This document shows positions 1 to 64,000 of a stretch of 64,000 bases of DNA, piece after piece. The position numbers were made by a program, and so were the translations under genes. The stretch lies in IMG/VR virus record IMGVR_UViG_3300028676_000003, positions 248,001 through 312,000 of that record. One strand, given 5' to 3'. The notes under the pieces were generated by a model. It was not told where the DNA came from. It was given only the letters and a program-made list of their open reading frames with translations, and made no database searches. How positions within the stretch are numbered: the stretch's first letter is position 1; every line of letters starts with the position of its first letter.

Positions 1-331
1 GCTTATCAGAGCAGAAAAGAGTCCAATGTCAGCCAAAGCCGTAATGAATGAAAATCAGGAACATATCAAGGTTAAGAAACACGGACCTAAAGATGTTATG
101 AATATGAAAATGTGTTTAATGTTGAAATTGAATCAACATCAAGAGCTTATCAAAGAACTAATAGATACTGGCGATGCAATGATAGTAGAAGATGTTACCA
201 AGAGAGGTAATATCGGTGGTAATCTATTTTGGGGTGCTATGCTAGTTGATGGAGAATGGGTAGGAGAAAATAAGTTAGGTCAACTATGGATGGACCTACG
301 AGAAGTTTATAAACAAAAAAATACCTTATGA
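1..331 (+). CDS. NADAR (YbiA-like) family protein, 5'-truncated by window edge
   Basis: Frame is open from base 2. KLNQH..L...LIDTGD..IVE...FWG....GENKLG.LWM.LR is the NADAR C-terminal signature. Confidence 0.85.
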   Translation, partial: LIRAEKSPMSAKAVMNENQEHIKVKKHGPKDVMNMKMCLMLKLNQHQELIKELIDTGDAMIVEDVTKRGNIGGNLFWGAMLVDGEWVGENKLGQLWMDLREVYKQKNTL

Positions 332-684
332 TGAATAACAAGGTCAGAAAATTAGACTTAAGTGTAAAGTTTTTACAAATGGGTCAAGCGTTACAGCAAG
401 AAGGTGAAGAAATTGAGGATGATGAAATAGCAATGTTAGGTACACTGCTTATTTTTGTAGGGTCCTTAGCATTAAATGATAAAGATTTGAATCAATTTGC
501 TGATATAGTAGAAATGTTTACCGCAAAAAAGACATTTGATAACTTAGCAAGAACACAACCTCAAATTATGGCACTCATTAACGGTGTAGCCGATGGTTAT
601 TCCTATGATGATTTAATAAATCGCCTTAAAAATAATAAAAAAAGAGAAGAAAACAACGAAGACGAAGAAAATATTGACGAATAA
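328..684 (+). CDS. hypothetical protein
   Basis: ORF overlaps the previous stop; codon usage fits its neighbours. Confidence 0.6.
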   Translation: MMNNKVRKLDLSVKFLQMGQALQQEGEEIEDDEIAMLGTLLIFVGSLALNDKDLNQFADIVEMFTAKKTFDNLARTQPQIMALINGVADGYSYDDLINRLKNNKKREENNEDEENIDE

Positions 685-736
685 TTTGCGTATTCCAATA
701 TAATGTTTTACCTTTGTCAAATAAAACAAAGAAATT

Positions 737-1861
737 ATGTTAGCAATACAAGAATATATCAAAAAACACGGAATAAATAAGGCAATTTCAGACTTTAATC
801 TAAAATCTAGAGAGTATGAAAACAAAATCTTATTGAAATACGACCAATTATCATCACCAACAATGATGGCAATGGCTGAAATGCAAGATTCTCGTGGTAT
901 TATCCTTGAAAAAGGAACTTGGAAGGTCTTATCACTTGCATTTAGAAAGTTCTTCAACTCAGAAGAAGGAAATGCACATAAAATTGATTGGAATACTGCC
1001 CGTGTACTAGAGAAACTAGATGGTACCCTTATACAATTGTATTGGGATGCACATAAAGGTAAGTGGTTTGCAGGTACTACAGGTACAGCAGAAGGTGAGG
1101 GTGAAGTGAATAATAAAAATGGTACTACATTTAATGACCTTTTTTTCCAAACAGTTGCTGAAAAATACAACTTGGATTTAAACAGACTTGATAAAAAATA
1201 CTGTTTTGTGTTCGAATTAACAACACCTTATAATATAGTAGTGAAGCCACACGGTGAATCATCTGCTACGTTATTAACTATTAGAAACCTTGAGACACTT
1301 GAAGAAGTTTGTTATGAAGAATTACTAAACCACGGTTCAGTATTAGGACTTCCAGTAGTTAAATCATTTGACCTTAATGCTAAGAACGTTGGAGCTTTGC
1401 TTCGTACATTCGAAAACATGCCATGGTCAGAAGAAGGTTATGTTGTTGTTGATGGAAACAATGATAGAATCAAGTGTAAAAACCCAGCTTATGTTGCGGT
1501 TCACCACTTAAAAGGTAAGTCAGCAGAACACAATATCATCACGATTGTTAAATCAAACGAGATTGAAGAATTTGGTTCTACTTTCCCTGAAAGAAAAGAA
1601 GAATTGTACAAGCTTAAGGCTAACTACGATATCCTTTTAGAAAAATTACTTGTAACTTGGGAAGAATTGAAATTACGTAAACCTAAGAATATCATGCCAG
1701 CCGAAAAGAAAAAATATGCGGCCGCTGTATTCGAAGTTTGCGAGAAACATGACTTAAAGCCATTTACAGGTTTATTCTTTGGACTAAACGATGGAAAGGT
1801 AGAAAGTGTTGAAAGCTTCCTTATGAACTACGACGATAAACTCTTATACAAGATGTTATGA
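737..1861 (+). CDS. RNA ligase, T4 Rnl1-like
   Basis: Motifs KFFN, EKLDGTLI (motif I), FELTTPYN.IV, EGYVV and RIKCKNPAY; preceded by a TACCTTTGT promoter at 709. Confidence 0.85.
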   Translation: MLAIQEYIKKHGINKAISDFNLKSREYENKILLKYDQLSSPTMMAMAEMQDSRGIILEKGTWKVLSLAFRKFFNSEEGNAHKIDWNTARVLEKLDGTLIQLYWDAHKGKWFAGTTGTAEGEGEVNNKNGTTFNDLFFQTVAEKYNLDLNRLDKKYCFVFELTTPYNIVVKPHGESSATLLTIRNLETLEEVCYEELLNHGSVLGLPVVKSFDLNAKNVGALLRTFENMPWSEEGYVVVDGNNDRIKCKNPAYVAVHHLKGKSAEHNIITIVKSNEIEEFGSTFPERKEELYKLKANYDILLEKLLVTWEELKLRKPKNIMPAEKKKYAAAVFEVCEKHDLKPFTGLFFGLNDGKVESVESFLMNYDDKLLYKML

Positions 1862-2033
1862 TTGAGCAAAAACACTTAGAAGCTGTGATTAAATCAATTA
1901 GAGAAAAACACTCTGATTTTGTGATAGTCACAGCTACTCAACCACCAAGACCTGAATCATCAATTCCACCTAGAAGACTAGGACGAGGTGATGAACTCGA
2001 CATAGTAATTATTGACTATATATCCTTAATAAA

Positions 2034-2285
2034 ATGAGAGAAAATATAACGGCAGAATGGGCCAAAGAAACAGCAACAAATATCTTAAATCAAAAGATTA
2101 AAACTCAAATCACAAAGTGTTTAGATTCAATTGAATCAGCAGTAAAAGAGAATAGGTTTAATTGTACTTATTACGGTGATTTAGACCAATTTGCAATCGC
2201 TGAAATTAAAAAACGTGGATTCGGTATTGACCAAGATGGAAATTGGAATCAACAAGACGGAACCTCATATACAATAACTTGGTAA
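2034..2285 (+). CDS. hypothetical protein
   Basis: ORF within an operon. Confidence 0.6.
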   Translation: MRENITAEWAKETATNILNQKIKTQITKCLDSIESAVKENRFNCTYYGDLDQFAIAEIKKRGFGIDQDGNWNQQDGTSYTITW

Positions 2286-2297
2286 AACAAAGAAATC

Positions 2298-2798
2298 ATG
2301 ACATATACAGAAAAAACATACCGTGAAGCAAGAATGGTAGGAGTAAAAGCCCATTCAAATCAATCATATGATGAAATATTTCCATATGAAAAACACTTAG
2401 ATGATGTTGTTGATGTTCTTAAAAGATTTGGTTTCTCAGGAAAATTTATCGTTGCAGGATATCTTCATGATTCAATTGAAGATGATGGTATCAGTTATAA
2501 CGATATCAACAAACACTTTGGTAGAGAAATTGCTGAAATGGTTTATTGTGTAAGTGATGAGTCAGGTCGTAATCGTGCTGAGAAAAAAGCTAAAACTCTT
2601 CCTAAAACTGCAAGCAACCCTGATGCTATTATCTTGAAGTTAGCTGATAGAATTGCCAATGTTGAACATGCTGGTAAAATTGGTATGTATTCTAAAGAAT
2701 ATGGAGAATTTAAAGAAGCTTTATTTGGTAGTTCAAAAGATGAAGCAAAAGCAATGTGGGAACATTTAGATAATTTATTACTAAAAGAGTTGGTTTAA
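2298..2798 (+). CDS. HD-domain small alarmone ((p)ppGpp) hydrolase, MESH1/SAH-like
   Basis: AH..Q....PY..H...V, LHD.IED, FG.EIA..V..VSD and ILKLADRIAN are typical of SpoT-type HD domains. Confidence 0.85.
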   Translation: MTYTEKTYREARMVGVKAHSNQSYDEIFPYEKHLDDVVDVLKRFGFSGKFIVAGYLHDSIEDDGISYNDINKHFGREIAEMVYCVSDESGRNRAEKKAKTLPKTASNPDAIILKLADRIANVEHAGKIGMYSKEYGEFKEALFGSSKDEAKAMWEHLDNLLLKELV

Positions 2799-3004
2799 TC
2801 AAATATTAGTTGTACATTTGTACTCTAATTTAAAAACAAGTATTATGGCAGGTGAAATAATCGGAGAAATATTAGTTGGTGCAATTGAACTAGCGGCAGA
2901 AATCGCAATAGATGAAAAGAAGCCAGGATGTGGATGCGCAATTATCATTGCCTTGCTATTAATACTAGGTTTTGGAATTTATTACTTTAACTAAAAACAA
3001 AAAT

Positions 3005-4429
3005 ATGAAAATTAAACAAATTCTTGATGAAATCGCTGGTTTCAGTGGTAAATTGGATAAAGCGAAAGCCTTAACCAAATATAAAGACAATCAATTATTA
3101 AAAGATGTGATTTATCTTGCGCATTCGCCTAGGATTAAATTCTTTATTAAACAAATACCTGAGTATCAGTTCATCGAAGCAACAACTTCACTTGAAGACG
3201 CTTTAAATGACTTAAAACAAATCTCCGACAGATTTTACACAGGTGCGGCCGCTACAGAATTCCTTTTAGGTTTACTATCTTATACGGACCCTGATGATGC
3301 TTACGTAATTGAACGTATCATTGATAAAAATCTTAAGATAGGAATGGACACAGGTATCAATAAGGTAATCCCTAAATTGATTGAAGAAACTCCTTATCAA
3401 GGTGCTACATCATTCTCAGAGAAGGGTGCATCTAAGTTATTAGATAGAAAATCTAGAACTGATAAAAATGGAGTTACAAGTCATGTGATTTCACAGATTA
3501 AAGCTGATGGTTCTTACCGTAATGCAATCATAATTGATGGAAAGGTAGAACTCTTATCAAGACAAGGAGAAGTTTCAACTCTTACAGGTGCCAAGTTCTT
3601 AGATGAACTAGCTCAAATGCCTGACTGTGTTCTAAATGGTGAACTTACTGTTGATGGAATAGAAAACCGTGCAATTGCAAACGGAGTTGTTTCTAGCATC
3701 ATGGATATCACTCAGAAAGCAGAAGAAAGAGGTGAAGTAGAAACAGCTAAGAAAATCAAAGCCTTTACTGAAAAACACGGTGATATGGCAGAAATGATTA
3801 ATAGGTTACGCTTCACGGTTTGGGATATGATTAGTGTAGATGAATACTTAAAAGCAAGTTCAGATTTTCCATATTTGAACCGTTTTACTGGTCTTCAAAC
3901 ACTTTTGATTGAAAAAGCTTTCACAAATATTGAATTGATTGAAACTCTTTTTATTGACTCTTATGAAGAAGCAATGAATCATTTCTTAGACGCTCAAAAA
4001 AGAGGTCTTGAAGGAACAATCATCAAATCAAGTACTGCTGGTTGGAAAGATGGGAAACCAACTTACCAAATCAAAATGAAACTTGAAATGGATATGGACT
4101 TAAGAATCATCGGATTCAACTATGGTACCAAAGGTACTAAGAATGAGCATGTTATTAGTGTTCTACAGTTGGAAAGTGAAGATGGGTTATTGAAGACTAA
4201 TCCTGGTGGAATGACTGAGGCTATGATGGCTGATATCACTGAAAGACAAGATGAACTAATGGGAACAATCGTTCAAATTAGATGTTGCGGGTTATCTCAA
4301 ACAGATAAAGGTTGGTCAACACAACACCCAAGTATTGTTGAACTAAGAACAGATAAAGACTCTTGTGACACACTTGAATCTTGTATCGCTATTGAGAATA
4401 TGGCAAAAACACTAAACGTAAAAAAATAA
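3005..4429 (+). CDS. ATP-dependent DNA ligase (T4 gp30-like)
   Basis: QIKADG (motif I), LNGEL, FTVWD, EGTIIK and IKMK, with a C-terminal OB fold ending HP....R.DK. ATG at 3005 chosen over the upstream TTG. Confidence 0.9.
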   Translation: MKIKQILDEIAGFSGKLDKAKALTKYKDNQLLKDVIYLAHSPRIKFFIKQIPEYQFIEATTSLEDALNDLKQISDRFYTGAAATEFLLGLLSYTDPDDAYVIERIIDKNLKIGMDTGINKVIPKLIEETPYQGATSFSEKGASKLLDRKSRTDKNGVTSHVISQIKADGSYRNAIIIDGKVELLSRQGEVSTLTGAKFLDELAQMPDCVLNGELTVDGIENRAIANGVVSSIMDITQKAEERGEVETAKKIKAFTEKHGDMAEMINRLRFTVWDMISVDEYLKASSDFPYLNRFTGLQTLLIEKAFTNIELIETLFIDSYEEAMNHFLDAQKRGLEGTIIKSSTAGWKDGKPTYQIKMKLEMDMDLRIIGFNYGTKGTKNEHVISVLQLESEDGLLKTNPGGMTEAMMADITERQDELMGTIVQIRCCGLSQTDKGWSTQHPSIVELRTDKDSCDTLESCIAIENMAKTLNVKK

Positions 4430-4611
4430 TGGAAACAATCGGTATCATCATAGGAGTAATAGTAGCTGTTATTCTTGTAGCAGGGTTAATTACCTATGCA
4501 GTAGTAGCTTATAGTATTTGGAAAGTTAAAAAAAGAGCTGAGAAGTTCATATCTGAAAAAGGTGTAGAGACTGCTGTTAAAATAACTCAAAAGTTATTAG
4601 ATAAAAAATAG
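4429..4611 (+). CDS. small membrane protein
   Basis: N-terminal hydrophobic helix and basic tail. Confidence 0.55.
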   Translation: METIGIIIGVIVAVILVAGLITYAVVAYSIWKVKKRAEKFISEKGVETAVKITQKLLDKK

Positions 4612-4661
4612 GATATTAGTTTTAATAATGATACCTTTGTATTCAAATATTAAAACAATAT

Positions 4662-4922
4662 ATGAAGAAATACTTTATCATTGCCTTATCAGCTTTTTGT
4701 TTGGAATTGGTTACTACAATGTACATCAATGGTGTTGCTGACAAAAACACTCTCCAAACACTCTTTTTCGCCTTTGTTAGTCCTTTTATGTCACTACCAT
4801 TTGTAATGTATGTAATTGAAGCTAAAGGCTTAAACGATAGAATAAAAATGGCATTCTGTTCGGGTACTGGTTACGCAATCGGAGTGTTAGTATGTATGAA
4901 TTTTTTAATGAAACACATTTAA
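4662..4922 (+). CDS. small multi-pass membrane protein
   Basis: Three hydrophobic segments; promoter at 4632. Confidence 0.6.
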   Translation: MKKYFIIALSAFCLELVTTMYINGVADKNTLQTLFFAFVSPFMSLPFVMYVIEAKGLNDRIKMAFCSGTGYAIGVLVCMNFLMKHI

Positions 4923-4924
4923 TT

Positions 4925-5173
4925 ATGAAAAAACTATTATTAATATTACTAGCTGTATTAGCTATATCTTGTAACCCTGATATTGAACAGGTAAAAAAGG
5001 TTAAGGTGGGAATATCTACCAATGAATTAAAGTATCTATTGGGTGAACCATTTGATATTGAGGTCCATAATGGATATGAAGAATGGTATTTTATGTACAG
5101 TGTAAATGGTCATAATGATGGTTTTAAGGTTACAGTAGAAAATTCAAAAGTCGCAGATTTTTATAGTTATTAA
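4925..5173 (+). CDS. lipoprotein, SmpA/BamE-like domain
   Basis: MKK + hydrophobic stretch + LAISC lipobox; VKVG.S..E...LLGEP.......EEW.Y pattern. Confidence 0.55.
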   Translation: MKKLLLILLAVLAISCNPDIEQVKKVKVGISTNELKYLLGEPFDIEVHNGYEEWYFMYSVNGHNDGFKVTVENSKVADFYSY

Positions 5174-5192
5174 TCAAAATTCAAAAACAAAT

Positions 5193-5747
5193 ATGAAAAA
5201 ATTAATTTTATTCGCTATCCTATTGGTTAGTTCGTTAACATTCGCTCAAAAGAAACATGCACCACACGGTGTTGCCGTAAAAACAAACACAGCTGAAGCA
5301 ACCGACTCAACTTCAACTGAAAAACCTAAATGGAAAAACTATATTGCCGTTGGAATATCAGTTTCAAGTGGAAACACTTATGATACTAATGAAAATAAGT
5401 ATACATTTAGTGAATCAGCTTATCCAAGTGTTGAATTTGGATTCTCAAAAGGAAATCTTGCCGCTGGTTTAGCAGTAGGACGTGGTTCTTTTAAAGGATT
5501 AGGTGCAAAAGAAGACCAATTAGGTAATTATTACGCTGAAATTAGAATTACACCATCATTTCCGTTAGGAATCATAGATGCGAATGTAGTTTTTGGTGCG
5601 GGTTCATACCTAGTATCATCAAAAGGAACCTTTATTGAGTATGGTTCAGGTATTTCTTATACCGTTGGTAACTATACATATGGTATCGGTTACTCAAATT
5701 GGGATGGGGTAGATTATATCTCTCCAAGCCTTAGTTACAGTTTCTAA
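5193..5747 (+). CDS. secreted/outer-membrane beta-barrel-like protein
   Basis: Bacteroidota-type signal peptide (FAQ), alternating beta strands and a C-terminal Phe (SYSF). Confidence 0.55.
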   Translation: MKKLILFAILLVSSLTFAQKKHAPHGVAVKTNTAEATDSTSTEKPKWKNYIAVGISVSSGNTYDTNENKYTFSESAYPSVEFGFSKGNLAAGLAVGRGSFKGLGAKEDQLGNYYAEIRITPSFPLGIIDANVVFGAGSYLVSSKGTFIEYGSGISYTVGNYTYGIGYSNWDGVDYISPSLSYSF

Positions 5748-5825
5748 GAAACAAAAATATAATAATAACTTTGGTTGGTAGAAATACCATCTGAATGGAG
5801 CAAAGCAAAAAAATTATAAGATTAA

Positions 5826-6872
5826 ATGAAGAAAATGATTAAATTTCCGTCTATCGAGCAGTTTCGTACAATTAACGCAACTATCCTTAGACAATTCAAT
5901 TTCGTCGGTTTAGACGAAACGGGAGAAGCTATCTACGATACAAACCTCCCAAAACCAAAGCTTTGGTTCAAAGGTAGTGTAAAATTACATGGTACAAATG
6001 CCGCTGTTTGTTACAATACCGCAGGTGGTTTATGGGCACAATCACGTGAAAGCATAATCACAGTTGAAAATGATAATGCAGGGTTCGCATTCTTTGTGGA
6101 AAGTAACAAAGACGCATTCAACCAATTATTCCGTAAAATTCAAGACGAAACAAGTGTTAGTTTTGAACATAATACGGTAAGTATCTATGGTGAGTGGTGC
6201 GGTGGAAACATCCAAAAAGGTGTTGCGATTACAAACTTGCCTAAGTCATTTTTCATCTTTGGTGTGAAAATCTCACCAATTCGTACAAAAGAGCAAGAAG
6301 AAGATAACAAAGAAGTATCATTTTGGGTAGAGTCAAACTATTTAGAGGTTCCTGAAAATAGAATCTACAATGTTGACAGTTTCCAAACATATGCTATTGA
6401 AATCGACTTCAATAACCCTCAATTAGTACAAGACAAATTAACTGAATTAACACTTGCTGTAGAAGCAGAGTGTCCGATTGGAAAAGCTTTCGGATTCTCA
6501 GGTGTTGGTGAAGGTATTGTTTGGAAAACGGAATTGGATGGAGAGGTCCATAGATTCAAAGTTAAGGGTGATAAACACTCTAGTTCTAAGAGCGAGAAGA
6601 TTGTTAGTATTGACGTTGAAAAATTGGAATCAATCCAAAAATTCATCGAATATGCTGTAACAGAAAGTCGCTTCAAACAAGGTCTTGAAAATGTATTCCC
6701 AAATGAAGAACCTATCGAAATCAAAAAGATGGGTGAACTTATCAAATGGGTAGTTAATGACGTTATCAAAGAAGAGACCGACACAATGGTAGCTAACAAT
6801 ATCGAACCAAAAGAGGTTAATAAATACATCTCTACAAGGGTACGTGAAATGTTCATGGCACTAAGTGTTTAA
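5826..6872 (+). CDS. RNA ligase, Rnl2 family
   Basis: Motifs KFPSIEQF, VKLHGTNA, IYGEWCG, GEGIVW and FKVKG. Confidence 0.85.
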   Translation: MKKMIKFPSIEQFRTINATILRQFNFVGLDETGEAIYDTNLPKPKLWFKGSVKLHGTNAAVCYNTAGGLWAQSRESIITVENDNAGFAFFVESNKDAFNQLFRKIQDETSVSFEHNTVSIYGEWCGGNIQKGVAITNLPKSFFIFGVKISPIRTKEQEEDNKEVSFWVESNYLEVPENRIYNVDSFQTYAIEIDFNNPQLVQDKLTELTLAVEAECPIGKAFGFSGVGEGIVWKTELDGEVHRFKVKGDKHSSSKSEKIVSIDVEKLESIQKFIEYAVTESRFKQGLENVFPNEEPIEIKKMGELIKWVVNDVIKEETDTMVANNIEPKEVNKYISTRVREMFMALSV

Positions 6873-6939
6873 TCCAAAGATAGAGGGGTAAAACCCTTTA
6901 TTTTTGCTAAAAAAGTAGTATCTTTAATAAAAGAAAATT

Positions 6940-8292
6940 ATGAATTCAAAATTATTTATTGCCGACAAAATTAAGGTCGGATTTAACCCAAGACCTGATA
7001 CTTATACTGGTTTACTAGGGTATGTTATAGGGTTTGATGGTAAGAAATGGCGTAAAGAACCTTCGTGGGAAGGTTGGCGATATAAATATGTAACTGACGA
7101 AGATTATGAATCTCAGAAGTTGGATGAATATAATAGAGCTACAGCCAATGCTACTCAAAGCTATAACCACATTTTAGCGCAAAAGGCGATTGACTATAAG
7201 GGTTGTTCACAATGGAGCATTGACCAATACAAGAAAGATGCCGCATTAACTCTAGAACAATACATTCTTCAACGTATTGGTACTTATGATGAGTATGAAA
7301 AGAGCTTTAAGAATATTTCATCAAATAGAAAAAATTCTATGGATGAAAACATCAAACCAAAAGAATTTGAAAACGTTCCAACAGAAGGTTTCGTTCTTAA
7401 CAAAAAGGTTGGTGGTTATTCTAATGGTTGGGACCACAGGTCAACTTATTGTAGAGTTTATGACCCTCGTGGGTTCGAATTCGAGATAAATGTACCAAAT
7501 CTTCTTTATATCCTTGAGCAATGTAACTCTATGAAAGGTAAAGGACTTGAAGGTGAATTTGTTTACGCTTGGGATGGGAAAGACTTGGTATTATTACCAA
7601 CTTCTAGTCAAGAGTACGTTTCATCAGCTAAGTTTACCAAGTTACAATCAGGTAAGGTATCTTCAAAAGAATTGGTTGCTGGTAATACTTACAAGACAAA
7701 ATCAATGGATGATTATATCTATTTAGGTAGATTTAACCACTTCAACAACAAAAGACACTATTGGAGAGACAAGTCTAAGGATTGTAAAAAATCTCACGTA
7801 TTTGTAAGCGTTGATAACCCTAAGAATTTCTATGCGGTTACTTCTTTGACTAATTTTGTTCAAATTGTAAGTGATGTTCCAATTTCAAATTATGCTGAGT
7901 TATATGATAACTTCATTGCATCTGATGAATACTACGATATTGAAACTCGTTTTGAAACAGAAATGGAAATTGAAACAAACCCTGATAAAGCAGGTCATTT
8001 CGGTGATTTCTATGTTAAGATTAGCGATAATCAATACAAGATGTACGAAGGTGGAGCGAATGTTGATTGGGTAGGTGGTTCAACTTACTATACAAGAGAC
8101 AGAAAACGAACAATTACTGGGTATTACACTCAATATAAGGGTATATTAACCTTTAAAGGTAATGGTGAATTTACTATTAAAAAAGTAAGTGAAGACATGA
8201 AAAATAAATTGACTCTTGGTGATGTAAAAGCACTAAATCCACTTTATTTAGAGGTTAAAACAAATAACGGAAATCAAAAAATAAATTTTTAA
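6940..8292 (+). CDS. hypothetical phage protein
   Basis: 450-aa ORF with no motif I recognise. Confidence 0.7.
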   Translation: MNSKLFIADKIKVGFNPRPDTYTGLLGYVIGFDGKKWRKEPSWEGWRYKYVTDEDYESQKLDEYNRATANATQSYNHILAQKAIDYKGCSQWSIDQYKKDAALTLEQYILQRIGTYDEYEKSFKNISSNRKNSMDENIKPKEFENVPTEGFVLNKKVGGYSNGWDHRSTYCRVYDPRGFEFEINVPNLLYILEQCNSMKGKGLEGEFVYAWDGKDLVLLPTSSQEYVSSAKFTKLQSGKVSSKELVAGNTYKTKSMDDYIYLGRFNHFNNKRHYWRDKSKDCKKSHVFVSVDNPKNFYAVTSLTNFVQIVSDVPISNYAELYDNFIASDEYYDIETRFETEMEIETNPDKAGHFGDFYVKISDNQYKMYEGGANVDWVGGSTYYTRDRKRTITGYYTQYKGILTFKGNGEFTIKKVSEDMKNKLTLGDVKALNPLYLEVKTNNGNQKINF

Positions 8293-8293
8293 G

Positions 8294-8734
8294 ATGGCTA
8301 TAGAAAAAGATAAAATTATCCAAGGATTATACAATTTAATCGAAGATAAAAAGAAAGAAATCGCAAAAGCTGAAAAGCCAAGTTGGGAAACCAATTGCGT
8401 TTTCAAATATAATAAAGAATCTCAAACAGGTACAAATCTACAAGTTTGTTCAAGTGTTGAGGAATTGGTTCACATGTTAGGTTTCTTAATCGAGAAACAG
8501 ACGGCATTTGATGCGGCTCAAAAGATTCTTGGAACTAGCGTTAAGTTTAAATGGTTAGGATTTTCATTCAAAGATTGGCAATCAGACATTCAAACTAGAG
8601 TTGCTAAGCTTGAAATTACAGCTAAGAAAAGAGAAATAGAAGTTCTTGAAGGAAAACTTAATGGTCTTGATTTAAGTAAAGAAGTAAGAGAATTAATGGA
8701 ATTAGAGAATATCAAAAAACTTCTTGGACAATAA
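8294..8734 (+). CDS. hypothetical protein (coiled-coil)
   Basis: Translationally coupled to the previous ORF. Confidence 0.65.
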   Translation: MAIEKDKIIQGLYNLIEDKKKEIAKAEKPSWETNCVFKYNKESQTGTNLQVCSSVEELVHMLGFLIEKQTAFDAAQKILGTSVKFKWLGFSFKDWQSDIQTRVAKLEITAKKREIEVLEGKLNGLDLSKEVRELMELENIKKLLGQ

Positions 8735-8943
8735 TGGCTAGTATTAAAAACGAAGTCTACAGACTAAAGAAACATGCTGTAATAGCAAAAGATGTTGAAA
8801 TGCCAGCAGGTCAAGTAGTTGAAATAGTAATGGATGTTGTTTACGTTAACGGGTATATGGTTGCGCCACCTGCGCAACCATTATTCTATAAATGGATAGT
8901 CGATAATCCAAGTCTATTCGACATTATTACAAAAAAGTATTAA
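8734..8943 (+). CDS. hypothetical protein
   Basis: TAATG overlap with the previous stop. Confidence 0.6.
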   Translation: MASIKNEVYRLKKHAVIAKDVEMPAGQVVEIVMDVVYVNGYMVAPPAQPLFYKWIVDNPSLFDIITKKY

Positions 8944-8997
8944 AAAAATTTGTGTAGGTAAAAAGATTATATTACCTTTGTAAAAAATAACGATAAT

Positions 8998-10284
8998 ATG
9001 ATAACAAACGAGAATGGTTTAAGATATGCTAAATTGATGCACGTTTCAGTTGATAACGGTCATACAGATAATAGCAATAAAGTTTATATCATGGAAGAAC
9101 TTTCCAATGGTACAATCAAATGTGAATACGGTAGAGTCGGTAATTCGATGGCCGTAGATATCAAACCCGCAAGCAAATGGGATGCAACCTATAAGCAGAA
9201 AACAAGCAAAACGAAGGGTTACACTGATGTAACTGAGTTTATGGCTGAACCTGTTGTAGATGCCGCTAAACCTTCAGGTAACAACCTGATTGATGATATT
9301 CCTGATGCTCTTGTTAAAGAACTTATTAAACGTTTAAGCGACTTCGCAAACAAATCGATTCAACAAAACTATAAGGTAACTCAAGATGCAGTATCTGAGG
9401 CCCAAGTAGTTGCGGCTCAAGCTTTATTAACTAGAATTACAACAACAGTTGCAGTTGGAGTTAGTAAAAATGACTTGAATGAAATGCTTATGCAATTATA
9501 TACGATAATCCCTCGTAACATGAGAAATGTTAAGGATTATTTGTTAGATGAAATCAAAACTGCCGATGATGTAAATCAAGCATTAGAGTTCTTGAATAAA
9601 GAACAAGCTACTCTTGATACAATGGCTGGTCAAGTTGATTTAATAAAGAAACAGAAGCCTGTAGTTGATACTGAAACCAAAGAAGTGAAACCATCAACAT
9701 ATACTATTCTTGACCAAATGGGTATTACAGCTGAGGTTGTAAATGATGCTCCAACTATCAAGATGGTAAGAGATATGCTTGAAGGACATGGTAGAAAACT
9801 TCACAGAGTCTACGCAATTACCAATAAGAAATCACAACCGCTTTACGATACCAAATTGGATTCAAGCAAAAACAAATTGGTTGAACACTTGTTCCACGGT
9901 TCAAGAAATGCCAATTGGTTTAACATTCTTCAAACTGGTCTTATGATTAGACCTTCGGGAGCTGGTTATAATGGTTCTATGTTTGATGATGGTATCTACT
10001 TCGCTAACGATGCAGATAAATCAATGGGTTACACCGATGGTGGTCGTTGGGCAGGTGGTGGAAACGCAAGTTACACTTACTTAGGTGTATTTAGCGTTCA
10101 CTTAGGAAACCAATTACACGTTCATAGACATGATTCTTCATGTTACAAAATTGGAACCAAGTGTAGAAACGAGGGTTATGATTCGGTTTATGCTCACAAA
10201 GGAGCTTCACTTAGAAAAGATGAGTTAATTATTTATAATTCTGCTCAGTGTACTGTTAAATATTTAGTAGAACTTAAAAATTAA
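8998..10284 (+). CDS. PARP-family ADP-ribosyltransferase (WGR + regulatory + catalytic domains)
   Basis: N-terminal NKVY...EYGRVG...KGY (WGR), LYTIIP (regulatory), then LFHGSR..N...IL..GL, GSMFDDGIYFA....KS.GY and DELIIY (H-Y-E triad). Confidence 0.9.
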   Translation: MITNENGLRYAKLMHVSVDNGHTDNSNKVYIMEELSNGTIKCEYGRVGNSMAVDIKPASKWDATYKQKTSKTKGYTDVTEFMAEPVVDAAKPSGNNLIDDIPDALVKELIKRLSDFANKSIQQNYKVTQDAVSEAQVVAAQALLTRITTTVAVGVSKNDLNEMLMQLYTIIPRNMRNVKDYLLDEIKTADDVNQALEFLNKEQATLDTMAGQVDLIKKQKPVVDTETKEVKPSTYTILDQMGITAEVVNDAPTIKMVRDMLEGHGRKLHRVYAITNKKSQPLYDTKLDSSKNKLVEHLFHGSRNANWFNILQTGLMIRPSGAGYNGSMFDDGIYFANDADKSMGYTDGGRWAGGGNASYTYLGVFSVHLGNQLHVHRHDSSCYKIGTKCRNEGYDSVYAHKGASLRKDELIIYNSAQCTVKYLVELKN

Positions 10285-10287
10285 GAA

Positions 10288-11340
10288 ATGGGTTATTTAA
10301 GAAATAAATTCATCCAAGTAGGTGATACATTCAAGGCTGAACAAGAAACATTTCATTTTCATAGAGGCATGACTTATACTGTAAGTCATGTTTTCAATGA
10401 TAATGGTAACTTCCGTTTTTTCATTACAGATAAACATGGATTAGATATTGAATATCGTGAATACTACTTTGCACCAACTGCTAAAACAGCTACTGCATCG
10501 CATGAACGTCAAAAGAAAGCTAGACTTGATTTCTTTTGGGATAATTGTCAAACATCTTTTGTTTTGAATAAATCCTATCATTATAACTTCGAAACAACTG
10601 AGTTTTTCGACTTCGAAAACAGAGCAGTATTTGGTGGTCAAGGAATGGAAGGTGTAAAAGCAAGAATTTCAAGATACAAAAAACAAATGGTTGATGAAAG
10701 ATGGAGACACCATAAAGTTGAAGGTACAGAAGCAAACTTTTATAATAAAGAAGATTTTTATAAATATTTCAAAAATATTGATGTTGTTGATGATTTGAGA
10801 ATAAATGGATTATATTCTGACCCGCAATCGGCTATAGATATGAATTATTTTATGCTTAGTGTTCCACATTTCGATGAAACGTTACTTACTAGACCCCAAA
10901 CTCTTGAAATGACAGAAATCAATCAATATGTTCATAGAACACCTATGGAACTTGATGGTTTTATTGACCTTGTTGCTGATGTTATCTTCGATGAAGAAGT
11001 ACTTTCTGATGAAAATAAGCTGATAGTAAGCAACGTAATGGAAGCTTTCGAGCTTTTACCTAAATCTTATGGGCCAACAGCGGCCTCTAAGTTGCTTATG
11101 GGTAAAGAGAAGAAAGAAAACAAGACTGTTAAGCATTTATCAGGAACTTGTACAACTCTTAAACAACCGCAAATATTCACATTATGTGATATGGTTGAGT
11201 CTTACTTATACGTTAATGGTATCTTTGTAACAAAAGATGAATACAGCAACGGTGTAGAGTGGAGAGGTGACTATGAGTTCATTGGTTCTAAGATGGTTAA
11301 CTTTGAAAAATTAACAATTCTTAAAAGCATGTTAAGATGA
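10288..11340 (+). CDS. hypothetical protein
   Basis: 350-aa ORF. Confidence 0.65.
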   Translation: MGYLRNKFIQVGDTFKAEQETFHFHRGMTYTVSHVFNDNGNFRFFITDKHGLDIEYREYYFAPTAKTATASHERQKKARLDFFWDNCQTSFVLNKSYHYNFETTEFFDFENRAVFGGQGMEGVKARISRYKKQMVDERWRHHKVEGTEANFYNKEDFYKYFKNIDVVDDLRINGLYSDPQSAIDMNYFMLSVPHFDETLLTRPQTLEMTEINQYVHRTPMELDGFIDLVADVIFDEEVLSDENKLIVSNVMEAFELLPKSYGPTAASKLLMGKEKKENKTVKHLSGTCTTLKQPQIFTLCDMVESYLYVNGIFVTKDEYSNGVEWRGDYEFIGSKMVNFEKLTILKSMLR

Positions 11341-11525
11341 AATTCGAATTAAACGAAAAAGAGGTTCAAAATCTTGAAGAACTTAAGTCAGCTGTAAAAT
11401 TAATACATGATGATACTGGAACTATTACTTACTCATTTGTAGAAGGTGCGATAGGAACAACAGTTAAGGTTACCTTCGAAAAACATAATATAACCAAGGA
11501 TATAACTGATTATAACTCTTGGTAA
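11337..11525 (+). CDS. small hypothetical phage protein
   Basis: ATGA overlap; TYSF...IG..V.V......DITDY.SW pattern. Confidence 0.6.
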   Translation: MKFELNEKEVQNLEELKSAVKLIHDDTGTITYSFVEGAIGTTVKVTFEKHNITKDITDYNSW

Positions 11526-11540
11526 ACAAAGAAAATAAAA

Positions 11541-12260
11541 ATGAAAAAAACAGGATATGATTGGTGTGTAGATGCCAATCTTCGAATACTTGATTTAATC
11601 AATTGGGACACAGAAATGGCTGATTGTGATGAATCATACTTTACAGAACTTATCGATGTACAAGAATTTTATCGTCGTTTAGCTCTTTGCAGAGTTAAGG
11701 CTAATTCTATGCCTCGTAAGACAGATTTATTCTTGGAATATAGAATGTATGGGTTTACACCTTATCAGTTACTTGGGATTCAAAAAGGAATTCAATTTGG
11801 TCACGCAGTTGTTGATTATGGACGTATGGTTGAGAAATCAGGTGATAAGAAAGCCAAGGCAATCTATGATAAATTTGCTGATTCAGACAAAACATTTATC
11901 GTTTTGGACGGTGGTTCAACAAATACCAATCCTGAAAGACTTGGAACCCTAAATCAATTGATGAATGAAGCCTTAGAGAATGATGTTCTATTACAAGCAT
12001 TTTATGAGCCTGATTTAGGAGACCAATTAACTGGTTTTGTATTCTTGGTTGATGAAAGAGCATACGATAAAAAGAAATATCCAAGCTTTGTAGGGACTCC
12101 ATTTCCATGGCCTTTGAATAAGAAGCCATCGGAGAAAGAATACTCTAAATGGGAAGCTGAAAACGCTAAAAACTATGCTTCTTGGGAAGAAAAGATTGGT
12201 GGTCCAAAGAACGCCTTTTTAAGAACATTTCTAGAAGGAAAAAGACTAGCTATGGGTTAA
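11541..12260 (+). CDS. peptidyl-tRNA hydrolase type 2 (PTH2)-like protein
   Basis: GIQ.GHA ... KT.IVL.G ... F.EPDLGDQLT matches the PTH2-like pattern. Confidence 0.55.
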   Translation: MKKTGYDWCVDANLRILDLINWDTEMADCDESYFTELIDVQEFYRRLALCRVKANSMPRKTDLFLEYRMYGFTPYQLLGIQKGIQFGHAVVDYGRMVEKSGDKKAKAIYDKFADSDKTFIVLDGGSTNTNPERLGTLNQLMNEALENDVLLQAFYEPDLGDQLTGFVFLVDERAYDKKKYPSFVGTPFPWPLNKKPSEKEYSKWEAENAKNYASWEEKIGGPKNAFLRTFLEGKRLAMG

Positions 12261-12297
12261 AATATTGACTTTTATATCATTTTTCGTATATTTGTGT

Positions 12298-12927
12298 ATG
12301 GAAAATGATATAAATTTTAATTTAATAGTGTTTTATCTTGATAGATATTATGACATTATAAACAACACAATCTATAACAAATTATTTGATAAAGATGAAT
12401 GGGGTTATGAAACGATAGAAGAACTTACACAAGTTCTTAGTATCGATGAAGCCTTAGTTAAAGAAGTTGTTGAATCTTGGGTTTTATCGAAGGGTTTACC
12501 TTTAGATAAATGGGAAAGTGCATATGAACCTAAGATGCTTAAAACTATATTCAACCCTCAAAGAAGACTTGAATTAGAAAGAATTATCGGTAAAAGTGCT
12601 GAGGCTCAGGTAACAGCTATGTTAGCTCAAGCGATAGCTGATGAAATCGATAGTGAAATTCTTAGAATGCTTAAAAAAAAAGTGAAGACAGCGGAATTAT
12701 TATCGGAATTGCTTAAGTGTTTAGGTTATACATTTGGACCAGTATACTATGACCCGATTACCTACGCACAAAACAGGAAGATACTAACATCCACAGAATA
12801 TAGAATGATTCATGAACAACAAAATAACCCTTACTGGCAAGATTGGTTTCGAGCCCGAAGACAAGACGAAGAAACACAAAAATCAAGCCTCTTGGAAGAG
12901 AATGGCGATGATTTACTTAGATGGTGA
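12298..12927 (+). CDS. hypothetical protein containing a T4-gp23 major-capsid-like segment
   Basis: KMLKT.F.P....EL....G.SAEA....ML...IA.EID.EILR resembles the conserved gp23 segment; the rest is unrelated and far too short for a capsid protein. Confidence 0.5.
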   Translation: MENDINFNLIVFYLDRYYDIINNTIYNKLFDKDEWGYETIEELTQVLSIDEALVKEVVESWVLSKGLPLDKWESAYEPKMLKTIFNPQRRLELERIIGKSAEAQVTAMLAQAIADEIDSEILRMLKKKVKTAELLSELLKCLGYTFGPVYYDPITYAQNRKILTSTEYRMIHEQQNNPYWQDWFRARRQDEETQKSSLLEENGDDLLRW

Positions 12928-13333
12928 TATTACAGACTACTATGCTTGGTTTATTAAACAAAGATACGGTATTACTCTAAATAAACCGCTACGTGGTGCT
13001 CATATTTCATTCATTAACGACAGCATAAGAGACTTAACTCTTAATGGTAAAAGAACCCAAGAAGAAGCTGATTGTATTTGGAATAAGGTTAAAAAGAAGT
13101 ATCACGGTAAAAAAATTGAAGTCGTTTTGGACTTAGACCCTAAGACAGACGACAGAACGTGGTGGTTAAACATACCACACGAAGACAGAGCAGATATTCA
13201 AGCAATTAGAGATGAACTTGGCTTAGGTAGACCATTTTTCGGACTACACATGAGCGTAGGTTACGCTAATGAAAGAAATATCGAACAAAGTATGTACATA
13301 CACGAATTAATCAAAAAAGGTTTTATAAAATGA
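12812..13333 (+). CDS. 2H phosphoesterase-like protein
   Basis: Two HxS motifs (GAHISF, GLHMSV) about 80 aa apart. Confidence 0.6.
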   Translation: MNNKITLTGKIGFEPEDKTKKHKNQASWKRMAMIYLDGDITDYYAWFIKQRYGITLNKPLRGAHISFINDSIRDLTLNGKRTQEEADCIWNKVKKKYHGKKIEVVLDLDPKTDDRTWWLNIPHEDRADIQAIRDELGLGRPFFGLHMSVGYANERNIEQSMYIHELIKKGFIK

Positions 13334-14595
13334 AAAAGAAAGTAGTAATTATCGGTGGTGGAACATTTTCACATGTAAGAACTCACTTGGCGTTGGCAAC
13401 TCCTGCTTGGGGTACAACAGCAAGAGCTCTTTATGAGAAATGTCAAGCAAAATTTACGCATATGGATGTTGAGCTTATCCTTACAAAGATGGCTGATTAC
13501 AAATCCGATATCGTAACAAACGAGGATGTTTCTGAATTAATAGATAAACTAATTCAAGACAATACAGTAAAAGCAATCTTCTTCAATGTCGCAATGTGTG
13601 ATTTTGACGGACAAATCGGATTAACTCAATCAGGTAAGTACGAACCAAGGCTTGAATCACGTGAAAAACCAGGTCACGGTTACAAAATTTGGCTACATCC
13701 AGCAGACAAGGTTATCAATAAGATTAGAAAACATCGTAAAGACATTTTCCTTGTTGGTTTCAAAACAACATCAAACGGAACACAAGACGAGCAATTCAAC
13801 AAGGGTCTTAACCTAATGAAGAAAAGTTCAGCAAATCTTGTTCTTGCAAATGACGTTGTAACACGTAAAAACTTTATCATTACTCCCGAAGAAGGTGTTT
13901 ACGGTAAAGATATGACTCGTGATGAGTGTCTTGAGGAGTTGGTTGATATTGCTTATCACAGAACACATTTAAGCTTCACAAACTCTACTGTTATTGCTGG
14001 GAATCCAGTGCCATGGTCTGACGAAAGAGTTCCATCAACACTTAGAAGTGTAGTTGATTGGTGCATCGAAAAGAATGCTTATAAAGAGTTCAATGGAGCA
14101 ACAACAGGTCACTTTGCGGCCAAGTTAGGGGATAACAAATTCCTTACATCTATTCGTAAGACCAACTTCAATGACATTGGAAGCAATGGAATGGTACTGG
14201 TTGAAACAGATGGTGATGATTCAGTTATTGCTTATGGTGTTAAGCCAAGTGTTGGTGGACAATCACAAAGAATTATCTTTGATAAATTCAAAGAAACTGA
14301 TTGTATCGTGCATTTCCACTGTCCATTAAAAGAAAACCATTTAGATAACATTCCAGTCGTTTCTCAAAGAGAATATGAGTGCGGTAGCCACGAGTGTGGT
14401 GAGAATACTGCTAGAGGACTTGGAGTCTTTGGTAATCTTTTATGTGTAATGCTTGATAATCACGGTCCAAATATCGTGTTTAACAATAGCATTGACCCTC
14501 AAGAGGTTATTACCTTTATTGAGAATAACTTCGATTTATCAAGTTCAACATCAGGATTTCAAAAGGTAACTCTAGGAATCCCTCAATTGGTGTAA
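13330..14595 (+). CDS. fusion of a CoaB/phosphopantothenate-cysteine-ligase-like domain and a class II aldolase/adducin-like domain
   Basis: N-term V.I.GGGT, VAMCDF, KVI..IRK....FLVGFK.T, ANLVLAND. C-term GHFA......FLTS, KPS, IVHFH, LDNHG. Confidence 0.75.
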   Translation: MKKKVVIIGGGTFSHVRTHLALATPAWGTTARALYEKCQAKFTHMDVELILTKMADYKSDIVTNEDVSELIDKLIQDNTVKAIFFNVAMCDFDGQIGLTQSGKYEPRLESREKPGHGYKIWLHPADKVINKIRKHRKDIFLVGFKTTSNGTQDEQFNKGLNLMKKSSANLVLANDVVTRKNFIITPEEGVYGKDMTRDECLEELVDIAYHRTHLSFTNSTVIAGNPVPWSDERVPSTLRSVVDWCIEKNAYKEFNGATTGHFAAKLGDNKFLTSIRKTNFNDIGSNGMVLVETDGDDSVIAYGVKPSVGGQSQRIIFDKFKETDCIVHFHCPLKENHLDNIPVVSQREYECGSHECGENTARGLGVFGNLLCVMLDNHGPNIVFNNSIDPQEVITFIENNFDLSSSTSGFQKVTLGIPQLV

Positions 14596-14596
14596 G

Positions 14597-15139
14597 ATGA
14601 TAGATTACAAACTACTAGATGATTCAATCCTTTATTATGAAGCTCACGGCTTTAAAAGGATTGAATCGCCTTGGTTAGTGACTGATGCAGTTGATTCAAT
14701 CACAAGACCACCTAATGTTGAGCCATATGTCGTTGGAGCTAAGAAGAAAAACCTTATAGCTTCAGGAGAACAAGCCTTTTTGTATCTTTATCTTAAAGAA
14801 TACTTACCAATGGGTAAGTTTCAAACAACAACACCTTGTTTCAGAAACGATTCATTCGATTTTACACATACAAAATACTTCATGAAAAATGAACTTATTC
14901 AAACTGATATTACTACAAAAAGTCAGTTGGATGAAGTAGTTGAAATAGCACTTGGGTTCTTCGAGAAACACTTTGATAACTTAAGGATAGAATATACTGG
15001 CGATGGTTACGATATCATGAAAGATAACTACGAGCTTGGAAGCTACGGAATCAGAGAGTGTGAATTCCTTAAATGGATATACGCTACTGGCTGTGCAGAA
15101 CCAAGAACGTCAAAATTAATAAAATTATACAATGGATAA
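14597..15139 (+). CDS. stand-alone class II aminoacyl-tRNA-synthetase-like catalytic domain
   Basis: Motif 1 GFKRIESPW, motif 2 TPCFRND....H..YFMKNEL, ELGSYG and motif 3 ATGCAEPR. No anticodon-binding domain. Confidence 0.75.
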   Translation: MIDYKLLDDSILYYEAHGFKRIESPWLVTDAVDSITRPPNVEPYVVGAKKKNLIASGEQAFLYLYLKEYLPMGKFQTTTPCFRNDSFDFTHTKYFMKNELIQTDITTKSQLDEVVEIALGFFEKHFDNLRIEYTGDGYDIMKDNYELGSYGIRECEFLKWIYATGCAEPRTSKLIKLYNG

Positions 15140-15698
15140 AGCACAATTGCTTGATATCGATTTCCTTAAGGCTAATCATACAAGAATCTATTACTTTGGA
15201 CTTGGATTTATTCAAGTTGTACTAAATCAATACGAACGAGTTCATTTCTATTCGGATGAACTAGCTAAAATTGCTGTAGACGAAGGTTTTCATAACCATC
15301 GATACAATTTCACATCAATAATCCTTAAAGGTGAATTCTTGCAAGGTAGATACCAATTAATTCCAGGAGATTCTCACATTCTTTCTAACGTTAACTGTAG
15401 TAAAGACAAGGAGTTAACCTATGGTAGTGAAATTCCTGTAGGTTTAAAAAGAATTGAACGTTCAGAACGTGACGTAGCTGAAGTCTACTATGAAGGTGAT
15501 ATCTATGACATTATGTATAATGAGTTTCATAAGGTAGCTTCAAGTGGAAATACCATTACTTATTTAAAGCGAAGTGACTATATCATGGAGTTTGCACAAG
15601 TTATTCGTCAAAAAGATAAAGAATTGGTTTGTCCATTTTCAATTAGTTTCACAGAAGATGAGTTATGGGCCAAGATTGAAGAAATAATCAAAAATTAA
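15132..15698 (+). CDS. cupin-fold protein
   Basis: HNHRYNFTS.IL.G ... FHKV cupin metal motifs. Confidence 0.65.
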   Translation: MDKAQLLDIDFLKANHTRIYYFGLGFIQVVLNQYERVHFYSDELAKIAVDEGFHNHRYNFTSIILKGEFLQGRYQLIPGDSHILSNVNCSKDKELTYGSEIPVGLKRIERSERDVAEVYYEGDIYDIMYNEFHKVASSGNTITYLKRSDYIMEFAQVIRQKDKELVCPFSISFTEDELWAKIEEIIKN

Positions 15699-15699
15699 G

Positions 15700-15942
15700 A
15701 TGGGATATCACACAAGAGACATAGAAAAGGGTGTTTTAGGACAATTTTCTAAGATTAAAGAAGAATTTCAAGAAGCTGAAGATGCTTTCATTCAAAATGA
15801 TGATATTCTTATGATTGTTGAATTGGCTGATATGGTTGGAGCAATTGAAGAATATGTGAAAAAATGGAACTTGGATTTACTAAGCTTGAAACAGTTCTCA
15901 GACAAGACAAAATCGGCTTTTAGAGACGGAACAAGAAAATAA
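15700..15942 (+). CDS. MazG-like nucleotide pyrophosphohydrolase
   Basis: KI.EE..E..DA........ELAD..GAI. Confidence 0.7.
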   Translation: MGYHTRDIEKGVLGQFSKIKEEFQEAEDAFIQNDDILMIVELADMVGAIEEYVKKWNLDLLSLKQFSDKTKSAFRDGTRK

Positions 15943-16009
15943 TGTTAAAAATATTTGGTAGTTTGGATTATTATGTATACCTTTGCTCTGTAATCTAAAA
16001 ACAAATAAA

Positions 16010-16459
16010 ATGAAAAAATTAATATTAGTATTATTCTTATTACCAATGTTGTCATTTGCTCAAAATCAAGTTGACGCTTTGGTTGGTTATAAAGCAGTGG
16101 AAGTAAACTTTTCAGTTAGAACGGAAACTCTTAATTACGGAATCGGTGTATCAGCAGTTGATGCTCAATTAGCAGAAAAACGTGCAAATGACAACGATAT
16201 GTTCTATAATCACCGATTTACTCAGTCTTATGTTCCAGCGGTCTTCGGATTACTTGGTGGACAATTTGATGAGTTTCAAATGGTTGGAAAAATTGGAACC
16301 GCTTATGTTAAACAAAATATAAACGACAAAAAAGATGATAAACATTTCTTTTTTGCTGTTGGGGTTGAATTTGGTTATGATATCAACGATACTATCGGTA
16401 TAAAGGCAAGTTTCGACAACGTAAACAGTTTCATGGGTGGTTTAATTGTTAAAATATAA
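16010..16459 (+). CDS. secreted/outer-membrane protein
   Basis: Signal peptide ending FAQ; beta-rich; promoter at 15978. Confidence 0.55.
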   Translation: MKKLILVLFLLPMLSFAQNQVDALVGYKAVEVNFSVRTETLNYGIGVSAVDAQLAEKRANDNDMFYNHRFTQSYVPAVFGLLGGQFDEFQMVGKIGTAYVKQNINDKKDDKHFFFAVGVEFGYDINDTIGIKASFDNVNSFMGGLIVKI

Positions 16460-16461
16460 AC

Positions 16462-16782
16462 ATGAGTAAACTAAAAGTAATTGGAGCTATTACTCCAAAA
16501 GAGATTCTAGATAACCTAGATAAAATCATTCCACAAGTAGTATTTGATGCGGTTAATCAAATATTAGCGGAACAATATCGTGGAAGTCAGATTAGCATCA
16601 AACAAAAGGAAATAATCACAAGGATTCAACGCTTAGATAAAAAACTAACCGATAAGGTAATCTATGATAACAAATACATGGATTTTGAAAAGGTATATCG
16701 AGAAAGCGGTTGGGTTGTTGGATATGATAAACCTGGGTATAATGAGTCGTATGATGCTTATTTTACCTTTAAAGCAAAATAA
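16462..16782 (+). CDS. hypothetical phage protein
   Basis: ORF ending GW.V.YDKPGYNESY.AYF.F. Confidence 0.65.
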   Translation: MSKLKVIGAITPKEILDNLDKIIPQVVFDAVNQILAEQYRGSQISIKQKEIITRIQRLDKKLTDKVIYDNKYMDFEKVYRESGWVVGYDKPGYNESYDAYFTFKAK

Positions 16783-16784
16783 AA

Positions 16785-17135
16785 ATGAGTAAAATCACCA
16801 AACTAGAAGGAAAAGCGATATTAGCTAATACAACACCAGTTGAGAATTTTTCTGATGTTTTAGCCTTTATTTGTAAAGACACACAGCGAAGTATAAGACT
16901 AACATCTTATATGAGAGATGGTTTAACTGAGTTATTCGGAAAGCACAATCAACGCTTTAAAGGAAACCACTATTATTATGTTTGGGTTTTAGAATTCAAT
17001 GGTAATGTTTTTCATCTTTATACACATAAAGATAGAGGAACAGATATTGAAATTATTCATGAACATGAAAATAAAACTGAGATTTGTCTTTCATTTCTAA
17101 CTGAGTTGGATAAATTATTAAAAGAAAATGAGTAA
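16785..17135 (+). CDS. hypothetical protein
   Basis: ORF within an operon. Confidence 0.6.
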   Translation: MSKITKLEGKAILANTTPVENFSDVLAFICKDTQRSIRLTSYMRDGLTELFGKHNQRFKGNHYYYVWVLEFNGNVFHLYTHKDRGTDIEIIHEHENKTEICLSFLTELDKLLKENE

Positions 17136-17484
17136 ACAAACATACGATAATAAAGCAATTAGAGATTATATCAGAGATAATAGACATTATACTGATGAAA
17201 TGGTAGCAGATAAATTTGGAGTTTCTACTGGAGTTGTAAGTGCAAATAAAGCTCATATTACTATGGGTACAGATACCGATAATCCACAAAAAAGAGCAGA
17301 ACCTAAATTTGCAAAAACCTATCTTAAACAGTTAATTCTTATAAAAACTAGTGCTTATCATTTAATTATTGATGAGAATGGTGGTTATATGAGACTAGAT
17401 TTAAAGAATCGTAAACTTTCAAAATTAACTGATGAACAAGCTAAAGCTATTATGCTAAATAGACTACATGAAACATATAATTAA
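17128..17484 (+). CDS. hypothetical protein, possible N-terminal HTH
   Basis: TDEMVADKFGVSTGVV resembles an HTH. Confidence 0.5.
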   Translation: MSKQTYDNKAIRDYIRDNRHYTDEMVADKFGVSTGVVSANKAHITMGTDTDNPQKRAEPKFAKTYLKQLILIKTSAYHLIIDENGGYMRLDLKNRKLSKLTDEQAKAIMLNRLHETYN

Positions 17485-18412
17485 AGACATATTGTTTGGA
17501 CTTGCTGTTGGAGACGCTTTAGGTGTTCCAGTTGAGTTTCTATCAAGAGAAGAAATTGCAAGTAATCCAGTAACTGACATGCGTGAGTTCGGAACACACC
17601 ACCAACCCAAGGGAACTTGGTCTGATGATGCTTCACTAGCGTTTTGCTTGGCTGAATCACTTACCAAGGGTTATGATATCCAAGACATTGCGAATAACTT
17701 CGTTAAATGGAAGTATGCAAACCTATGGACTGCAAGAGATGTTGTATTTGATATCGGAATTGCTACAAGTGCCGCAATTGACAGAGTTTATCGAAAAACA
17801 AATCCTATTGAATGCGGTGGTGCTGATATTTCATCAAATGGTAATGGTTCTTTAATGAGAATCCTACCACTTTTGCCTGAATTAAAAAATCTAAGTATTG
17901 AAGATTCATTCAAAAAGGTAAGTGATGTTTCGTCTATTACACATAGACACCCAATTTCACTTATTTCATGTTTTTATTACATGGAATATGCTAATTTTTT
18001 AGCAACAGGAAATGATAGATTTGAATCATATCATTTGTTACGAAGACACTTCAGAACAATGGCCGAAGGAATGGGATTTGATGAAGAAACGATAAATAAA
18101 TTGAGCCGTTTGACTGATGAAAATATATTTGACATTCCAATGGACAAGATTCATAGTAGTGGATATGTGATTCATAGTCTTGAAGCAAGCATTTATAATA
18201 TTTTAACAACAAATTCTTATTCAGAAGCTGTTTTACAAGCCGTGAATATGGGTCAAGATACAGATACAACGGCCGCTATTACTGGTGGACTTGCTGGAAT
18301 GATATATGGATTTGATTCAATCCCAAAAGAATGGATAAATGAATTGGCTAGAAAAGAGGATATCTTGGACTTGGCCGATAGATACGAAAAAAAATTAAAA
18401 GAAAATGAGTAA
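17468..18412 (+). CDS. ADP-ribosylglycohydrolase (DraG/ARH family)
   Basis: GLAVGDALGVPVEF, GTWSDD, GNGSLMRI.P, SSITH and N.G.DTDTTAAITGGLAG. Confidence 0.95.
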   Translation: MKHIIKDILFGLAVGDALGVPVEFLSREEIASNPVTDMREFGTHHQPKGTWSDDASLAFCLAESLTKGYDIQDIANNFVKWKYANLWTARDVVFDIGIATSAAIDRVYRKTNPIECGGADISSNGNGSLMRILPLLPELKNLSIEDSFKKVSDVSSITHRHPISLISCFYYMEYANFLATGNDRFESYHLLRRHFRTMAEGMGFDEETINKLSRLTDENIFDIPMDKIHSSGYVIHSLEASIYNILTTNSYSEAVLQAVNMGQDTDTTAAITGGLAGMIYGFDSIPKEWINELARKEDILDLADRYEKKLKENE

Positions 18413-19637
18413 ACAAATCACACACGAATTCCTAGTAGAGAATGGACTGATATTATTCGAAACCATTATTGGTTCACAAGCATACGGTACTCAAACACCT
18501 GCAAGTGATATTGATAAGAAATTCGTGTATATCCTTCCTGAAGACTACATCTTAGGAACTGGTTATGTTGAACAAATCAACGTAAACAAAGATTACACAG
18601 GATGGGAGATTAGGCGTTTCTTATAACTTATGGGTTCAAACAATCCAACAGTACTAGAGCTTTTAAATAGCCCTGCTGACTGTATTATCTCAAAGCATCC
18701 TCTTTTTGACCTTATTCTTGAAAATAAAGACAAGTTTATCACCAAAATCTGTAAAGATTCGTTTGGTGGTTATGCAAGACAACAAATCAAGAAAGCAAAG
18801 GGCCTAAACAAGAAACAAAATTGGGAACACGATAAGGTAGTGAGAAAAGACCTATTAGATTTCTGTTATGTTATTGAAGGAGATAAATCAATTCCTTGGA
18901 GAAAATGGAACAACGGAAAATATGATGAAAAATTCATTGGTGCCGTAAATCTTCCAAACGCAAGAGACGTTTATGCTTTACACTACGATACAGTTGGTGA
19001 ATTGACTCATTCTGAGATTCATCCTGTTAAAGACAGAGAATACAGAAAAATTATTCTTAAAGAAGCTGGTAAACCAATGGGATTAGGATATAAAGGACTT
19101 ATCAACACTGGACAAGAAGACTCAGAAGGTAAGATTAACTATGGTATTTCAAACCAATTACGTCTATCTAGTATTCCAAAAGATGAAAAGGTTATTTGTA
19201 ACATAGTTTACAACAAAGATGGTTATTCAGAACACTGTAAAGATTTCAAAGAGTATGAAGAATGGTTGGAAAATCGTAATGAAGCTCGTTATGTTGAAAC
19301 ACAAGAACACGGTCAAAGAATTGATGGTAAGAATATGATGCATTGTATGCGACTTATCAAAATGTCTCAAGAAATCGGAGAAGGTAAAGGTATCATCGTT
19401 AGAAGACCTGATGCTCAAGAACTTCTTAAAATTAGACGTGGTGAGGTTGATTTAGAAACACTTATTGCGCTTGCCGATGAAGAGATTGAAAAGATGGATA
19501 AAATCTTTGATAATTCAAACCTTCCATCAAGCGTTGACAAGAAACTTGTTAACCAACTATTAATAAAAATCCGTAAAGGGTTCTATAAAAAAGAAAAAAA
19601 ATCATGGATATCTACTCTGCTCCAAAAGATACGATAA
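18405..19637 (+). pseudogene. DNA-pol-beta-superfamily nucleotidyltransferase (RlaP/YcgL-like) interrupted by an in-frame TAA at 18624-18626
   Basis: GSQAYG..TP.SD.D lies in the first ORF and continues in the same frame as WEIRRFL*LMGSNNP.VLELL; C-term DGKNMMHC.RL. Confidence 0.75.
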
Positions 19638-20158
19638 GAACAAATTCAGGGTTATTCATCAACGTGTTTGAGACTGACCCTGATACTATCATAATCGAAG
19701 ATGTTGCTCACGCACTAGCACACATGCCAAGATTTGGTGCTCACTTGGATGAATTTTATTCAGTTGCGCAACATAGCGTATATTGCTTTAATCTTGCAAT
19801 AATGCATGGACTTGAATACGGCCTAGCCGCTCTTCTTCACGATGCAAGTGAAGCATATATTCTAGATATGCCAACACCAATCAAGAGACACTTACCTGAT
19901 TATCAGGCGGTGGAACACAAGTTGATGATGGCTATTGCAAAGAAATTTGGTTTCGAGTTTCCATTGAATCCTGTTATTAAAGAAGTTGATAAAGAAGCAT
20001 TGGATTATGAGTATAAGAATATGGTAAACGAAGATACTAAGGGTCTTGACCCTAATTTCGTTATCATGACACCAAAAGAGGCTAAAGCTGAATTCCTAGC
20101 AATGTTTCAATTGATTCAAAAATATCTTGCAAAACAAGAGGTACACGAGGTTGATTAA
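19604..20158 (+). CDS. HD-domain 5'-deoxynucleotidase (YfbR-like)
   Basis: I.DVAHALA..PRF.AH...FYSVAQHS ... LLHDASEAY..D.PTP.K. Confidence 0.85.
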   Translation: MDIYSAPKDTIRTNSGLFINVFETDPDTIIIEDVAHALAHMPRFGAHLDEFYSVAQHSVYCFNLAIMHGLEYGLAALLHDASEAYILDMPTPIKRHLPDYQAVEHKLMMAIAKKFGFEFPLNPVIKEVDKEALDYEYKNMVNEDTKGLDPNFVIMTPKEAKAEFLAMFQLIQKYLAKQEVHEVD

Positions 20159-20481
20159 TCAACAAAAGGATTATGTTTTTGTAGAAATTTGATGTTATCA
20201 TCAGCAATTTCACAATCACCAATAAAAGCAAATACTTCTTCATCTGATAACTTACGCCATTCGTTTTTGGCTTCAGTTTTAGATGAAAAGTGCTTACGGT
20301 GCATCCAACGTTCTACTTTAAGGTAGTTGTTAGATTCGTAGAATTTAAGTAAGACGATTTTATCAGGATTACCTGTTTGAAGCTGTTTTACCCTCTTTTT
20401 CGGGTCGTTCTTGGTAATTCCAATTTTGTGTTTTTCGACACCATCTGTGTCGGTGCATAATAGTAAGTAGACATATCCCAT
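20155..20481 (-). CDS. GIY-YIG nuclease family protein (T5orf172/Mug113-like)
   Basis: GYVYL.......KIGIT.....R..QLQTGNP ... E...H ... EW. Confidence 0.8.
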   Translation of the reverse strand: MGYVYLLLCTDTDGVEKHKIGITKNDPKKRVKQLQTGNPDKIVLLKFYESNNYLKVERWMHRKHFSSKTEAKNEWRKLSDEEVFAFIGDCEIADDNIKFLQKHNPFVD

Positions 20482-20558
20482 AATACAAAGATACGAAGAA
20501 ATACCTGGTAGGTCAAGTAGTATCGAATAAAAAATTTAAAAAATAATTACAAAAAAGC

Positions 20559-20590
20559 TTGACTTATAAGAAAAAAGTTAGTACCTTTGT
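20559..20590 (+). promoter_or_regulatory. Bacteroidota sigma70-type promoter (TTG-N20-TACCTTTG) driving tRNA array 1
   Basis: TTG at 20559 and TACCTTTGT at 20582. The same 23-nt offset recurs at 29464/29487, 49350/49373 and 50543/50566, and about 25 TAcctTTGt copies precede genes across the window. Confidence 0.8.
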
Positions 20591-20642
20591 ATAACATTTA
20601 GAAATAAGTGTATATTTATAAACAAACAATAAACTAAAAATT

Positions 20643-20717
20643 ATGAAAACTTTAGCAAGCTTATTAGTCATTTTATTATGTTCACTAGTCGTGAACAGGG
20701 TGGGTTATGCCTGTTAA
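20643..20717 (+). CDS. leader peptide 1 (MKTLASLLVILLCSLVVNRVGYAC), Leu/Val/Cys-rich attenuator
   Basis: 24-aa ORF between promoter and terminator; 12 of 24 residues are L, V or C. Confidence 0.8.
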   Translation: MKTLASLLVILLCSLVVNRVGYAC

Positions 20718-20744
20718 GTAGAGTTATTTTTACTTAAACAATAT

Positions 20745-20781
20745 AATCCCATCTATTAAAATTAGATGGGATTTTTTTTTT
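20745..20781 (+). terminator. intrinsic terminator/attenuator of array 1
   Basis: AATCCCATCTA-loop-TAGATGGGATT plus T-run. Leader segment GGGTGGGTTAT (20698-20708) can pair with the 5' arm. Confidence 0.85.
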
Positions 20782-20789
20782 ACATATAT

Positions 20790-20872
20790 GCCGTGGTACC
20801 AAAGTGGTTGAATGGGGTGGTCTGCAAAACCATTAGCGAAAGCTCTCGTCGGTTCGAATCCGACCCACGGTT
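20790..20872 (+). tRNA. tRNA-Cys(GCA) with a long variable arm
   Basis: Cloverleaf, loop CTGCAAA, variable hairpin AGCGAAAGCT, T-loop TTCGAAT. Confidence 0.85.
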
Positions 20873-20886
20873 CAAAAAAGAGTATT

Positions 20887-21261
20887 ATGAATGAAATAGA
20901 AATCAAAAAAGACTTATATAAGTCTAAAGCAATGGCTAAATTTAGTCATTACAAAGCTGGTGAATTGTTTTACAATGTTGAACTGATAGACGGAATATAT
21001 CAATTCCCAATCTCAACAGTAGAAGATAAAGAAACTGAAGTGCTTTACGAAGTTAAGGTTGTTTCAAATAACATAGATGGTGAAAAGGCTTCTAAACAAG
21101 CAGAGCCTATCAAGATTATTGTTAATGAGAAACAATTATCAGAAGACTTAGGAGAAACTGAATTTGCTAATGAAATTAAGGGTTCTGAGTTGATTAGATG
21201 GATATTCAAAGCTATCAAGGCTGAAAAGATAAGAAAAATTGGTACCAAGCCAGTTCGTTAA
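20887..21261 (+). CDS. hypothetical protein
   Basis: Start reassigned to ATG 20887 because the track start lies inside tRNA-Cys. Confidence 0.6.
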   Translation: MNEIEIKKDLYKSKAMAKFSHYKAGELFYNVELIDGIYQFPISTVEDKETEVLYEVKVVSNNIDGEKASKQAEPIKIIVNEKQLSEDLGETEFANEIKGSELIRWIFKAIKAEKIRKIGTKPVR

Positions 21262-21315
21262 AACGGAGAAATAATTGGGTATCAAGGATAAAATAGGTAA
21301 CTCAGGTTACCATTT

Positions 21316-21387
21316 GGGAGTGTAGCTCAGAGGAAGAGCGGTTGTGTTACATACAACAGGTCGGGATTTCAAAATTCCCCGTTCCCA
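21316..21387 (+). tRNA. tRNA-Val(TAC)
   Basis: Stem GTTGT/ACAAC, loop GTTACAT. Confidence 0.85.
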
Positions 21388-21565
21388 CAAAAATAACGTA
21401 AACTAAAAAATACTGAATATGGATTTTAATTGTGTATATTGCAAAAAGTCTCACGGGGTTATGACAATAGTTGACGGAAATATGGTTCATCTATCCTGCT
21501 TGAAAGATTATATTGCTGAAAATGAGTATGATAGTGAAGTAGAAGAAATTCTTGAAGAATAAATC

Positions 21566-21639
21566 GTCGAGGTGGTGAAATTGGTAAACACGGTAAGTTC
21601 AAACCTTACATGCTGAGGGTTCGAGTCCCTTCTTCGATA
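21566..21639 (+). tRNA. tRNA-Leu(CAA), short variable loop
   Basis: GTAAG-TTCAAAC-CTTAC, Leu-type D arm, variable region only ATGCT. Confidence 0.85.
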
Positions 21640-21748
21640 CTGTTCTTGCACAAAGTGTAAGGGACTTGGGTGGGTGACTAGAGTCAATATGTTCACTGCA
21701 ATCGCAATCCCTAAAGTTGCGCTCCCCATCTACGGGATGGGGTATTTT

Positions 21749-21822
21749 GGCCCTGTAGCCCAATTGGTAGAGGCATCAGATTTAAATCCTGTATAGTGTG
21801 GGTTCGAATCCCATCGGGGCTA
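21749..21822 (+). tRNA. tRNA-Leu(TAA), short variable loop, weak anticodon stem
   Basis: TCAGA-TTTAAAT-CCTGT, canonical T arm. Confidence 0.7.
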
Positions 21823-21879
21823 CTACATCTCCCTAGGGAGAAGGTGCTGGTTGATGAGCTGACCTTATAGCTCATATTT

Positions 21880-21959
21880 GTCGGGGTGATGAAATTGGTA
21901 GACATGAGGTCCTTAAACGGCCTTGCTTAAGCATACGGGTTCGAGTCCCGTTCCCGATA
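21880..21959 (+). tRNA. tRNA-Leu(TAA)
   Basis: AGGTC-CTTAAAC-GGCCT, variable arm TGCTTAAGCA. Confidence 0.9.
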
Positions 21960-21974
21960 CTAAAAAGAAATAAA

Positions 21975-22190
21975 ATGGGAAAAATATTAGAAATAACAGA
22001 AAAGGTACCACAGGTTGCAAAGCTTCCTGATGGAGTTTACAACGGAACTTGGGGTGGTTATGTAATTGAACTTGTTTATCAAGGTAAAACATTTCAACTT
22101 AAAACAGAAGAAGGTGTCAGAGGTATGGGATTCAAGGTAGTTGTATTTGTAAAGGACGGAGTAGCAACCTATGAAGAAATAAATAACTAA
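21975..22190 (+). CDS. hypothetical protein
   Basis: ORF between tRNAs. Confidence 0.6.
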   Translation: MGKILEITEKVPQVAKLPDGVYNGTWGGYVIELVYQGKTFQLKTEEGVRGMGFKVVVFVKDGVATYEEINN

Positions 22191-22196
22191 AATAAT

Positions 22197-22270
22197 GCAC
22201 GTGTAGCCCAATTGGAAGAGGCGATGGTCTTAGAAGCCATACAGTGTGGGTTCGAATCCCATCATGTGTA
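22197..22270 (+). tRNA. tRNA-Leu(TAG), short variable loop
   Basis: ATGGT-CTTAGAA-GCCAT. Confidence 0.85.
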
Positions 22271-22539
22271 CAAAAACAAAGAAAATGGGAATATTAAAAA
22301 TTCATAATGCAGGATTAACAGGGTATTATTTGGAGCAAACTCTTGGTGGTAAACCTCTTATAGATTCAGGACTTATAATTAGTCAAGAAGACGATGATTC
22401 AGATGAACCATCAACAATTGAGCTTCATTATACTGATGAAAAGGACCTAGAAGCTAAGGTATCAATAATTATTGAAATGTTAACTGATAAATAATAGGAA
22501 ATGTCATTTATTTGTTATACCTTTGTAAAAAATTAAGCT

Positions 22540-22950
22540 ATGGATAATGTAATACTACTAGATTTAGACGGAGTTCTGATAACAACGAAGCCTTGGGAAT
22601 CAGATGTAATTATTGAAGACGGATTTGCCCAATTCAACGAAAAATCAGTTGCAAAGCTAAACGAATACTTGGAATCAACAGGCTACGATATAGTATTAAC
22701 TTCATCAAGACGTTATACGACTGAAATAGACCAAATGAACGAGTTTTTCAAGGCAAGAGGTATCAAAGGACAGATAATTCAATATCTTCCGTTATATGAC
22801 CTAGATTTGCGTTATTCAAGATATGATGAGGTAATGAGATTCATTATGAAGCATAGGCCTGAGAATTATTTGGTAATTGATGATGATAAGTCTCTTGCGA
22901 AGTTAGGTAACAACAAATGGATTAAAACTGACCCAATGATTGGTTTATGA
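22540..22950 (+). CDS. HAD-family phosphatase (HAD_SAK-like)
   Basis: LLDLDGVL, IVLTSSRR, R..E, YLVIDDD, TDP..GL. Confidence 0.8.
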   Translation: MDNVILLDLDGVLITTKPWESDVIIEDGFAQFNEKSVAKLNEYLESTGYDIVLTSSRRYTTEIDQMNEFFKARGIKGQIIQYLPLYDLDLRYSRYDEVMRFIMKHRPENYLVIDDDKSLAKLGNNKWIKTDPMIGL

Positions 22951-23183
22951 TAAGATATTTTTGCGATAACAAAAGACATATTGTATGTTTACCTTATTCC
23001 GTTGAAAATCTTCATAAGATGGCTGAGGACTTGGGTTTAAACAGAAGATGGTTTCATAAAGGGAAAAATAACAATTCTCATTATGATATGCCGATAAAAG
23101 AAATAGCAGTTATTACTGCAAAGTGTGAATTAGTAACCAGTGAAGAAATAGTTGATATTATACGTGGAAGATTTACAAAATAA
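22947..23183 (+). CDS. DUF4031-like protein
   Basis: LH.MA..LGL.RRWFH.......HYD.P. Confidence 0.6.
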   Translation: MIRYFCDNKRHIVCLPYSVENLHKMAEDLGLNRRWFHKGKNNNSHYDMPIKEIAVITAKCELVTSEEIVDIIRGRFTK

Positions 23184-23348
23184 GTTAGAAATACTAAATA
23201 GCAATTATTGGGAACATTTCAAGTTTGCTAAGGACTTGGCAGGGTTTTTAGCCCATGACCATCCTAGAAGACGAAGAATAGAAGAGAAGTTAAACGAAAT
23301 GGTTGATGAAATTCAAGAATTGAATCGACTATTACAAAATAAAAACAA

Positions 23349-23424
23349 GGGAGTATAGCTCAGTTGGTTCAGCAGCGTCTCGTTTACACCGAGAAGGTCG
23401 GGGGTTCGAATCCCTCTACTCCTA
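23349..23424 (+). tRNA. tRNA-Val(TAC)
   Basis: TCTCG-TTTACAC-CGAGA. Confidence 0.9.
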
Positions 23425-23428
23425 CTAA

Positions 23429-23507
23429 AAGATAGTTTCAGCAAGCAAACGGTTAAAAATTTGTCTCATAAACAAACTGAGTGGTTCAATCCCACAAAAC
23501 TATCTTG
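23429..23507 (+). ncRNA. CAGCAA-stem element (skipping-rope-like) enclosing a Met(CAT) anticodon arm and a T arm
   Basis: AAGATAGTT.CAGCAA ... TTTGT-CTCATAA-ACAAA, GTGG-TTCAATC-CCAC ... AACTATCTT-G. Confidence 0.6.
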
Positions 23508-23512
23508 AATTT

Positions 23513-23595
23513 GGCCGAGTGGTGGAATTGGTAGACACGCTAGTTTAAGAAGCTAGTGCTGTAATGGCATGCGGGTTCGAGTCCCGCCTTGGTCA
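23513..23595 (+). tRNA. tRNA-Leu(AAG), A34
   Basis: CTAGT-TTAAGAA-GCTAG, Leu D arm, long variable arm. Confidence 0.85.
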
Positions 23596-23617
23596 CAAAC
23601 GTTTTAAATAAATTATT

Positions 23618-24886
23618 ATGGAAAATACAGAATATGTCTGTGTAATGTTCCCTTATCCTTCAGGAGATGGATTACATGTTGGGCATGTCTATAACTACGC
23701 AATCGTCGATAGTTATTGCCGATGGAAACGTTACAATAAAATTCCAGTCTTTCAACCATTTGGATATGATTCATTTGGATTGCCAGCGGAAAACTACGCA
23801 AAAAAGGTCGGTAGAGACCCAAAAGAAGTCACTTACGAAAATATCGCAAAGTTCCGTAAACAAATGGAACGAATGAACACTCAATATGAAGAATTATTAG
23901 TTACATCTGATGAATCTTACTATGTATGGAGTCAAAGATTATTTACTGAATTACATAGCAGAGGGTTAGCCTACCAAAAGATGGGTCCTGTAAATCATTG
24001 TTCAAGCTGTGAAACAGTCTTGGCTAATGAACAAGTTAAGGACGACCATTGTGAAAGATGTGGTACAAGAGTAGAAATCAAAGATTTAAACCAATGGTAT
24101 TTCAAAATTACTGACTATAAGCAACGATTAATTGATAACTTGGATAAGATTGATTATCCTGAGAAAACAAAGAAACAGCAATTGCATTGGTTAGAGAACT
24201 TAAATGATTGGTGTGTTTCAAGACAGCGAAAATGGGGAACTCCAATACCGTTGATTGATTCAGAAGACACCTTAGATACATTCGTTGATAGTTCATTCTA
24301 TTTTTTAAGATACTTGGACCCAAATAACTTAGAAGAATTGGTTGATATCAATAAAGCTAAGCAAGTTGACTTATATGTTGGTGGAAACGAACATGCTTGT
24401 ATGCACTTGATTTATGCTAGGTTTATCACGATGTTCTTACATGATTGTGGTTATATCCCTTTTGATGAGCCTTTTAAGAAGGTAATTCACCAAGGAATGA
24501 TTACTCATAATGGAGAAAAAATGTCCAAGTCAAAAGGCAACGTAATAAATCCTGATGATTATGACCCTGATGAATTGAGGTTATATTCAATGTTTATCGG
24601 CCATTATTTTGACGGTGGAGATTGGGATGATTCAAAGATTAGCGGAATTAGACGTTTTATTGGAAGATTTGGTAAATGGACAAATGAATCTACTCAAGAA
24701 GGTGAAACTATTGACTTAACAGCATTTAAAGAGACTATTAATGGTTATGTAATATCGTTTAAGTTCAATAAGGTTGTTAGTACATTCATGGAGTTTTACA
24801 ACAAGAATAAGAACAAAACATTAAGTGTATCAACAGCTAACGATTTGATTGAAATCTTACGTGTGTTTGCACCGAGTTTTAAATAA
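23618..24886 (+). CDS. leuS: minimal leucyl-tRNA synthetase (no CP1 editing domain, truncated C-terminus)
   Basis: MFPYPSG.GLHVGH, GYDSFGLPAEN, Zn knuckle, DWCVSRQR.WGTPIP, DTFVDSS.YFLRY, GG.EHA.MHL.YARF and KMSKS; only 422 aa. Confidence 0.9.
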   Translation: MENTEYVCVMFPYPSGDGLHVGHVYNYAIVDSYCRWKRYNKIPVFQPFGYDSFGLPAENYAKKVGRDPKEVTYENIAKFRKQMERMNTQYEELLVTSDESYYVWSQRLFTELHSRGLAYQKMGPVNHCSSCETVLANEQVKDDHCERCGTRVEIKDLNQWYFKITDYKQRLIDNLDKIDYPEKTKKQQLHWLENLNDWCVSRQRKWGTPIPLIDSEDTLDTFVDSSFYFLRYLDPNNLEELVDINKAKQVDLYVGGNEHACMHLIYARFITMFLHDCGYIPFDEPFKKVIHQGMITHNGEKMSKSKGNVINPDDYDPDELRLYSMFIGHYFDGGDWDDSKISGIRRFIGRFGKWTNESTQEGETIDLTAFKETINGYVISFKFNKVVSTFMEFYNKNKNKTLSVSTANDLIEILRVFAPSFK

Positions 24887-24892
24887 AATAAT

Positions 24893-25747
24893 ATGAAAAA
24901 AGTATTGGTTACTGGCGCAAATAGTCAGTTAGCATCTGAAATCAAGGAACTAGAGCTTAATTATCCTAGACTTGAATTCATCTTTGCTGATAAGACAGAA
25001 TTTCCGCTGGACAAGAAAGAAGACATAATTACTAACTTTAAGAAGATAAAGCCCGATGTTGTAATCAATTGTGCGGCTTATACCGCAGTTGATAAGGCAG
25101 AAGACGATACAATGACAGCAGACGCTGTAAATCGTTTAGGTGTAGGTATTCTTGCCAAGTTATGTCATGAATCTGACACACAACTAATCCACATTTCAAC
25201 AGACTACGTATTTGATGGTGAATCTCCGATTCCTTATAAAGAAGACGATATTCCAAATCCAAAAAATGCTTATGGTCTTACGAAACTAGCGGGTGAAATG
25301 GTTTGTCAAGAGAATTGTCCTAATAGTGTCGTAATCAGAACATCTTGGTTGTATTCCATCTTTGGAAACAATTTCGTGAAGACAATGCTTAGACTAATGA
25401 GTGAAAGAGATACCTTCGGTGTTGTAAATGACCAAATTGGTTCTCCAACATATGCTGGCGACTTGGCTCAAGCTATCATGGATATCATAGAGTTTAAGAC
25501 TTGGATTGGTGGAATATATCACTATTCAAATGAAGGTAATATTTCATGGTTTGAATTTGCACTAGCAATCAAAGAAATAGCTGAAGAGACTTGTAATATC
25601 AAGCCAATTGATTCATCAAGTTATCCAACACCAGCAAAGCGACCCAATTATTCGTTACTAGATAATACCAAGATACAAGAAGTCTATGGAATACAAACCA
25701 TTGATTATCTGATAAGTCTGAGAAGGATGATGGAAAAACTAGGTTAA
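24893..25747 (+). CDS. rfbD: dTDP-4-dehydrorhamnose reductase
   Basis: LVTGA..QL, NCAAYTAVDKAE, HISTDYVFDG, YG.TKL.GE, DQIGSPTY, PAKRP.YS.L. Confidence 0.95.
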   Translation: MKKVLVTGANSQLASEIKELELNYPRLEFIFADKTEFPLDKKEDIITNFKKIKPDVVINCAAYTAVDKAEDDTMTADAVNRLGVGILAKLCHESDTQLIHISTDYVFDGESPIPYKEDDIPNPKNAYGLTKLAGEMVCQENCPNSVVIRTSWLYSIFGNNFVKTMLRLMSERDTFGVVNDQIGSPTYAGDLAQAIMDIIEFKTWIGGIYHYSNEGNISWFEFALAIKEIAEETCNIKPIDSSSYPTPAKRPNYSLLDNTKIQEVYGIQTIDYLISLRRMMEKLG

Positions 25748-25785
25748 GTAGCTTCATTTTTATATGTTATTGGATATTTATTAGT

Positions 25786-26130
25786 ATGGAAACAAAATCA
25801 CTAATAAAAAAACTACTACATGAAAATCTTTTAAAAGAGGAATTCAATTATGAAATAGAACACCTAGATAGCTACAATGGACAAGATAATTACGAATTGG
25901 GGTTATATCAAGACGGTGAAATCATTGGACTTGTTCAATATACAATTTATAACGATATCTTAAAGGTTAGCGATATTCTTGTTAGACCTGAATATCGTAG
26001 GCAAGGAATGGGTTCAAGAATGATGCAATACATTAAAACCAAGCATCCAACAGCTAAATATGAACCATCAATGATGACTGATTTAGGAGCCCAATTTAAA
26101 CATAAGGAAATACAAGATTTAAATAAATAA
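25786..26130 (+). CDS. GNAT-family acetyltransferase
   Basis: I.VRPEYRRQGMGS motif A. Confidence 0.75.
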   Translation: METKSLIKKLLHENLLKEEFNYEIEHLDSYNGQDNYELGLYQDGEIIGLVQYTIYNDILKVSDILVRPEYRRQGMGSRMMQYIKTKHPTAKYEPSMMTDLGAQFKHKEIQDLNK

Positions 26131-26195
26131 AAAAAATAAGCTAATGATTAGGTTCGTTAGCTTTTTTTATTTACCTTTGTTAAAAATTAAACGAT

Positions 26196-26753
26196 ATGGA
26201 AACAACATTTAAGATTTCAAAAGCAGGTAAGTATATCGATATCAAGTATATCGTAGGAATTCAATTACCAATGTCAGTATATGACAATGTACTTGTTAGC
26301 TCAGCTAAAGAAGGACGAAAGTTGATTCAACTAATTCGTGATTTTGAGAAAGGTGTTAAGGAAGAGCTTGTTAAACAAGGTATTGACTTGGATTACCGAA
26401 TGATTATGATTAGACATTTACAAGTAATTGATTCTATTGCCAGTGGCCTAGATATCAGAAGCAAAATGTCGGTTGCAGAATTATCAGATAGATTTGTATT
26501 CGGATATAAAAGAATGTACGATACAATGATTGATGAAGTTGAAGAAACTCTCAAATATTTCAATGAAGTTAAAGCTGAGAGTTCTTATGTGAAGGATTGG
26601 AGACGCTTTGATAAGTACAATGAATATATTAGAGATTACTCATTGAATTATCCAAAGATTAGTTCAGATGATTTTGGAAAGGACCCATTAAAAAATATGC
26701 AAGCACTAGCAAATGAAATGCTTGAAACATTAATTAAAGACAGAAAAAAATGA
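26196..26753 (+). CDS. hypothetical protein
   Basis: ORF after promoter at 26172. Confidence 0.6.
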   Translation: METTFKISKAGKYIDIKYIVGIQLPMSVYDNVLVSSAKEGRKLIQLIRDFEKGVKEELVKQGIDLDYRMIMIRHLQVIDSIASGLDIRSKMSVAELSDRFVFGYKRMYDTMIDEVEETLKYFNEVKAESSYVKDWRRFDKYNEYIRDYSLNYPKISSDDFGKDPLKNMQALANEMLETLIKDRKK

Positions 26754-27433
26754 AAAATATAGTTTTTGTTGCTGATATTGCAGATGATATCGACGACTTA
26801 ATAGCAATCGAATACTTAGCCGTAAATGGTTATTTAAAATGCTTGGTATTAGACGGTAAAAGCAACGATGAATCAAGAGAAAAATATCTATCAGATTTAG
26901 GTGTTACCGTAACAAGTGAAATTCCAACAGATACAAAGATTATCTTCTGTGGTGGAGCACTAACTAAGATTGCTGATTTTGTTAAAACTAATGAAATCGA
27001 CTTATTGGTTGCAAACGGTGGATTTGCTGGTAGTAATGTAGTAGCAGAACCACTTGAGAAGTTTAGAGGAAAGAATAAAATCAGAACCTACAACTTCAAT
27101 ATGGATATTCTAGCAACACTTGAAGTAATCAACTCACCAAATATTAATGAAACGATACTAGTTTCAAAAAATGTGTGTCACAGCGCAGAAAATGTAATTG
27201 GTAAGATACACACTGATGAATTTTTAAAGAATCACGAATTGAGTGATACCAAGCGTTTACACGATTTATTGATGGTTAAAGAAGGTGTTAATTACTTGAA
27301 TAACAACGAAATGATTTGTGAATACTTAAATGTAAACCCAATCATTGAGCCGAGATATCCTGACAATATGTCTTTATGGGGTTCAGAGCCGAATCCAACA
27401 TCAAAAATAAAAATAAGTATAAAATACAAATAA
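26750..27433 (+). CDS. nucleoside-hydrolase-like (IUNH) protein
   Basis: ADI..DIDD..A, GG.LT, GG, .NFN.D, LHD. Confidence 0.6.
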   Translation: MKNIVFVADIADDIDDLIAIEYLAVNGYLKCLVLDGKSNDESREKYLSDLGVTVTSEIPTDTKIIFCGGALTKIADFVKTNEIDLLVANGGFAGSNVVAEPLEKFRGKNKIRTYNFNMDILATLEVINSPNINETILVSKNVCHSAENVIGKIHTDEFLKNHELSDTKRLHDLLMVKEGVNYLNNNEMICEYLNVNPIIEPRYPDNMSLWGSEPNPTSKIKISIKYK

Positions 27434-27434
27434 A

Positions 27435-27965
27435 ATGAAAACACTAGTAATACATCCGAAAGACGCATCCACAGATTTCTTGAAAAAGATATATGATGGA
27501 AGAGGTTGGACTGAAGTTAACTCTAGAATACCTAAGCGTGACATGAAAACTCTTATAAAAGAGCACGACAGGGTTATCATACTTGGACATGGTACTGAAA
27601 AGGGGTTATTTGACCCTGAAACGTACCTGCCACTTATAGATAGCAACTACGTTTATTTACTTAGAGAGAAACAAGTCATAGCCATATGGTGTAACGCTGA
27701 CGTTTTCTTCTTGAAATATGGTCTTAAAGGACTATACACTGGAATGATAATATCTGAGTATGGTGAAGCACTGCTTGAATGTGTTACAACAACTTACCAA
27801 GAAATAGACGAATCTAACTTATTGTTTGGAAGAGCTATGCAAGAGGGAATAACACAAGATGGTTTTGATTTAGAGAAGATACTTGAGGTTTATACTAGTG
27901 ATGGTCTAAACAGACCAATGGATTTCAACAAAACCAAGATATACAAGACAAGTATCGATGAATAA
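27435..27965 (+). CDS. hypothetical protein (caspase/CHAT-like HG...C dyad possible)
   Basis: ILGHGT ... AIWCNAD. Confidence 0.5.
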   Translation: MKTLVIHPKDASTDFLKKIYDGRGWTEVNSRIPKRDMKTLIKEHDRVIILGHGTEKGLFDPETYLPLIDSNYVYLLREKQVIAIWCNADVFFLKYGLKGLYTGMIISEYGEALLECVTTTYQEIDESNLLFGRAMQEGITQDGFDLEKILEVYTSDGLNRPMDFNKTKIYKTSIDE

Positions 27966-28302
27966 GGTTGTTAACCTTAAAAAGGAGTCTTATGATGTGT
28001 TTATTGGTCGAGGTAGCAAGTGGGGTAATCCTTTTACACATATAAAGGATAAAAAGACCCTTGCAGATTTTGTTGTTGAAACACGAGAAGAAGCAATCGA
28101 GAGTTATAGAGAGTATCTAGCAGGAAATCAAGAACTGTTAGATTCTTTAGATGAATTGGAAGGAAAAACTCTAGGATGTTATTGTAAGCCTGAATCATGT
28201 CATGGCGATATCATCTTAGAGTTCCTAACAAAGAGAAAAATGGTTAAATTTTTAAAAAATAAAGATGAAAACAAGGGAAGGCAGAATAATAACGCTTTAT
28301 AA
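27958..28302 (+). CDS. DUF4326 family protein
   Basis: YDVFIGR.SKWGNPF ... L.GK.LGCYCKP..CHGD. Confidence 0.85.
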   Translation: MNKVVNLKKESYDVFIGRGSKWGNPFTHIKDKKTLADFVVETREEAIESYREYLAGNQELLDSLDELEGKTLGCYCKPESCHGDIILEFLTKRKMVKFLKNKDENKGRQNNNAL

Positions 28303-28900
28303 TGCGAATAATAACGATACTTCATGGACCCACAAGTTTATGATTGTTGATGTTAGAACATATAAACACTTGGCAACACCATTTACTATACCTGATGATT
28401 TTGAAAAGAATTTCAATAGTCTTCATGTACTTGTTGAAGTTGATAATAACGACTTACCTATTCTAGATGAAAATGGCAAGTGTAAGCTACATAAAAAGAC
28501 AATGAATATCAGAGAGTACTTAAGCTTTTTTGGTCCTTCTAAAGAGATTAAACAGCGTATGAGTAACGGTCAGATAAAGATAAACAATAAGGTTGTTAAA
28601 AGCTTTGATGTTGAGTGTGCATTTGACTATGATGCTGAAGATGTTGCAATAGTTGAATTGGCTGATTTCCTTATGGATTGTGGACTTGATTTAAAACAAT
28701 TAAATCTTTTGAAGTCCTACGCAGGATTGAATATCATGGATTTCTTCGGAACGCCTACAATTCAAGAAGGTCCAACAAATATCCATAAGTTCAAGTTCTT
28801 AGAAAAATATATCCTGATTTCAGTATCAAAGAGAGAACACTATGTTGTTTTAAATGATGAATATCCAAGCAGGGTTCCTTATCAATTATTATGGGCCTGA
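28265..28900 (+). CDS. hypothetical protein with an S4-like segment
   Basis: S.EIKQ....GQIKIN.K.V resembles an S4 RNA-binding motif. Confidence 0.5.
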   Translation: MKTREGRIITLYNANNNDTSWTHKFMIVDVRTYKHLATPFTIPDDFEKNFNSLHVLVEVDNNDLPILDENGKCKLHKKTMNIREYLSFFGPSKEIKQRMSNGQIKINNKVVKSFDVECAFDYDAEDVAIVELADFLMDCGLDLKQLNLLKSYAGLNIMDFFGTPTIQEGPTNIHKFKFLEKYILISVSKREHYVVLNDEYPSRVPYQLLWA

Positions 28901-28949
28901 TACTTGTATCTAAATGAATAAAATAGTATCTTTGTTAAAAGACAAAAAT

Positions 28950-29435
28950 ATGACAAAAAAGAAAACACTTTATTTAGACATGGATGGTGTAATAGCCAAC
29001 TTTGATAAGATGATTCACGATTTACACCCTGAATTACTTGAAATTACGGATTACGACGAAAGGTCAGATATGATTGACAAGGTAGCGATGGAAAACCCAA
29101 ATTTATTTTGTGAATTGGAACCAATCGAAGGAGCAATCGAAGCTGTAAACAAATTATTCGAAATATTCGATGTTTATTTCTTATCTACTCCAATGTACGA
29201 AATCCCTGAGAGTTATATGGGTAAAAGAATTTGGCTTGAAAAGCACTTCGGTGAAAAAGCTAAAAAGAGACTAACGCTAACACATAGAAAGGACCTTTCA
29301 ATAGGTGAGTTCTTGGTTGATGATAGAATCAAAAATGGAGCTGGTGAGTTTACAGGTAAACATATTCACTTTGCAACACCTGAATTCCCAAATTGGGAAA
29401 CAACACTTAAATACTTAGAAGACAATGTTTTATAA
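28950..29435 (+). CDS. 5'(3')-deoxyribonucleotidase (NT5C, HAD)
   Basis: LYLDMDGVIANF, K..WL..HF, LVDDR..N...F.G..IHF. Confidence 0.85.
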   Translation: MTKKKTLYLDMDGVIANFDKMIHDLHPELLEITDYDERSDMIDKVAMENPNLFCELEPIEGAIEAVNKLFEIFDVYFLSTPMYEIPESYMGKRIWLEKHFGEKAKKRLTLTHRKDLSIGEFLVDDRIKNGAGEFTGKHIHFATPEFPNWETTLKYLEDNVL

Positions 29436-29463
29436 AATAATTTAAAAATAATCATTAAAAAAC

Positions 29464-29495
29464 TTGACTTATGTACTAACTTTTAGTACCTTTGT
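29464..29495 (+). promoter_or_regulatory. promoter upstream of leader 2
   Basis: TTGACT ... TACCTTTGT, followed by ATATTTAT at 29498. Confidence 0.8.
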
Positions 29496-29530
29496 ATATA
29501 TTTATTAAACAAACGAATAAACACAATATT

Positions 29531-29614
29531 ATGAGAACACTTACAAACATATTTGATTTTGCATTTACAGCAGCCGAAGAGGATTACTCTTGGGAAGGTC
29601 AACTAGTGTCGTAA
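29531..29614 (+). CDS. leader peptide 2 (MRTLTNIFDFAFTAAEEDYSWEGQLVS), Phe/Asp/Ala/Glu-rich attenuator
   Basis: 27-aa ORF; codons 8-18 (FDFAFTAAEED) are 10/11 F, D, A or E. Confidence 0.8.
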   Translation: MRTLTNIFDFAFTAAEEDYSWEGQLVS

Positions 29615-29640
29615 GTTAAGTAATATTAACAATACAATCA

Positions 29641-29674
29641 AGAGTCTGACCATAAAACGTCAGACTTTTTTTTT
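29641..29674 (+). terminator. intrinsic terminator/attenuator of array 2
   Basis: AGTCTGAC-loop-GTCAGACT plus T-run. Leader segment GGTCAACT (29597-29604) can pair with the 5' arm. Confidence 0.8.
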
Positions 29675-29749
29675 GGAAAAAATGTTCTTTAAAATTTTGA
29701 AATTAAGAAAATAAGTATTACCTTTGTATCATCAAAAAATATAAGGATT

Positions 29750-30205
29750 ATGAAAAAGTTTTTACAATATTTAACGCTTAGGGATTTTAATGATGAATTT
29801 TTATTTCCATCACCAATTGGACATATTGTTTTTGTGATATTATTTGTAATATTCGTAGGAACATGTAGTCATAAAAGACAAAATGAAGAACCAAAGGTAA
29901 ACCATATCATAATGGAAGATGCTGTACAAGTTGGTGATTCAATCGAAGCTCCATGGGCTGAGAAAACAGATTCAACGGAAGTCGAGTTTAGTGTTCCAAA
30001 AGGAACATATTGGTCAAGCGAAGAAACAAAGTTACCAAGAGGTATTGTTAAAGTAACTGACCACGCTCATGGTAGTAATGGTAAAAGTGATAACAAAAGT
30101 GATAATTATGTTACTATAAAGGGAACCGATGGTCAGTTAACTATTGTTAGAGATGTTGAGATTGATTTATATTTGAATCTTCAAGTTGGAGATACAATTA
30201 AATAA
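29750..30205 (+). CDS. membrane-anchored hypothetical protein
   Basis: One hydrophobic helix; own promoter at about 29719. Confidence 0.6.
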   Translation: MKKFLQYLTLRDFNDEFLFPSPIGHIVFVILFVIFVGTCSHKRQNEEPKVNHIIMEDAVQVGDSIEAPWAEKTDSTEVEFSVPKGTYWSSEETKLPRGIVKVTDHAHGSNGKSDNKSDNYVTIKGTDGQLTIVRDVEIDLYLNLQVGDTIK

Positions 30206-30277
30206 AAAAAATATCAAAAAACATTAGGTTATTAAATTTAAAAGTTATACCTTTGTACTATCAAAATAACGAAAGAT

Positions 30278-30562
30278 ATGATAAGAATACTAGTAGAATT
30301 TGAGTTTATTCCTGAGCATACAGAAGAAGCTAAAAAGCTTATAAAAGAGTTAGCAATCAAATCAGCTCAAGAAAAAGGATGTGTGATGTATCATGCACTT
30401 GAAAGTCTTAATGATGAAAATTCAGTGATACTTTATGAAAGTTTCGCAGATAAAGAAGCACAAGACTTCCATAAAACGACAAGTCATTACAAGGAAATCT
30501 TGCAAGAGAAATTACCAAGCTTGATTAAAGAACGTAAGGTTCGTTTCTTGGAAATATTATAA
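30278..30562 (+). CDS. antibiotic biosynthesis monooxygenase (ABM/YgiN-like) protein
   Basis: S..E.GC..Y ... LYE.F.D.EA...H..T.HY. Confidence 0.85.
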   Translation: MIRILVEFEFIPEHTEEAKKLIKELAIKSAQEKGCVMYHALESLNDENSVILYESFADKEAQDFHKTTSHYKEILQEKLPSLIKERKVRFLEIL

Positions 30563-30567
30563 TAATT

Positions 30568-30640
30568 GGTACCTTAGCTCAGTTGGTAGAGCACCGCACT
30601 GAAGATGCGGGTGTCGCTGGTTCGAATCCAGCAGGTACCA
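30568..30640 (+). tRNA. tRNA-Phe(GAA)
   Basis: CCGCA-CTGAAGA-TGCGG. Confidence 0.9.
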
Positions 30641-30700
30641 CAAATGTGACTGAGTTTTTCTATGGCTCACAAAGGGATGCATCCCTACATAGAAGCAATT

Positions 30701-30773
30701 GGTACTGTAGCTCAATTGGTAGAGCACTCGTCTGAAGAGCGGGGTGTTGTGGGTTCGAGTCCCACTGGTACCA
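30701..30773 (+). tRNA. tRNA-Phe(GAA)
   Basis: CTCGT-CTGAAGA-GCGGG. Confidence 0.9.
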
Positions 30774-30836
30774 CAAACTCATTAATGCCGTTGATGGTGT
30801 GCTCAAGAGTATAAAAACCGCAGTAACCATCATTTT

Positions 30837-30909
30837 GGTCTATTCGTCTAGTCGGTCAGGACGTGCCCCTTTCACGGGTAAAACACGGGTTCGAATCCCG
30901 TATAGACTA
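30837..30909 (+). tRNA. tRNA-Glu(TTC)
   Basis: TGCCC-CTTTCAC-GGGTA. Confidence 0.9.
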
Positions 30910-30911
30910 CT

Positions 30912-31059
30912 GGGAATGTACGTTCAGCGGTCCGATTGGCTCTTAGGAGATGGTTTAAAACAATTGGGAAGTGTGTCAAGAAATTGATTGGGTAAAAACA
31001 CTATCAGAACGACTCCCGTGAAGGGGAGAAAGTCGCAGGTTCGAATCCTGTCGTTCCTA
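30912..31059 (+). ncRNA. tRNA-like RNA with an ~80-nt D-loop and a 6-nt anticodon loop
   Basis: GGGAATG/CGTTCCT acceptor, CGTTC/GAACG D stem, CTCCC-GTGAAG-GGGAG, T arm TTCGAAT. Confidence 0.6.
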
Positions 31060-31129
31060 CTATGAAGTACCTACGGCAATAGGTATAACAGAGCCAACGA
31101 ATTTGAATTGCCGTTTGAAGGTGTTGGTA

Positions 31130-31200
31130 GAAGCGTTCGTCTAGTGGACCAGGACACAGCCAATGGGGCTGAAACACAGGTTCGAGTCCTGTACGCTTTG
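31130..31200 (+). ncRNA. Glu-type tRNA body with a 5-nt anticodon loop
   Basis: GAAGCGT/ACGCTTT, D arm GTCTAGTGGACCAGGAC, CAGCC-AATGG-GGCTG. Confidence 0.65.
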
Positions 31201-31290
31201 CAATTAAGAGCACGTGGAAGTACGATAGCCCCCACAGTATAGAAAAAAACTAAGGTATCGTTGACTTCATGGTGGAAAGAAACCATATTT

Positions 31291-31362
31291 GGTCCTATCG
31301 TCTAGGGGTCAGGACACTAGGTTTTCAGCCTATAAACGAGGGTTCGATTCCCTCTAGGACTA
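31291..31362 (+). tRNA. tRNA-Glu(TTC)
   Basis: CTAGG-TTTTCAG-CCTAT. Confidence 0.85.
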
Positions 31363-31364
31363 CA

Positions 31365-31420
31365 AGAGACTGTTACTAATTTATAGGACTCCGAGTGAGG
31401 GGAAGCGTAGAATTAGAATT
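31365..31420 (+). repeat. inter-tRNA motif, copy 1 (AGACTGTT..TAATTYATAG...GCGTAGAATTA)
   Basis: Further copies at 52482-52545 and 52826-52881. Confidence 0.75.
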
Positions 31421-31423
31421 TTT

Positions 31424-31496
31424 GGAGCAGAGGTGTTGATGGTAACATACTCCCCTGTCACGGGATAGATTGAGGGTTCGACTCCCTTGTGCTCCG
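31424..31496 (+). tRNA. tRNA-Asp(GTC)
   Basis: CTCCC-CTGTCAC-GGGAT. Confidence 0.85.
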
Positions 31497-31652
31497 CAAG
31501 TCTATTAGGGTCGGCTGGAGACAAAGAGACTAAAATCATAAGGGTTCTAGTAGGGGTTGTGAACCGTATAATGACACATGACGTTGGGAAGTATAGCCAA
31601 AATGACACTCGGAAAGACGAAGGTTTGATGTTGAACCATATCAACATAATTC

Positions 31653-31725
31653 GGATGTGAGGTCAAATGGTTAAGATATCACCCTGTCACGGTGTTTGGA
31701 GCGGGTTCGAATCCCGTCACATCCG
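31653..31725 (+). tRNA. tRNA-Asp(GTC)
   Basis: Loop CTGTCAC, acceptor GGATGTG/CACATCC. Confidence 0.85.
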
Positions 31726-31731
31726 CAAATT

Positions 31732-31862
31732 GGAAATGTTACCCCAAAGCATGAGATTAATCAGAATGCGAGTCTATCAATGATAACGAAACCTTGATAG
31801 ATTTAGGAATAAGGGTACCTCTAATGGGATTTCGTTTGCAGGTTCGAGTCCTGCCATTTCCG
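31732..31862 (+). ncRNA. tRNA-like RNA with an expanded interior
   Basis: Perfect acceptor GGAAATG/CATTTCC and T arm GCAGG-TTCGAGT-CCTGC, with about 100 nt between and no clean anticodon arm. Confidence 0.55.
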
Positions 31863-31944
31863 CAATAATGTAACAAAAAAAATTGAGTTATGAAAACAAT
31901 GCGTAAATTCAGTCTCTTCTAAGGTCAAATCCTTACAAGAGAAA

Positions 31945-32646
31945 ATGAGTAAAAACACAAAAAAAGAAAGTTATAAGCCTTTTATTAAGCTTATTAACGA
32001 AAGAGCTAAAATTTGGAAGCTTATCGATGATTTAGGTTACATCGAGTTAGAAGAACCTATTCATCACGGTTACGATTCGTTTTTCGTATTAAGAGACGAT
32101 ATTTCAAGAAGAAAAGATGCTCCTTTATTAGAAGATTTGTTAAAGAATTATACTAGTGTTGCATGGTGTAGAAATAAAGACTTCATTGTCAAAAGAAGAG
32201 GTAAGAAAGAAAAAATTGAACCTAGTCTTGTTCACGTAAGTGTAGCGGCATATTTGTTATTTTCACCAAAGAAACAAGAGTTCTTTACCAAGCACTTCAT
32301 TAGAGGTTGGCATAGTGTTCGAGAAGTATATTGTCTTAATTTACCAAGACACTATTACGTAATCAAAAAGAAAAAAAGTTACATTACACATAGAAAGGTA
32401 ATGGATGCTCAATTGCAAAGTGACTTGGACTTGGTTTATGACCAAATCAACGAAATCACAGAAGTTTCAAACCCTTATAACAATCCTTGTGGTTGGGATG
32501 TAAGATTTTGGAACAAGGCTTCAAGAAGAAAAGATAATGTTATAACTAGCAATATCAAAAACCACTTCGATGGAGAACTTGATAGTGATTTATTAGAATA
32601 TGGTCTTTCTGAGAAAGCAAGACATGGAGCAAATTGGTATCGATAA
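31945..32646 (+). CDS. basic hypothetical protein
   Basis: 233-aa K/R-rich ORF. Confidence 0.65.
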   Translation: MSKNTKKESYKPFIKLINERAKIWKLIDDLGYIELEEPIHHGYDSFFVLRDDISRRKDAPLLEDLLKNYTSVAWCRNKDFIVKRRGKKEKIEPSLVHVSVAAYLLFSPKKQEFFTKHFIRGWHSVREVYCLNLPRHYYVIKKKKSYITHRKVMDAQLQSDLDLVYDQINEITEVSNPYNNPCGWDVRFWNKASRRKDNVITSNIKNHFDGELDSDLLEYGLSEKARHGANWYR

Positions 32647-32863
32647 AATACAGAAATGGTTAACGATGTGACCTCTATTTATAAGTCATGTTGTTGCCAT
32701 ATGTAACAAAATTTAGATAATAACTCGGAGACGAGCATGCGAAAGGTACCCACAGAGGGTCTAAGTCCGATTGATACGATACATAAGAACAGTTTCATAG
32801 GTTCCCAGCTGAATAAGGTAAGAGGGTATAAAATCATATCGTTCAAAATCTAAATTTTTTAAT

Positions 32864-32935
32864 GGCCCGTTCGTCTAGGGGTTAGGACGACTGGTTTTCG
32901 ACCAGTAAACAGGGGTTCGATTCCCCTACGGGCTG
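32864..32935 (+). tRNA. tRNA-Glu(TTC)
   Basis: ACTGG-TTTTCGA-CCAGT. Confidence 0.9.
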
Positions 32936-33034
32936 CAATAATTGGTTGACGAAAATACTCTTGCTGGAACAAGGGTAGAAGTAGTTGGATATTATATATT
33001 TGAAGCAAGGATTCCAGTCTGAGCGGAGAGTATC

Positions 33035-33105
33035 TTGGTACTAGTTTAATTGGAAAAAACGGGTGCGCTGAGCATTTAATATGGGTTCGAGTCCCATGTA
33101 TCGAA
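33035..33105 (+). ncRNA. tRNA-like RNA with a 5-nt anticodon loop
   Basis: TTGGTAC/GTATCGA, D stem GTTT/AAAC, GGTGC-GCTGA-GCATT, T arm ATGGG-TTCGAGT-CCCAT. Confidence 0.6.
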
Positions 33106-33334
33106 CTAATTTCAACTGAAGATAAATGTAAGTATCGTGCTTAATAACCACGGAAACCTTGGTGAGGGGTCCATAGTCATCACTTATATCATTGCTAAGA
33201 ATGAGTATTTATTGTAAGATATTTAAAACATCATTTATTCGGCCAATGTGGTTGATTTATAAGTGATTAAATAGGGTGTAGAGACGTTTGATGCTCTACT
33301 AGGTATTCCACTTAGAAATGGATTGAAATTTTAA

Positions 33335-33408
33335 GGGGTCTTAGCTCAGCTGGCTAGAGCATCTGCCTTGCACGTAGAAGGTCGTGGGTTCGACTCCCAC
33401 AGGCTCCA
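33335..33408 (+). tRNA. tRNA-Ala(TGC)
   Basis: TCTGC-CTTGCAC-GTAGA, G3:U70. Confidence 0.9.
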
Positions 33409-33533
33409 CAAAGTTAACAAATACAAAAGTTCCCGAACGGTAGTAGGGCTTAGGTGAAGCGGAGTTCGAAACTCCAAATGAATCTGTTCGACTCAGGCTC
33501 GTGCTTGGTGTGCAAGAAACTAAGTTTGTTAAT

Positions 33534-33618
33534 GGGAGTGTAGCTCAGTTGGTAGAGCAGGATGTATAGGAATGCATACTTTAAATCTGTGTCAATGGTT
33601 CGATTCCATTCACTCTTA
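33534..33618 (+). ncRNA. tRNA-like RNA with an enlarged anticodon arm
   Basis: Canonical D arm (AGCTCAGTTGGTAGAGC) and T arm; about 20 nt in the anticodon-loop position. Confidence 0.6.
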
Positions 33619-33627
33619 CAAAATATT

Positions 33628-33700
33628 GGGGAAGTAGCTCAACTGGCTGAGCGTTACCTTTGCAAGGTAAAGGATGCGGGTTCGAATCCCGTCTTCTCCA
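33628..33700 (+). tRNA. tRNA-Ala(TGC)
   Basis: TTACC-TTTGCAA-GGTAA, G3:U70. Confidence 0.9.
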
Positions 33701-34104
33701 CTAAAAGTTTTAAAGATGGCAAAAACCGTTATAGATAAAGCGAAAGAGCTTATCGAAGAAGTAGGAAAAGAAAAAGCAATTGAGTATTTTCAGAAAAGAA
33801 TCAGTGATATCGGAGAACCTAAATCATTTGAGGATATTTGTATGATAACGGGTAACAAAACGGCCATAGCCTATATTAATGGCGAAATTAAATCAAAAAA
33901 GAAATAAAATGTTAGGAGTAGTAATTGAAGTTGTTGAAGGACCATTGAAACATACTAATGGTTATTCTGTTAAGGTTAAGGCAATGAATCCTGATGGAAA
34001 GGTATTTGATTACCAATTCATTAAGAATCATAAAGCTGATGCAGAGATTATAATTCCTGGTTGGAGTTGGGAAATGAAGTTTAAACGTAAAAATTGGATA
34101 TAAG

Positions 34105-34902
34105 ATGAGAACAAGAGTAGCACCGTCACCAACTGGAATTTTCCATTTGGGAACACTTAGAACAGCATTATTAAACTATTTACTGGCTAAGGCAAACGGT
34201 GGTGATTTCATTCTCCGTATTGATGATACCGATGTAGTTAGAAATGATGATAAATACATAGATTATATCTATGACCAAATGAAACACTTTGGCCTTAATC
34301 ATGACCTAACGTTTAAACAGTCAGATAGACTAGCACGATATGCAGAAGTTGCCAATAAGATTGGTTTTGCTTCACCTGATGGAATAAAGTTGAATATGGG
34401 TGACTATGATATGGTTATTCTTAGAACAAATGGATATCCAACATATAACTTTGCAAGTATTCTTGATGATTATGACTACGATATCACTGATTTTGTCAGA
34501 GGTGTAGACCACATCAACAATCTAGATAAACAAAAACATATTTGGGACTTGATTGCAAGTGTTTATGGTGATAAGCCTTTTCCAAATGTAATTCATGCTG
34601 GATTGTTATTTGATGGGAAGAGTAAGTTATCGAAAAGAAGCGGAAACGGAACGACAGCTGACTATGTTGACTTTGATAAGGATGCATTATTAAATTGGTT
34701 GTTTAAGATGGGTTGGTCTCATAAGGACCCGAATTTCGATAGAGATTTTCCTTTTTTACTGATGATTCAAATGATTGCTTTCTTTAATGATGGTAATATC
34801 ACGAAATCTAACTGTAAGATTGATAGACCAAAGCTTGATTTTTTGAATAAAAAACATAAAAACTTTAAGAAATTCAAAGAAAGTTTTGGTGAATTCAAAT
34901 AA
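34105..34902 (+). CDS. glutamyl-tRNA-synthetase-family catalytic domain only (GluRS/GluQ-like)
   Basis: RTRVAPSPTG.FHLGTLR, LRIDDTD, PTYNFA..DD..ITD.VRG.DH, KLSKR. 265 aa with no anticodon-binding domain. Confidence 0.85.
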   Translation: MRTRVAPSPTGIFHLGTLRTALLNYLLAKANGGDFILRIDDTDVVRNDDKYIDYIYDQMKHFGLNHDLTFKQSDRLARYAEVANKIGFASPDGIKLNMGDYDMVILRTNGYPTYNFASILDDYDYDITDFVRGVDHINNLDKQKHIWDLIASVYGDKPFPNVIHAGLLFDGKSKLSKRSGNGTTADYVDFDKDALLNWLFKMGWSHKDPNFDRDFPFLLMIQMIAFFNDGNITKSNCKIDRPKLDFLNKKHKNFKKFKESFGEFK

Positions 34903-34941
34903 AAGTTATACCTTTGTCCTCTAATCTTAAAACATAAGAAA

Positions 34942-35472
34942 ATGGCAAAAGTTGAAATAAATGCAGTTTTTTACGATTCTCCTGAAGGAGCATATGTATA
35001 TTGTGTCTTAGACCCAAGTATTGATGGTGAAGAATATGTTAAAAATTTAAATGAAAGAGCCGCTGAATATAATAAAGATGTTGAAAAATATCAAGAATTG
35101 ATTCAAGAGCTAAAAACCAAACATAAATGGTTTGCTTCATTTAAAGAAGTTACTGGTGCGGATATGTTAAATGCTCGTGAACCAAAATTTCCAGCCAATA
35201 TGCCAAAAGGTGTAAAGAATGCTGAAGAAGCATATCCTGAAATTGCCCTTGAAAGACAAAGAAGACGTGAAATAAATGCTGTAAATATTGAAATTAACAA
35301 TAAATACGGTAATGAAGTTAGGGAAAAAGTTGAACTAGAATCGAAAGATTTAAAGGATGAAATTAAATCAAAATGGGGTGAATTTACTGGCTTTGATAGT
35401 CATTTTCATTCATTTGAAAAGATTTACTATAAATTCTTTTTATCACCATGTGATTATATAACAAAAGACTAA
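34942..35472 (+). CDS. hypothetical protein
   Basis: ORF after promoter at 34909. Confidence 0.6.
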   Translation: MAKVEINAVFYDSPEGAYVYCVLDPSIDGEEYVKNLNERAAEYNKDVEKYQELIQELKTKHKWFASFKEVTGADMLNAREPKFPANMPKGVKNAEEAYPEIALERQRRREINAVNIEINNKYGNEVREKVELESKDLKDEIKSKWGEFTGFDSHFHSFEKIYYKFFLSPCDYITKD

Positions 35473-35976
35473 TGAGATGTAGTATTCGTAGGTTAATCGG
35501 ACTTAATTTCATGTCAGAATCAATTGACATGAAAAATAAGAAGAAGTTACAAAGACAATTTAAGATTCTTTTTGAGCATACAGGGTTATTAGACCCAAAT
35601 ACAAAGCTTACAAAAGAAGAAGATAAAGCAACTGGAGCAATCCTAAAGATACTCATTCAAATGGGTCATACTAATTGGTATGCAAAGTTTGATGTGTTGG
35701 TATTGTATGAGACTCTTGTACAATTTCTAAAAGACATTTGGACAGACAAAAAAATAATAAATAAGGATGGTGTAGAAGAAGACTTGAACGATAAAGCTGT
35801 TTTAGCTTTTATTAGCATCCATTTTAAAGGAATAAAAAGACAATGAAAAATTTACAATTAGGGGGTGACGGCTTGGGAGCCATCTAACCAAACAACAACG
35901 TATTGATTTACGAAAACAAGAAATCGGAAGTAAGCATGACAGAAAGCTTACCAAATACTCAGACAGTTTTAACGAA

Positions 35977-36357
35977 ATGTTTACCTTTTTCCTACAATCA
36001 TATAGGAAAGGACTCTTGACCTTTTGTGGGTCCATTGTCAAGGTAGAATTCGATATCAACTCAACAGAAGCTAAGAACACCTTTAGGAAATTCGACAACG
36101 GAGACTATAAGATGAAAGATATTGTTTCAAAGCATCCTAATATGGTCAAGGCTGTAATCATAGGTAAAAAAGCTTGGGGACTTTGGGTAGGCCAATGGAC
36201 TGATGGTATAGTTGAAGGAACCTTCACACCGATGGAAATACTTCAAGAATTTGAGGATAAGGGTATTGTGATACCTAAGCCTTTATTGAATGAATTTAAC
36301 AAGATGATTGTAAAAAAATTCAAAAAAAAGTACCCCGAAAGTTTTGTTATTAAATAA
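35977..36357 (+). CDS. hypothetical protein (frame open from about 35869; true start uncertain)
   Basis: A protein-like open frame extends upstream of the ATG. Confidence 0.5.
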   Translation: MFTFFLQSYRKGLLTFCGSIVKVEFDINSTEAKNTFRKFDNGDYKMKDIVSKHPNMVKAVIIGKKAWGLWVGQWTDGIVEGTFTPMEILQEFEDKGIVIPKPLLNEFNKMIVKKFKKKYPESFVIK

Positions 36358-36847
36358 ATTAGTTGTACCTTTGTAATGTAATAAAAATTAAACTATGAGA
36401 AATTTAAAAAAGCGATTTTTTCAATATTTGGCCGATTATATAATCGAGAGGTTACGATTCGAGTTGAATAGTCAATTCTATAATGAGAAGGTTTTTTACT
36501 TCTATTTAGAAATGGGAATATGTTTAGATTTTTATTGTACGGAGTATTTTAACGTAGAATTAGACTAAAAAAAAAATAAGTTTTAGTTGCAAGTTAAAAA
36601 AACGTTTCGTACCTTTGTTAAAGAAAAAGAAATTAGGTTAGGTTAGGTTAATAAATTTTGGTTTTTGGTTTTGAATTGCGTTTGTCACAAGTAAATGTTA
36701 ATTGATTTCGGTAAGATTAGCATTCGTCATGCTTGTGACGTTTTTAGATTGAATTAGGTTAAACTCGTTAGTTCTATTAGGGCCTGTCGTCATGGCAGAT
36801 AATCATAGGGAATTACGTCAGAACGTCCTACAGACGTAACTAACACT

Positions 36848-36919
36848 GGAGATGTAGCTCAGTTGGTAGAGCGGCCCCTCAAACGGGGTGTGTCGCAGGT
36901 TCGAACCCTGCCGTCTCCA
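36848..36919 (+). ncRNA. tRNA with a 6-nt anticodon loop
   Basis: Canonical body, GCCCC-TCAAAC-GGGGT. Confidence 0.7.
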
Positions 36920-37077
36920 CTTCTTCGATGAAAGGTGGTGCCTTCCTTTAAATCTCGGCATAGATTTTTGTTAGTTCAGCCTAGGTTCCAAGACCAAAAA
37001 ATGAATTGGTGTTTATTACTTTAAACCAAGTTAAAGAAAAGTATTCGGGTAACAACTTGGAAATTGTTACTCATCAG

Positions 37078-37150
37078 GGTGGGATAGCTCAGTTGGTAGA
37101 GCACTAGCCTGAAGAGCTAGGTGTCGTTGGTTCGAATCCAACTCTCACCA
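37078..37150 (+). tRNA. tRNA-Phe(GAA)
   Basis: CTAGC-CTGAAGA-GCTAG. Confidence 0.9.
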
Positions 37151-37463
37151 CATGGTTAAAATATATCAGGACCTAGGAAGCCTTATATGTGGATACCTTG
37201 AGTGGTTCACTACTCCCAATGTGAAGTTGGTGTCGTACTTTAACCGACACGGGTTTATGTCTTTTTAACCCTGTCTTCCAAGAGAAAAACAAAAGATTGG
37301 TTACATGACATGACCAAGAAGCGTTCAAAAAATGTCATCGAGTAGTAACTTGGAATTACTACTCAATTTTCGGGAATGACGTTAGGGCTAACAGGTTGCA
37401 AGACTGAATACTAGTAGTTGAGGAGTTCGACTCTCCTCTTCCCGTCAAAAATTAAAATTAAGT

Positions 37464-37637
37464 ATGGCAACGATTGCAAAAAAGTCTAGACAAGCTAGAG
37501 CGTTAAATGTTCTTGAACAACAACTGAAAAATGGTGTAAAAACCCAAAAGAAAACAACAAACACAAAGATTCCTTTGACTGACGCTGATGTTAAGCGTAT
37601 CAACAAAGAAATCGAAGTTCTAAAAACACGAGTGTAA
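37464..37637 (+). CDS. small basic protein (57 aa)
   Basis: MATIAKKSRQARALNVLEQQLK...; below the ORF track cut-off. Confidence 0.55.
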   Translation: MATIAKKSRQARALNVLEQQLKNGVKTQKKTTNTKIPLTDADVKRINKEIEVLKTRV

Positions 37638-37643
37638 TAACAC

Positions 37644-37688
37644 GTTGCTTTGTCAGCCCACGTATAGGTTCAAGTCCTGTAAGCAACA
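37644..37688 (+). ncRNA. tRNA minihelix (acceptor stem + T arm only)
   Basis: GTTGCTT/AAGCAAC-A with ATAGG-TTCAAGT-CCTGT, joined by 13 nt. Confidence 0.55.
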
Positions 37689-37893
37689 CTAGGAAGATGG
37701 ATATTTCATCCTTCTAATACACTGGGTATTAGAGCATTAAAAAGTTCGTTAATTTATTGGGAATCAAGAAGTTACAAACAAAAATAAATGAAAATAATTC
37801 GTTTATTCACTTGACTTTTGATGTTAATTATAGTATCTTTGTATTATAAATTAGTATAATATAATAACATAAATAAACACACAAAAAGAAAGA

Positions 37894-38529
37894 ATGGCAG
37901 TAACAAAACCAACAGCGAAAAAAGGAAGCGTAGCTACAGAGCAAATCGTAGGGCAAGCGGCTCAACAAATCACTAAAGCAGTAGCAGAATTAGCAGGAGC
38001 TACAAAAACTATCGAAACACTTGTTTCTCAATCTGAGGAATTAACACTTTTGGTAGCTAACAAAGAAGAACAAATTAAAGATTTAGATGTTCAATTCGCA
38101 GAAAAAGAGCGTCAATTAAACGTTAACTTGGATTTAAGTTTCAAAGCTAACGCTGAGAAAATGGTAAGCGAAAATTTATCTGCAAATGGTAAAGTAGCTA
38201 TCTCTTCTACAGAATTGAAAGAATTACGTTCTGAGTTAGAAACTGTAAAATCAGGTACAGAAGCATTAGTGAAAAAAGAGACTGCAATCATTGCGTCTAC
38301 GTTGAAATCTCAACACGAGAATGAAATCAAATTGATTCACTCTGAAAACAAAGCTATTGCCGCTGAAAACGCTGCTAAGTTAGGTTCGTTAACAAAACAA
38401 AACGAGTTCTTAGAAGAGCAAGTAACTAAATTGTACTTACAATTAGACGCTGAAAGAGCGGCTGGTACAGAAAGAGCAAAAGCTGGTTCAATCGGGAACA
38501 TCACTGTTGGAGAAACAGGTCGTAAGTAA
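37894..38529 (+). CDS. coiled-coil hypothetical protein
   Basis: A/E/K/L-rich helical protein; promoter at 37833. Confidence 0.7.
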   Translation: MAVTKPTAKKGSVATEQIVGQAAQQITKAVAELAGATKTIETLVSQSEELTLLVANKEEQIKDLDVQFAEKERQLNVNLDLSFKANAEKMVSENLSANGKVAISSTELKELRSELETVKSGTEALVKKETAIIASTLKSQHENEIKLIHSENKAIAAENAAKLGSLTKQNEFLEEQVTKLYLQLDAERAAGTERAKAGSIGNITVGETGRK

Positions 38530-38589
38530 TCGTTGACAAAAAGAAAGGTCGTCTAAATCGTAATTGGTTTAGACACCACAAGGTATAAA

Positions 38590-38722
38590 AAAATTCGTTC
38601 AGCATAAAAAGCAATTCCAAACTTCGGGTCGTAGGTTCGAGTCCTACCCTCTCCACTAGGGTTATAATCGGAGAGGTAGCTCGGTCGGATTAGAGCAGAA
38701 GTCAGCAAAAAAAGCAATTTTG
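38590..38722 (+). ncRNA. circularly permuted tRNA (3' half precedes 5' half) flanked by 18-nt direct repeats
   Basis: 3' half ACTTC-GGGTC-GTAGG-TTCGAGT-CCTAC-CCTCTCC-A (38621-38655), 14-nt linker, 5' half GGAGAGG-TA-GCTC...GAGC-A-GAAGT (38670-38702). Confidence 0.75.
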
Positions 38723-38731
38723 ATACCCCAT

Positions 38732-38850
38732 ATAGTAGTCGTCTAGTGGACAAAGACACCGCCCCTGTATTCGTGTATGAGGTTCGACTCCTCTTTAGCA
38801 GTGGTGGTATGACGTAGGTGGAAACATTGGTTCAAATCCAATCTGCTGTA
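38732..38850 (+). ncRNA. Glu/Asp-type tRNA body with an ~50-nt insertion in the anticodon loop
   Basis: ATAGTAG/CTGCTGT, D arm GTCTAGTGGACAAAGAC; the CCGCC/GGTGG stem encloses a second T-arm (GAGG-TTCGACT-CCTC). Confidence 0.6.
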
Positions 38851-38884
38851 CAAAAGGTTCCTCTTGCCTTACAAGAGAATAAAA

Positions 38885-39013
38885 AAGATTATTTCAGCAA
38901 TCAAACAAAAAAAATCTATTTGAAAGAGAGCGGAGGGGTTCGACTCCCCATTTGTCTATAAGAGGTATGACAATTTGTTGTAACGGTAGCACTAATAAAA
39001 AAAATTAATCTTG
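38885..39013 (+). ncRNA. CAGCAA-stem element enclosing a permuted Gln(TTG)-like tRNA
   Basis: AAGATTA...CAGCAA, anticodon arm, GGGG-TTCGACT-CCCC, TTGTC-linker-GACAA, D arm TTGTAACGGTAGCA, closing TAATCTT-G. Confidence 0.6.
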
Positions 39014-39023
39014 ATTCTCACAT

Positions 39024-39094
39024 ACTTCTGTCGTCTAAGTGTTAGGATGCCCTCGTTGTAGAGGGTGATAGTGGTTCAAATCCATTCGGAAGTG
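39024..39094 (+). ncRNA. Glu-type tRNA body with a 6-nt anticodon loop
   Basis: ACTTCTG/CGGAAGT, CCCTC-GTTGTA-GAGGG. Confidence 0.65.
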
Positions 39095-39240
39095 CAAATA
39101 CTGACCTCCACTTCAGTAATTATTTCGTTTTTTAGAGGTGGCTCCCTTTCCACAATTGTGGATATAACCAAAAATTGCTGTGGCAGACCACGGGCATCTG
39201 ATAGGTCAACTATCTATACAGGGGGCGAAACTAAATGTTT

Positions 39241-39292
39241 TAAAATAACTCATCATTTATTTGGTGGGTTATTTTTTTTTACGTACCTTTGT
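39241..39292 (+). terminator. terminator-promoter cassette closing array 2 (duplicated at 55357-55409)
   Basis: AATAACTCATCA-TTTATT-TGGTGGGTTATT, T-run, then TACCTTTGT. Confidence 0.75.
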
Positions 39293-39410
39293 TATATAGA
39301 AATAAGGACTTAAAAAAGTTTTAAAAATATTTTACAAAAAGCTTGTTTATATGAAAATAAAGTAATACCTTTGTTCTCGATATAAATGTTAATTTTAAAA
39401 CAATCTAATT

Positions 39411-40187
39411 ATGGCGTTTAAAAATTTATTTATCAAAAGCGATGAGAGTCCTGATGATAAACCAGTAGAAAAACAAATAGTGAAAAAACAAACAGAACAA
39501 CCAATCAAGTTCCCGACAGCATCAAGGAATGAAGAAGTAGAAACACCTTCATTTGCAAGACCTGCCGCAGGATTTGGATTCGGAGATGCACCTGCAACAC
39601 CTAGTGCGCCAGTAACTCCAAGCTTTGCCCCATCATTTTCAACTCAACCAACAAGTTCAGGTGAAGTGACGCAAGAGCAAGTTGAAAATGCTTATAAGAT
39701 ATACGAAAAAGGTTTCGAATCACTTAACCAACCAGGTTATGACTTCTTCGAATACTTCAAAGCAGTAAGTGCTGGTGGTGTGAATAACCCGCCAATTTAT
39801 GAGATGGCTCTTGCCATGGCTCATAGTACTGACCCAAGCGTTACCAAAGAGAAATTACTTTCTCAGTCAGAATTCTATATCACAGAAATCAACAAGGTTT
39901 TTGAAGATTTTTCTGCCAAGGGTAATGGTAAAAAACAAGAAATTATCAATCAGAAGTCTTATGAAAACCAAGCATTGGTAAATGAGGTAAGTAACATTAG
40001 AGAACAAATTGATGCTCTTACAGTTACCCTTAAAGACAGAGAGTCTAAGCTTAATCGTATTGATGCAACATATGCTGATAAGATTAACGACATTGATGGT
40101 AAGATAAATGCCAACGTTCTTGCAAAAGACAAAATTATCGGAGCAATTCAAACCGTTAAAAACGGAATATCAATTAATATTAAATAA
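39411..40187 (+). CDS. hypothetical protein (Pro-rich linker, coiled-coil C-terminus), first gene of the ABC/OmpA operon
   Basis: PGYDFFEY motif and coiled-coil. Confidence 0.7.
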   Translation: MAFKNLFIKSDESPDDKPVEKQIVKKQTEQPIKFPTASRNEEVETPSFARPAAGFGFGDAPATPSAPVTPSFAPSFSTQPTSSGEVTQEQVENAYKIYEKGFESLNQPGYDFFEYFKAVSAGGVNNPPIYEMALAMAHSTDPSVTKEKLLSQSEFYITEINKVFEDFSAKGNGKKQEIINQKSYENQALVNEVSNIREQIDALTVTLKDRESKLNRIDATYADKINDIDGKINANVLAKDKIIGAIQTVKNGISINIK

Positions 40188-40194
40188 CTAAAAA

Positions 40195-41310
40195 ATGAGT
40201 ACAACACCGACATTTAATGCGAAGTTTATGGACTTGCCTATCGTAAAATCTTTAGGACAAGAACAATTAGTTACCAAAGTGGATAACTTTAGAAAAGGAG
40301 AAAAAGGATTATATAATGTGTTAAGAATTGGTACATATGGTGCCATTGGTTATGGGATTTGGACATACGTTCTGCCAATAGCTTTCGTAGCATTAGGACA
40401 GCTTATAGCATTAGCTATTACAGCGGCTCTTGCATTATTCTTATTCTTTGCGGCCCCTGCAATCTTCTCTTGGATTAGAATTGCGGCTAGAGCACTACAC
40501 AAAAGTGCTATCAAATACGACCCTTTCAAGCAATTGGAAATCGAAAAACAGAAGTTGATTGCGAATCAAACAACATTTCGTGTTGCTAAGCAAAACATCA
40601 AATCACTTCAATCTGATATGGGTAGTTCTGCTGAAAGAATGAAAAAAGAAGCTGAAACAGCTAATGAAAACATTTTCAGACTTGAAGGTAAAGCTGAATC
40701 TCTTAGAACAAAAATGAAAGAGATGGTTGAAAGATTGGGTGTTGATGCAAAACAAGAAGATGAGTATGTAGGATATGCCTCTCAACTTAATAAGGTTCTT
40801 GGTGATGCACAACGTGTTATCAATAAAGAAAAACAATCTAAAGACTTTATGGATAAATACCAAGCTCGTGAGCAAGTAATGAGAAAAATGTCACAAAAGT
40901 TGGTAATGGTTGAAAGTGTAATGGAAAACAAAATTGCCGATTTTGATGCAACAGTTGAGTTCTTGAAAAATGACTACGAATTCGCACAAAAATCAAATGC
41001 CGCTACATATGCCGCTAAGAGTGCAATTGGATTTAGTGGTGGTTGGGAACGTGACTATGCATTAGAAGTAATTGCTGAGTCTATCTCTAACGATACTGCT
41101 ATGACAGCGGGTAACTTAAGAGACATTGAAAGTCTTACATCTAACTACGATTTAAATTCTGACGATTTGTTCCTTAAATTGGACCAAGCGGCTGATAGAT
41201 TGAGAGTTGATGATGGACTAGGAGACTTCAACAAGTACAAAAATCCTGATTACGTAATGACTGAGAAAGATAAAAGAAACTCAGGTGGATTTGACGATAT
41301 GTTCAACTAA
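40195..41310 (+). CDS. membrane-anchored coiled-coil protein (PspA-like architecture)
   Basis: Two TM helices followed by a long coiled-coil. Confidence 0.65.
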   Translation: MSTTPTFNAKFMDLPIVKSLGQEQLVTKVDNFRKGEKGLYNVLRIGTYGAIGYGIWTYVLPIAFVALGQLIALAITAALALFLFFAAPAIFSWIRIAARALHKSAIKYDPFKQLEIEKQKLIANQTTFRVAKQNIKSLQSDMGSSAERMKKEAETANENIFRLEGKAESLRTKMKEMVERLGVDAKQEDEYVGYASQLNKVLGDAQRVINKEKQSKDFMDKYQAREQVMRKMSQKLVMVESVMENKIADFDATVEFLKNDYEFAQKSNAATYAAKSAIGFSGGWERDYALEVIAESISNDTAMTAGNLRDIESLTSNYDLNSDDLFLKLDQAADRLRVDDGLGDFNKYKNPDYVMTEKDKRNSGGFDDMFN

Positions 41311-41575
41311 GAACATCGAAAATATAAAAACTGTTCGATTAGCAGTTCGTGACTTATCATCCGAATGTGAAGTGGTGGACAATATAAAGTGGACGGCCGA
41401 GCCAAATTGAGTAAGTAGGAAGTTGCTGTGTTTTAGAGGGATAAGCTAAGTTTTTAACAGACAACGAAAAAAATTATTAAAAACTTTACAAAAAGTTTGG
41501 TAGTGTCAAAAATAATACATACCTTTGTAGAGTTAAAATTAATAAGTAAAACAATAACGTAAAAATTAAAACAAC

Positions 41576-43390
41576 ATGGAAAAAAAATCATTTTGGTCAA
41601 GTTTGACTAATTTAGCTAAGGGTGGAATTATCGTCGTAGCTACAGCATTAATCGTAGGAGTGGTTGCATTTGTATCACCTGGGTTGAGAGTTGCAGTGTC
41701 ACAGACACTAGAGTTTAAAGCAATCAATAGCGACAACTTAAACAACGTAACAGCAGGTGCAAAATTACCTTTACCTTCGGAATCAGTATCTTCAAAATTT
41801 GCTGACAAAGGTTTAATCAGAATTGCAGAATATGCATGGAATGGTAACTCAGCGATGATTGCCGCAAATGGTGGACCTCGTACCACAGAAGGAAGTCTTA
41901 TGGAAGCTTCGGGTGTAAACCTTGAAATTGTAAGACAAGATATGGTTGGTGGACTTAGAGATATGCAGTTAAAGTTCATTGAAGAATTGGACAAAGGTGC
42001 TACATATCCACAATCAGATAAATCAGCAGTAGCTGTTAGTATCATGGGTGACGGTGTACCGTTCTATATCACGACAACACAAAAAGCGATTGACGACAAA
42101 TTCGGTAAAGATAAGTATCACGTACAAGTAATTGGTGCATACGGTTTATCTTACGGTGAAGATAAGTTAATCGGGCCTAAAAAATGGAGAGATAACCCAC
42201 AAACTATGAAAGGTGCTCTTGTATCAAGTGTAATTGGTGATGGGGATTGGGTTGTAGCTTGTAACTTTGCTTTCGCAAACAAAATCAAGGTAAATCCTGA
42301 CCCAACAACTTACGATGCTGAAGCGTTAAACTTCGTTCCTTCACAAGATGATGATTATATCAACTCTGTTAAAGAATTAATCAAATCACAAAAAAGTGGG
42401 TTTAAGATTCCTTTAGACGTGGTTAAAGATGGTAAACGTACTGGTGAGAAAATCAACAAAGCTATTGATGGTGCTACTACTTGGACTCCTGGGGATAAGT
42501 TAGCATTTGACAACTTAGACGGTTTCACTGACGTTGCTTCAACAAAAGATTTCGTTAACCAAATGGCTACGACTCTTGTAATTGTTAAAGAATGGGCTAT
42601 CGCTCACGAAAAAGAAGTTGTAGGTTTGTTAAAATCAACTTATGTTGCCGCTAATCAAATCAAACAATACGACGAATGGGCTGTTAAAGCTTCTGAAGCT
42701 GTAGCTAAAACTTATGACTTAGAAACTCCAAAATATTGGTATGACTTATTTAAAGGTCAAAAAGGTTCTAAAGGTGGTGTTGATTTCAATGTAGGTGGTA
42801 CAAGAGTATTCAACTATGCTGATGCTGTTCAATACTACGGTATTACTGACGGAAAAAACAGATACGAAGCAGTTTATAACCAAGTATCTAGCTATTTAAC
42901 TGACTTGAACCCAATGGGATTCAATGAAAGTAATAAAGATGGTGTTGTAAAATACGAAGATGCAGTTAACTTGTACTTCTTGAAAAGCATTACAAATATC
43001 GATGCAGGTAAGATTGAGAAAATCTCTTATACAGCTGAGAAAACTAATGTATTGGCAAGTGGACAATGGAATATCAATTTCCAAACTGGTAGCTCAAATA
43101 TCGCAGGTTCTGACAAGGATTTAGAGACAATCTATAACTTACTTGTTCAATCTGAAGAGTCTAAATTGAAAATCGTAGGATTTACTGATAATGTTGGTAA
43201 CTCTGAAAGCAACGTAGCCTTGTCTAAAGGTCGTGCTAACTCAGTAGTTCAATACTTAACAAATAGAGGTATCGATTCTGAAAGATTCCAATTGGTTGAC
43301 GGTAAAGGTGATGCAAATCCAGTAGCTGACAACTCAACTGCACAAGGAAAAGCCAAAAATAGACGTGTGGAAATCACTCTATTAAACTAA
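41576..43390 (+). CDS. ABC substrate-binding (SsuA/THI5-like) protein fused to an OmpA peptidoglycan-binding domain
   Basis: N-terminal TM. C-terminal INFQTGS ... VGFTDNVG...N..LS..RA.SV..YL...GI ... KNRRVEI. Confidence 0.85.
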   Translation: MEKKSFWSSLTNLAKGGIIVVATALIVGVVAFVSPGLRVAVSQTLEFKAINSDNLNNVTAGAKLPLPSESVSSKFADKGLIRIAEYAWNGNSAMIAANGGPRTTEGSLMEASGVNLEIVRQDMVGGLRDMQLKFIEELDKGATYPQSDKSAVAVSIMGDGVPFYITTTQKAIDDKFGKDKYHVQVIGAYGLSYGEDKLIGPKKWRDNPQTMKGALVSSVIGDGDWVVACNFAFANKIKVNPDPTTYDAEALNFVPSQDDDYINSVKELIKSQKSGFKIPLDVVKDGKRTGEKINKAIDGATTWTPGDKLAFDNLDGFTDVASTKDFVNQMATTLVIVKEWAIAHEKEVVGLLKSTYVAANQIKQYDEWAVKASEAVAKTYDLETPKYWYDLFKGQKGSKGGVDFNVGGTRVFNYADAVQYYGITDGKNRYEAVYNQVSSYLTDLNPMGFNESNKDGVVKYEDAVNLYFLKSITNIDAGKIEKISYTAEKTNVLASGQWNINFQTGSSNIAGSDKDLETIYNLLVQSEESKLKIVGFTDNVGNSESNVALSKGRANSVVQYLTNRGIDSERFQLVDGKGDANPVADNSTAQGKAKNRRVEITLLN

Positions 43391-43430
43391 TACGTTCTCT
43401 TCTTCAGAACGTCTCAATTTTTAAAGTTAA

Positions 43431-43458
43431 AAACCCTAGAGAAATCTAGGGTTTTTTT
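43431..43458 (+). terminator. intrinsic terminator
   Basis: AAACCCTAGA-GAAA-TCTAGGGTTT plus T-run. Confidence 0.8.
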
Positions 43459-43538
43459 ATTAAAAATACTTGCATATATGAAATAAGTTTCATACCTTTG
43501 TAAGGTAATAAGAATAACACAAAATTAAATACAATAAA

Positions 43539-43901
43539 ATGGAAGTAGTCGGAAAGATTAAAGAAGTAAATGCAGAACAACAAGTTAGTGCCGCATTTAA
43601 AAAAAGAGAATTAGTTGTTACAACTGATGAGCAATATCCTCAACACATTTTGATTGAGTTCAATCAAGATAAATGCGATTTGTTAAGCTCATACAAAAAA
43701 GGTGAAGCTGTTAAGGTTTCTATCAACTTAAGAGGAAGAGAATGGGTTAACCCACAAGGTGAAACTCGTTATTTCAACTCAATCCAAGGATGGAGAATTG
43801 AAAGAGTAGGTTCTGAAACACCTGCAACGCCTCAAGCAACTCCTGCTCAAGCATTTGAACCAGCTGTTAGCGGTGATGAGCCTGATGATTTGCCTTTCTA
43901 A
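43539..43901 (+). CDS. DUF3127 family (Bacteroidota SSB-like OB-fold) protein
   Basis: F.KRELVVTT.EQYPQ.I.IEF.QDK, INLRGREW, YFNSIQGWRIE, acidic DDLPF tail. Confidence 0.9.
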   Translation: MEVVGKIKEVNAEQQVSAAFKKRELVVTTDEQYPQHILIEFNQDKCDLLSSYKKGEAVKVSINLRGREWVNPQGETRYFNSIQGWRIERVGSETPATPQATPAQAFEPAVSGDEPDDLPF

Positions 43902-43982
43902 TCATCGAAACAATGGATAATCATCGGTAACTCGATTGGTTATCCACAAGAATACAAAGTAAAAACCATTAAAAATTAAAAA

Positions 43983-44756
43983 ATGAAAAAATTCTTTAAA
44001 CCTTTCGAAGGTATTAGCGATACAAACCGAAGCTCAATAATTGGTGGTTGGTTAGTATGTTTACTCTTATTTTGGGTTGCTTGCGCAAGCATTGGTACAA
44101 CTCACTTATTTCCAACACCTTCACAAGTAGGTAATGGATTTGTTAGCCTTTGGAAAGATGGACTTATTGTTCATATTGGAAGCTCTATTTGGTTATGTGC
44201 CAAGGCAGTTTTCTTTTCAGTAGCAATTGCATTAGCTTTTGCATATTCTTCAACAATTTCAGCTTTTAAGCCAATTGCTTTATTCGTATCTAAGCTTAGA
44301 TTCTTACCTTTAACAGGTATCGCTTTCTACTTATCATTACTATTTAATGATGCTAGAAACTTACAAGTTGCTGTATTGGTTGTTTTCATGACAACATTCT
44401 TAACAACAAGTCTTATGCAGATGATTAAGGATATCGCACCTGAAGAGTTTGACCACGCAAGAACGCTTGGTTGTTCAAGATGGGAAATGCTTTGGGAAGT
44501 TGTAATAAAGGGTCGTATTGACTATGTTTTTGAGTTGGTTAGACAAAACTTAGCTATCGTATGGATGATGCTTGTAACAGTTGAATCTATCCTTGTAGCG
44601 GCTGGTGGTCTTGGTTTCCTTATCAAGAATAACGATAAATTGGGTGATGCAGGTAAGGTTATTGCATTACAAATCATAATCGTTCTTGTAGGATTACTTT
44701 TAGACTTCGTTATCACTAAGATACGTAAAACAGTCTTCCGTTACTCAAACTACTAA
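43983..44756 (+). CDS. ABC transporter permease (SsuC/TauC-like)
   Basis: FPTP, about 6 TM helices, EAA loop (DHARTLGCS), GGLG. Confidence 0.85.
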   Translation: MKKFFKPFEGISDTNRSSIIGGWLVCLLLFWVACASIGTTHLFPTPSQVGNGFVSLWKDGLIVHIGSSIWLCAKAVFFSVAIALAFAYSSTISAFKPIALFVSKLRFLPLTGIAFYLSLLFNDARNLQVAVLVVFMTTFLTTSLMQMIKDIAPEEFDHARTLGCSRWEMLWEVVIKGRIDYVFELVRQNLAIVWMMLVTVESILVAAGGLGFLIKNNDKLGDAGKVIALQIIIVLVGLLLDFVITKIRKTVFRYSNY

Positions 44757-44850
44757 TGAGTTATTTTATCTCATTCATTTCAGGTATGTTCGGGTATATT
44801 ATCGGAGCTTATTTGATGGATATTTTTTTAAAACGTAAAAACAAAAACAA

Positions 44851-45675
44851 ATGAAACAATATAGTCAAGAAGAAGTAATTCTTAACCTTTCAGACGTAAG
44901 TCTTGGATATGGTGGAAAACCAATCCTTAAACACGTTAATCTTACTGAGTTTAACGTCACTAGAGAAGGTCATGATTCAACAGGACAAATCATTGCATTT
45001 ATCGGTCGTTCAGGTAGAGGTAAATCAACACTTTTTAAAGGTCTTACTGGTCTATTACAACCAATTGAAGGACAAATCCTTATTACAAACGCAAACACAG
45101 AAGACAAAGATGATGCAAAGATTCTTTCTGAAGGTGATGTTGGATTTGTAGACCAAAAATACACGCTTTTTAGACACAAAACCATCACGGAAATCTGTCA
45201 ATATGCATTAAGAAAATCTAACGCTCCAAAGGCAGAAAAAGATGCTCTAATCACCGATTACTTAACTCAATGGGGTCTATTAGAACACAAGAACAAATAC
45301 TCTTGTGAGTTATCAGGTGGACAGAGACAAAGAACTGCTATCATTGAGCAAATGCTTACATCTAAGCACTTTATGATTCTTGATGAACCATTCTCAGGAC
45401 TTGACGTTGGAAACATCGAAAAGGTAAAAGAGAATTTCCAAAGAATTAGTGATGCAGATGAATTGAATACAATTATTTTCTCTACTCACGATATCCGTTT
45501 AGCAGTTGAATTAGCTGACAGTATCTACATCATTGGTTTCCCTGAAGGTGAAACCGAGTTTAGTACAGTTGTTGGTCACTATGACTTGAAAAAAATGGGT
45601 CTTGCTTGGGAAGAATACGGAAGCGGTCATGTCGCTCTTGAAAGAGATATCAAAGAACTATTATTGAAATCATAA
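44851..45675 (+). CDS. ABC transporter ATPase (SsuB/TauB-like)
   Basis: GRSGRGKST, LSGGQRQR, ILDEPFSGLD, STHD. Confidence 0.95.
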   Translation: MKQYSQEEVILNLSDVSLGYGGKPILKHVNLTEFNVTREGHDSTGQIIAFIGRSGRGKSTLFKGLTGLLQPIEGQILITNANTEDKDDAKILSEGDVGFVDQKYTLFRHKTITEICQYALRKSNAPKAEKDALITDYLTQWGLLEHKNKYSCELSGGQRQRTAIIEQMLTSKHFMILDEPFSGLDVGNIEKVKENFQRISDADELNTIIFSTHDIRLAVELADSIYIIGFPEGETEFSTVVGHYDLKKMGLAWEEYGSGHVALERDIKELLLKS

Positions 45676-46055
45676 TGGCTGAACAAGTAAATTTTTGGAA
45701 ATCAGAGGATGGAAGTCTTCATAAGACTGAAGCCGAAGCAGTAGAAGCAGATATCGCACATTTAGGTGGTGATGGTGAATTCTATAATTTGATAGTTGAA
45801 AAGCTTGAGAAGTGTAATGAATCAATTAGTTTCAGACATGATGCGATTCCACCAAGAATTGCGTATCGTTTGATGTATTCAGGCTATATTGGTCAATTAT
45901 ATACATGGCACAGCAACGCTGATTCAGCTGACCAATATCAAATCATATTCTATAAGAAAGGTGTAAAACCAACAACTCAATTGAATATGGTGATTCAACA
46001 TGAAAAAACTGAAAAGTATAAACACTTTAAAGAGTTATATGCTAATAGTCAGTGA
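45675..46055 (+). CDS. hypothetical protein
   Basis: Translationally coupled ORF. Confidence 0.55.
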   Translation: MAEQVNFWKSEDGSLHKTEAEAVEADIAHLGGDGEFYNLIVEKLEKCNESISFRHDAIPPRIAYRLMYSGYIGQLYTWHSNADSADQYQIIFYKKGVKPTTQLNMVIQHEKTEKYKHFKELYANSQ

Positions 46056-46404
46056 TAGAGCCATTTGGTTCTTTGAGTTGATACTTGGTAAAGGAATAAG
46101 GGGCCTAGCATTTTGGCCCTTTATCTTTGTACCATCGACAACAGTCGTTGATGAGGTTCTGCTAAATCACGAACGTATTCATTTAAAGCAACAACTCGAA
46201 ATGCTGATTATACCGTTTTATATATGGTATTTGATTGCATTAAGGCGAAAGGGTTATATGGGTATTAGCTTTGAAAAAGAAGCATACGCCAATGAGAGAG
46301 ACTTAGGTTATTTAACCAAAAGAAAGAATTATTCATTTTTAAAATATCAAAATGAAAATAGAAATAAACAAAATAAAAACAGTACCAAAGGGTTTAGGTT
46401 TTAA
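46039..46404 (+). CDS. HExxH-motif protein
   Basis: LNHERIHLKQQ ... ISFEKEAY. Confidence 0.65.
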   Translation: MLIVSDRAIWFFELILGKGIRGLAFWPFIFVPSTTVVDEVLLNHERIHLKQQLEMLIIPFYIWYLIALRRKGYMGISFEKEAYANERDLGYLTKRKNYSFLKYQNENRNKQNKNSTKGFRF

Positions 46405-47527
46405 TTTCTGCGTTTACGGTGAACCATCTGAAGAAATTCAAAAATGGTGTAAGTATTGGGATTTTAAAACAGAACCATCAGGTCCATATACCAATATTAT
46501 CCTTACAGATGATGTTGACATTAAAAATATCTTTGTTGGTCCTAAGAAATACCATTATATTGATGGTTTTAGCCCAAATCTTAACAAGAACCTACATGTA
46601 GGTCACTTATCAAATCTTGTATTAGCAAATGCGTTCCAACACTTGGGTCTTGGAGATGAATTTATCTCGATATTTGGTGATACGCTAAATGGTGAGGTTA
46701 CCAAAGATGAGGCTTATTACAATTTCCTTAAAATGACCAAGTTTTTTGGTTATAAGGTTGATAAAGAGTATTTTGCTTCTGAAATGAAGCTTGATGAAAA
46801 GCTTTTAAAAGACGGCCAAGGTGACTATGAAGGTTCAAAGGTATTTGACTTAGAAGATGAACAAATCGTAGGTATTAAATCCAGCGGAGCAACAACATAC
46901 TTCTATCAAGACGTAGCACTAGCTAATGAATTGAGTGCTTCTACCTTGTATCTAACTGGCTTGGAGCAAGAAAATCATTTTAATTCGCTTAAGAAGTTAT
47001 TTCCAAATAACAATCATATCGGTCTTGGACTTGTTTATCTTGATGGTAAAAAGATGTCTAGCAGTGAAGGAAATATCATTTATATGAATGAGTTCATTCA
47101 TGGACTTATGGAAAAGTTTAATCATGATGCTGGTGTTGTAGCTAATATTATTATTGGACAAATCCTTAAATCTGAGCCAAAGTCAAAGAAAACAATTGAT
47201 TCTAGTCTTATAGATAATCCAAGATTATCATTAGGATTATACTTGAGCTACACGTTAGCACATGTTAAGAGTTGTGGTGTCACAACCAAGCAGATTTATA
47301 AGTATCAATCTAAAAAGTTACAATTTGCTGAATTAAGAGCTAAAACAAACTTATCACCAAATGTCTTATTTGATGAATTGGTGAGCCATTGTAAACATAT
47401 CAACGCTTTATATGAGACTCATTATATCAAGGGGAATGAAGAGAACATTGAGTTGTTTTCTAATTTGATTTCTGACTTGGAGTTGGGTATGTTGAGAGTG
47501 GGTATGTATTCAGTAGAAAAAGTTTAA
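46352..47527 (+). CDS. argS: arginyl-tRNA synthetase (compact)
   Basis: FSPNLNK.LHVGH, KS.G.TTY..QD, EQ..HF, KMSSSEG, YL.Y..A; C-term LGM...G. Confidence 0.85.
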   Translation: MKIEINKIKTVPKGLGFNFCVYGEPSEEIQKWCKYWDFKTEPSGPYTNIILTDDVDIKNIFVGPKKYHYIDGFSPNLNKNLHVGHLSNLVLANAFQHLGLGDEFISIFGDTLNGEVTKDEAYYNFLKMTKFFGYKVDKEYFASEMKLDEKLLKDGQGDYEGSKVFDLEDEQIVGIKSSGATTYFYQDVALANELSASTLYLTGLEQENHFNSLKKLFPNNNHIGLGLVYLDGKKMSSSEGNIIYMNEFIHGLMEKFNHDAGVVANIIIGQILKSEPKSKKTIDSSLIDNPRLSLGLYLSYTLAHVKSCGVTTKQIYKYQSKKLQFAELRAKTNLSPNVLFDELVSHCKHINALYETHYIKGNEENIELFSNLISDLELGMLRVGMYSVEKV

Positions 47528-47685
47528 AAATATTTCAAAAAAGGCTTGTTTTTTAATTAAAAATGATGTACCTTTGCTCTAACGAAACACATTTATTCTT
47601 TTAGTTGATATTTATAGTAAAATAAAATTACAGTTTTAAAGAAAATACAAGATTGTAGTTATACTTAAATACCAAAACATGGATA

Positions 47686-48141
47686 GTGAAGAAAAGAGTG
47701 ACACGAAAAATGATGGCGACTATCAGTCTAATGATAGCGACCTTCCTAAACCCTTTTGGGTTCGACATATTGGTTTACAAACTGACAGAGTTGACAAACG
47801 ATTATTGGACTACAATGTATGTTCTATATTCATTGGCCTTTCTATCATTTTGCTTAGCTTATCCATTTTTTAGATATGGAAAAAGGCTAATTGGAAATTT
47901 ACTTATTACACTAGCGTTATTCCTTAACCCGCTGGGCTACGATATTATCGTTTATGGAATTACACTGTTAACTAAGAGCTATTGGATAACAATGAGTATT
48001 ATGTATGCTTTGGCTGTCATTTTCTTTGGATTATTTGTTCACTTGAGTGATATGGATTTGAAAAAGAAACTAAGAGTCAACACAAAGATAATAATTCGAA
48101 ACATTAAAAACAAACTTAAAAGCTATGAACAAGTTCAATAA
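47686..48141 (+). CDS. membrane protein with an internal duplication
   Basis: The unit FLNP.G.DI.VY..T.LT..YW.TM...Y.LA occurs twice. Confidence 0.65.
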   Translation: MKKRVTRKMMATISLMIATFLNPFGFDILVYKLTELTNDYWTTMYVLYSLAFLSFCLAYPFFRYGKRLIGNLLITLALFLNPLGYDIIVYGITLLTKSYWITMSIMYALAVIFFGLFVHLSDMDLKKKLRVNTKIIIRNIKNKLKSYEQVQ

Positions 48142-48544
48142 TTTTTTTAACAAGTTTTTCGGAAAAAAAACCGAACAACCTAAAAAACCGATTAATCAAC
48201 TACCACAACCTGATGATGCATTTATCGAAAGCATTATGGGTTCATTAAAGCTAATGAAGGAGCTGAGTGAAAACAACGGAGACCCAAGTGTTTCTTTAGG
48301 ACCACCTGACAGAATTGACTATTCTGAAAGAGATGGATTGTATTTCAGAGACCTTGTATGGATTCAAAATGGTGGTAAAGGAGAAATCCACAGCCAAGAA
48401 ATGTCAGATGTTCCATTTGACAGAGAAGAATTAAAGGTAAAAGAAAATAAGCCTGAAACTCTTGAAGACCGTTTAGCTGACGCATTGAAAAATGAAGATT
48501 ACGAGGCGGCCGCTAGTCTAAGAGACGAAATGAATAAAAAGTAA
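48125..48544 (+). CDS. UVR-domain protein
   Basis: C-terminal L..AL.NEDYE.AA.LRDE. Confidence 0.7.
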   Translation: MNKFNNFFNKFFGKKTEQPKKPINQLPQPDDAFIESIMGSLKLMKELSENNGDPSVSLGPPDRIDYSERDGLYFRDLVWIQNGGKGEIHSQEMSDVPFDREELKVKENKPETLEDRLADALKNEDYEAAASLRDEMNKK

Positions 48545-48627
48545 AAAAAAAAGTTAAAATAAATTTGGTAGTTTAAAATAATATTTGTACCTTTGTAATG
48601 TAAAAATATTAACAAATAAATTAAACT

Positions 48628-49035
48628 ATGAAAAAATTTTTATTAATTGGATTATTCTTAATCTTTAGTTTACCTTCGTTTTCACAGGCATTAGCAAATG
48701 GCTATTACTACAAATCGGATATCAAAGTATATTCAAGTGGTACATCAAACACTTATACATATCACTTCTATGTGAATGCAAGTGGTGAGATTAGACAAAT
48801 TGATTTTGCTAAAAACCAATACATGTCATTCAAGACATATGGTACTGTATCTAACGCTCAATCAAGTGCTTATACTTGGGCCAATGATGGTGGTATTTGG
48901 TCAGAAACACAAACATTTGTGTTTACCAAAGACAAATCAACTGGTGACCTTAGTGTCTTCTTGATGAGAGTAGTACAAAATGAGGGTCAAGACCCTTGGC
49001 AAAGCTACGGTGTTGGAGTTGTTGAAAAACTCTGA
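48628..49035 (+). CDS. secreted hypothetical protein
   Basis: Signal peptide ending FSQ. Confidence 0.6.
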   Translation: MKKFLLIGLFLIFSLPSFSQALANGYYYKSDIKVYSSGTSNTYTYHFYVNASGEIRQIDFAKNQYMSFKTYGTVSNAQSSAYTWANDGGIWSETQTFVFTKDKSTGDLSVFLMRVVQNEGQDPWQSYGVGVVEKL

Positions 49036-49098
49036 GGGAGCTTAGTATTAAGAAAAATATAGTTGGTTATCAATTCTTACTTAGTAGAATTGAAACAA

Positions 49099-49315
49099 GG
49101 GGAATCGTTGTAAGGTAAGCATGTACTGTGGAGAACGGTATGCAATCAAGACGAGTATCAATAATAGGTGAGGATGGTGTACAACAGAGCCATTAACGAT
49201 TGATACTGGTGGAGATAGTTCAGAAGATACCTAAGAAATCACTGGTTAGCGCAATCAGAATGAACTAAGGGATGATATGGGTGAAAGCTTGGGGGTTCGA
49301 GTCCTTCATTCCCTA
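49099..49315 (+). ncRNA. ~215-nt RNA with a tRNA-like acceptor and T arm
   Basis: GGGGAAT/ATTCCCT-A and GGGGG-TTCGAGT-CCTTC, with a multi-hairpin interior. Confidence 0.55.
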
Positions 49316-49387
49316 CTAGAAAAAAAATAAAAAATAATTGGTAAAACACTTGACTTGTAAAGAAAATTGTCGTACCTTTGTAGTATA

Positions 49388-50195
49388 TTAATAAGATGTT
49401 GGTTCGCCCATGCTTTTTAACATAAGGCCGCTTATGGTCTTCAGGATAAACATAGTGATATGTAGAAAGCGATTTAGCGGAAGCAAGATTGCGTTGGGAA
49501 TTTATTACCAATCCGAGTAAGCGATGATAAACGCAGTGTTTATGTAAAGGCAACAAGAGACAAAATCTGTTGGAGTTGGAAGTAAACATTATAGCCCAAA
49601 TTTTGATTCATGGGTTATTGAGTACGAAAGTATAATAGAGGTTTATCAGGATTTGGTGAATAACTGTAAAAGGGGAATAAGCTGGGTCCAGTATTTAGAT
49701 TATGGTGTAGCTGAAAGGTGATATTAATCGAAGGTACCATGTTCGAGAGAGCATATCGGGGTGTCGTTAGCTGGGCTACTCAAAAGGTAGTACGTTAGCA
49801 AATCTGAGGACACATCCTGAACTGAAATGAATCGATGCAATTTATTTAGGTTTTTAACCTGAAATATCTTTTAAGAAAAGGAAATTTTATAAAAAGCAAA
49901 AGTTCCTCAGAACATGATTTGAAAAATGAGTTATACTGTTGTAAAATACAGTTGTTGCTAGGCCGCAAGCCAAAGTGACAAAATAAAGTAAGTAGTTCTA
50001 AGCTAATAGCCCGCAAGCTATGCAGACTCGCAAGGTCAGTCGGATGAAAATGGAGTTTATATAGAATCATGTAGTGATTGCAGAATCGTATATCTGTCTC
50101 ATTGTTGACTATTCCTGTAGCAATATAGGTGTGTGTAACAAACCGAAAGGTTTCAAAACGTCAACAGTATAGCTGAACACTCAGGCGACTACAAA
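49388..50195 (+). ncRNA. large structured ncRNA, GOLLD-like
   Basis: About 800 nt with no plausible + ORF and its own promoter (49350-49381). Many GNRA-capped hairpins (GCAA, GAAA) and a CTCAAAAGG element, next to tRNAs. Family assignment is from memory only. Confidence 0.55.
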
Positions 50196-50253
50196 ATTTT
50201 GGGGATAACCTTTAATCGGTTCATAAGGCGTAAAACCTTATATCCCCACACAT

Positions 50254-50326
50254 TCCGTGTTAGAGCAGTCAGGTAGCTCGCTCCCGTGTGAGGGAGAGGT
50301 CAGGGGTTCGAATCCTTTACACGGTA
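50254..50326 (+). ncRNA. initiator-like tRNA body with a 6-nt anticodon loop
   Basis: 1:72 mismatch, D stem GAGC/GCTC, CTCCC-GTGTGA-GGGAG. Confidence 0.65.
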
Positions 50327-50542
50327 CTAATTTTTACTAGACATATTAATTAAATTCGGGAGCAATACATATAGTATTGAATAGGTGGAAACCCTTATGC
50401 TCCCACTAGGCTTCGTAATTAGGAAATATGGATGCGGTTAAAAGAAACGACCAAAGATAAGGTTTCACGGCAAAAGGCTCTATTCGTTAACCAGCGAGCT
50501 TTTACTTATCTTTGGAAATTTCAAAAAAAAATGACAAAAGGC

Positions 50543-50574
50543 TTGCTTTTTACAAAAATAGTTAGTACCTTTGT
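50543..50574 (+). promoter_or_regulatory. promoter upstream of leader 3
   Basis: TTG ... TACCTTTGT; ATATTTAT at 50625. Confidence 0.8.
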
Positions 50575-50665
50575 ATAAGAAATAAAAAAATAAACAGAAA
50601 AACAAAACTTTTGCTAAAAGCAATATATTTATAATAAACGTAGAAATACACAACAAACAGAAATT

Positions 50666-50773
50666 ATGACAACAAGTACCACATATCAAACGCAAAAACA
50701 ACAACCTAAAGGCGGGAAGCCTTATGGCTTGGCTGGGTGTGTCAACAACTTGTTTGACTTAGTTACAATATAA
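50666..50773 (+). CDS. leader peptide 3 (MTTSTTYQTQKQQPKGGKPYGLAGCVNNLFDLVTI), Thr/Tyr/Gln/Lys/Pro/Gly-rich attenuator
   Basis: 35-aa ORF; codons 2-21 are 19/20 T, Y, Q, K, P or G. Confidence 0.85.
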   Translation: MTTSTTYQTQKQQPKGGKPYGLAGCVNNLFDLVTI

Positions 50774-50797
50774 TTAGTAGTAATACTGATTTTGTAG

Positions 50798-50832
50798 ACC
50801 CAGCTTAATGTAAAAATTAGGCTGGGTTTTTT
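50798..50832 (+). terminator. intrinsic terminator/attenuator of array 3
   Basis: ACCCAGCTTAAT-loop-ATTAGGCTGGGT plus T-run. The leader carries an identical GGCTGGGT at 50731-50738. Confidence 0.85.
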
Positions 50833-50837
50833 CATTT

Positions 50838-50910
50838 CGGGGGATAGCTTATATGGTAAAGCACTGACCGTTGGGGTCAGGAGAATGAGGTTCGAGTACT
50901 CATCTACCGA
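50838..50910 (+). tRNA. Pro-type tRNA body with an atypical anticodon loop (CGTTGGG)
   Basis: C1:G72, A73; CTGAC-CGTTGGG-GTCAG lacks U33. Confidence 0.6.
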
Positions 50911-51024
50911 CAAACACAAAACGGGTTAACCTCTGCGAACAGAAAGTACGAGGATGGAACAATTGGAAAGATATCGCTAGTTGCAAAGGGTTCGATTCCC
51001 TATAACCTGACAAAAGAATTAATC

Positions 51025-51315
51025 ATGAGTAAAGGAAATTGTGAATTATGTGAACGAGAGAAGGAATTGACCTTTCATCACCTAATACCTCAAATCAACC
51101 ACTCGAAGAATGCCTTTCAAAGGTTATTCAGTAAAGAGGATATGAAAACAAGAGGTCTTATGTTATGTAGAGAGTGTCATTCAATGATTCATCGAACGCT
51201 AGACAACAAAACACTCGGATTAGAGTACAATACAAAAGAATTATTACTCGGACATGAAGGAATCTTCAAGTTTGTAGAATGGGTTAAAAAACAAAACAAA
51301 AAAGTAAAAAAATAG
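51025..51315 (+). CDS. HNH-family protein
   Basis: CELC, TFHHLIP, LCRECHSMIH. Confidence 0.75.
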   Translation: MSKGNCELCEREKELTFHHLIPQINHSKNAFQRLFSKEDMKTRGLMLCRECHSMIHRTLDNKTLGLEYNTKELLLGHEGIFKFVEWVKKQNKKVKK

Positions 51316-51387
51316 AACAAATGAAAAATATTAAACGTATAAAGAATAAACAGTAACCACCTTCAAATCATGAGGGTGATATGATAT

Positions 51388-51458
51388 GCCCTCTAAGCTT
51401 TAAGGTGAAGCACGATACTTTTAATATCGGGAAAATGGTCCAATACCATTAGGGGGTA
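51388..51458 (+). tRNA. tRNA-Lys(TTT)
   Basis: CGATA-CTTTTAA-TATCG; divergent T loop. Confidence 0.75.
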
Positions 51459-51477
51459 CAAGTTTTAATAAACGAAT

Positions 51478-51550
51478 GCCCTCGAAACATTGCTGGCGAT
51501 GTACTCCGCTTTTAACGGAGGAATAATTGGTTCGATTCCAATCGGGGGTA
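51478..51550 (+). tRNA. tRNA-Lys(TTT)
   Basis: CTCCG-CTTTTAA-CGGAG. Confidence 0.85.
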
Positions 51551-51569
51551 CAAGACGAAAGTCGAATAC

Positions 51570-51644
51570 TCTCCTATGGCTGACTGGGTAAAGCACCATA
51601 CTTTTAATATGGCATCAATGTCGGTTCGAACCCGACTGGGAGAA
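51570..51644 (+). tRNA. tRNA-Lys(TTT)
   Basis: CCATA-CTTTTAA-TATGG. Confidence 0.85.
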
Positions 51645-51706
51645 CAAATTAAGTTTTTAACCTTTACTTTTGTTTAAAAGCGCATATTATTGTAATAAAA
51701 TTTATT

Positions 51707-52147
51707 ATGAAAATATGTGGAACATGTAAAGTACCGAAATCCGAAGAAGATTTCAACAAGAATAAAAGCAAACCAGATGGTTTAAATAGCATTTGTAGAG
51801 AATGTAGTAACAAACGGTCTAAACGATATTATACTGAGAATAAAGAACATCATATTGGTGTTATTAAAGATAGGAAGGTTAAAACATTAATCGATACTAG
51901 AACAAAAATTTTTGAGTATTTTAAAGAAAACCCGTGTATTGATTGTGGTGAAACAGACCCAATAGTACTAGAATTTGACCATCGAGACGATGTTATCAAA
52001 GAGAGAAATATTGCTGATTTAGTCGGAAATAGTTGTTCTTGGACGATGATTAAGAAAGAGATTGACAAGTGTGATGTAAGGTGTGCAAATTGCCACAGAA
52101 GAAGAACAGCAATCCAACAAGGTTGGTATAAAGGAGTTATATTATGA
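51707..52147 (+). CDS. HNH homing-endonuclease-like protein
   Basis: N-term CxxC Zn finger, CIDCG....LEFDH, KC...CANCHR. Confidence 0.8.
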   Translation: MKICGTCKVPKSEEDFNKNKSKPDGLNSICRECSNKRSKRYYTENKEHHIGVIKDRKVKTLIDTRTKIFEYFKENPCIDCGETDPIVLEFDHRDDVIKERNIADLVGNSCSWTMIKKEIDKCDVRCANCHRRRTAIQQGWYKGVIL

Positions 52148-52400
52148 CAGAACAAGAAAAGCACATAGCAGATAGTATGACATTATTTGCCGCTAACATA
52201 GCAGATTTTGAAGTAGGTGATTTAGTAAAAGAGGCGAATGGTATCGTGTCCAAGATAACGAACAAAACCATCAACTCTATTGAAGTGGAAATTGACAAGC
52301 TACCACTTAAAAAAAATGCGTCAAAAGAAAATATCGGGATTAAAGCAAGACAATGGTTTACCATGGAAAATTTTAATCGTAGATTTAAAAAGTAATTATT

Positions 52401-52476
52401 CGGGTGGTATAGGAGCCAGGTTTATCTAGTCGCACTTGGACTGCGAATCACGTGGGTTCGAATCCCACTCACCCGA
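52401..52476 (+). tRNA. tRNA-Pro(TGG)
   Basis: TCGCA-CTTGGAC-TGCGA. Confidence 0.85.
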
Positions 52477-52481
52477 CGAGA

Positions 52482-52545
52482 AGAGACTGTTATTAATTCA
52501 TAGAACACCATACTTAGTAAGTACTGGAAGCGTAGAATTAAAAAT
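52482..52545 (+). repeat. inter-tRNA motif, copy 2
   Basis: AGAGACTGTTATTAATTCATAG...GAAGCGTAGAATTAA. Confidence 0.75.
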
Positions 52546-52547
52546 TA

Positions 52548-52623
52548 CGAGATGTGGACTAATTGGCTAAGTCGCTTGCTTTGGGAGCAAGACATCGTGC
52601 AGGTTCGAGTCCTGTCATCTCGA
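52548..52623 (+). tRNA. tRNA-Pro(TGG)
   Basis: CTTGC-TTTGGGA-GCAAG. Confidence 0.9.
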
Positions 52624-52745
52624 CATACTGGGTTTTGATACCGATTTACCGTTAGGAAACGGAGCGTGAAGGGGTTCGTCAAACAAACTCTGCTCCCGAA
52701 ACAGAATTGAAGTGGGGTATGACGGATGCAGAGAGAGGCATATAT

Positions 52746-52817
52746 GCGGGAGTAGCTCAATGGTAGAGTTCCTGATTTCCAATCAGGTTGTTGCGAGTTC
52801 GAGCCTCGTCTTCCGCT
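52746..52817 (+). tRNA. tRNA-Gly(TCC)
   Basis: CCTGA-TTTCCAA-TCAGG. Confidence 0.9.
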
Positions 52818-52825
52818 CGAAGATA

Positions 52826-52881
52826 AGACTGTTGCTAATTCATAGGGTACCAAGGTAAAAACTGCGTAGAATTAGAAAATT
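52826..52881 (+). repeat. inter-tRNA motif, copy 3
   Basis: AAGACTGTTGCTAATTCATAG...TGCGTAGAATTAG. Confidence 0.75.
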
Positions 52882-52955
52882 GCGACCATCGCCTAGTTGG
52901 TATGGCATCTGACTTCCAATCAGAAATAGGGCGGGTTCGAGACCCGCTGGTCGCT
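52882..52955 (+). tRNA. tRNA-Gly(TCC)
   Basis: TCTGA-CTTCCAA-TCAGA. Confidence 0.9.
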
Positions 52956-52963
52956 CAAAATAT

Positions 52964-53038
52964 TGGCCTATGGTGTAATTGGCAACACTACTGTTTTTGG
53001 TGCAGTCATTCAAGGTTCGAGTCCTTGTGGGCCAACCA
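52964..53038 (+). tRNA. tRNA-Gln(TTG)
   Basis: ACTGT-TTTTGGT-GCAGT, encoded CCA. Confidence 0.9.
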
Positions 53039-53042
53039 ATAT

Positions 53043-53113
53043 TGGGGATTGATGTAATGGTAGCATACTTGGTTTTGAGCCAAACTGTATAAGTTCGACC
53101 CTTATATCCCTAA
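53043..53113 (+). tRNA. tRNA-Gln(TTG)
   Basis: CTTGG-TTTTGAG-CCAAA. Confidence 0.8.
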
Positions 53114-53116
53114 CTA

Positions 53117-53188
53117 TGTCAAGTAGTTTAATTGAGAAAACTCCCTGCGTTGGGCGGGGCGATTTGGGTTTGAATCCCGATTTGACAG
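53117..53188 (+). tRNA. Gln-like tRNA with an atypical anticodon loop (CGTTGGG)
   Basis: TGTCAAG/TTTGACA-G; CCCTG-CGTTGGG-CGGGG. Confidence 0.55.
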
Positions 53189-53197
53189 CAAAGATAA

Positions 53198-53257
53198 AAA
53201 ATGATTTCAGCAAATATTATCATCAAACTTTTAATTTGAAACAGATATATCATTTTG
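53198..53257 (+). ncRNA. CAGCAA-stem element enclosing a Lys(TTT) anticodon arm
   Basis: AAAATGAT..CAGCAA ... TCAAA-CTTTTAA-TTTGA ... ATCATTTT-G. Confidence 0.6.
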
Positions 53258-53265
53258 TTCTTTTT

Positions 53266-53344
53266 GGGTCTATGGCAGAGCGGTCGATTGCGACAGACTG
53301 TAAATCTGTTATTCCACACCGTGGTTCGAATCCACGTGGGCCCA
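53266..53344 (+). tRNA. tRNA-Tyr(GTA)
   Basis: ACAGA-CTGTAAA-TCTGT. Confidence 0.9.
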
Positions 53345-53404
53345 CTGGCGAGTATGTTGTTTTATGATTTTCAGGAAAAGGCGTTAGAGAAAAAAATCAA
53401 ATTT

Positions 53405-53486
53405 GGGGTATCGCCAAAGTAGGAGAGTTGGGACGGTCTGTAACACCGTTGCGAAAGCTGAGTAGGTTCGATTCCTACATGCCTCA
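53405..53486 (+). tRNA. tRNA-Tyr(GTA)
   Basis: ACGGT-CTGTAAC-ACCGT with a variable arm. Confidence 0.85.
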
Positions 53487-53549
53487 CTGAGCAGTTGTGG
53501 TCTGCTTGCAATTAAATTCCACCGTTTGATTCACGTAACGAATCACTAT

Positions 53550-53622
53550 GCTTCCGTAGCTCAATTGGTGGAGCATCTCATTTGTAACGAGAAGGTCGCA
53601 GGTTCGAAGCCTGTCGGGAGCT
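53550..53622 (+). tRNA. tRNA-Thr(TGT)
   Basis: TCTCA-TTTGTAA-CGAGA. Confidence 0.85.
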
Positions 53623-53773
53623 CAATAAGCAGGATATCGTAAGAAACGTCCACATAGGTTAATTACCTGTTGAAGAAAGGATAAAGACAGGGGCTCCTTT
53701 TAAGTCCTGCTGACGTTATTAAAAATCGTTGCACGTAGCGAACCAACCTAGTTATACGATTCTAGGTAAAATT

Positions 53774-53846
53774 GCCGATGTAGCTCAGTAGGTAGAGTAC
53801 CTGTTTTGTAAACAGATTGTCGCAGGTTCGATTCCTGTCATCGGCT
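53774..53846 (+). tRNA. tRNA-Thr(TGT)
   Basis: CCTGT-TTTGTAA-ACAGA. Confidence 0.9.
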
Positions 53847-54451
53847 CAAACATAAAAAAAAATTGATATGAAAGGACTTAAATTTATTCCACTAGTAGAA
53901 GTAAGTGAGGAAACCAAGGCTAAATTGGACCTTATGATGAAGAAAAGAGATGAGCGAATTCAATCAATGATTGATGATTATCGAAATGGTAGATTTGCAG
54001 AAGAAATGAAAAACCTGCCAAAAAATTAGGTTATTAAAAAGTTTATTTGTACCTTTGTAAGGTAATAATTAAACCGAACAAAATGACAAGAGAAGATTTT
54101 AGAATTGTACAAAAGTATTATGCAACTAGTAGCCTAGTTATGATTTTTTATGGTAGTGTTATCATTGAAAGTGTTGAAATCTATAAGAATTATTCAACGT
54201 TTGAAGATGAAGCAGACAAAGCGGCTAGACTAGCTGAGATGGGTAAAGAAGGTGGTAAAAAAGCTAAGCCAAAACCAATCAAGATGAAGTCTAAAAAAGA
54301 CGACCGTACCAAAGATGAAATTAGTGCTGAATGTGAGAGCAAAATCAAAAAATACATTGCGGCTAATAGCCAAAAATAAAAAACCGCTGGCGAAAGCCGA
54401 AGTGGCGTAATGATATCAGTCACGAGATGGTAAGCGGTGCCATCTCAAAAT

Positions 54452-54524
54452 GCGAGTGTAGCTCAGTTGGCAGAGCACCTGATTACCAATTAGGTTGTCG
54501 TGGGTTCGAATCCCATCACTCGCT
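54452..54524 (+). tRNA. tRNA-Gly(ACC), A34
   Basis: GCG-start, U73 Gly body; CCTGA-TTACCAA-TTAGG. Confidence 0.85.
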
Positions 54525-54562
54525 CTCTTGACTTTTTGGTACCATCTAGTATATTTATATAC

Positions 54563-55219
54563 ATGGGAAGAAAAGTAAAAAATATACATTACATTTATAA
54601 AATAACGTGTAATGTGACAGGAAGGTATTATGTAGGAATGCGTAGTACTTGTAAAGAAGATGATAATTACATGGGTTCAGGAAAAGTTCTCAGATATTCA
54701 ATACGAAAGTATGGTGTTGAAAACCATACAAAAGAAATTCTGAGTTATCATGAAACACGTGAGTTATTAGTTGAAGCTGAGATATTAGCTATTACTGCTG
54801 ATATGATTACAGATAAGAACTGTATGAATATTAGATTAGGTGGTTCAGGTGGTTTCACAAGTGAAGAAGCGAAAAAAGGTAGACTAGCGACAGATAAGAT
54901 TTTATTTGAAAAATTTGGTGATGATTTTAGAATAATAATAAACCAAAATTATCATAATAATATGTCTGAAACTGAAAAAATTGCTTTTAGTAATAAAGTA
55001 AAAGTTGGTCAACAAAGTAATGGCTATAATAATATAACTTTCAAGAATAAAAGGCATTCAGATAAAACAAAACAATTAATGTCTAAACCAAAAAATATTG
55101 GTGAAACAAATTCACAATTCGGAACTTGTTGGATAACTAAGGAAGGCATTAATAAGAAGATTAAGAAAGAAGACCTTGATACATTTATCACTGATGGATG
55201 GGTTCAAGGAAGAAAATAA
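54563..55219 (+). CDS. GIY-YIG homing endonuclease (Seg-like, NUMOD3-type tail)
   Basis: YIYKIT..VTGRYYVG, YMGSG, E, N.R.GG.GG, KRHSDKTK.LMS, WV.GR. Confidence 0.85.
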   Translation: MGRKVKNIHYIYKITCNVTGRYYVGMRSTCKEDDNYMGSGKVLRYSIRKYGVENHTKEILSYHETRELLVEAEILAITADMITDKNCMNIRLGGSGGFTSEEAKKGRLATDKILFEKFGDDFRIIINQNYHNNMSETEKIAFSNKVKVGQQSNGYNNITFKNKRHSDKTKQLMSKPKNIGETNSQFGTCWITKEGINKKIKKEDLDTFITDGWVQGRK

Positions 55220-55224
55220 CATAA

Positions 55225-55345
55225 GGGGGTATTAAAATATTGGCAAACGGCATTCTGCAATTTAAAAAAGAATGATTACTGCAAAATTCAAAAAAACAAT
55301 CTGTAACATTGAAATTAATACGTGGTTCGATTCCCGTTGCCCCCA
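55225..55345 (+). ncRNA. Tyr(GTA)-like tRNA interrupted between the D and anticodon arms by a CTGCAA-stem element with its arms in reversed order
   Basis: GGGGGTA/TGCCCCC-A acceptor; insert CATTCTG...AGAATG.TTACTGCAA; CAAT-CTGTAAC-ATTG; T loop TTCGATT. Confidence 0.6.
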
Positions 55346-55356
55346 CAAAACTTTTT

Positions 55357-55409
55357 TAAAAATAACTCATCATTTATTTGGTGGGTTATTTTTTTTTGCA
55401 TACCTTTGT
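55357..55409 (+). terminator. terminator-promoter cassette closing array 3
   Basis: Near-identical to 39241-39292. Confidence 0.75.
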
Positions 55410-56161
55410 AATCTAAATATAAGACAATTATCCCTAGTTTAAAATATACAGCATTTCAAATTCTATCATATGTTAAAAGTAATACATTTGATACCAAAGA
55501 ACGTTTATCTCAACACATTGAGTATTCACTAGAATCTATCAATGAACATACTAAGAGACCACAAAAAAAAGATTTTCTCTTAAACCAAGCGAGAGAAAGT
55601 GGTAGGACCCATTTTAAATTAATAGGTAAGGTCAACGATGGTGGTCTTCAATTGATGGAGTGGTGTGACGAAGCTTTCAACTTTGACGGTATGTGTTCGG
55701 ATATTGAAATTATCAAAACACATAAAGATGGTGAATATATGAAGAGAACATATACTATTGATGAATTACCTGAAGTAATAGATAGAGCCTTGAGTTGGTT
55801 CAATTCAATGAGAGCAAGAGAAGATTTTTGGGATGAATATTTACACATTTTAGCTATATGATAGAACCTACAAAATTAAATAAAGGAATATTTACGTTTT
55901 TCGTAAAGAATGGCTTAGACCATTCAGAAATGCATAGAATCTTAAAGTTTTATGCCAAGGAACATCTTGATAGAACCCTACCTACTAGAAGACACCTTAA
56001 ATGGTATGCTAGTGTTAGCGAAAAAGCTGGTGCGGACTTCGAGAATTTCAAAAAATGTTTTAATAAACACAAGCGAAGAAACAGAAGAAGAGCACAAACT
56101 TACGATGAGTGGTTTGTTGAATCTAGCCTTGATGGAACTTTCGCTTATAACGGCTCAGCAG

Positions 56162-56764
56162 ATGATTTGTAGTGTAGAAGAAGAATTATTCAACGAAATA
56201 AAGGATAAGCGTAACGGCAAGGAATCCAATTACTTAGAGAATCTATTACAAGAGATTTACGAAGCCGATTGCTACGACTTAAAGAAAGTTGAGAAGAAGT
56301 ATCATTGTAGTATCGATAGAAGCATTGATAAAGTACATCAACTTCAATCAAACTTTTATTACACGATTACTTCACCATGGATTAATGCTGAATTGAACCT
56401 AGAAGTTGAAAGTGGAATTAATAACGGAACTCAAATGAATTCTTATTCATTTGAAGGTGATGTAAGACCTGAAACCAAAACTGTTGAAGTCTTGAAGGAT
56501 GTTATTTTGAATGTTGAGAAATATAAAACATTCGAAGCTGAACGACAAGGTTTTACACTAGAAAAAGGTCAGCGGTTATTGAATGAACATAAAGCTAATA
56601 TTTTGAAGCTTCATAGTAACCAAAGCTACGACAATTATGTTACTGGCGGTGGAACAAATGTTACTGATAAACACTACGCTAACGAAGTTGAAAAACTAAG
56701 GAACTTAGGTCTTTATTGGGAATATGTCTATGAAGAAATCGAAATTCCAATTTATTACAAATAA
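56162..56764 (+). CDS. hypothetical protein
   Basis: Likely start is ATG 56162; the upstream part of the track ORF overlaps 55858-56172. Confidence 0.55.
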   Translation: MICSVEEELFNEIKDKRNGKESNYLENLLQEIYEADCYDLKKVEKKYHCSIDRSIDKVHQLQSNFYYTITSPWINAELNLEVESGINNGTQMNSYSFEGDVRPETKTVEVLKDVILNVEKYKTFEAERQGFTLEKGQRLLNEHKANILKLHSNQSYDNYVTGGGTNVTDKHYANEVEKLRNLGLYWEYVYEEIEIPIYYK

Positions 56765-57139
56765 GATGAAAGAAGAACATAAAGTTAAATTGGTAGATAT
56801 GCTTGGTGAGGAAAAAGCCAATCTAATCTTCAAGCAAGTAGAAGACCAAGCAAAGTTAAATGAAATTCACGAAAAGGCTAAAAAAGATGAAGAAGCAAGA
56901 ATGGTTAATGCCATGATTGATAAGGGTTATCTTATAAGTGGTGAATACTATTCGGGCCACAGGTTCCGTGGGAAGCACGTAGCAATGTGGGATGGTCAAG
57001 ATAATTGTTTTAGAACAATCAATTTCAAAATGGGAAGTTTTTTTGTTGAAAAGTTACCTTATTTTGGAGACGTTGCAGATACAAATCAAGATGGTTTTAT
57101 ACCATTTGATAGGATTGAAAAAAGAAAAATCTAGAAATT

Positions 57140-57514
57140 ATGAAATATACGTGGTTAGTTAAAAGAGTTAAAGCTGTTCAAGCCGTTAGAGATTATCTAG
57201 GTGTTGGTTATATTGAAGCAGTTTCAAAATACAATGAAATAATTGAGTTTTTAGATGGAACCAAAAATTTGGAGAACGAGCATAATCTACATAATTCATC
57301 ATTGGGTAGTATTGCTTTTGGTTTACGATATCGAGGAATCATTTCGTTTGAAACACAAGATGATGTCGAGGATAAAAAAGAACAAGAAAGACAGACGATT
57401 ATTTCTCATGAAAACAAAAAAGCTAAAGAATGGTTTGATAAACAAACTGAGTTTGACCAAGAAATGATTAATCGTTTAATTAGAATGAATCAAGTAGGCC
57501 CAGCAATGGGGTAA
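57140..57514 (+). CDS. paralog 1 of a tandem family with a ribosomal L7/L12-CTD-like motif
   Basis: AVQAVRDYLGVGYIEA; C-term A.EWF......QEMI..L. Confidence 0.55.
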   Translation: MKYTWLVKRVKAVQAVRDYLGVGYIEAVSKYNEIIEFLDGTKNLENEHNLHNSSLGSIAFGLRYRGIISFETQDDVEDKKEQERQTIISHENKKAKEWFDKQTEFDQEMINRLIRMNQVGPAMG

Positions 57515-57531
57515 AAAGAAAAATAATTAGT

Positions 57532-57915
57532 ATGGGACCAAAAGTAGATTTAAGAGATTTTAAATGGGTTTTAGAAAGAACAAAAGCAATTGTTGCTATT
57601 GGTAAAGAAGAAGGCATGGGTCTTACGGTTGCCAAAAACACCTATGAGAAGATAAATGCGATTGTTGCTGATGGAATTTATTCAGTAGATTCTAACACAC
57701 CTTTTGAGGACAGAAATTATATTTGTTTTTTGGAAAGACTAAAATATAGGGGTGTTTTGTCATATACTGAATGGGACTATCATAGGGAAGAACAAGCAGA
57801 ACGTTATCGACTTGAAGAAGAAACACATGCCAAGGCTGTTAAGTGGATGAAATCACTAAGCAAAGAGGAACAAGAAATGGTACAAACACTAATGAATGGA
57901 ATGATTCTTAGATAA
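57532..57915 (+). CDS. paralog 2 of the tandem family
   Basis: AIVAIGKEEGMGLTVAK; C-term A.KWM.SL..EEQEMVQTL. Confidence 0.55.
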   Translation: MGPKVDLRDFKWVLERTKAIVAIGKEEGMGLTVAKNTYEKINAIVADGIYSVDSNTPFEDRNYICFLERLKYRGVLSYTEWDYHREEQAERYRLEEETHAKAVKWMKSLSKEEQEMVQTLMNGMILR

Positions 57916-57926
57916 AAACAAAAATT

Positions 57927-58310
57927 ATGGTAGCAATATTAATAACATACAATAAATGGCTTACAGAGTCTAAGTTATTTGTAGTAAAAGAAGTGAAGAT
58001 GTTCGCAGGAATTGGACTTAAAGAGGCCAAGGATTTTGTGGACGAAATTGATAATAACATCCGTTTGGGTAAAACTATTTCTATTGGAAAAGGGAGTGAA
58101 ACACACGAAATACTAAAATTCTTAAAAGAGAAAGACTTACTTTCATTTGTGGAAGCTCATAAGACTGGGCTAAAGAAAGAAAATCATCGTGTGGTTGCTA
58201 AGCGTAGCAAGGAATATGATATAGCTAGGTCTTGGTTCGATTCTTTGCACCCAAAGAAACAAGCTATGATTCAAACGCTAATAAACGAAGAAAATGGCAT
58301 TTCAGGATAA
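57927..58310 (+). CDS. paralog 3, ribosomal L7/L12-CTD-like
   Basis: KL.VVKEVK.FAGIGLKEAKDFVD. Confidence 0.65.
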   Translation: MVAILITYNKWLTESKLFVVKEVKMFAGIGLKEAKDFVDEIDNNIRLGKTISIGKGSETHEILKFLKEKDLLSFVEAHKTGLKKENHRVVAKRSKEYDIARSWFDSLHPKKQAMIQTLINEENGISG

Positions 58311-58992
58311 ATACGGAAGAACCCTACATTTTGATTTTAGTCCTGGAACTACATCGGATGATAGAATAAATACAGAATGGAGAGAGCAGGTACAGAAGTT
58401 TCCTAAGCTGATTCATACTGAGAAACTAGACGGAGAAAACTCTTGTCTATCTCAATATGGTGTCTTTGCTAGGTCACATGCGGCACCTACACTACATCCA
58501 TGGGCTAACCACTTGAAAGAGAAGCAATCAGTAATTCAACATGACCTAAAAAGCATGGATTTTGAAATATTTGGTGAAAACCTATATGCTTTACACTCAA
58601 TCATTTACCCTGAACTTACAGCACATTTCTATGTGTTTGGAATTAGGGTCCTTGATAAGTGGCTTTCATGGGAAGAAACCAAGCAATGGGCTGGATTCTT
58701 TGATTTTCAAGTGGTTCCCGAATTGGGAATTCAAGATACAACTGAACCTGAACTAATAAAATCAAGGGTACTAGAATTAGGTAGTCAGCCAAGCGTATTT
58801 GGTTCACAACAAAATAATACTGACCCGCTTATTGATTGTACACGTGAAGGTATTGTAAGTAGGAATATAGACGAATACACAGTTGAAGGTTTCAAAGAGA
58901 ATATCTTCAAATATGTGAGAAAAGACCACGTTCAAACGGACGTTCATTGGAGTAAAACAATAACAAGAGCAAGACTAATACACGAATACTAA
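58294..58992 (+). CDS. RNA ligase family protein
   Basis: KY.RT.H..FSPG..SDD, TEKLDGEN, GENLYA.HSI.Y, REGIV, FKYVR..HVQTD.HW. Confidence 0.85.
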   Translation: MAFQDKYGRTLHFDFSPGTTSDDRINTEWREQVQKFPKLIHTEKLDGENSCLSQYGVFARSHAAPTLHPWANHLKEKQSVIQHDLKSMDFEIFGENLYALHSIIYPELTAHFYVFGIRVLDKWLSWEETKQWAGFFDFQVVPELGIQDTTEPELIKSRVLELGSQPSVFGSQQNNTDPLIDCTREGIVSRNIDEYTVEGFKENIFKYVRKDHVQTDVHWSKTITRARLIHEY

Positions 58993-59403
58993 TGTTAGAA
59001 ATATTTTTAACCATTTATATGGTATTGATTTGTGGAATACTTTTAAATATCTTAGCTGGAACAGCATTTGATAGTTATTATGATAGAAGCAAAAAAGGTT
59101 TTTTATTAGGATGTTCATTGCTAATAATAAGTTGGTTTATACATGGATTATTAATTCTATGGGGACATGGGAATTAGAAATCTAATTGGAGCGATTGCCT
59201 CAGCCCATCAACGAAATAAGACCAAACCAAGAGGTAAAGAGGAAAAAGAGGTTTTAGAGCCTGACCATACTGGTTTTGTCCCTTATACAAAAGGATGGAA
59301 AGAGAAGCACTTAGAATGGGCCAATGCTGGCTTATGTGGTGAGTGTGGTGAACCATCGGGTGATGAATTAGGTATTTGTAATGAATGCCGTTGGAGTTAA
59401 ATC

Positions 59404-59730
59404 ATGGGAAAGAAAGAAATTCGTAGAGACTTCAGAAATGACGTTTTTACAAGAGATAAAAATACCTGTAAAGTATGTGGTGAAGTCCGAGAGTTAAGTC
59501 TTTTGGATGCTCACCACATTACTGATAGAGGGGAGATGCCTAATGGTGGTTACGTCAAAGAAAATGGTATTACCGTTTGTAAGGAAGACTGCCATTTGAA
59601 GGTTGAATGGTTCCATATCACTGAAGGTAAAGAATGGGAAGAAGGACTTCACCCTGACGACTTGTATAAGATGATTGGTTCATCTAAGGAGTTGGCTATT
59701 CAAAAAAGTGAGAGATTGCTTGCGAGATAA
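59404..59730 (+). CDS. HNH endonuclease
   Basis: VF.RD..TCKVCG, LDAHHI, NGITVC..DCH. Confidence 0.8.
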   Translation: MGKKEIRRDFRNDVFTRDKNTCKVCGEVRELSLLDAHHITDRGEMPNGGYVKENGITVCKEDCHLKVEWFHITEGKEWEEGLHPDDLYKMIGSSKELAIQKSERLLAR

Positions 59731-59754
59731 CTTAATAATTTGTACCTTTGTAAT

Positions 59755-60471
59755 ATGGAATTTAAAAAGAAAGAAATAATCGGAATGATTCACTTGGCTG
59801 GCCCTGATGTGGTTGAAAAAGCTATGGAAGAAATCAAAATATATGAGGAAGAAGGTCTTTCAGGTATCATCATTGAAAATTATCACGGTAATACCAGTGA
59901 AGTTTTGAAGGTATTATCTCGATTAGAGCATCAACCAACTAGTCTTAGTGTAGGTATTAATATTCTACCTAATGAGTTCGAATTTGCTTTTAAGCTTTGT
60001 GATGATTATGAGTTTATTGATTTCATTCAATTAGACTATATCGCTGGTGCTTATGCTATTGGAGACAAGGTAATTAAGCTTGATGCAGATAAATTTATTG
60101 AGTTATCGATGAACCACAGCAAGGTTGAGGTTTACGGTGGCGTTTGGCCTAAATATTATAAACCATTGAAAGATAGTGTTCTTAGCGTTGATTTATTTGA
60201 TGCTGTTTTCCTTGGAAGTGCCGTTGTTGTAACTGGTGAAGGTACTGGTTATGAAACACCTCTTGATAAGGTGAAAGAATTTGCTACCCTAATTGATGGT
60301 AAGGCTCCGCTAATTGTTGGAGCAGGACTTACAGCTGAAAATGTTAAAGAGCAACTTGAATTTGCTCAAGGTGGTATTGTTGGTAGTGCTTTTAAACCTA
60401 ACGGTCGAACTCAGCAAATGGTTGATAGAGACTTGGTTAAAGCTTTTATGGACGAAGTAAAAAAACTATGA
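59755..60471 (+). CDS. BtpA/SgcQ-family TIM-barrel protein
   Basis: IGMIHL, IIENY, VGINIL.N, AVVVTG.GTG, IVG.G.T.EN, IVGSAFK. Confidence 0.85.
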   Translation: MEFKKKEIIGMIHLAGPDVVEKAMEEIKIYEEEGLSGIIIENYHGNTSEVLKVLSRLEHQPTSLSVGINILPNEFEFAFKLCDDYEFIDFIQLDYIAGAYAIGDKVIKLDADKFIELSMNHSKVEVYGGVWPKYYKPLKDSVLSVDLFDAVFLGSAVVVTGEGTGYETPLDKVKEFATLIDGKAPLIVGAGLTAENVKEQLEFAQGGIVGSAFKPNGRTQQMVDRDLVKAFMDEVKKL

Positions 60472-60472
60472 T

Positions 60473-60973
60473 ATGGAATGTAAAACTATTAAGTTCGTTA
60501 AAAAAAATGGTGAAGCAGTAATAGTAAATAAAGTAAAATATCCTAATTTTTTTGAAGCTGAAGCTCAAGCAAATGGAATAAATACACAATCTAAGGTATT
60601 CACTAAAAGAATGGCTTATCATTGTAGTATTTGTGGTCATTATCACGTTGGAACTTCGATTGAAGCACTAAAGAAACCGAAACCCAAAGATAAAAAAATA
60701 AAGCTTATTGGTGGTATCAAGATGCCGAAGGTAGTTGGTAGTATTGATTTACGATTGTTTAATAATCCACAACCAAGAGTCAAAAAAGTGATGAATAGCG
60801 TTTATGTTAATCGAAAAATTTATCATTATATGATAAAGATTAAGATTGTTGAAGTAATCTGCCCTGATGGAAAGAAAAAAAGACCTAAAATTGATAAAAT
60901 TCTTGGACAACAAAAAAAGCTTAACCAAAAAAAGATAATTGAATACATCTCTAAAGAGATAGCAAAAAAATAG
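60473..60973 (+). CDS. Zn-ribbon hypothetical protein
   Basis: AYHCSICGHYHVG; paralog of 62099-62374. Confidence 0.6.
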   Translation: MECKTIKFVKKNGEAVIVNKVKYPNFFEAEAQANGINTQSKVFTKRMAYHCSICGHYHVGTSIEALKKPKPKDKKIKLIGGIKMPKVVGSIDLRLFNNPQPRVKKVMNSVYVNRKIYHYMIKIKIVEVICPDGKKKRPKIDKILGQQKKLNQKKIIEYISKEIAKK

Positions 60974-60978
60974 AAATC

Positions 60979-62091
60979 ATGTGGAAGTTTAAGTATTACG
61001 ATATAGAGAAGGGTCCTGATTGGACAGCAATTGAAAGGAATTGCGAGTGGTTTCGTGATATGAAAGACGTTCCACAAGACAAGATATGGCATGCCGAAGG
61101 TGATGTTCAAATCCATACAAAAATGGTTTGTGAAGCACTTATCCAATTGTCTGAATTTCAAGAACTTAGTGAAGAAAAGAAACACATTATGTTTACAGGT
61201 GCGCTTATGCACGACATAGAGAAACGTTCTACAACTACAACTGAGTTCAAGAATGACAGAGAGTGTATTATTGCTCCTAAGCATGCTGAAAGAGGTGAGA
61301 AAACAGCAAGAGAAATTCTTTATATGGATTTTGATTGTCCTTATCATTCTAGAGAACAAATCTGTAAGATTGTTAAGTGGCACGGGAAGCCTCTACACGA
61401 TGCATCTAATAAGACACTTGCTAGACTAGCAACACAAGTTCAATTACCATTTCTAGCAATGATTGCAAAGGCCGATATTCTTGGCCGTATTTGTACTGAT
61501 GCTGAAGAACACTTGGAAAGAATTGAATTTTTCCAAATGCAAGCAGAAGACATTGGTTGTTGGGGTCGTACAATGTACTTTCAAAATCAATTGATTGAAT
61601 ATGAAGCTTTAAAAACGGGTAATTTATATTCACATCGTTTTGATGATACGAAGTTTGAGGTAATGATGATGTCCGCAATCCCAGGTTCAGGCAAAGACCA
61701 CTACGTTAAGAATAACCTTCAAGGGTGGCCTGTAATCAGTCTTGACGATATTAGAGCTGAGCTTAAGGTTAAGCCTTTAGATAAAAAGGGTAACGGACAA
61801 GTGATTCAACTAGCTAAAAAGAGAGCTAAGGAACTAATGGCTAAGCATACAAATTTTGTATGGAATGCCACAAATATAACTCAACAAATGAGAGGTCAGT
61901 TGATTGAGTTATTTGAAGAATATGGTGGAAAGGTAACAATTGTTTATATTGAGGTCCCTTATAAGACTCTTATCAAGCAAAATAACGATAGAGAAGCGAT
62001 AGTTCCTCAAAGTGTTATTGAAAAGATGATTAGAAAATGGGAACCACCTATTCGTGAAGAAGCATATAGAATATTAACTTTTACAAATTAA
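60979..62091 (+). CDS. HD phosphohydrolase + P-loop (AAA_33) kinase fusion, RNA end-healing type
   Basis: PQD..WHAEGDV..HT, LMHDIEK, AD..GR; then IPGSGKD, ISLDDIR, VWNATN.....R. Confidence 0.85.
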   Translation: MWKFKYYDIEKGPDWTAIERNCEWFRDMKDVPQDKIWHAEGDVQIHTKMVCEALIQLSEFQELSEEKKHIMFTGALMHDIEKRSTTTTEFKNDRECIIAPKHAERGEKTAREILYMDFDCPYHSREQICKIVKWHGKPLHDASNKTLARLATQVQLPFLAMIAKADILGRICTDAEEHLERIEFFQMQAEDIGCWGRTMYFQNQLIEYEALKTGNLYSHRFDDTKFEVMMMSAIPGSGKDHYVKNNLQGWPVISLDDIRAELKVKPLDKKGNGQVIQLAKKRAKELMAKHTNFVWNATNITQQMRGQLIELFEEYGGKVTIVYIEVPYKTLIKQNNDREAIVPQSVIEKMIRKWEPPIREEAYRILTFTN

Positions 62092-62098
62092 ATATGAT

Positions 62099-62374
62099 AT
62101 GGAATGCACAACCAAACACATCAACCCTGTTAGTGGGTTAGAAGAAGATAAACCTAAGAAACCGTTCAACACAAATGAACAAGCAATTTCACATGCTAAG
62201 TATGTAAATGGACTACCTGACAGAACCTACAAGGTTGTTGCCTATAAGTGCCCTGTTTGCTTCAAGTTTCATGTTGGACGTAATGGTAAACCACTCACCA
62301 AGAAGTATGTGGATAAAATAACAAAACCAAAGACATTCCAAGGGTTTAAAATTATTGGAAAAATTGAATTATGA
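62099..62374 (+). CDS. Zn-ribbon hypothetical protein
   Basis: AYKCPVCFKFHVG. Confidence 0.6.
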   Translation: MECTTKHINPVSGLEEDKPKKPFNTNEQAISHAKYVNGLPDRTYKVVAYKCPVCFKFHVGRNGKPLTKKYVDKITKPKTFQGFKIIGKIEL

Positions 62375-62796
62375 TTGAAAAATTTAGAATTATATTTGTA
62401 ACAGTTCTGTTAGTAGGACTATTTGCATATTCTATAAATGCTATACATTTCTTTATAAAGAATGACACATTTATTCATTATCAAGATTGTGGTAAGGTAG
62501 TAGGAAGTTCAAGTGAAGACAGACCAGTAAAACATGGAAGTGAAACTGAGTTTTATTTATTGATGCAATACGAAAAACAAGGCTTCAAAACTCAAGATGT
62601 TGGCGTTACAACCTATTACCAATACAAGGATGCTATCGGTAAGAAGCTATGTTTTGAACAATCAGAACCAAATCCAGCGATATCAACGATATCCGACCAC
62701 ATTAAACATTTCCTAGGAGTTTTCTTTATAGTTGTTTACGTTATAGTTTTTTTGGTTATATTTATAGGATGGTGCGCAGGCGACCTGAAAATATAA
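62371..62796 (+). CDS. membrane protein
   Basis: TM helices at both ends. Confidence 0.6.
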   Translation: MIEKFRIIFVTVLLVGLFAYSINAIHFFIKNDTFIHYQDCGKVVGSSSEDRPVKHGSETEFYLLMQYEKQGFKTQDVGVTTYYQYKDAIGKKLCFEQSEPNPAISTISDHIKHFLGVFFIVVYVIVFLVIFIGWCAGDLKI

Positions 62797-62821
62797 TAAC
62801 GAAAAGATTTATAACATATGA

Positions 62822-63394
62822 ATGAATATTAAACAAAGACTTAGAGAGGTTTTATTAGAAGCCGAAAAAAAGGACCACAAACGAGAGTATGGTTGCCTTA
62901 TGGTTTTCTTAGATGTTGACAAGAAAGCTTGGAAAGAATTACAAGATATGATTGACAAGGACGACTTGTATACAGAAAAAGACGATGATGGTTATGGTCT
63001 AGAAGATAAACCACACGTTACAGTACTTTACGGACTTCATGGAGAGATTGAAGATAAGGAATTAGAGGTTGAAATCAATAAGATTACAGAACCTAAGATT
63101 TCTTTTAAGAATATTTCAACATTTGAGGCCGATAAGTATGATGTATTGAAATTTGATGTATCGAGTAGCGACTTGGTTAAACTTAACAAGAAATTCAAGG
63201 AATTTCCACATACTAGTACGTTCCCTAATTATCATCCTCATTGTACAATTGCTTATCTGAAAAAGGGTGTTGCTGAAAAGTACATCAAAAAGGCTAAGGA
63301 TTTGGTTAAGATGGATATGGAACCTGAAAAGGTTGTTTATTCTAAGGTTGATGGAACTGAGAAGAATTATAAAATAAATAAAAAAGAGGCTTAA
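62822..63394 (+). CDS. 2H phosphoesterase, T4 gp57B/Acb1-like
   Basis: PHVTVLYG and YHPHCTIAY (two HxT motifs), with YDVLK between them. Confidence 0.75.
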   Translation: MNIKQRLREVLLEAEKKDHKREYGCLMVFLDVDKKAWKELQDMIDKDDLYTEKDDDGYGLEDKPHVTVLYGLHGEIEDKELEVEINKITEPKISFKNISTFEADKYDVLKFDVSSSDLVKLNKKFKEFPHTSTFPNYHPHCTIAYLKKGVAEKYIKKAKDLVKMDMEPEKVVYSKVDGTEKNYKINKKEA

Positions 63395-63406
63395 CACCTC
63401 TTTTTT

Positions 63407-63553
63407 TTATTTACCTTGACCTTTGTTTTTCTTAAGATAGTTCTTAGAACCTTTAAGTTTTGAGGCTTTTGATTTTGAGTGAACGCCTGGACGTTTCTTT
63501 CTTGTTTTGTGTACTTTTACACTTGTTGTAGTCCCTTTTGCTTTTGTTGCCAT
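63407..63553 (-). CDS. small very basic protein (48 aa)
   Basis: MATKAKG...KNKGQGK; TATTTATA motif upstream on the minus strand. Confidence 0.6.
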   Translation of the reverse strand: MATKAKGTTTSVKVHKTRKKRPGVHSKSKASKLKGSKNYLKKNKGQGK

Positions 63554-63625
63554 AGTATGTGTTTTTCTTATAAATACTTGCATACTTGGAAAAAAAATAG
63601 TACTTTTGTAAAAATAATTTAAAAT

Positions 63626-63946
63626 ATGAAAAATACAATTTACATTGACATTGACACAGACAGAGAACAAGTAATCCTTTTAGGAAAAGGAGCTGATTCT
63701 CCACCACCAACATCACCTGAAGAAGCCAAAGAAATGGTATTAAATGATGTTGAATGTATGACAGAAGCGTTGATATCACTGATGCATTTAGCACATGAAA
63801 ATAAGTTTGGAGACAAAGAAGTTTTATTTGATGGTGTGATGAAAAAATTCTTCGATTATCGTAAAACATTCAATGTTGAAGTAGACATTGACCAACCAAC
63901 AGAGCCTTCTGAAACAGAAGATAATACGAACGAAACTAATGAATAA
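63626..63946 (+). CDS. hypothetical protein
   Basis: ORF after the TTG...TACTTTTGT promoter. Confidence 0.6.
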   Translation: MKNTIYIDIDTDREQVILLGKGADSPPPTSPEEAKEMVLNDVECMTEALISLMHLAHENKFGDKEVLFDGVMKKFFDYRKTFNVEVDIDQPTEPSETEDNTNETNE

Positions 63947-64000
63947 TGGACGAATCAAGAAAGAAAGTGATTGCAACCATAAATTCATGCACGCAATTAC

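What the first reader, a model, noticed from the sequence alone, without database searches (positions are those of the whole stretch)
12812..15942. Unexplained enzyme operon: 2H phosphoesterase, CoaB-aldolase fusion, aaRS-II core, cupin, MazG
These five genes are tightly coupled (overlaps or 1-nt gaps). Two encode carboxylate-activating amide ligases (CoaB-like and class II aaRS-like), alongside a metal aldolase/dehydratase domain, a cupin and a nucleotide pyrophosphatase. The set looks like a pathway for an aminoacylated or modified nucleotide, a tRNA/DNA modification or a signal-molecule antagonist. I cannot assign it to a known pathway.
Basis: partly seen in the sequence, partly recalled or inferred. 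Interest (0 to 1): 0.7.

Follow-up and report, generated by a model that had tools for sequence, protein, structure and literature searches.

The report
Phage SerRS-like/MazG pair, not five-gene pathway
The five tightly packed jumbo-phage genes are real, but only three of them (a stripped-down seryl-tRNA-synthetase-like enzyme, a MazG-like pyrophosphatase and sometimes a cupin) travel together across phages and are often fused, which marks an uncharacterised enzyme module rather than a five-step pathway.

Summary
They are not one conserved operon.

In 74 independent viral loci carrying a homologue of gene C (minimal class II, SerRS-like core):
- Gene E (MazG-like) is present in 74/74 and adjacent in 73/74.
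- Cupin D is present in 2/74, 2H phosphoesterase A in 11/74, and the CoaB-aldolase fusion B in 0/74.

C-E also occurs as a single polypeptide (12 of the best 149 E-family representatives). D-E occurs fused in both orders. D, E and C sit together in three different gene orders.

B is an autonomous enzyme. It stands alone in 8 viral and 80 cellular loci (CPR bacteria, Bdellovibrionales, Polyangiaceae). A tracks the RNA-repair nucleotidyltransferase RlaP (22/70 loci).

Tight spacing is the norm in this window. The five genes lie inside an 18-gene block (PARP to HD) within an RNA-repair/NAD-ADP-ribose island, next to about 40 tRNA genes.

Best reading: a composite block whose real unit is C+E(+D), an undescribed aaRS-paralogue module. 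It probably makes an aminoacyl-nucleotide-type product; that chemistry is inferred, not shown.

The parts
12812..13333 (+). A: putative 2H phosphoesterase (phrog_12204). It belongs to the RNA-repair gene set and is not part of the conserved module.
   Evidence: Two invariant HxS motifs (H64, H146) in a 22-sequence alignment. 6 of 22 homologues hit PF22547 2H-SAK, best E 2e-4. Atlas feature neighbours are 2H-SAK, tRNA_lig_CPD and Acb1. RlaP lies within 7 kb in 22 of 70 A loci, C-E in 6 of 70.
13330..14595 (+). B: fusion of a CoaB-like nucleotide-binding ligase domain (aa 1-215) and a class II aldolase-like metal domain (aa 230-405). An autonomous enzyme and a mobile cassette.
   Evidence: Pfam DFP plus Aldolase_II above cutoffs. 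Fold Z 21.6 to 2gk4 and 11.7 to 1pvt. More than 3500 full-length homologues. It stands alone in 8 viral and 80 cellular loci. In the related 376-kb phage it sits about 10 kb upstream of the A..C-E stretch, between HD_4 and DNA ligase.
14597..15139 (+). C: minimal class II aaRS catalytic core, SerRS-derived, with no tRNA-binding domain (phrog_4806).
   Evidence: Model pLDDT 94. VIA Z 19.4 to mt-SerRS over all 180 residues. Best PDB sequence hit is SerRS 2dq3, E 1e-4, with motif 2 aligned. Invariant R83, H91, F95, K97, E99, E146, S149, T164 and R170.
15132..15698 (+). D: metal-binding cupin-like protein (phrog_4784), an optional third member of the module.
   Evidence: Invariant H38, H54, H56, H133, C89 and C167. 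Weak likeness to cysteine dioxygenase and PCO_ADO. D-E fusions occur in both orders. D is adjacent to C and E in 11 of 24 D loci, in three different orders.
15700..15942 (+). E: MazG/HisE-like all-alpha NTP pyrophosphohydrolase domain (phrog_6408), the obligate partner of C.
   Evidence: EExxE..D and ExxD carboxylates are invariant in 149 representatives. E is adjacent to C in 73 of 74 loci. 12 C-E fusion proteins were found among the best 149 family representatives.
737..6872 (+). Context: RNA and DNA end-joining genes. Rnl1-type RNA ligase 737-1861, HD_4 2298-2798, ATP-dependent DNA ligase 2972-4429, Rnl2-type RNA ligase 5826-6872.
   Evidence: Pfam hits above cutoffs.
8998..10284 (+). Context: PARP-family ADP-ribosyltransferase, the first gene of the 18-gene block. 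A terminator-like hairpin lies upstream at 8857-8881.
   Evidence: PF00644, E 1.9e-20. Hairpin.
18405..20158 (+). Context: RlaP-family RNA 3'-end nucleotidyltransferase, split by an in-frame TAA at 18624-18626, followed by an HD-domain protein (19604-20158). A terminator-like hairpin lies at 20745-20773.
   Evidence: Homology to the 407-aa PF10127 gene of L017 and to the UPEC06 nucleotidyltransferase. HD hit. Hairpin.
20790..54525 (+). Context: an array of about 40 tRNA genes directly downstream of the block.
   Evidence: ARAGORN finds 40 genes; Rfam finds 37 tRNA hits.

Best explanation
The five genes are a lineage-specific juxtaposition of three independent things. They sit inside a long co-directional block of a 369-kb jumbo phage's RNA-repair / NAD-ADP-ribose / tRNA island.

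(1) C+E, with D as an optional third member, is a real and evolutionarily conserved enzyme module.
- C is a SerRS-derived class II core. It keeps every ATP-, Mg- and amino-acid-binding residue but has lost the tRNA-binding arm.
- E is a catalytically intact MazG-like NTP pyrophosphohydrolase. It is nearly always encoded next to C and is often fused to its C-terminus.
- D is a His-metal cupin that is often fused to E.
- Proposed mechanism (inferred, not shown): C adenylates serine or a similar small amino acid. Lacking a tRNA-recognition domain, it passes the amino acid to a nucleotide-type acceptor (an NMP, or a terminal-adenosine-like 2'/3'-OH).
- E produces or presents that acceptor by cutting an NTP to NMP + PPi. 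The precedent is phage MazZ feeding dGMP to PurZ.
- D then tailors the product oxidatively.
- The genomic company (RlaP, CCA-adding enzyme, RNA ligases, 2H, tRNA arrays) suggests the product or target belongs to tRNA/RNA-end maintenance or counter-defence.

(2) A is a 2H phosphoesterase of the RNA-repair set. It would process cyclic-phosphate ends or, like Acb1, cleave cyclic nucleotides.

(3) B is a self-sufficient two-domain enzyme: a CoaB-like NTP-dependent ligase domain plus a Zn/Fe class II aldolase-like sugar-phosphate domain. It works without A, C, D or E, including in cellular genomes.
For: Shown:
- C-E linkage: 74/74 loci have E, 73/74 adjacent on the same strand, across 29-72% identity. 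In the annotated phage collection all 12 accessions visible in both tables have C and E 500 bp or less apart, spanning Caulobacter, Brevundimonas, Erwinia, Escherichia, Klebsiella and Acinetobacter phages.
- Fusions: 12 C-E single-polypeptide fusions are the only large partner class among E-domain fusions.
- D-E fusions occur in both orders (Phab24 id036, P0314, P0342, P0353, P0356, P0359, P0373, P0399).
- D, E and C are adjacent in the orders C-D-E, D-E-C and E-D-C.
- All 17 phage records with D come from groups that also carry C and E.
- Catalytic residues are intact in C and in E.
- C covers only the catalytic core of SerRS, T. thermophilus residues 161-396.
- B independence.
- B has moved within the island: between HD_4 and DNA ligase in the 376-kb relative, between A and C here.
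- A-RlaP association: 22/70 loci.
- tRNA-end repair context: in rV5-like UPEC06 the order is CCA-adding enzyme ... RlaP - x - [E fusion] - C. RlaP lies 1-3 kb from D-E-C in L252, L255 and L266. RlaP adds 1-2 nt to damaged RNA 3' ends (bioRxiv 10.64898/2025.12.29.696909).

Inferred: the amino acid, the acceptor, the order of steps and the biological role.
Against: - No biochemical datum exists for any member, and I found no paper on the module.
- The RNA-repair context is not universal. RlaP lies within 7 kb in only 2 of 74 C loci, and in Acinetobacter T4-like phages the pair sits among nrd genes.
- E is also fused to many unrelated small domains and stands alone in 53 of 149 representatives. 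One E locus (L278) has no C within 3 kb.
- The serine assignment rests on a motif 2 alignment plus residue spacing recalled from SerRS structures. It is not a pocket analysis.
- D's dioxygenase likeness is weak (E 0.008; Atlas 0.77-0.79; TM 0.44-0.50).
- A sits directly upstream of C in 11 of 74 loci, and B lies 5 kb from D-E-C in one distant locus (L267). Weak functional ties of A or B to the module are therefore not excluded.
- Full A-B-C-D-E synteny does persist among close relatives (L019).
Confidence: 0.6

Rival explanations
1. One reading: all five genes form one pathway, with two carboxylate-activating ligases, an aldolase, a cupin and a pyrophosphatase, that builds an aminoacylated or modified nucleotide.
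For: The genes are contiguous and co-directional. Full synteny is kept in a relative at 77-83% identity (L019). One distant locus has B 5 kb from D-E-C (L267). A thematic link is imaginable, because phosphopantetheine chemistry connects three of the genes: CoaB-like B, aa:carrier-protein-ligase-like C and thiol-dioxygenase-like D.
Against: B is absent from 74 of 74 other C loci. A, C, D and E are absent from 88 of 88 other B loci. Only 1 of 5 complete C-E phages has B, 220 kb away. Pseudomonas Otagovirus phages carry the B N-terminal domain (28 Pseudomonas phage records), while Pseudomonas is not among the common hosts of C-bearing phages. B is common in cellular genomes that lack the others. 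No carrier-protein gene was found nearby. Tight spacing is generic here.
Confidence: 0.06
2. C is a genuine minimal seryl- (or other aminoacyl-) tRNA synthetase. It recharges phage-encoded or repaired tRNAs, and E acts as a helper, for example by cleaning the NTP pool or processing tRNA 3' ends.
For: The active site is SerRS-like and intact. The neighbours are CCA-adding enzyme, RlaP, RNA ligases and about 40 tRNA genes. The RlaP paper shows that repaired tRNAs must be re-aminoacylated.
Against: C has no coiled-coil arm or anticodon-binding domain; it covers the core only. From prior knowledge (recalled, not checked here), SerRS without its N-terminal arm activates serine but barely charges tRNA. 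The obligate fusion with a nucleotide pyrophosphatase and a cupin is not explained by tRNA charging.
Confidence: 0.17
3. C-E makes or turns over dinucleoside polyphosphates (Ap4A/Ap4N) or installs Ap4-type 5' caps on RNA, as LysU does. E binds or hydrolyses the polyphosphate nucleotide.
For: Class II synthetases form Ap4A from the aminoacyl-adenylate, and LysU caps RNA 5' ends (review PMC9437257). A tRNA-less core would favour this side reaction. E is a nucleotide-polyphosphate hydrolase by motif.
Against: There is no direct evidence. Synthesis and hydrolysis on one polypeptide would be futile unless regulated. The cupin partner is unexplained.
Confidence: 0.1
4. C aminoacylates a protein, as PoxA/EpmA does for EF-P or aa:carrier-protein ligases do. 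The cupin would act as a hydroxylase, by analogy to EpmC.
For: There is precedent for core-only class II paralogues that modify proteins, followed by a hydroxylase step (PMC9437257). C lacks tRNA-binding domains.
Against: No conserved target or carrier gene is adjacent. The invariant partner is a nucleotide hydrolase, not a protein-binding module. D is present in only a minority of loci.
Confidence: 0.05

Closest known systems
Seryl-tRNA synthetase (bacterial type, class IIa)
   Same: C shares the catalytic fold (Z 18-19 over all 180 residues). It has a motif 2 of the form TPCFR..(R/H)xxxFxKxE, the ExxS Mg site and a motif 3 Arg.
   Different: C has no N-terminal coiled-coil tRNA arm and a shortened motif 2 loop, and is only 180 aa. 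It is always paired or fused with a MazG-like domain.
Core-only aaRS paralogues: aa:carrier-protein ligases, PoxA/EpmA, HisZ, AsnA (review PMC9437257)
   Same: These are class II cores that lost tRNA-binding domains and transfer an activated amino acid to a non-tRNA acceptor. In the case of HisZ the core acts as a regulator.
   Different: No carrier protein, EF-P-type target or HisG is linked here. The partner is a nucleotide pyrophosphohydrolase. The catalytic residues are retained, unlike in HisZ.
MazG/HisE/dimeric-dUTPase all-alpha NTP pyrophosphohydrolases, including phage MazZ of the PurZ Z-genome cluster
   Same: E has the EExxE...ExxD metal motif and a short all-helical domain. MazZ is a precedent for a phage MazG that supplies an NMP to a ligase.
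   Different: E scores below Pfam cutoffs. It has extra invariant GYH, K18, Q32 and R79. It is fused to aaRS-like or cupin domains, and its substrate is unknown.
Phosphopantothenoylcysteine synthetase CoaB
   Same: The N-terminal domain of B has the fold (Z 21.6), a GGT nucleotide loop and the (A)ND motif, and passes the Pfam DFP cutoff.
   Different: B scores far below the equivalog cutoffs (36 bits against 265). The 'ITNxSxG' segment that carries the catalytic Asn is replaced by 'LAAPAFG' in the alignment to 2gk4. There is no CoaC. B is fused to a class II aldolase-like domain.
Class II aldolase/adducin family (FucA, AraD, MtnB)
   Same: The C-terminal domain of B has the fold (Z 11.7) and an invariant HxH...H metal triad (H328, H330, H378).
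   Different: The PS(S)E phosphate/general-base segment reads PSVGGQSQ, with no Glu. There is an extra invariant ECGSHxCG insertion. Some organisms fuse the B module to a methyltransferase.
2H phosphoesterases of RNA repair (2H-SAK, tRNA ligase CPDase) and Acb1
   Same: A has two HxS motifs, is of similar size, and is associated with RlaP and RNA ligases.
   Different: The window protein itself has no significant Pfam or PDB sequence hit, and its substrate is unknown.

Membership tests
Seryl-tRNA synthetase / canonical class II aaRS (for C) | Class II catalytic fold with motifs 2 and 3 (fRxE, terminal Arg) | tested here: met
   Fold Z 19.4 to SerRS, rmsd 2.4 over 180 residues. R83, D/E85 and R170 are invariant. 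Motif 2 is aligned to SerRS 2dq3.
Seryl-tRNA synthetase / canonical class II aaRS (for C) | tRNA-binding domain (N-terminal coiled-coil arm or anticodon-binding domain) | tested here: not met
   The 180-aa protein aligns only to the catalytic core, T. thermophilus SerRS residues 161-396. The family length is a constant 179-193 aa.
Seryl-tRNA synthetase / canonical class II aaRS (for C) | tRNA aminoacylation activity | not testable with these tools
   Needs a charging assay.
Amino acid:carrier-protein ligases (for C) | Linked carrier protein with a phosphopantetheine arm | tested here: not met
   No PP-binding/ACP family was found among the neighbours scanned. The invariant neighbour is E.
MazG / all-alpha NTP pyrophosphohydrolase (for E) | EExxE(x)nExxD metal-binding carboxylates | tested here: met
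   E21, E22, E25, E41 and D44 are present in 149 of 149 representatives and D28 in 145 of 149.
MazG / all-alpha NTP pyrophosphohydrolase (for E) | Pfam family score above the gathering cutoff | tested here: not met
   PRA-PH scores 15.2 bits against 21.3. MazG hits appear only in homologues, at 15-17 bits against 22.
MazG / all-alpha NTP pyrophosphohydrolase (for E) | Four-helix-bundle fold and NTP alpha-beta hydrolysis | not tested
Activity needs an assay.
CoaB phosphopantothenoylcysteine synthetase (for B, N-terminal domain) | CoaB fold and Pfam DFP | tested here: met
   Z 21.6 to 2gk4. DFP scores 29.4 bits against 22.
CoaB phosphopantothenoylcysteine synthetase (for B, N-terminal domain) | Orthologue-level score and the conserved Asn-containing motif used in the cysteine-ligation half-reaction | tested here: not met
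   NCBIfam equivalogs score 24-36 bits against cutoffs of 217-265. 'SITNHSTG' of 2gk4 aligns to 'LAAPAFG'. The role of the Asn is from prior knowledge.
Class II aldolase/adducin (for B, C-terminal domain) | Fold plus His metal triad | tested here: met
   Z 11.7 to 1pvt and 11.6 to FucA 2fk5. H328, H330 and H378 are invariant. Their assignment as metal ligands is by motif position.
Class II aldolase/adducin (for B, C-terminal domain) | Catalytic Glu after the PS(S) phosphate loop | tested here: inconclusive
   The invariant segment reads PSVGGQSQR, with no Glu. Equivalence to FucA E73 is judged from the motif only.
2H phosphoesterase (for A) | Two HxT/S motifs | tested here: met
   H64-I-S and H146-M-S are present, with both His invariant in 22 sequences.
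2H phosphoesterase (for A) | Significant profile or fold match | tested here: inconclusive
   The window protein has no Pfam hit. 6 of 22 homologues hit 2H-SAK at best E 2e-4. The PDB profile search was empty. Atlas features score 0.93-0.94 to 2H clusters.
Cupin / thiol dioxygenase (CDO, ADO) (for D) | HxH...H metal site in a double-stranded beta-helix | tested here: inconclusive
   H54, H56 and H133 (plus H38) are invariant. Atlas structural neighbours include Cupin_2 at TM 0.44-0.50. There is no Pfam or PDB sequence hit.
Cupin / thiol dioxygenase (CDO, ADO) (for D) | Family-level sequence match to CDO_I or PCO_ADO | tested here: not met
   Only phrog_4786 at E 0.0084 and Atlas feature scores of 0.77-0.79, which the tool rates as leads only.

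The most novel reading that the evidence does not exclude
The C-E(-D) module is a widespread phage counter-defence or takeover enzyme. It is found in rV5-like, phi92-like, Acinetobacter T4-like, phiCbK-like and many jumbo phages. In this reading it uses a tRNA-independent SerRS core to aminoacylate a nucleotide or an RNA end, for example making a seryl-nucleotide or protecting or marking tRNA 3' ends or RNA 5' ends. That would be a new class of aminoacyl-nucleotide chemistry in virus-host conflict.
Probability: 0.25. Interest if true: 0.85.

Novelty: new variant of a known kind. Interest (0 to 1): 0.6.

Why it matters
Databases label gene C 'histidyl/seryl tRNA synthetase' and gene E 'hypothetical' or 'MazG-like'. 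These labels hide an obligate, often fused two-enzyme unit present in hundreds of cultured phages, including laboratory-tractable E. coli, Acinetobacter and Caulobacter phages.

Core-only aaRS paralogues have repeatedly turned out to perform new chemistry: EF-P lysylation, carrier-protein aminoacylation, Ap4A formation and RNA capping. A phage version welded to a nucleotide pyrophosphatase would add a new reaction type. It would also point to a new layer of tRNA- or nucleotide-centred conflict.

The result shows as well that tight gene spacing in jumbo phages is not evidence of a pathway.

Separately, the CoaB-aldolase fusion B is a large orphan enzyme family with more than 3500 members. It is shared by phages, CPR bacteria and predatory bacteria, and deserves its own study.

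Tried and rejected
- Complex prediction of C with E gave no verdict (score 0.00). This is neither evidence for nor against binding.
- Profile searches of D and A against PDB sequences found nothing.
- HisZ/HisE idea (PHROG name 'histidyl tRNA synthetase' plus the PRA-PH-like hit of E): rejected. C is closest to SerRS by sequence and fold, keeps its catalytic residues, and no HisG is linked.
- Phosphopantetheine theme (CoaB-like B, aa:CP-ligase-like C, thiol-dioxygenase-like D): rejected as a pathway. B does not co-occur with the others and no carrier protein is present.
- Neighbourhoods of B in 80 cellular loci gave only a weak TrmB-like divergent regulator (31 loci), an M23 peptidase (8 loci) and a MaoC-like gene (5 loci). 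None indicates a pathway.
- The extra domains fused to E in PhT2 gp220 and UPEC06 are not D-like. The 176-aa gene that replaces D in L017 is not D-like.
- Pfam found nothing in ten long E-fusion proteins.
- Literature searches found no description of the module. The two comparative-genomics papers checked (PMC7824862, PMC9503650) mention MazG in rV5-type RNA-repair neighbourhoods, but not the aaRS-like partner, CoaB or aldolase.
- An alternative genetic code was considered for the in-frame TAA in RlaP. I did not adopt it, because nothing else in the window suggests recoding.

Full report
**What is there.** The window is bases 248001-312000 of a 368,549-bp virus record. It is AT-rich (GC 0.32-0.41), and almost every gene lies on the + strand. 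The five ORFs of the finding are real:
- A, 12812-13333
- B, 13330-14595
- C, 14597-15139
- D, 15132-15698
- E, 15700-15942

Their junctions are -4, +1, -8 and +1 nt. Such spacing is not special here. In the window 41 of 90 gene junctions are 5 nt or less. The five genes sit inside an unbroken run of 18 genes (8998-20158) flanked by the two strongest terminator-like hairpins of the region, at 8857-8881 and 20745-20773.

**What each protein is.**

*B.* It passes the Pfam cutoffs for DFP/CoaB (residues 2-180) and Aldolase_II (residues 251-332). Its AlphaFold model (pLDDT 88) has a CoaB-fold domain (residues 1-215, Z 21.6 to 2gk4) and a class II aldolase-fold domain (residues 230-405, Z 11.7 to 1pvt and 11.6 to FucA). 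It is not a CoaB orthologue. NCBIfam equivalogs score 24-36 bits against cutoffs above 217. The Asn-bearing CoaB motif is replaced in the alignment to 2gk4. The aldolase-like domain keeps an invariant HxH...H triad, lacks the usual Glu after the PS loop, and has an invariant ECGSHxCG insertion.

*C.* The model (pLDDT 94) is a complete class II aaRS catalytic core and nothing else. All 180 residues superpose on SerRS (Z 19.4), HisRS and PylRS cores. The matched region corresponds to T. thermophilus SerRS residues 161-396. By sequence profile the best solved relative is SerRS 2dq3 (E 1e-4). The alignment matches TPCFR..HxxxFxKxE of C to TPCYRRE..RQHQFDKVE of SerRS.

Residues invariant across 45 sequences, down to 31% identity, are P25, S56, E58, R83, H91, F95, K97, E99, E146, S149, T164 and R170. 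From what I recall of SerRS structures, these fall where the ATP, Mg and serine ligands lie: motif 2 Arg, (R/H)xxxF, the Glu four residues on, ExxS, and Thr six residues before the motif 3 Arg. That mapping is inference and was not computed here.

*E.* It is below the Pfam cutoffs (PRA-PH 15.2 bits). The MazG carboxylates E21, E22, E25, E41 and D44 are present in all 149 of the best family representatives, and D28 in 145 of them. GYH, K18, Q32 and R79 are also conserved.

*D.* It has no Pfam or PDB sequence relatives. It has invariant H38, H54, H56, H133, C89 and C167. Its likeness to cupins and thiol dioxygenases is only weak.

*A.* It has two invariant HxS motifs. Six of 22 homologues give weak hits to PF22547 2H-SAK. 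Atlas feature neighbours are 2H-SAK, tRNA-ligase CPDase and Acb1.

I centred censuses on each gene in IMG/VR, with 7-kb flanks and the window's own contig excluded.

| Centred on | Loci | A | B | C and/or E | D | RlaP |
|---|---|---|---|---|---|---|
| C | 74 (29-72% identity) | 11 | 0 | E 74 (73 within 600 bp, same strand) | 2 | 2 |
| A | 70 | - | 0 | 6 (order A-C-E) | 0 | 22 |
| B | 8 viral + 80 cellular | 0 | - | 0 | 0 | 0 |
| D | 24 | 0 | 1 (5 kb away, L267) | 11 (D adjacent to both C and E) | - | 3 |

Further points:
- The 11 D loci with adjacent C and E show three different gene orders: C-D-E, D-E-C and E-D-C.
- At least five of the other 13 D loci carry C elsewhere on the same contig.
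- Of five complete 420-600-kb phages with C-E, only one has B, 220 kb away.
- In the annotated phage collection C occurs in 276 records and E in 211, with matching host distributions. All 12 accessions visible in both tables have the two genes 500 bp or less apart.
- D occurs in 17 records, all from C/E-bearing groups. B or its N-terminal domain occurs in 40 records, 28 of them Pseudomonas phages, a group in which C is rare.

**Fusions.** A search with an E profile over 1.8 billion representatives gave 954 families. Among the best 149, 12 are C-E single polypeptides with C at the N-terminus. This is the only sizeable fusion class. Three are D/E fusions. The rest are standalone (53) or carry diverse small extensions. 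The D alignment adds five D-E fusions, and Acinetobacter phage Phab24 has E-D followed directly by C. Gene fusion plus permuted but preserved adjacency is strong evidence that C, E and, where present, D act together. Complex prediction gave no verdict.

**History of the block.** A close relative (L019, 77-83% identity) has the same A-B-C-D-E order. A 376-kb relative (about 71% identity for C) has PARP ... g239 - A - [Nuc_deoxyribosyltransferase-like] - [176 aa] - C - E ... RlaP. Its B lies about 10 kb upstream, between an HD_4 gene and a DNA ligase. In the window those two genes are neighbours with no B between them. B is therefore a cassette that moved within the island, and D was inserted between C and E in this lineage.

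**B elsewhere.** Full-length B homologues (43-61% identity) are on chromosomes-sized contigs of CPR bacteria, including a 1.19-Mb Saccharimonadia chromosome. They also occur in Bdellovibrionales, Polyangiaceae, Alphaproteobacteria and others. They are usually next to a divergently transcribed, weakly TrmB-like regulator or an M23 peptidase. AlphaFold DB clusters show the same two-domain module fused to methyltransferase domains, for example in an 1118-aa protein. B is thus a self-contained enzyme of unknown substrate.

**Context.**
- Upstream lie an Rnl1-type RNA ligase, HD_4, a DNA ligase, an Rnl2-type RNA ligase and PARP.
- Downstream lie an ADP-ribosylglycohydrolase homologue (assigned by synteny with L019), RlaP and an HD protein. 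About 40 tRNA genes follow.
- In rV5-like UPEC06 the pair follows a CCA-adding enzyme and RlaP.
- RlaP adds 1-2 nucleotides to damaged RNA 3' ends (bioRxiv 10.64898/2025.12.29.696909).
- An earlier comparative-genomics paper noted a MazG in rV5-type RNA-repair neighbourhoods but not its aaRS-like partner (PMC9503650).
- This context is suggestive but not universal. RlaP lies within 7 kb in only 2 of 74 C loci.

**Mechanism.**

Shown:
- C and E are both catalytically intact by motif.
- They are obligately linked and often fused.
- C lacks any tRNA-recognition domain.

Inferred:
- C adenylates serine or a similar small amino acid and passes it to a nucleotide-type acceptor.
- E generates or presents that acceptor by NTP to NMP + PPi cleavage. 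Fused enzymes usually catalyse consecutive steps, and phage MazZ feeding PurZ is a precedent.
- D oxidatively tailors the product.

Rivals are tRNA charging by a minimal synthetase, Ap4N or cap formation, and protein aminoacylation. They are listed with the tests that would separate them.

**Comparison and novelty.** C-E belongs to the known kind 'core-only aaRS paralogue with a non-translational acceptor' (aa:CP ligases, PoxA, AsnA; PMC9437257). It differs in its invariant MazG-like partner or fusion and in being restricted to phages. I found no description of it in the searchable literature. I rate it a new variant of a known kind. The five-gene pathway as proposed is not supported.

Noticed in passing
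window 18405-19637: The RlaP-family nucleotidyltransferase is interrupted by an in-frame TAA at 18624-18626, where the 376-kb relative has GAA (a single-base difference). This leaves a 73-aa N-terminal piece carrying the NTase motif and a 335-aa C-terminal piece with its own ATG two codons later. It could be a nonsense mutation, an assembly error or a genuinely split gene.
   Followed up: partly
window 20790-54525: There are about 40 tRNA genes in arrays, with many duplicates (Leu x7, Gln x6). Unusual predictions include an 86-nt tRNA with a four-base anticodon call 'agga' (33534-33619). Three tRNAs have A34 anticodons: His-atg, Gly-acc and Leu-aag. Two have undetermined anticodons (39024-39095, 50254-50327).
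   Followed up: no
loci L020-L099; AlphaFold DB entries D2VZL8 and A0A5R9NZ68: The CoaB-aldolase fusion family (B) is widespread in CPR bacteria, Bdellovibrionales, Polyangiaceae and Alphaproteobacteria. These are largely episymbiotic or predatory lineages. Elsewhere the module is fused to methyltransferase domains. It is a large orphan enzyme family shared by phages and such cells.
   Followed up: partly
window 15983-16459: A phage-encoded protein with a signal-peptide-like N-terminus and a weak outer-membrane beta-barrel hit (PF13505, E 6.6e-5, below cutoff) lies directly after the five genes.
   Followed up: no
window 12265-12927 versus 12812-13333: A's ORF overlaps the upstream ORF by 116 nt, and the ESM Atlas holds A only from its residue 31. 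The first 30 residues are conserved in the 376-kb relative (72.7% identity over residues 1-172), which favours the long form of A and a shorter upstream gene.
   Followed up: partly
window 8998-10284, 17468-18412 and 2298-2798: A PARP-family ADP-ribosyltransferase (428 aa), an ADP-ribosylglycohydrolase homologue and an HD_4 (small-alarmone-hydrolase-like) gene flank the region. The related phage adds NADAR, Nudix and a polynucleotide-kinase-like gene. Together they form a dense NAD/ADP-ribose and RNA-repair island.
   Followed up: partly
L016 2857-3480 (Acinetobacter phage PhT2 gp220) and L015 2987-3490 (UPEC06): The E domain is fused to other unknown domains that are not related to the cupin D: a 125-aa C-terminal domain in Acinetobacter T4-like phages and an 84-aa N-terminal domain in rV5-like phages. 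The third component of the module therefore varies between phage groups.
   Followed up: partly

Follow-up and report, generated by a model that had tools for sequence, protein, structure and literature searches.

The three tRNA arrays and the features preceding them

The region analyzed here (the window, i.e., the whole stretch of 64,000 nucleotides, IMGVR_UViG_3300028676_000003:248001-312000) is part of a 368.5-kb contig of a huge peat-soil phage with Bacteroidota-type promoters. The search carried out with ARAGORN revealed 40 tRNA genes in the window, all of them on the + strand, 37 of which were confirmed by Rfam. In agreement with the preliminary description, most of them are grouped by isotype in three arrays, and a cassette consisting of a promoter, a short ORF, an intrinsic terminator and a tRNA array occurs three times (Table 1). 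Each ORF embeds a block of codons built from the amino acids of its own array, and each leader carries, further 3', a copy or mimic of the 3' arm of its terminator.

Table 1. Features of the three cassettes (positions counted from the first nucleotide of the window)
Feature	Position	Strand	Details
Promoter 1	20559-20589	+	TTGACT (20559-20564); Bacteroidota-type -7 box TACCTTTG (20582-20589)
Leader ORF 1	20643-20717	+	24 codons; block at codons 7-17 (20661-20693), 9 of 11 residues Leu/Val/Cys
Antiterminator strand 1	20697-20705	+	AGGGTGGGT; mimics the terminator 3' arm, pairs with the 5' arm at -10.8 kcal/mol (rank 0.03 among 32 leaders); switch at codons 16-18
Intrinsic terminator 1	20745-20781	+	11-bp stem (20745-20773; -14.7 kcal/mol) plus T-run; tRNA-Cys 17 nt later
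tRNA array 1	20790-23596	+	Cys, Val, Leu x4, Val, Leu; internal HAD-domain ORF (22540-22950) with its own -7 box at 22518
LeuRS-like protein	23618-24886	+	Truncated class I synthetase core, 422 aa, directly after array 1 (TIGR00396 at 399 bits, below its cut-off)
Promoter 2	29464-29494	+	TTGACT (29464-29469); -7 box (29487-29494)
Leader ORF 2	29531-29614	+	27 codons; block at codons 8-18 (29552-29584), 10 of 11 residues Phe/Asp/Ala/Glu
Antiterminator strand 2	29585-29592	+	Weak (-5.8 kcal/mol); alternative at 29597-29604
Intrinsic terminator 2	29640-29677	+	11-bp stem (29640-29669; -13.4 kcal/mol) plus T-run
Two inserted ORFs	29719-30562	+	151-aa ORF (29750-30205; -7 box at 29719) and 94-aa ABM-domain ORF (30278-30562; -7 box at 30248)
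tRNA array 2	30568-33701	+	Phe x2, Glu x3, Asp x2, Ala x2, plus Gln(ctg) and unusual tRNAs
GluRS/GluQRS-like protein	34105-34902	+	Catalytic core, 265 aa, downstream of array 2
Promoter 3	50543-50573	+	TTGCTT (50543-50548); -7 box (50566-50573)
Leader ORF 3	50666-50773	+	35 codons; block at codons 2-21 (50669-50728), 19 of 20 residues Thr/Tyr/Gln/Lys/Pro/Gly
Antiterminator strand 3	50730-50739	+	Contains an exact 8-mer copy (GGCTGGGT) of the terminator 3' arm; duplex -15.1 kcal/mol (rank 0.00); switch at codons 19-21
Intrinsic terminator 3	50797-50832	+	Terminator 50797-50828 (-19.3 kcal/mol) plus T-run; tRNA-Gln 10 nt later
tRNA array 3	50838-54525	+	Gln, Lys x3, Pro x2, Gly x2, Gln x3, Tyr x2, Thr x2, Gly; HNH ORF (51025-51315) inside

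However, some points of the preliminary description have to be corrected. The sequence ATATTTAT on its own is not enriched (9 found, 9.9 expected), whereas the real promoter signal is TACCTTTG, which occurs 29 times in the window against 2.7 expected, nearly always on the + strand and upstream of ORFs and cassettes. This corresponds to the -7 element (TAnnTTTG) of Bacteroidota sigma-A-type promoters, and a TTG lies 17-18 nt upstream of it in the three cassettes. Moreover, cassette 2, which had been described like the other two, is not adjacent to its array, since two ORFs, each with its own -7 box, lie between them; it is interesting that in the relatives L041 and L013, which harbor homologous leaders, the terminator lies 19-124 nt from tRNA-Phe. 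Lastly, the proteins described as LeuRS and GluRS-like are a truncated LeuRS-like protein and a catalytic core, respectively, and array 2 also holds a Gln(ctg) tRNA and odd tRNAs.

Leader composition and array content

The preliminary description predicted that another array, for Arg/Ser/Ile/Met/His/Asn/Trp, would be preceded by a leader rich in those residues. Such a cassette does exist in the same genome, 13.6 kb upstream of the window (genome 234285-234386); its block is made of N/I/H/M/S/W/R and it precedes the Ser/Trp/Asn/His/Ile/Met/Arg array. Among the 192 strong terminators of the 368.5-kb genome, the pattern of -7 box, 15-45-codon ORF and terminator occurs only four times, in all four cases at tRNA arrays.

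We then checked whether the composition of the leaders tracks the content of the arrays in related phages, and found 49 such cassettes on 12 related contigs, including the published but unannotated LR745206. In 33 cassettes chosen by a rule blind to composition, the fraction of leader residues belonging to the amino-acid set of the cognate array is 0.40, against 0.17±0.02 after shuffling, and the best 10-residue window scores 7.27 against 3.16±0.32; in both tests 0 of 20,000 shuffles were as high. A held-out set of 16 cassettes gave the same picture (0.44 against 0.24±0.03 and 7.62 against 4.02±0.51, again 0 of 20,000). Furthermore, 110 of 111 array isotypes occur in their own leader, against 60% for non-cognate leaders, and codon counts scale with the tRNA gene copy number (Spearman 0.47; 0 of 5,000 within-cassette shuffles). 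The matching of synonymous codons is only modestly above expectation; indeed, in-set codons are readable by the anticodons of the array slightly more often than codon usage predicts (326 against 311 of 362; z=3.05). It must be underlined, however, that several tRNA groups have no matched leader, that is, Met-Pro-Met at genome 224978, the two Cys tRNAs, Leu/Phe at 36848-37151, and the Met tRNAs of L011/L017.

The ORFs of the three cassettes start with ATG and lie 44-100 nt downstream of a -7 box; across the 49 cassettes their median length is 29 aa. None of 48 leaders has an SD-like motif, and the start contexts are A-rich, as expected for Bacteroidota-type initiation. The terminators (hairpins of -12 to -19 kcal/mol with T-runs) start 23-27 nt after the stop codon, and the median gap from terminator to first tRNA is 18 nt (35 nt or less in 32 of 49 cassettes), which leaves no room for another promoter.

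Antiterminator pairing and ribosome position

The analysis of the leader segment located just after the block revealed that it pairs with the 5' arm of the terminator and co-varies with it. The duplex between a leader and the 5' arm of its own terminator averages -11.2 kcal/mol, against -7.3 kcal/mol for non-cognate pairs (0 of 20,000; Wilcoxon p=6.6e-6), and the held-out set gives -9.9 against -7.4±0.55 (0 of 20,000). Homologous leaders show compensatory changes: in L013 the segment and the arm are GCCAAAGG/CCTTTGGC, where the window has a different pair, and the same kind of change is shown by L006, L060 and L062. However, in about 6 of 32 leaders the cognate pairing is no better than the non-cognate ones, and the antiterminator of cassette 2 is weak.

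The folding of the leaders with the ribosome at different positions showed that the probability that the 5' arm is already paired before the 3' arm exists is 0.74 with the A-site in the block and 0.20 three or more codons past it, with all 32 cassettes going the same way (p=8e-7) and the switch point falling at the end of the block. On the other hand, at equilibrium the full-length leader favours the terminator (P about 0.95) whatever the position of the ribosome; antitermination must therefore be kinetic, which cannot be shown by folding. An anti-antiterminator or pause hairpin is only weakly indicated (0.66 against 0.53 for shuffled sequence; p=2e-5).

A possible demand-sensing control of phage tRNA genes

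Taken together, the four in silico tests named or implied in the preliminary description (the fourth leader, the tracking in relatives, the antiterminator and the folding) came out in favour of its interpretation. Hence, we consider it likely that each cassette is a ribosome-mediated (leader-peptide) transcription attenuator gating a tRNA array, even though, in the absence of expression data (the only RNA-library matches are two uninformative 151-nt contigs inside array 3), the translation of the ORFs, the efficiency of termination, the read-through caused by stalling and the physiological trigger are inferred. According to this model, host RNA polymerase starts at a Bacteroidota-type promoter and transcribes a short, Shine-Dalgarno-less, A-rich leader, and a ribosome translates the mini-ORF, whose codons about 8-18 sample every isotype encoded in the downstream array. 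If all those aminoacyl-tRNAs are plentiful, the ribosome runs over the segment just 3' of the block (codons about 19-25), the terminator hairpin forms and transcription stops 10-20 nt before the first tRNA. If any sampled tRNA is scarce, cleaved or uncharged, the ribosome stalls inside the block, and the downstream segment stays free and pairs with the 5' arm of the terminator as that arm emerges; the terminator cannot form, and the polymerase reads into the array and, where present, the synthetase-like gene behind it. Because the products are the sensed molecules themselves, the circuit would be a negative-feedback homeostat for tRNA supply, with one multi-input sensor serving each array. In this genome, however, cassette 2 can be bypassed by the downstream promoters and array 1 also has an internal -7 box, so that control is leaky or partial. 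That the purpose is to counter anticodon nucleases or starvation is an inference.

Different readings of the same architecture might be proposed. It is possible, although in our opinion unlikely, that the same attenuator reads something other than a tRNA shortage caused by host defence, such as amino-acid starvation or general translational load, or that it acts mainly as a default-ON switch, shut off once translation of the leader becomes efficient, which would make it a temporal or early-infection timer. Indeed, a stalled ribosome cannot tell missing tRNA from uncharged tRNA, the antiterminator strand is free when no ribosome is present, a protective 1:2 hairpin is only weakly supported, and truncated synthetase-like genes sit behind two of the arrays. 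However, extra tRNA genes do not relieve amino-acid starvation, and both the completeness of the match and its proportionality to copy number fit a sensor tuned to the products of the array itself.

Even more doubtful is the idea that the mini-ORF transcripts or their peptides act in trans (as small RNAs released at the terminator, as peptides, or as sinks for particular tRNAs), the terminator simply ending an independent small transcription unit. Attenuator-derived sRNAs and leader peptides with trans roles are known in Sinorhizobium (PMC6614838, PMC7298713), and the leaders share a conserved N-terminus. Nevertheless, given the short gap between terminator and tRNA, the arrays would then have no promoter; in addition, only the composition of the peptides is conserved and not their sequence, and the co-variation between the antiterminator segment and the terminator arm has no role in this model. 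As regards a coincidental occurrence of low-complexity short ORFs upstream of ordinary terminators and tRNA genes, hydrophobic Leu/Val-rich short ORFs such as leader 1 are common by chance, and ATATTTAT is not enriched; however, this possibility is effectively refuted by the permutation tests, including those on held-out genomes, by the finding of the predicted fourth leader and by the restriction of the pattern, in this genome, to tRNA arrays.

The class of mechanism is known, whereas its use on tRNA genes appears to be new. Phages may carry large sets of tRNAs that can replace host tRNAs, as compensation for codon usage or for host tRNA-cleaving defences (e.g., PMC13462974), but such genes appear to have been treated as constitutively or temporally expressed, and no demand-sensing leader was found in full-text literature searches. 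In the multivalent attenuators of the enterobacterial ilvGMEDA, ilvBN and thr operons, a short leader ORF likewise carries regulatory codons for several amino acids, an intrinsic terminator competes with a mutually exclusive antiterminator, and a ribosome stalled on the regulatory codons causes read-through. Those attenuators, however, control amino-acid biosynthesis enzymes and sample 2-3 amino acids, whereas here the controlled genes are tRNAs, the leaders sample up to 7 isotypes, the block is reprogrammed from array to array, a clear 1:2 pause hairpin is not evident, and the system is viral and uses Bacteroidota-type promoters and SD-less initiation. Leader-peptide attenuation is applied to the translation machinery, namely to aminoacyl-tRNA synthetases, in the pheST (pheM leader) attenuator of E. 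coli and in the His-leader upstream of hisS/hisZ in bacilli (PMC2965389); these have a single amino-acid specificity and control protein-coding genes in cellular genomes, while in the phage tRNA genes are the first and main output and truncated LeuRS-like or GluRS-like genes appear only at the far end of two arrays. T-box riboswitches also sense tRNA status and switch between terminator and antiterminator upstream of translation-related genes; yet a T-box binds uncharged tRNA directly, needs no ORF and has a conserved specifier loop and T-box sequence, and Rfam at gathering thresholds found only tRNAs in the window, whereas in the model proposed here sensing goes through a translating ribosome.

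The tRNA-array cassettes and their surroundings

The window (bases 248001-312000) belongs to a single 368,549-bp virus contig, which comes from peat metagenomes and carries 62 tRNA genes, 40 of which lie in the window. The sequence TACCTTTG, a form of the Bacteroidota -7 promoter box TAnnTTTG, occurs 29 times against 2.7 expected, almost always on the + strand ahead of ORFs, whereas an E. coli-type promoter scan performed no better than shuffled sequence (83 against 74±8). The nearest GenBank phage is the unannotated 634,780-bp "uncultured phage" LR745206.

The three cassettes of the preliminary description, each composed of a promoter, a short ORF, an intrinsic terminator and a tRNA array, are present as described. 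Each ORF has a block drawn from the amino acids of its own array, and just 3' of each block lies a copy or mimic of the terminator's 3' arm. However, some details had to be corrected. The motif ATATTTAT, which had been listed as an element of the cassette, is not enriched by itself and is part of the A/T-rich region after the -7 box. Moreover, cassette 2 is separated from tRNA-Phe by two ORFs that have their own -7 boxes, and the protein described as LeuRS is a LeuRS-like core. These two ORFs are not the only possible source of leakiness, since an ORF with the HAD domain of "Swiss Army Knife" RNA-repair proteins, embedded in array 1, has its own -7 box as well; promoters inside or ahead of arrays 1 and 2 thus allow bypass.

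It had also been predicted that another array, located elsewhere, would be preceded by a leader rich in the residues corresponding to its own tRNAs (Arg/Ser/Ile/Met/His/Asn/Trp). The rest of the genome does contain a further tRNA region, and a terminator scan revealed there a 33-codon ORF, followed 27 nt later by a terminator, downstream of which lie Ser, Trp, Asn, Ser, His x2, Ile, Met, Ile, Asn x2, Met, Arg x2 and Ser. Codons 2-20 of this ORF are made almost entirely of N, I, H, M, S, W and R; this is the predicted leader. Among 192 strong terminators on both strands of the whole genome, the pattern formed by a -7 box, a 15-45-codon ATG ORF and a terminator 10-60 nt after the stop occurs at only four loci, that is, the three cassettes of the window plus this one, and all four precede tRNA arrays.

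Not every tRNA group is preceded by a leader. No further leader was found upstream of the Leu/Phe pair of the window or inside array 1, and the Met-Pro-Met tRNAs are preceded by the same -7 box and ATATTTAT motif, followed by about 330 nt with no array-matched ORF (only a 9-codon ORF). Since Rfam finds nothing in that region, it may be a different kind of leader. In the window Rfam gave only tRNAs, and in the upstream region a phage-encoded tmRNA just upstream of the first tRNA region. The tRNA complement itself includes several unusual members (see the table below), among which a tRNA of amber-suppressor type, labelled Pyl by ARAGORN, raises the possibility of TAG read-through or recoding. 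The homing-endonuclease-type ORFs inserted within or next to array 3 suggest mobile-element traffic through the arrays, and the three shortened synthetase-like genes all score below the NCBIfam cut-offs for the full enzymes.

Coordinates of the features discussed in the text (L061 is our handle for the upstream region of the same genome, and L060 that for LR745206)
Feature	Frame	Coordinates	Remarks
Cassette 1, -7 box	window	20582-20589	
Cassette 1, ORF	window	20643-20717	block with 9 of 11 residues from the array's amino acids
Cassette 1, terminator	window	20745-20773 + T-run	first tRNA is Cys, 17 nt on
Cassette 2, -7 box	window	29487-29494	
Cassette 2, ORF	window	29531-29614	block with 10 of 11 residues from the array's amino acids
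Cassette 2, terminator	window	29640-29669	first tRNA is Phe, at 30568
-7 boxes of the two ORFs between cassette 2 and tRNA-Phe	window	29719 and 30248	
Cassette 3, -7 box	window	50566-50573	
Cassette 3, ORF	window	50666-50773	block with 19 of 20 residues from the array's amino acids
Cassette 3, copy of terminator 3' arm	window	50730-50739	exact 8-mer
Cassette 3, terminator	window	50797-50828	first tRNA is Gln, 10 nt on
ORF with HAD domain, inside array 1	window	22540-22950	own -7 box at 22518
LeuRS-like core	window	23618-24886	422 aa
GluRS/GluQRS-like catalytic core	window	34105-34902	265 aa
Weak ArgRS-like remnant	window	46352-47527	
Leu/Phe tRNA pair	window	36848-37151	no leader found upstream
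tRNA-like genes with irregular anticodon loops	window	33534-33619, 39024-39095, 50254-50327, 38732-38850	ARAGORN calls a 4-nt anticodon in one and 2-nt "anticodons" in two; also a 119-nt Rfam tRNA hit that may carry an intron
A34 tRNAs	window	31130 (His-atg), 54452 (Gly-acc), 23513 (Leu-aag)	
HNH and GIY-YIG (SegE-like) homing-endonuclease-type ORFs	window	51025-51315 and 54500-55219	within or next to array 3
RmlD-like reductase	window	24893-25747	gene of cellular type
Protein with an OmpA domain	window	41576-43390	604 aa; gene of cellular type
ABC-transporter permease and ATPase pair	window	43983-45675	genes of cellular type
Examples of the shared leader N-terminus	window	20643-20663, 29531-29551	
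tmRNA (Rfam RF00023, 66 bits)	genome	223383-223757 (L061 1384-1758)	
Promoter and ATATTTAT motif without matched leader	genome	224619-224977 (L061 2620-2978)	precedes the Met-Pro-Met tRNAs
Further tRNA region	genome	224978-239076	
tRNA with anticodon CTA	genome	228804-228879	
Fourth cassette	genome	234285-234442 (L061 12286-12443)	
Fourth cassette, ORF	genome	234285-234386	
Fourth cassette, terminator	genome	234414-234442	
Leader-terminator-array cassettes of LR745206	L060	2741-2857, 21744-21839, 22679-22729	

Leader composition and array content in related contigs

A nucleotide search of cassette 3 against GenBank phages gave no match, and the GluRS-like protein, when used as an anchor, returned only 6 loci. 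Relatives were reached, instead, through the LeuRS-like protein, which retrieved 34 related IMG/VR loci at 60-70% identity, many of them on contigs of 150-520 kb. The analysis of the tRNA regions of four of those contigs revealed that the leaders change with the arrays: an alternating Leu-Ser run precedes Leu/Ser x3/Leu x2, a Leu-Tyr run precedes Tyr/Leu x7, a run of Gln precedes Gln x4, an N/Q/Y block precedes Asn x3/Gln/Tyr/Gln x2, an Ile/Arg block precedes Ile/Arg x3, and a P/R/E/T/V/A block precedes a Glu/Arg/Pro/Thr/Ala/Val array. The same cassettes are harbored by the published LR745206, while the three fetched regions under the handle G007 gave no cassette.

To check whether leader composition follows array content, cassettes were picked by a rule blind to composition, that is, a terminator of -9 kcal/mol or better followed by a tRNA within 450 nt, and the longest 15-60-codon ORF ending just upstream. 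In the discovery set of 33 cassettes (three of which were later judged to be mis-picks, which makes the test conservative), the fraction of leader residues in the array's set is 0.40, against 0.17±0.02 after shuffling, and the best 10-residue window scores 7.27 against 3.16±0.32. A held-out set of 16 cassettes, from LR745206 and three more contigs fetched after the rule had been fixed, gave 0.44 against 0.24±0.03 and 7.62 against 4.02±0.51, respectively. In both sets, 0 of 20,000 shuffles reached the observed value. Moreover, 110 of 111 array isotypes are present in their own leader, against 60% for non-cognate leaders, and codon counts follow tRNA copy number (Spearman 0.47; 0 of 5,000 within-cassette shuffles). 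At the synonymous level the excess of codons readable by the array's anticodons is significant but small (326 against 311 of 362; z=3.05), because most arrays already cover most codons.

As regards the expression context, the median distance from terminator to first tRNA is 18 nt, and 32 of 49 cassettes are at 35 nt or less; those arrays therefore have no other upstream promoter. No leader has an SD-like motif, and the 12 nt before the ATG are A-rich. The leaders share the N-terminal consensus M-[K/R]-[T/N]-x-[N/T]-N-I, and their codons 2-7 are 52% A, against 30% in the rest of the ORF. This fits the SD-less initiation expected in Bacteroidota and a common origin of the cassettes; the cause of the shared start could be common ancestry or selection for an unstructured start region.

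Antiterminator pairing and ribosome position

For each leader, we computed the best duplex between the leader RNA and the terminator's 5' arm. The mean is -11.2 kcal/mol with its own terminator and -7.3 with the terminators of other cassettes (0 of 20,000 column permutations; Wilcoxon p=6.6e-6), and the held-out set gave -9.9 against -7.4±0.55 (0 of 20,000). The pairing segment sits at codons about 19-25 in nearly all leaders, directly after the block. The antiterminator of cassette 2 is weak. Homologous leaders show compensatory change. Indeed, in the F/E/D(A) family, the window and the relatives L041 and L013 have different terminator stems, and the leader segment changes to match; the N/I/L/V/T/M family does the same.

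The effect of ribosome position was explored by masking the RNA up to 12 nt 3' of the A-site codon and folding what had been transcribed before the terminator's 3' arm exists. The probability that the 5' arm is already paired is 0.6-0.87 while the A-site is in the block and 0.02-0.2 beyond it, and in the four cassettes of this genome the switch falls at codons 16-18, 19-20, 19-21 and 17-19. Across 32 cassettes the means are 0.74 and 0.20, always in the same direction (p=8e-7). Equilibrium folding of the complete leader, on the other hand, always favors the terminator (about 0.95) and cannot discriminate between the states; as in the classical trp attenuator, the switch must therefore be kinetic. 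Pairing of the antiterminator strand with upstream leader sequence is only slightly above shuffled controls (0.66 against 0.53). A pause or anti-antiterminator hairpin is not established.

Proposed mechanism and comparison with known attenuators

On the basis of these data, we propose that the cassettes are stall-dependent attenuators. A ribosome delayed on any block codon would leave the downstream strand free to capture the terminator's 5' arm, and the polymerase would read into the array, whereas a ribosome that passes the block would cover or separate that strand, and transcription would end before the first tRNA. Because the output is the sensed tRNAs, this would be negative feedback on tRNA supply, with one OR-gated sensor per array. 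In the absence of transcript or ribosome data, the proposal rests on sequence and folding; the one RNA library with matches, a peat metatranscriptome, holds two exact 151-nt contigs inside array 3 and none on the leader, which neither supports nor refutes the model. The trigger is inferred, and different possibilities might be invoked, such as host tRNA cleavage, host shut-off, codon-usage mismatch or starvation.

We can further speculate, and we regard it as somewhat more likely than not, that a clade of huge Bacteroidota-infecting phages has evolved a modular, reprogrammable family of multi-input leader-peptide attenuators, each monitoring, codon by codon, the supply of exactly the aminoacyl-tRNAs encoded in the array behind it and switching that array on only on demand. 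If this idea was correct, it would represent the first case of attenuation controlling tRNA genes and a direct tRNA-supply homeostat in a virus. It is quite interesting that tRNA gene expression is usually seen as growth-rate or promoter controlled, whereas here a virus appears to close a feedback loop directly on tRNA availability, using the ribosome as the sensor. It would also give a functional reason for the grouping of tRNA genes by isotype in huge-phage genomes, each group being one regulatory unit, and it suggests that phages measure translational capacity during infection, an issue which bears on host tRNA-cleaving defences and on codon-usage mismatch. In addition, dozens of unannotated short ORFs in published huge-phage genomes, such as LR745206, can be annotated, and the leaders would be natural examples of programmable multi-codon attenuators, with up to seven inputs in about 15 codons, which makes them attractive parts for synthetic biology.

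Full-text literature searches found no account of leader-peptide control of tRNA genes or of phage tRNA arrays, and one paper notes how narrowly leader-peptide systems had been documented (PMC2965389). The logic itself, however, is already known. The proposed device is not a T-box, given that Rfam detected only tRNAs in the window, and it would work like the multivalent ilv and thr attenuators and like pheST, five of the defining features that could be examined being present; it departs from them in that the regulated genes do not encode biosynthetic enzymes or synthetases.

What the first reader, a model, noticed from the sequence alone, without database searches (positions are those of the whole stretch)
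20643..20781. Attenuator 1: Leu/Val/Cys leader before the Cys-Val-Leu array and LeuRS
MKTLASLLVILLCSLVVNRVGYAC has 6 Leu (5 TTA, 1 CTA), 4 Val and 2 Cys. GGGTGGGTTAT at codons 19-22 can pair with ATAATCCCATCT, the terminator 5' arm. Downstream lie Cys, Val x2, Leu x5 (including two TAA and one TAG anticodons) and LeuRS. Taken alone the peptide could pass for a signal peptide; the context argues otherwise.
Basis: partly seen in the sequence, partly recalled or inferred. Interest (0 to 1): 0.8.

Follow-up and report, generated by a model that had tools for sequence, protein, structure and literature searches.

The report
Leader-peptide attenuator controlling phage tRNA genes
A giant phage of Bacteroidota-like hosts places a tiny Leu/Val/Cys-rich reading frame and a conditional transcription stop directly before its Cys-Val-Leu tRNA genes. 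Related phages do the same with peptides that always spell the amino acids of the tRNAs that follow, so these viruses appear to switch tRNA supply on when decoding of those codons runs short.

Summary
At 20643-20717 a 24-codon ORF (6 Leu, 4 Val, 2 Cys) follows a Bacteroidota-type promoter. A strong terminator (20745-20773, then T10) follows it and ends 8 nt before tRNA-Cys. ORF codons 19-23 pair with the terminator's 5' arm (-12.8 kcal/mol), forming an antiterminator.

The same design recurs twice in the window and in dozens of related huge-phage contigs, including the published LR745206.1. The peptide always matches the downstream tRNAs:
- LSLSLSLSLSLS before Ser/Leu
- LYYLYLYLY before Tyr/Leu
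- QQQQQQ before Gln
- REREERE before Glu/Arg
- TTYQTQKQQPKGGKPYG before Gln/Lys/Pro/Gly/Tyr/Thr

Statistical support:
- Peptide-to-array match: 0 of 20,000-50,000 permutations reach the observed score.
- Antiterminator pairing: likewise 0 permutations.
- Matching residues sit 5-11 codons upstream of the antiterminator strand (76-95% versus 17% background), as a stalled-ribosome footprint predicts.

Corrections: the "LeuRS" is a 422-aa catalytic core only, and a promoter-like box lies between it and the attenuator. No Rfam family matched, and six full-text literature searches found no description of such attenuators. This looks like classical ribosome-mediated attenuation applied to viral tRNA arrays. 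No experiment has tested it.

The parts
20559..20565 (+). -33-like promoter element TTGACTT
   Evidence: Read from the sequence. The same cTTGACTT element precedes the sister attenuator promoter at 29487 and the promoter at 49373, with a variant cTTGCTTT at 50566.
20582..20591 (+). -7 promoter box TACCTTTGTA (Bacteroidota type, TAnnTTTG)
   Evidence: 35 matches in the window against 7.1 expected, almost all on the + strand and mostly just upstream of ORF starts.
20643..20717 (+). Leader ORF, 24 codons plus TAA: MKTLASLLVILLCSLVVNRVGYAC
   Evidence: z = 5.0 for enrichment in {C,L,V}. Homologues are L040 MKNLSLQLVLVLCLLVADWVGYAC, and L014/L081 MFTTITILVLCLLSSVVLL....
20652..20681 (+). Inferred sensing codons 4-13 (TTA GCA AGC TTA TTA GTC ATT TTA TTA TGT). 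A ribosome stalled here leaves the antiterminator strand free.
   Evidence: Constrained folds keep the 11-12-bp antiterminator for stalls at codon 15 or earlier and lose it from codons 16-20 onward. The family-wide positional profile agrees.
20679..20697 (+). Hairpin inside the ORF (TGTTCAC TAGTC GTGAACA); possible RNA polymerase pause or spacer hairpin
   Evidence: L040 keeps it with two compensatory pair changes (C-G to U-A, A-U to G-C) although the encoded residues change.
20697..20710 (+). Antiterminator 5' strand AGGGTGGGTTATGC (codons 19-23)
   Evidence: Duplex with 20742-20755 at -12.8 kcal/mol. Present in the MFE of the transcript lacking the terminator's 3' arm.
20712..20739 (+). Spacer hairpin overlapping the stop codon; becomes the apical hairpin of the antiterminator
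20742..20755 (+). Antiterminator 3' strand, which is also the terminator 5' arm (TATAATCCCATCTA)
20745..20781 (+). Intrinsic terminator: 11-bp stem, 7-nt loop, run of 10 T
   Evidence: 11 pairs, 4 GC. dG -14.7 kcal/mol. It ends 8 nt before tRNA-Cys.
20790..23596 (+). Regulated tRNA array: Cys(gca), Val(tac), Leu(caa), Leu(taa) x2, Leu(tag), Val(tac), Leu(aag), interspersed with small ORFs and a HAD_SAK_2 gene
23618..24886 (+). LeuRS-like catalytic core (422 aa), same strand and same unit. An internal -7 box at 22518 means control by the attenuator may be partial.
26138..26163 (+). Terminator that probably ends the transcription unit (after the RmlD-like and GNAT genes)
   Evidence: The next -7 box is at 26172.
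29487..29677 (+). Sister attenuator 2: -7 box, ORF 29531-29614 MRTLTNIFDFAFTAAEEDYSWEGQLVS, terminator 29640-29669 plus T-run. Further downstream lies the Phe/Glu/His/Asp/Gln/Ala array.
   Evidence: The homologue L014 MRNFNDIFEFNFAAFAEEDDCI lies before Phe Phe Glu Glu Asp Asp.
50566..50836 (+). Sister attenuator 3: -7 box, ORF 50666-50773 MTTSTTYQTQKQQPKGGKPYGLAGCVNNLFDLVTI, terminator 50797-50828 plus T-run. The Gln/Lys/Pro/Gly/Tyr/Thr array starts at 50838.
   Evidence: 19 of the first 20 residues are in the array's set (p = 5e-9).

Best explanation
This is a ribosome-mediated (leader-peptide) transcription attenuator that gates read-through from a phage promoter into the Cys-Val-Leu tRNA array and, at least partly, the LeuRS-like gene.

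Proposed sequence of events:
1. Transcription starts a few bases after the -7 box at 20582-20591.
2. A ribosome translates the 24-codon leader while RNA polymerase transcribes the rest of the leader.
3. If decoding of the Leu (TTA), Val or Cys codons at positions 4-13 is slow, because usable charged tRNA for them is scarce, the ribosome stalls there. The strand at 20697-20710 stays free and pairs with 20742-20755. The terminator hairpin cannot form, and polymerase runs into the tRNA genes.
4. If decoding is fast, the ribosome reaches codons 17-25 or the stop codon and covers that strand. The terminator forms at 20745-20773 plus T10 and the transcript ends 8 nt before tRNA-Cys.

The output (tRNAs for the same amino acids) relieves the signal, so this would be a negative-feedback, on-demand tRNA supply.

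Shown by computation: the parts, the alternative pairings, the match between peptide and array across many phages, and the position rule. Inferred: translation of the ORF, transcription-translation coupling, the direction of regulation, and the physiological trigger.
For: 1. Anatomy. Promoter box, ORF, antiterminator and terminator are all present, and tRNA-Cys starts 8 nt after the T-run with no TTTG box in between.

2. Three such elements occur in the window, each keyed to its own array.

3. Comparative evidence. The peptide tracks the array in relatives found through the LeuRS-like gene:
- L011/L056 MKTTLSLSLSLSLSLSGW... before Ser/Leu
- L015 ...LYYLYLYLY... before Tyr plus Leu x7
- L007/L119 MTTMNLNM(N/T)MNLT... 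before Asn/Ile/Leu/Val/Thr/Met
- L052 ...REREERE... before Glu x2 and Arg x3
- L108 MKNLSLHSLSYLS... before His Ser Ser Tyr Leu Leu
- L012/L018 MKHFSSHKHSFKFWF... before His/Trp/Phe/Lys/Ser
- poly-Q before Gln x3-5 in nine loci (L004, L041, L042, L051, L054, L067, L085, L092, L119)

4. Permutation of arrays among elements. Summed z was 67.5 against a null of 13.4 +/- 6.8 (0 of 50,000), and 198 against 48.9 +/- 12.4 for 55 unique elements (0 of 20,000).

5. Antiterminator specificity. Cognate leader versus terminator 5' arm gave -12.5 against -7.8 kcal/mol (14 elements, 0 of 50,000), and -11.6 against -8.1 (37 elements, 0 of 20,000).

6. Position rule. Array-matching residues are 76-95% at codon offsets -11 to -5 from the antiterminator strand. 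They fall to 3-38% at offsets -3 to +5, against a 17% background. This fits a ribosome footprint.

7. Compensatory changes.
- L014 versus L081 change GAGAGC to TCGGGC in the leader together with AGCTCTT to AGCCCGATTG in the terminator arm.
- W versus L040 keep the in-ORF hairpin through two double changes.

8. Constrained folding. The antiterminator survives stalls at codon 15 or earlier and is lost for ribosomes at codon 17-20 or later, or at the stop.
Against: 1. There are no expression data, so translation of the ORF and conditional termination are not shown.

2. At equilibrium the terminator fold is always the more stable one, so the switch must be kinetic. This is also true of the trp attenuator (my own knowledge).

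3. Without any ribosome, the truncated transcript also folds into the antiterminator. The untranslated state would therefore read through unless the weak, G-U-rich pairing of 20655-20664 with 20700-20710 forms first. That pairing is not checked for conservation.

4. Leader codons are not enriched for exact Watson-Crick cognates of the array's anticodons (84 of 187 against 87.5 expected). The key is at amino-acid or wobble level, which leaves open whether tRNA amount or charging is sensed.

5. The polymerase that reads these promoters, and whether it couples to ribosomes, is unknown.

6. For A1 alone, Leu/Val richness is also what any hydrophobic peptide shows.
Confidence: 0.85

Rival explanations
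1. The attenuator is real, but what it reports is not phage or host tRNA supply as such. It could report amino-acid starvation or charging status, or host anti-phage attack on tRNAs by anticodon nucleases. It could also work as an infection timer, firing when host tRNAs decay. The mechanism is the same; the physiological input differs.
For: The match is at amino-acid level, not exact codon-anticodon level. RNA-repair-like genes (RlaP-like, HAD_SAK_2, HD, ADP-ribosylglycohydrolase) sit around the array. A LeuRS-like gene lies in the same unit.
Against: Making more tRNA does not cure amino-acid starvation, so pure starvation sensing gives no benefit. Nothing in the sequence discriminates between these inputs.
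Confidence: 0.3
2. The ORF encodes a functional small hydrophobic (signal-like or membrane) peptide with its own promoter and terminator. The tRNAs are made by leaky read-through, and the Leu/Val/Cys match is coincidence.
For: MKTLASLLVILLCSLVV has the look of a signal or transmembrane segment. C-terminal VGYAC is conserved in L040.
Against: - There is no mature domain after the hydrophobic stretch.
- Sister and homologous elements encode non-hydrophobic peptides (poly-Q, REREERE, LSLSLS, HKHSFKFWF) in the same architecture.
- Composition follows the array.
- VGYAC overlaps the antiterminator strand, which explains its conservation.
- The in-ORF hairpin is kept by compensatory changes while the residues change.
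Confidence: 0.04
3. The hairpin is a constitutive terminator or insulator, or an RNA processing signal, or the 3' end of a small RNA. The ORF and the complementary segment are incidental.
For: Terminator-like hairpins also occur inside the array (21724-21742).
Against: A constitutive stop 8 nt before the first tRNA, with no promoter behind it, would silence the array. The cognate-specific antiterminator complementarity and the position rule are not expected for an insulator.
Confidence: 0.05
4. The leader RNA is a translation-independent riboregulator, for example T-box-like direct binding of uncharged tRNA.
For: T-boxes control aminoacyl-tRNA synthetase genes by terminator/antiterminator choice (PMC1262725 discusses them).
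Against: - There is no T-box or other Rfam match at gathering score or at E <= 10 in 20480-20800.
- The leaders are only about 140 nt.
- The signal is periodic in codons and reads as peptides that match up to eight different amino acids. A single specifier codon cannot do this.
Confidence: 0.02

Closest known systems
Classical leader-peptide attenuators of amino-acid biosynthesis operons (trpL, hisL, leuL, thrL, pheL, and the multivalent ilv leaders with Leu/Val/Ile codons)
   Same: A short ORF rich in the sensed codons, an antiterminator that competes with an intrinsic terminator, and ribosome position deciding the outcome. Several amino acids can be sensed by one leader, as in ilv and thr. 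(Established knowledge; Bacteroidetes/Chlorobi examples were predicted by Vitreschak et al. 2004, cited in PMC1262725.)
   Different: The regulated genes are tRNA genes, not biosynthetic enzymes. The element is viral. One genome carries several leaders, each a different 'barcode' of up to six to eight amino acids matching its own array. There is no sequence similarity to the Rfam leader families.
Attenuators upstream of aminoacyl-tRNA synthetase genes: pheST (pheM leader) in gamma-proteobacteria; predicted leuS and trpS attenuators in Streptomyces (PMC1262725)
   Same: A leader peptide rich in the cognate amino acid controls a component of the decoding machinery. Here a LeuRS-like gene lies in the unit behind a Leu-rich leader.
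   Different: Here the first and main products are the tRNAs themselves. The LeuRS-like gene is 2.9 kb downstream, behind an internal promoter-like box.
T-box riboswitches
   Same: The logic is the same: a shortage in a specific tRNA/charging system induces genes of that system through a terminator/antiterminator choice.
   Different: T-boxes bind tRNA directly and need no translation. No T-box features or Rfam hit are found here.
Rfam Leu_leader (RF00512) and Phe_leader (RF01859)
   Same: There are weak sub-threshold resemblances driven by the terminator region. L004's Leu/Val/Phe leader scores 35.5 bits against Leu_leader (GA 50). The window's A1 scores 19.2 bits against Phe_leader (GA 55).
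   Different: All scores are below the gathering thresholds, so this is not a member.

Membership tests
Ribosome-mediated (leader-peptide) transcription attenuator | Short ORF in the 5' leader enriched in codons of the sensed amino acid(s) | tested here: met
   12 of 23 residues are Leu/Val/Cys against 15% background, p = 3e-5. Family-wide permutation tests gave 0 of 50,000 and 0 of 20,000.
Ribosome-mediated (leader-peptide) transcription attenuator | Intrinsic terminator between the leader ORF and the regulated genes, with no promoter behind it | tested here: met
   The stem at 20745-20773 plus T10 ends 8 nt before tRNA-Cys, with no TAnnTTTG box in between. 27 unique elements have the terminator 36 nt or less from the first tRNA.
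Ribosome-mediated (leader-peptide) transcription attenuator | Antiterminator pairing that uses the terminator's 5' arm and a strand a terminating ribosome would cover | tested here: met
   20697-20710 pairs with 20742-20755 at -12.8 kcal/mol. The stop codon lies 5 nt after the strand. The pairing is lost in folds with a ribosome at codon 17-20 or later. Cognate specificity: 0 of 20,000 permutations.
Ribosome-mediated (leader-peptide) transcription attenuator | Sensing codons placed so that a stalled ribosome leaves the antiterminator strand free | tested here: met
   Matching residues peak 5-11 codons upstream of the strand (76-95%) and drop to background next to it.
Ribosome-mediated (leader-peptide) transcription attenuator | Anti-antiterminator (1:2) pairing that enforces termination when the leader is not translated | tested here: inconclusive
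   A G-U-rich pairing of 20655-20664 with 20700-20710 appears in the full-length MFE. The antiterminator wins in the truncated fold, and conservation was not checked.
Ribosome-mediated (leader-peptide) transcription attenuator | Termination depends on translation of the leader and on charged-tRNA supply | not testable with these tools
   Needs reporter, in vitro or transcriptome experiments.
Amino-acid biosynthesis operon leaders (trp/his/leu/ilv type) | The regulated genes are biosynthetic enzymes for the sensed amino acid | tested here: not met
   Downstream are eight tRNA genes, small ORFs, a HAD_SAK_2 gene, a LeuRS-like core, an RmlD-like gene and a GNAT gene.
Rfam leader families (Leu_leader RF00512, Phe_leader RF01859 and others) | Covariance-model score at or above the gathering threshold | tested here: not met
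   The only hits at gathering score in the window are tRNAs. The best leader-family hit in 20480-20800 is Phe_leader at 19.2 bits against GA 55.
T-box riboswitch | Stem I with specifier loop, and a T-box antiterminator bulge | tested here: not met
   There is no T-box match at gathering score or at E <= 10.
Secretory signal peptide or lipoprotein precursor | An N-terminal signal followed by a mature protein | tested here: not met
   The ORF stops at codon 25. Only 11 residues follow the 'LLC' motif.

The most novel reading that the evidence does not exclude
Huge phages of Bacteroidota run a modular, codon-demand-driven tRNA economy. The tRNA complement is split into arrays, and each array sits behind a short 'barcode' peptide that lists its amino acids. 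Each array is therefore switched on separately when ribosomes stall on those codons, for instance after host tRNA decay or cleavage by anti-phage anticodon nucleases. As far as the searches here show, that would be the first case of leader-peptide attenuation controlling tRNA genes, and the first in a virus. It would also be a natural, re-programmable sensor of decoding capacity.
Probability: 0.6. Interest if true: 0.92.

Novelty: new variant of a known kind. Interest (0 to 1): 0.88.

Why it matters
Phage tRNA genes are usually treated as constitutively expressed codon-usage patches or as spares against host tRNA-cleaving defences. How their expression is controlled is essentially unknown.

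Here the sequence itself suggests a control logic. Each tRNA array is read only when ribosomes have trouble with exactly the amino acids that array serves. This extends classical attenuation, until now a device of amino-acid biosynthesis operons and a few synthetase genes, to non-coding RNA products and to viruses.

It would also explain two other observations:
- why tRNAs in these genomes are grouped by amino acid;
- dozens of unannotated intergenic regions in published huge-phage genomes such as LR745206.1.

The idea is directly testable with short reporters. The leaders are naturally diverse and modular (poly-Q, LS repeats, RE repeats and others), which could make them useful as specific sensors of decoding capacity.

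Tried and rejected
- **Exact codon-anticodon keying.** Leader codons are not enriched for Watson-Crick cognates of the array's anticodons relative to each locus's codon usage (84 of 187 against 87.5 expected). The neat one-codon-per-isoacceptor look of L011 (10 of 12 against 8.3 expected) is not significant on its own.
- **Rfam.** No known family matches at gathering score. The low-threshold hits on 20480-20800 are terminator-driven noise.
- **Megablast of 19000-26000 against GenBank phages.** This returned only LR745206.1 (73% over part of the LeuRS-like gene) and a tRNA-Val fragment.
- **The 124-aa ORF at 20887-21261 as an anchor.** It found only the window's own contig.
- **An in-frame LeuRS read-through.** The 422-aa and 284-aa ORFs share a frame across a TAA, but the second is a complete RmlD-like reductase behind an ordinary TAA-6 nt-ATG junction. 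They are separate genes and no recoding is needed.
- **D/W/C/Y/H-rich short ORFs plus terminators in L004, L055 and L059.** They looked like another leader class. However, they are followed by a promoter region and then the real Leu/Val/Phe leader, and they score negative against the arrays. They were treated as ordinary small genes.
- **Terminator-like hairpins inside array 1 (21724-21742, 21855-21874) with chance ORFs.** They lack promoter, architecture and homologues, so they are not counted as attenuators.
- **Literature.** Six full-text searches and a term search within the huge-phage paper found no description of leader-peptide control of phage tRNA genes. Absence from that library is not proof of absence.
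Full report
**Context**

The window has 34.6% G+C and carries 40 tRNA genes called by ARAGORN, 37 of them confirmed by Rfam. Nearly all genes lie on the + strand. It is identical to part of a 368.5-kb viral contig, IMGVR_UViG_3300028676_000003 / Ga0302167_10000008.

The decamer TACCTTTGTA occurs 35 times (at most one mismatch) against 7.1 expected, almost always on the + strand just upstream of ORFs. It contains TAnnTTTG, the -7 element of Bacteroidota promoters (established knowledge).

The nearest GenBank phage is the 634.8-kb uncultured phage LR745206.1. It comes from the study that assigned its genomes of more than 634 kb to Bacteroidetes hosts (PMC7162821). So this is a huge phage, probably of a Bacteroidota host.

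**The observation**

- A -33-like TTGACTT (20559-20565) and the -7 box (20582-20591) precede an A-rich, unstructured 5' region.
- The ORF at 20643-20717 encodes MKTLASLLVILLCSLVVNRVGYAC. It has TTA x5 and CTA x1 for Leu; GTC x2 and GTG x2 for Val; and TGT x2 for Cys.
- An 11-bp hairpin (20745-20773, dG -14.7 kcal/mol) followed by a run of 10 T ends at 20781.
- tRNA-Cys starts at 20790. No promoter box fits in between, so the array can only be transcribed by reading through this terminator.
- The segment AGGGTGGGTTATGC (codons 19-23) pairs with TATAATCCCATCTA, which includes the terminator's 5' arm, at -12.8 kcal/mol. This pairing is the minimum-energy fold of the transcript as long as the 3' arm has not been made.
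- The leader region as a whole folds better than shuffles (z = -3.3).

Two corrections apply.
1. The 'LeuRS' (23618-24886) is a 422-aa LeuRS-family catalytic core. It matches bacterial LeuRS structures at E = 1e-79 in two blocks that skip the CP1 editing domain. It lacks the C-terminal domains and scores below the NCBIfam leuS cut-off. The next ORF is in the same frame across a TAA, but it is a separate RmlD-like gene.
2. A further -7 box at 22518 lies inside the unit, so control of the LeuRS-like gene by this leader may be partial.

The unit probably ends at the terminator 26138-26163.

**Sister elements in the window**

Listing the first ORFs behind every -7 box revealed two more elements with the same promoter flavour, the same A-rich 5' region, and the same short ORF, spacer hairpin and terminator.
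- 29531-29614 encodes MRTLTNIFDFAFTAAEEDYSWEGQLVS, with its terminator at 29640-29669. It lies upstream of the Phe, Phe, Glu, His, Glu, Asp, Asp, Glu, Gln, Ala array. In this phage two promoter-bearing protein genes intervene.
- 50666-50773 encodes MTTSTTYQTQKQQPKGGKPYGLAGCVNNLFDLVTI, with its terminator at 50797-50828. It lies directly before Gln, Lys x3, Pro x2, Gly x2, Gln x3, Tyr x2, Thr x2, Gly.

In the third element, 19 of the first 20 residues belong to the six amino acids of the array (p = 5e-9). The 3 x 3 table of leaders against arrays is diagonal-dominant: 12/23, 12/26 and 21/34 on the diagonal against 2/23 to 7/34 off it. All three fold into an antiterminator when the terminator's 3' arm is withheld.

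**Relatives**

Using the LeuRS-like protein as an anchor I fetched 36 viral and 80 metagenomic loci at 60-74% protein identity. I scanned them with one fixed rule: a hairpin plus T-run upstream of a tRNA, with an ATG ORF of 10-50 codons ending within 110 nt before it. The peptide follows the array every time the terminator abuts a tRNA.

| Locus | Leader peptide | Downstream tRNAs |
|---|---|---|
| L040 | MKNLSLQLVLVLCLLVADWVGYAC | Cys Val Val Leu Leu Leu |
| L014, L081 | MFTTITILVLCLLSSVVLL... | Cys (Cys) Val (Val) Leu x4 Val |
| L014 | MRNFNDIFEFNFAAFAEEDDCI | Phe Phe Glu Glu Asp Asp |
| L011, L056 | MKTTLSLSLSLSLSLSGW... | Ser/Leu arrays |
| L015 | MKNRVNINLYYLYLYLYQ... | Tyr, Leu x7 |
| L007, L060, L047, L049 | N/I/L/T/V/M/C-rich leaders | Asn/Ile/Leu/Thr/Val/Met/Cys arrays |
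| L052 | MNISINIREREEREPN... | Glu Glu Arg Arg Arg |
| L108 | MKNLSLHSLSYLSPL... | His Ser Ser Tyr Leu Leu |
| L012, L018 | MKHFSSHKHSFKFWF... | His His Trp Phe (Trp) Lys... |
| L012, L018 | M(K/N)TI(S/F)SSSRSS... | Ser Arg (one uncalled tRNA in L012) Ser |
| L085, L092 | ...PQPQDQDP... | Asp/Pro/Gln |
| L004, L041, L042, L051, L054, L067, L085, L092 | poly-Q leaders | Gln x3-5 |

The published genome LR745206.1 has three such elements as well.

**Statistics**

*Peptide versus array.* For every terminator I took the best-scoring candidate ORF. I then compared the summed z-score with the same statistic after permuting arrays among terminators, which controls for choosing the best ORF.
- Viral loci plus the window: observed 67.5 against 13.4 +/- 6.8, with 0 of 50,000 permutations reaching it.
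- After dropping the closest homologues: 49.8 against 11.9 +/- 5.6, again 0 of 50,000.
- 55 unique elements: 198 against 48.9 +/- 12.4, 0 of 20,000.

*Antiterminator specificity.* The duplex energy between each leader and its own terminator's 5' arm averages -12.5 kcal/mol, against -7.8 for mismatched leader/arm combinations (14 elements, 0 of 50,000). For 37 elements the values are -11.6 against -8.1 (0 of 20,000).

*Position.* The antiterminator strand starts at a median of 61 nt from the ATG (range 45-81). Relative to it, array-matching residues make up 76-95% of codons at offsets -11 to -5. They fall to 46%, 38%, 22% and 3% at offsets -4 to -1, and are 7-37% at offsets 0 to +5, against a 17% background.

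This is what the mechanism requires. A ribosome whose A site is five or more codons upstream leaves the strand free, and one that is closer covers it. The elements in this profile were chosen by overall composition. The landmark, however, is defined by RNA pairing alone, so the positional peak is not a consequence of that choice.

**Covariation in the A1 family**
- The window and L040 share the 24-codon frame. The in-ORF hairpin (ORF nt 38-54) is kept through two double substitutions (C-G to U-A, A-U to G-C) and one U-A to U-G change, while the encoded residues change (S-L-V-V-N to L-L-V-A-D).
- Their terminator stems are unrelated in sequence (AATCCCATCTA against GAAAGCCTATCC), yet each pairs with the nearly constant GGGTGGG(T/C)TAT of the leader.
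- L014 and L081 have almost identical sensing parts. They differ in the antiterminator strand (AAGAGAGCT against CAGTCGGGCT), and the terminator arm differs to match (AGCTCTT against AGCCCGATTG).

**Mechanism for this element**

Constrained folds with a 29-nt footprint give the following.
- With the ribosome's A site at codons 4-15, the 11-12-bp antiterminator is the best fold of the nascent RNA.
- At codons 16 and 17 it shrinks to 8 and 5 pairs.
- From codon 20 to the stop codon it is gone, leaving the terminator as the only option.

The effective sensing codons are therefore about 4-13: five TTA, one GTC and one TGT.

At equilibrium the terminator fold is more stable in every state. The choice must therefore be kinetic, as in the trp attenuator (my own knowledge).

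The state without any ribosome is unresolved. A G-U-rich pairing of 20655-20664 with the antiterminator strand appears in the full-length fold and could act as an anti-antiterminator, but I did not test its conservation.

**What is sensed**

Leader codons are not enriched for exact Watson-Crick partners of the array's anticodons (84 of 187 against 87.5 expected). Many are the wobble-read codons (CAT, AAT, TTT, TAT). The key therefore works at the level of the amino acid or decoding family.

The simplest reading is negative feedback on decoding capacity. Few usable charged tRNAs cause stalling. Stalling allows read-through, which yields more tRNA (and the LeuRS-like protein).

The sequence does not show whether the natural trigger is host tRNA decay during infection, host anticodon nucleases, codon-usage mismatch or charging. 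RNA-repair-like genes around the array (RlaP-like, HD, HAD_SAK_2, ADP-ribosylglycohydrolase) fit a theme of tRNA damage and repair, but they prove nothing.

**Comparison with known systems**
- The architecture is that of classical leader-peptide attenuators. The multivalent leaders recall ilv and thr.
- Control of a decoding component recalls pheST and the predicted Streptomyces leuS and trpS attenuators (PMC1262725).
- It is not a member of any Rfam leader family or of the T-box family. One relative's leader gives a sub-threshold Leu_leader hit of 35.5 bits against GA 50.
- The differences are the regulated product (tRNA genes), the viral setting, and the set of differently keyed leaders within one genome.
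- Six full-text searches and a term search within the huge-phage paper found no description of this. That supports novelty but cannot prove it.

**Verdict**

It appears to be a general regulatory design of tRNA arrays in a clade of huge phages. I rate it a new variant of a known kind. My confidence in the attenuator mechanism is 0.85, and it is lower for the physiological trigger.

Noticed in passing
window 49756-50187 (+), promoter -7 box at 49373, odd tRNA at 50254-50327: A full-length but sub-threshold match to GOLLD RNA (RF02032: 95.6 bits against GA 150, E = 2e-25, model positions 1-416). It lies in an ~870-nt ORF-free, GNRA-loop-rich region driven by the same promoter class as the attenuators. 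A tRNA-like gene with an abnormal anticodon loop lies about 65 nt downstream.
   Followed up: partly
window 23618-24886 (+): A 'mini-LeuRS': a 422-aa LeuRS-family catalytic core without the CP1 editing domain or the C-terminal tRNA-binding domains. It is conserved at about 420 aa in more than 100 viral and metagenomic loci. Whether it charges tRNA-Leu is unknown.
   Followed up: partly
window 21566-21640, 21749-21823, 22197-22271 (tRNA-Leu); 20790-20873 (tRNA-Cys): Three of the five tRNA-Leu genes are only 75 nt and lack the long variable arm typical of bacterial tRNA-Leu. The tRNA-Cys(gca) is 84 nt and has a long variable arm. These unusual identity features sit beside a truncated LeuRS.
   Followed up: no
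window 33534-33619 (+); also L012, L007, L119: A tRNA-like gene with an 8-nt anticodon loop, read by ARAGORN as the four-base anticodon 'agga' (Pro|Ser). Similar calls occur in relatives: ctga, acat, gtag. These are possible quadruplet or frameshift-type tRNAs, or mis-calls.
   Followed up: no
window 31130-31201, 54452-54525, 23513-23596: tRNAs with A at anticodon position 34: His(atg), Gly(acc) and Leu(aag). His and Gly with A34 are unusual for bacterial-type systems.
   Followed up: no
window 38732-38850 (+); L004 8987-9122: Rfam tRNA matches of 119 and 136 nt that ARAGORN did not call, probably intron-containing tRNA genes. The array contents used in my statistics are therefore slightly incomplete.
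   Followed up: no
window 17468-20158 and 22540-22950 (+): A cluster of RNA-repair-like genes around array 1: ADP-ribosylglycohydrolase, an RlaP-like nucleotidyltransferase, an HD-domain protein, and the HAD domain of 'Swiss Army Knife' RNA repair proteins.
   Followed up: no
window 20155-20481 (-): A T5orf172/GIY-YIG-like gene (possible homing endonuclease) is transcribed divergently from the attenuator promoter. Its own -7-like box is at 20484-20493 on the minus strand.
   Followed up: no
window 21724-21742 (+): A terminator-like hairpin, CCCCATCTACGGGATGGGG plus TATTTT, lies between Leu(caa) and Leu(taa). Its arms resemble the A1 terminator arms (CCCATCT/AGATGGG). It may be an internal partial stop or a processing site.
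   Followed up: no
L119 (LR745206.1 384960-425834): 2741, 21744, 22679: The published, unannotated 634.8-kb huge-phage genome carries three of these leader/terminator/tRNA-array elements.
   Followed up: yes
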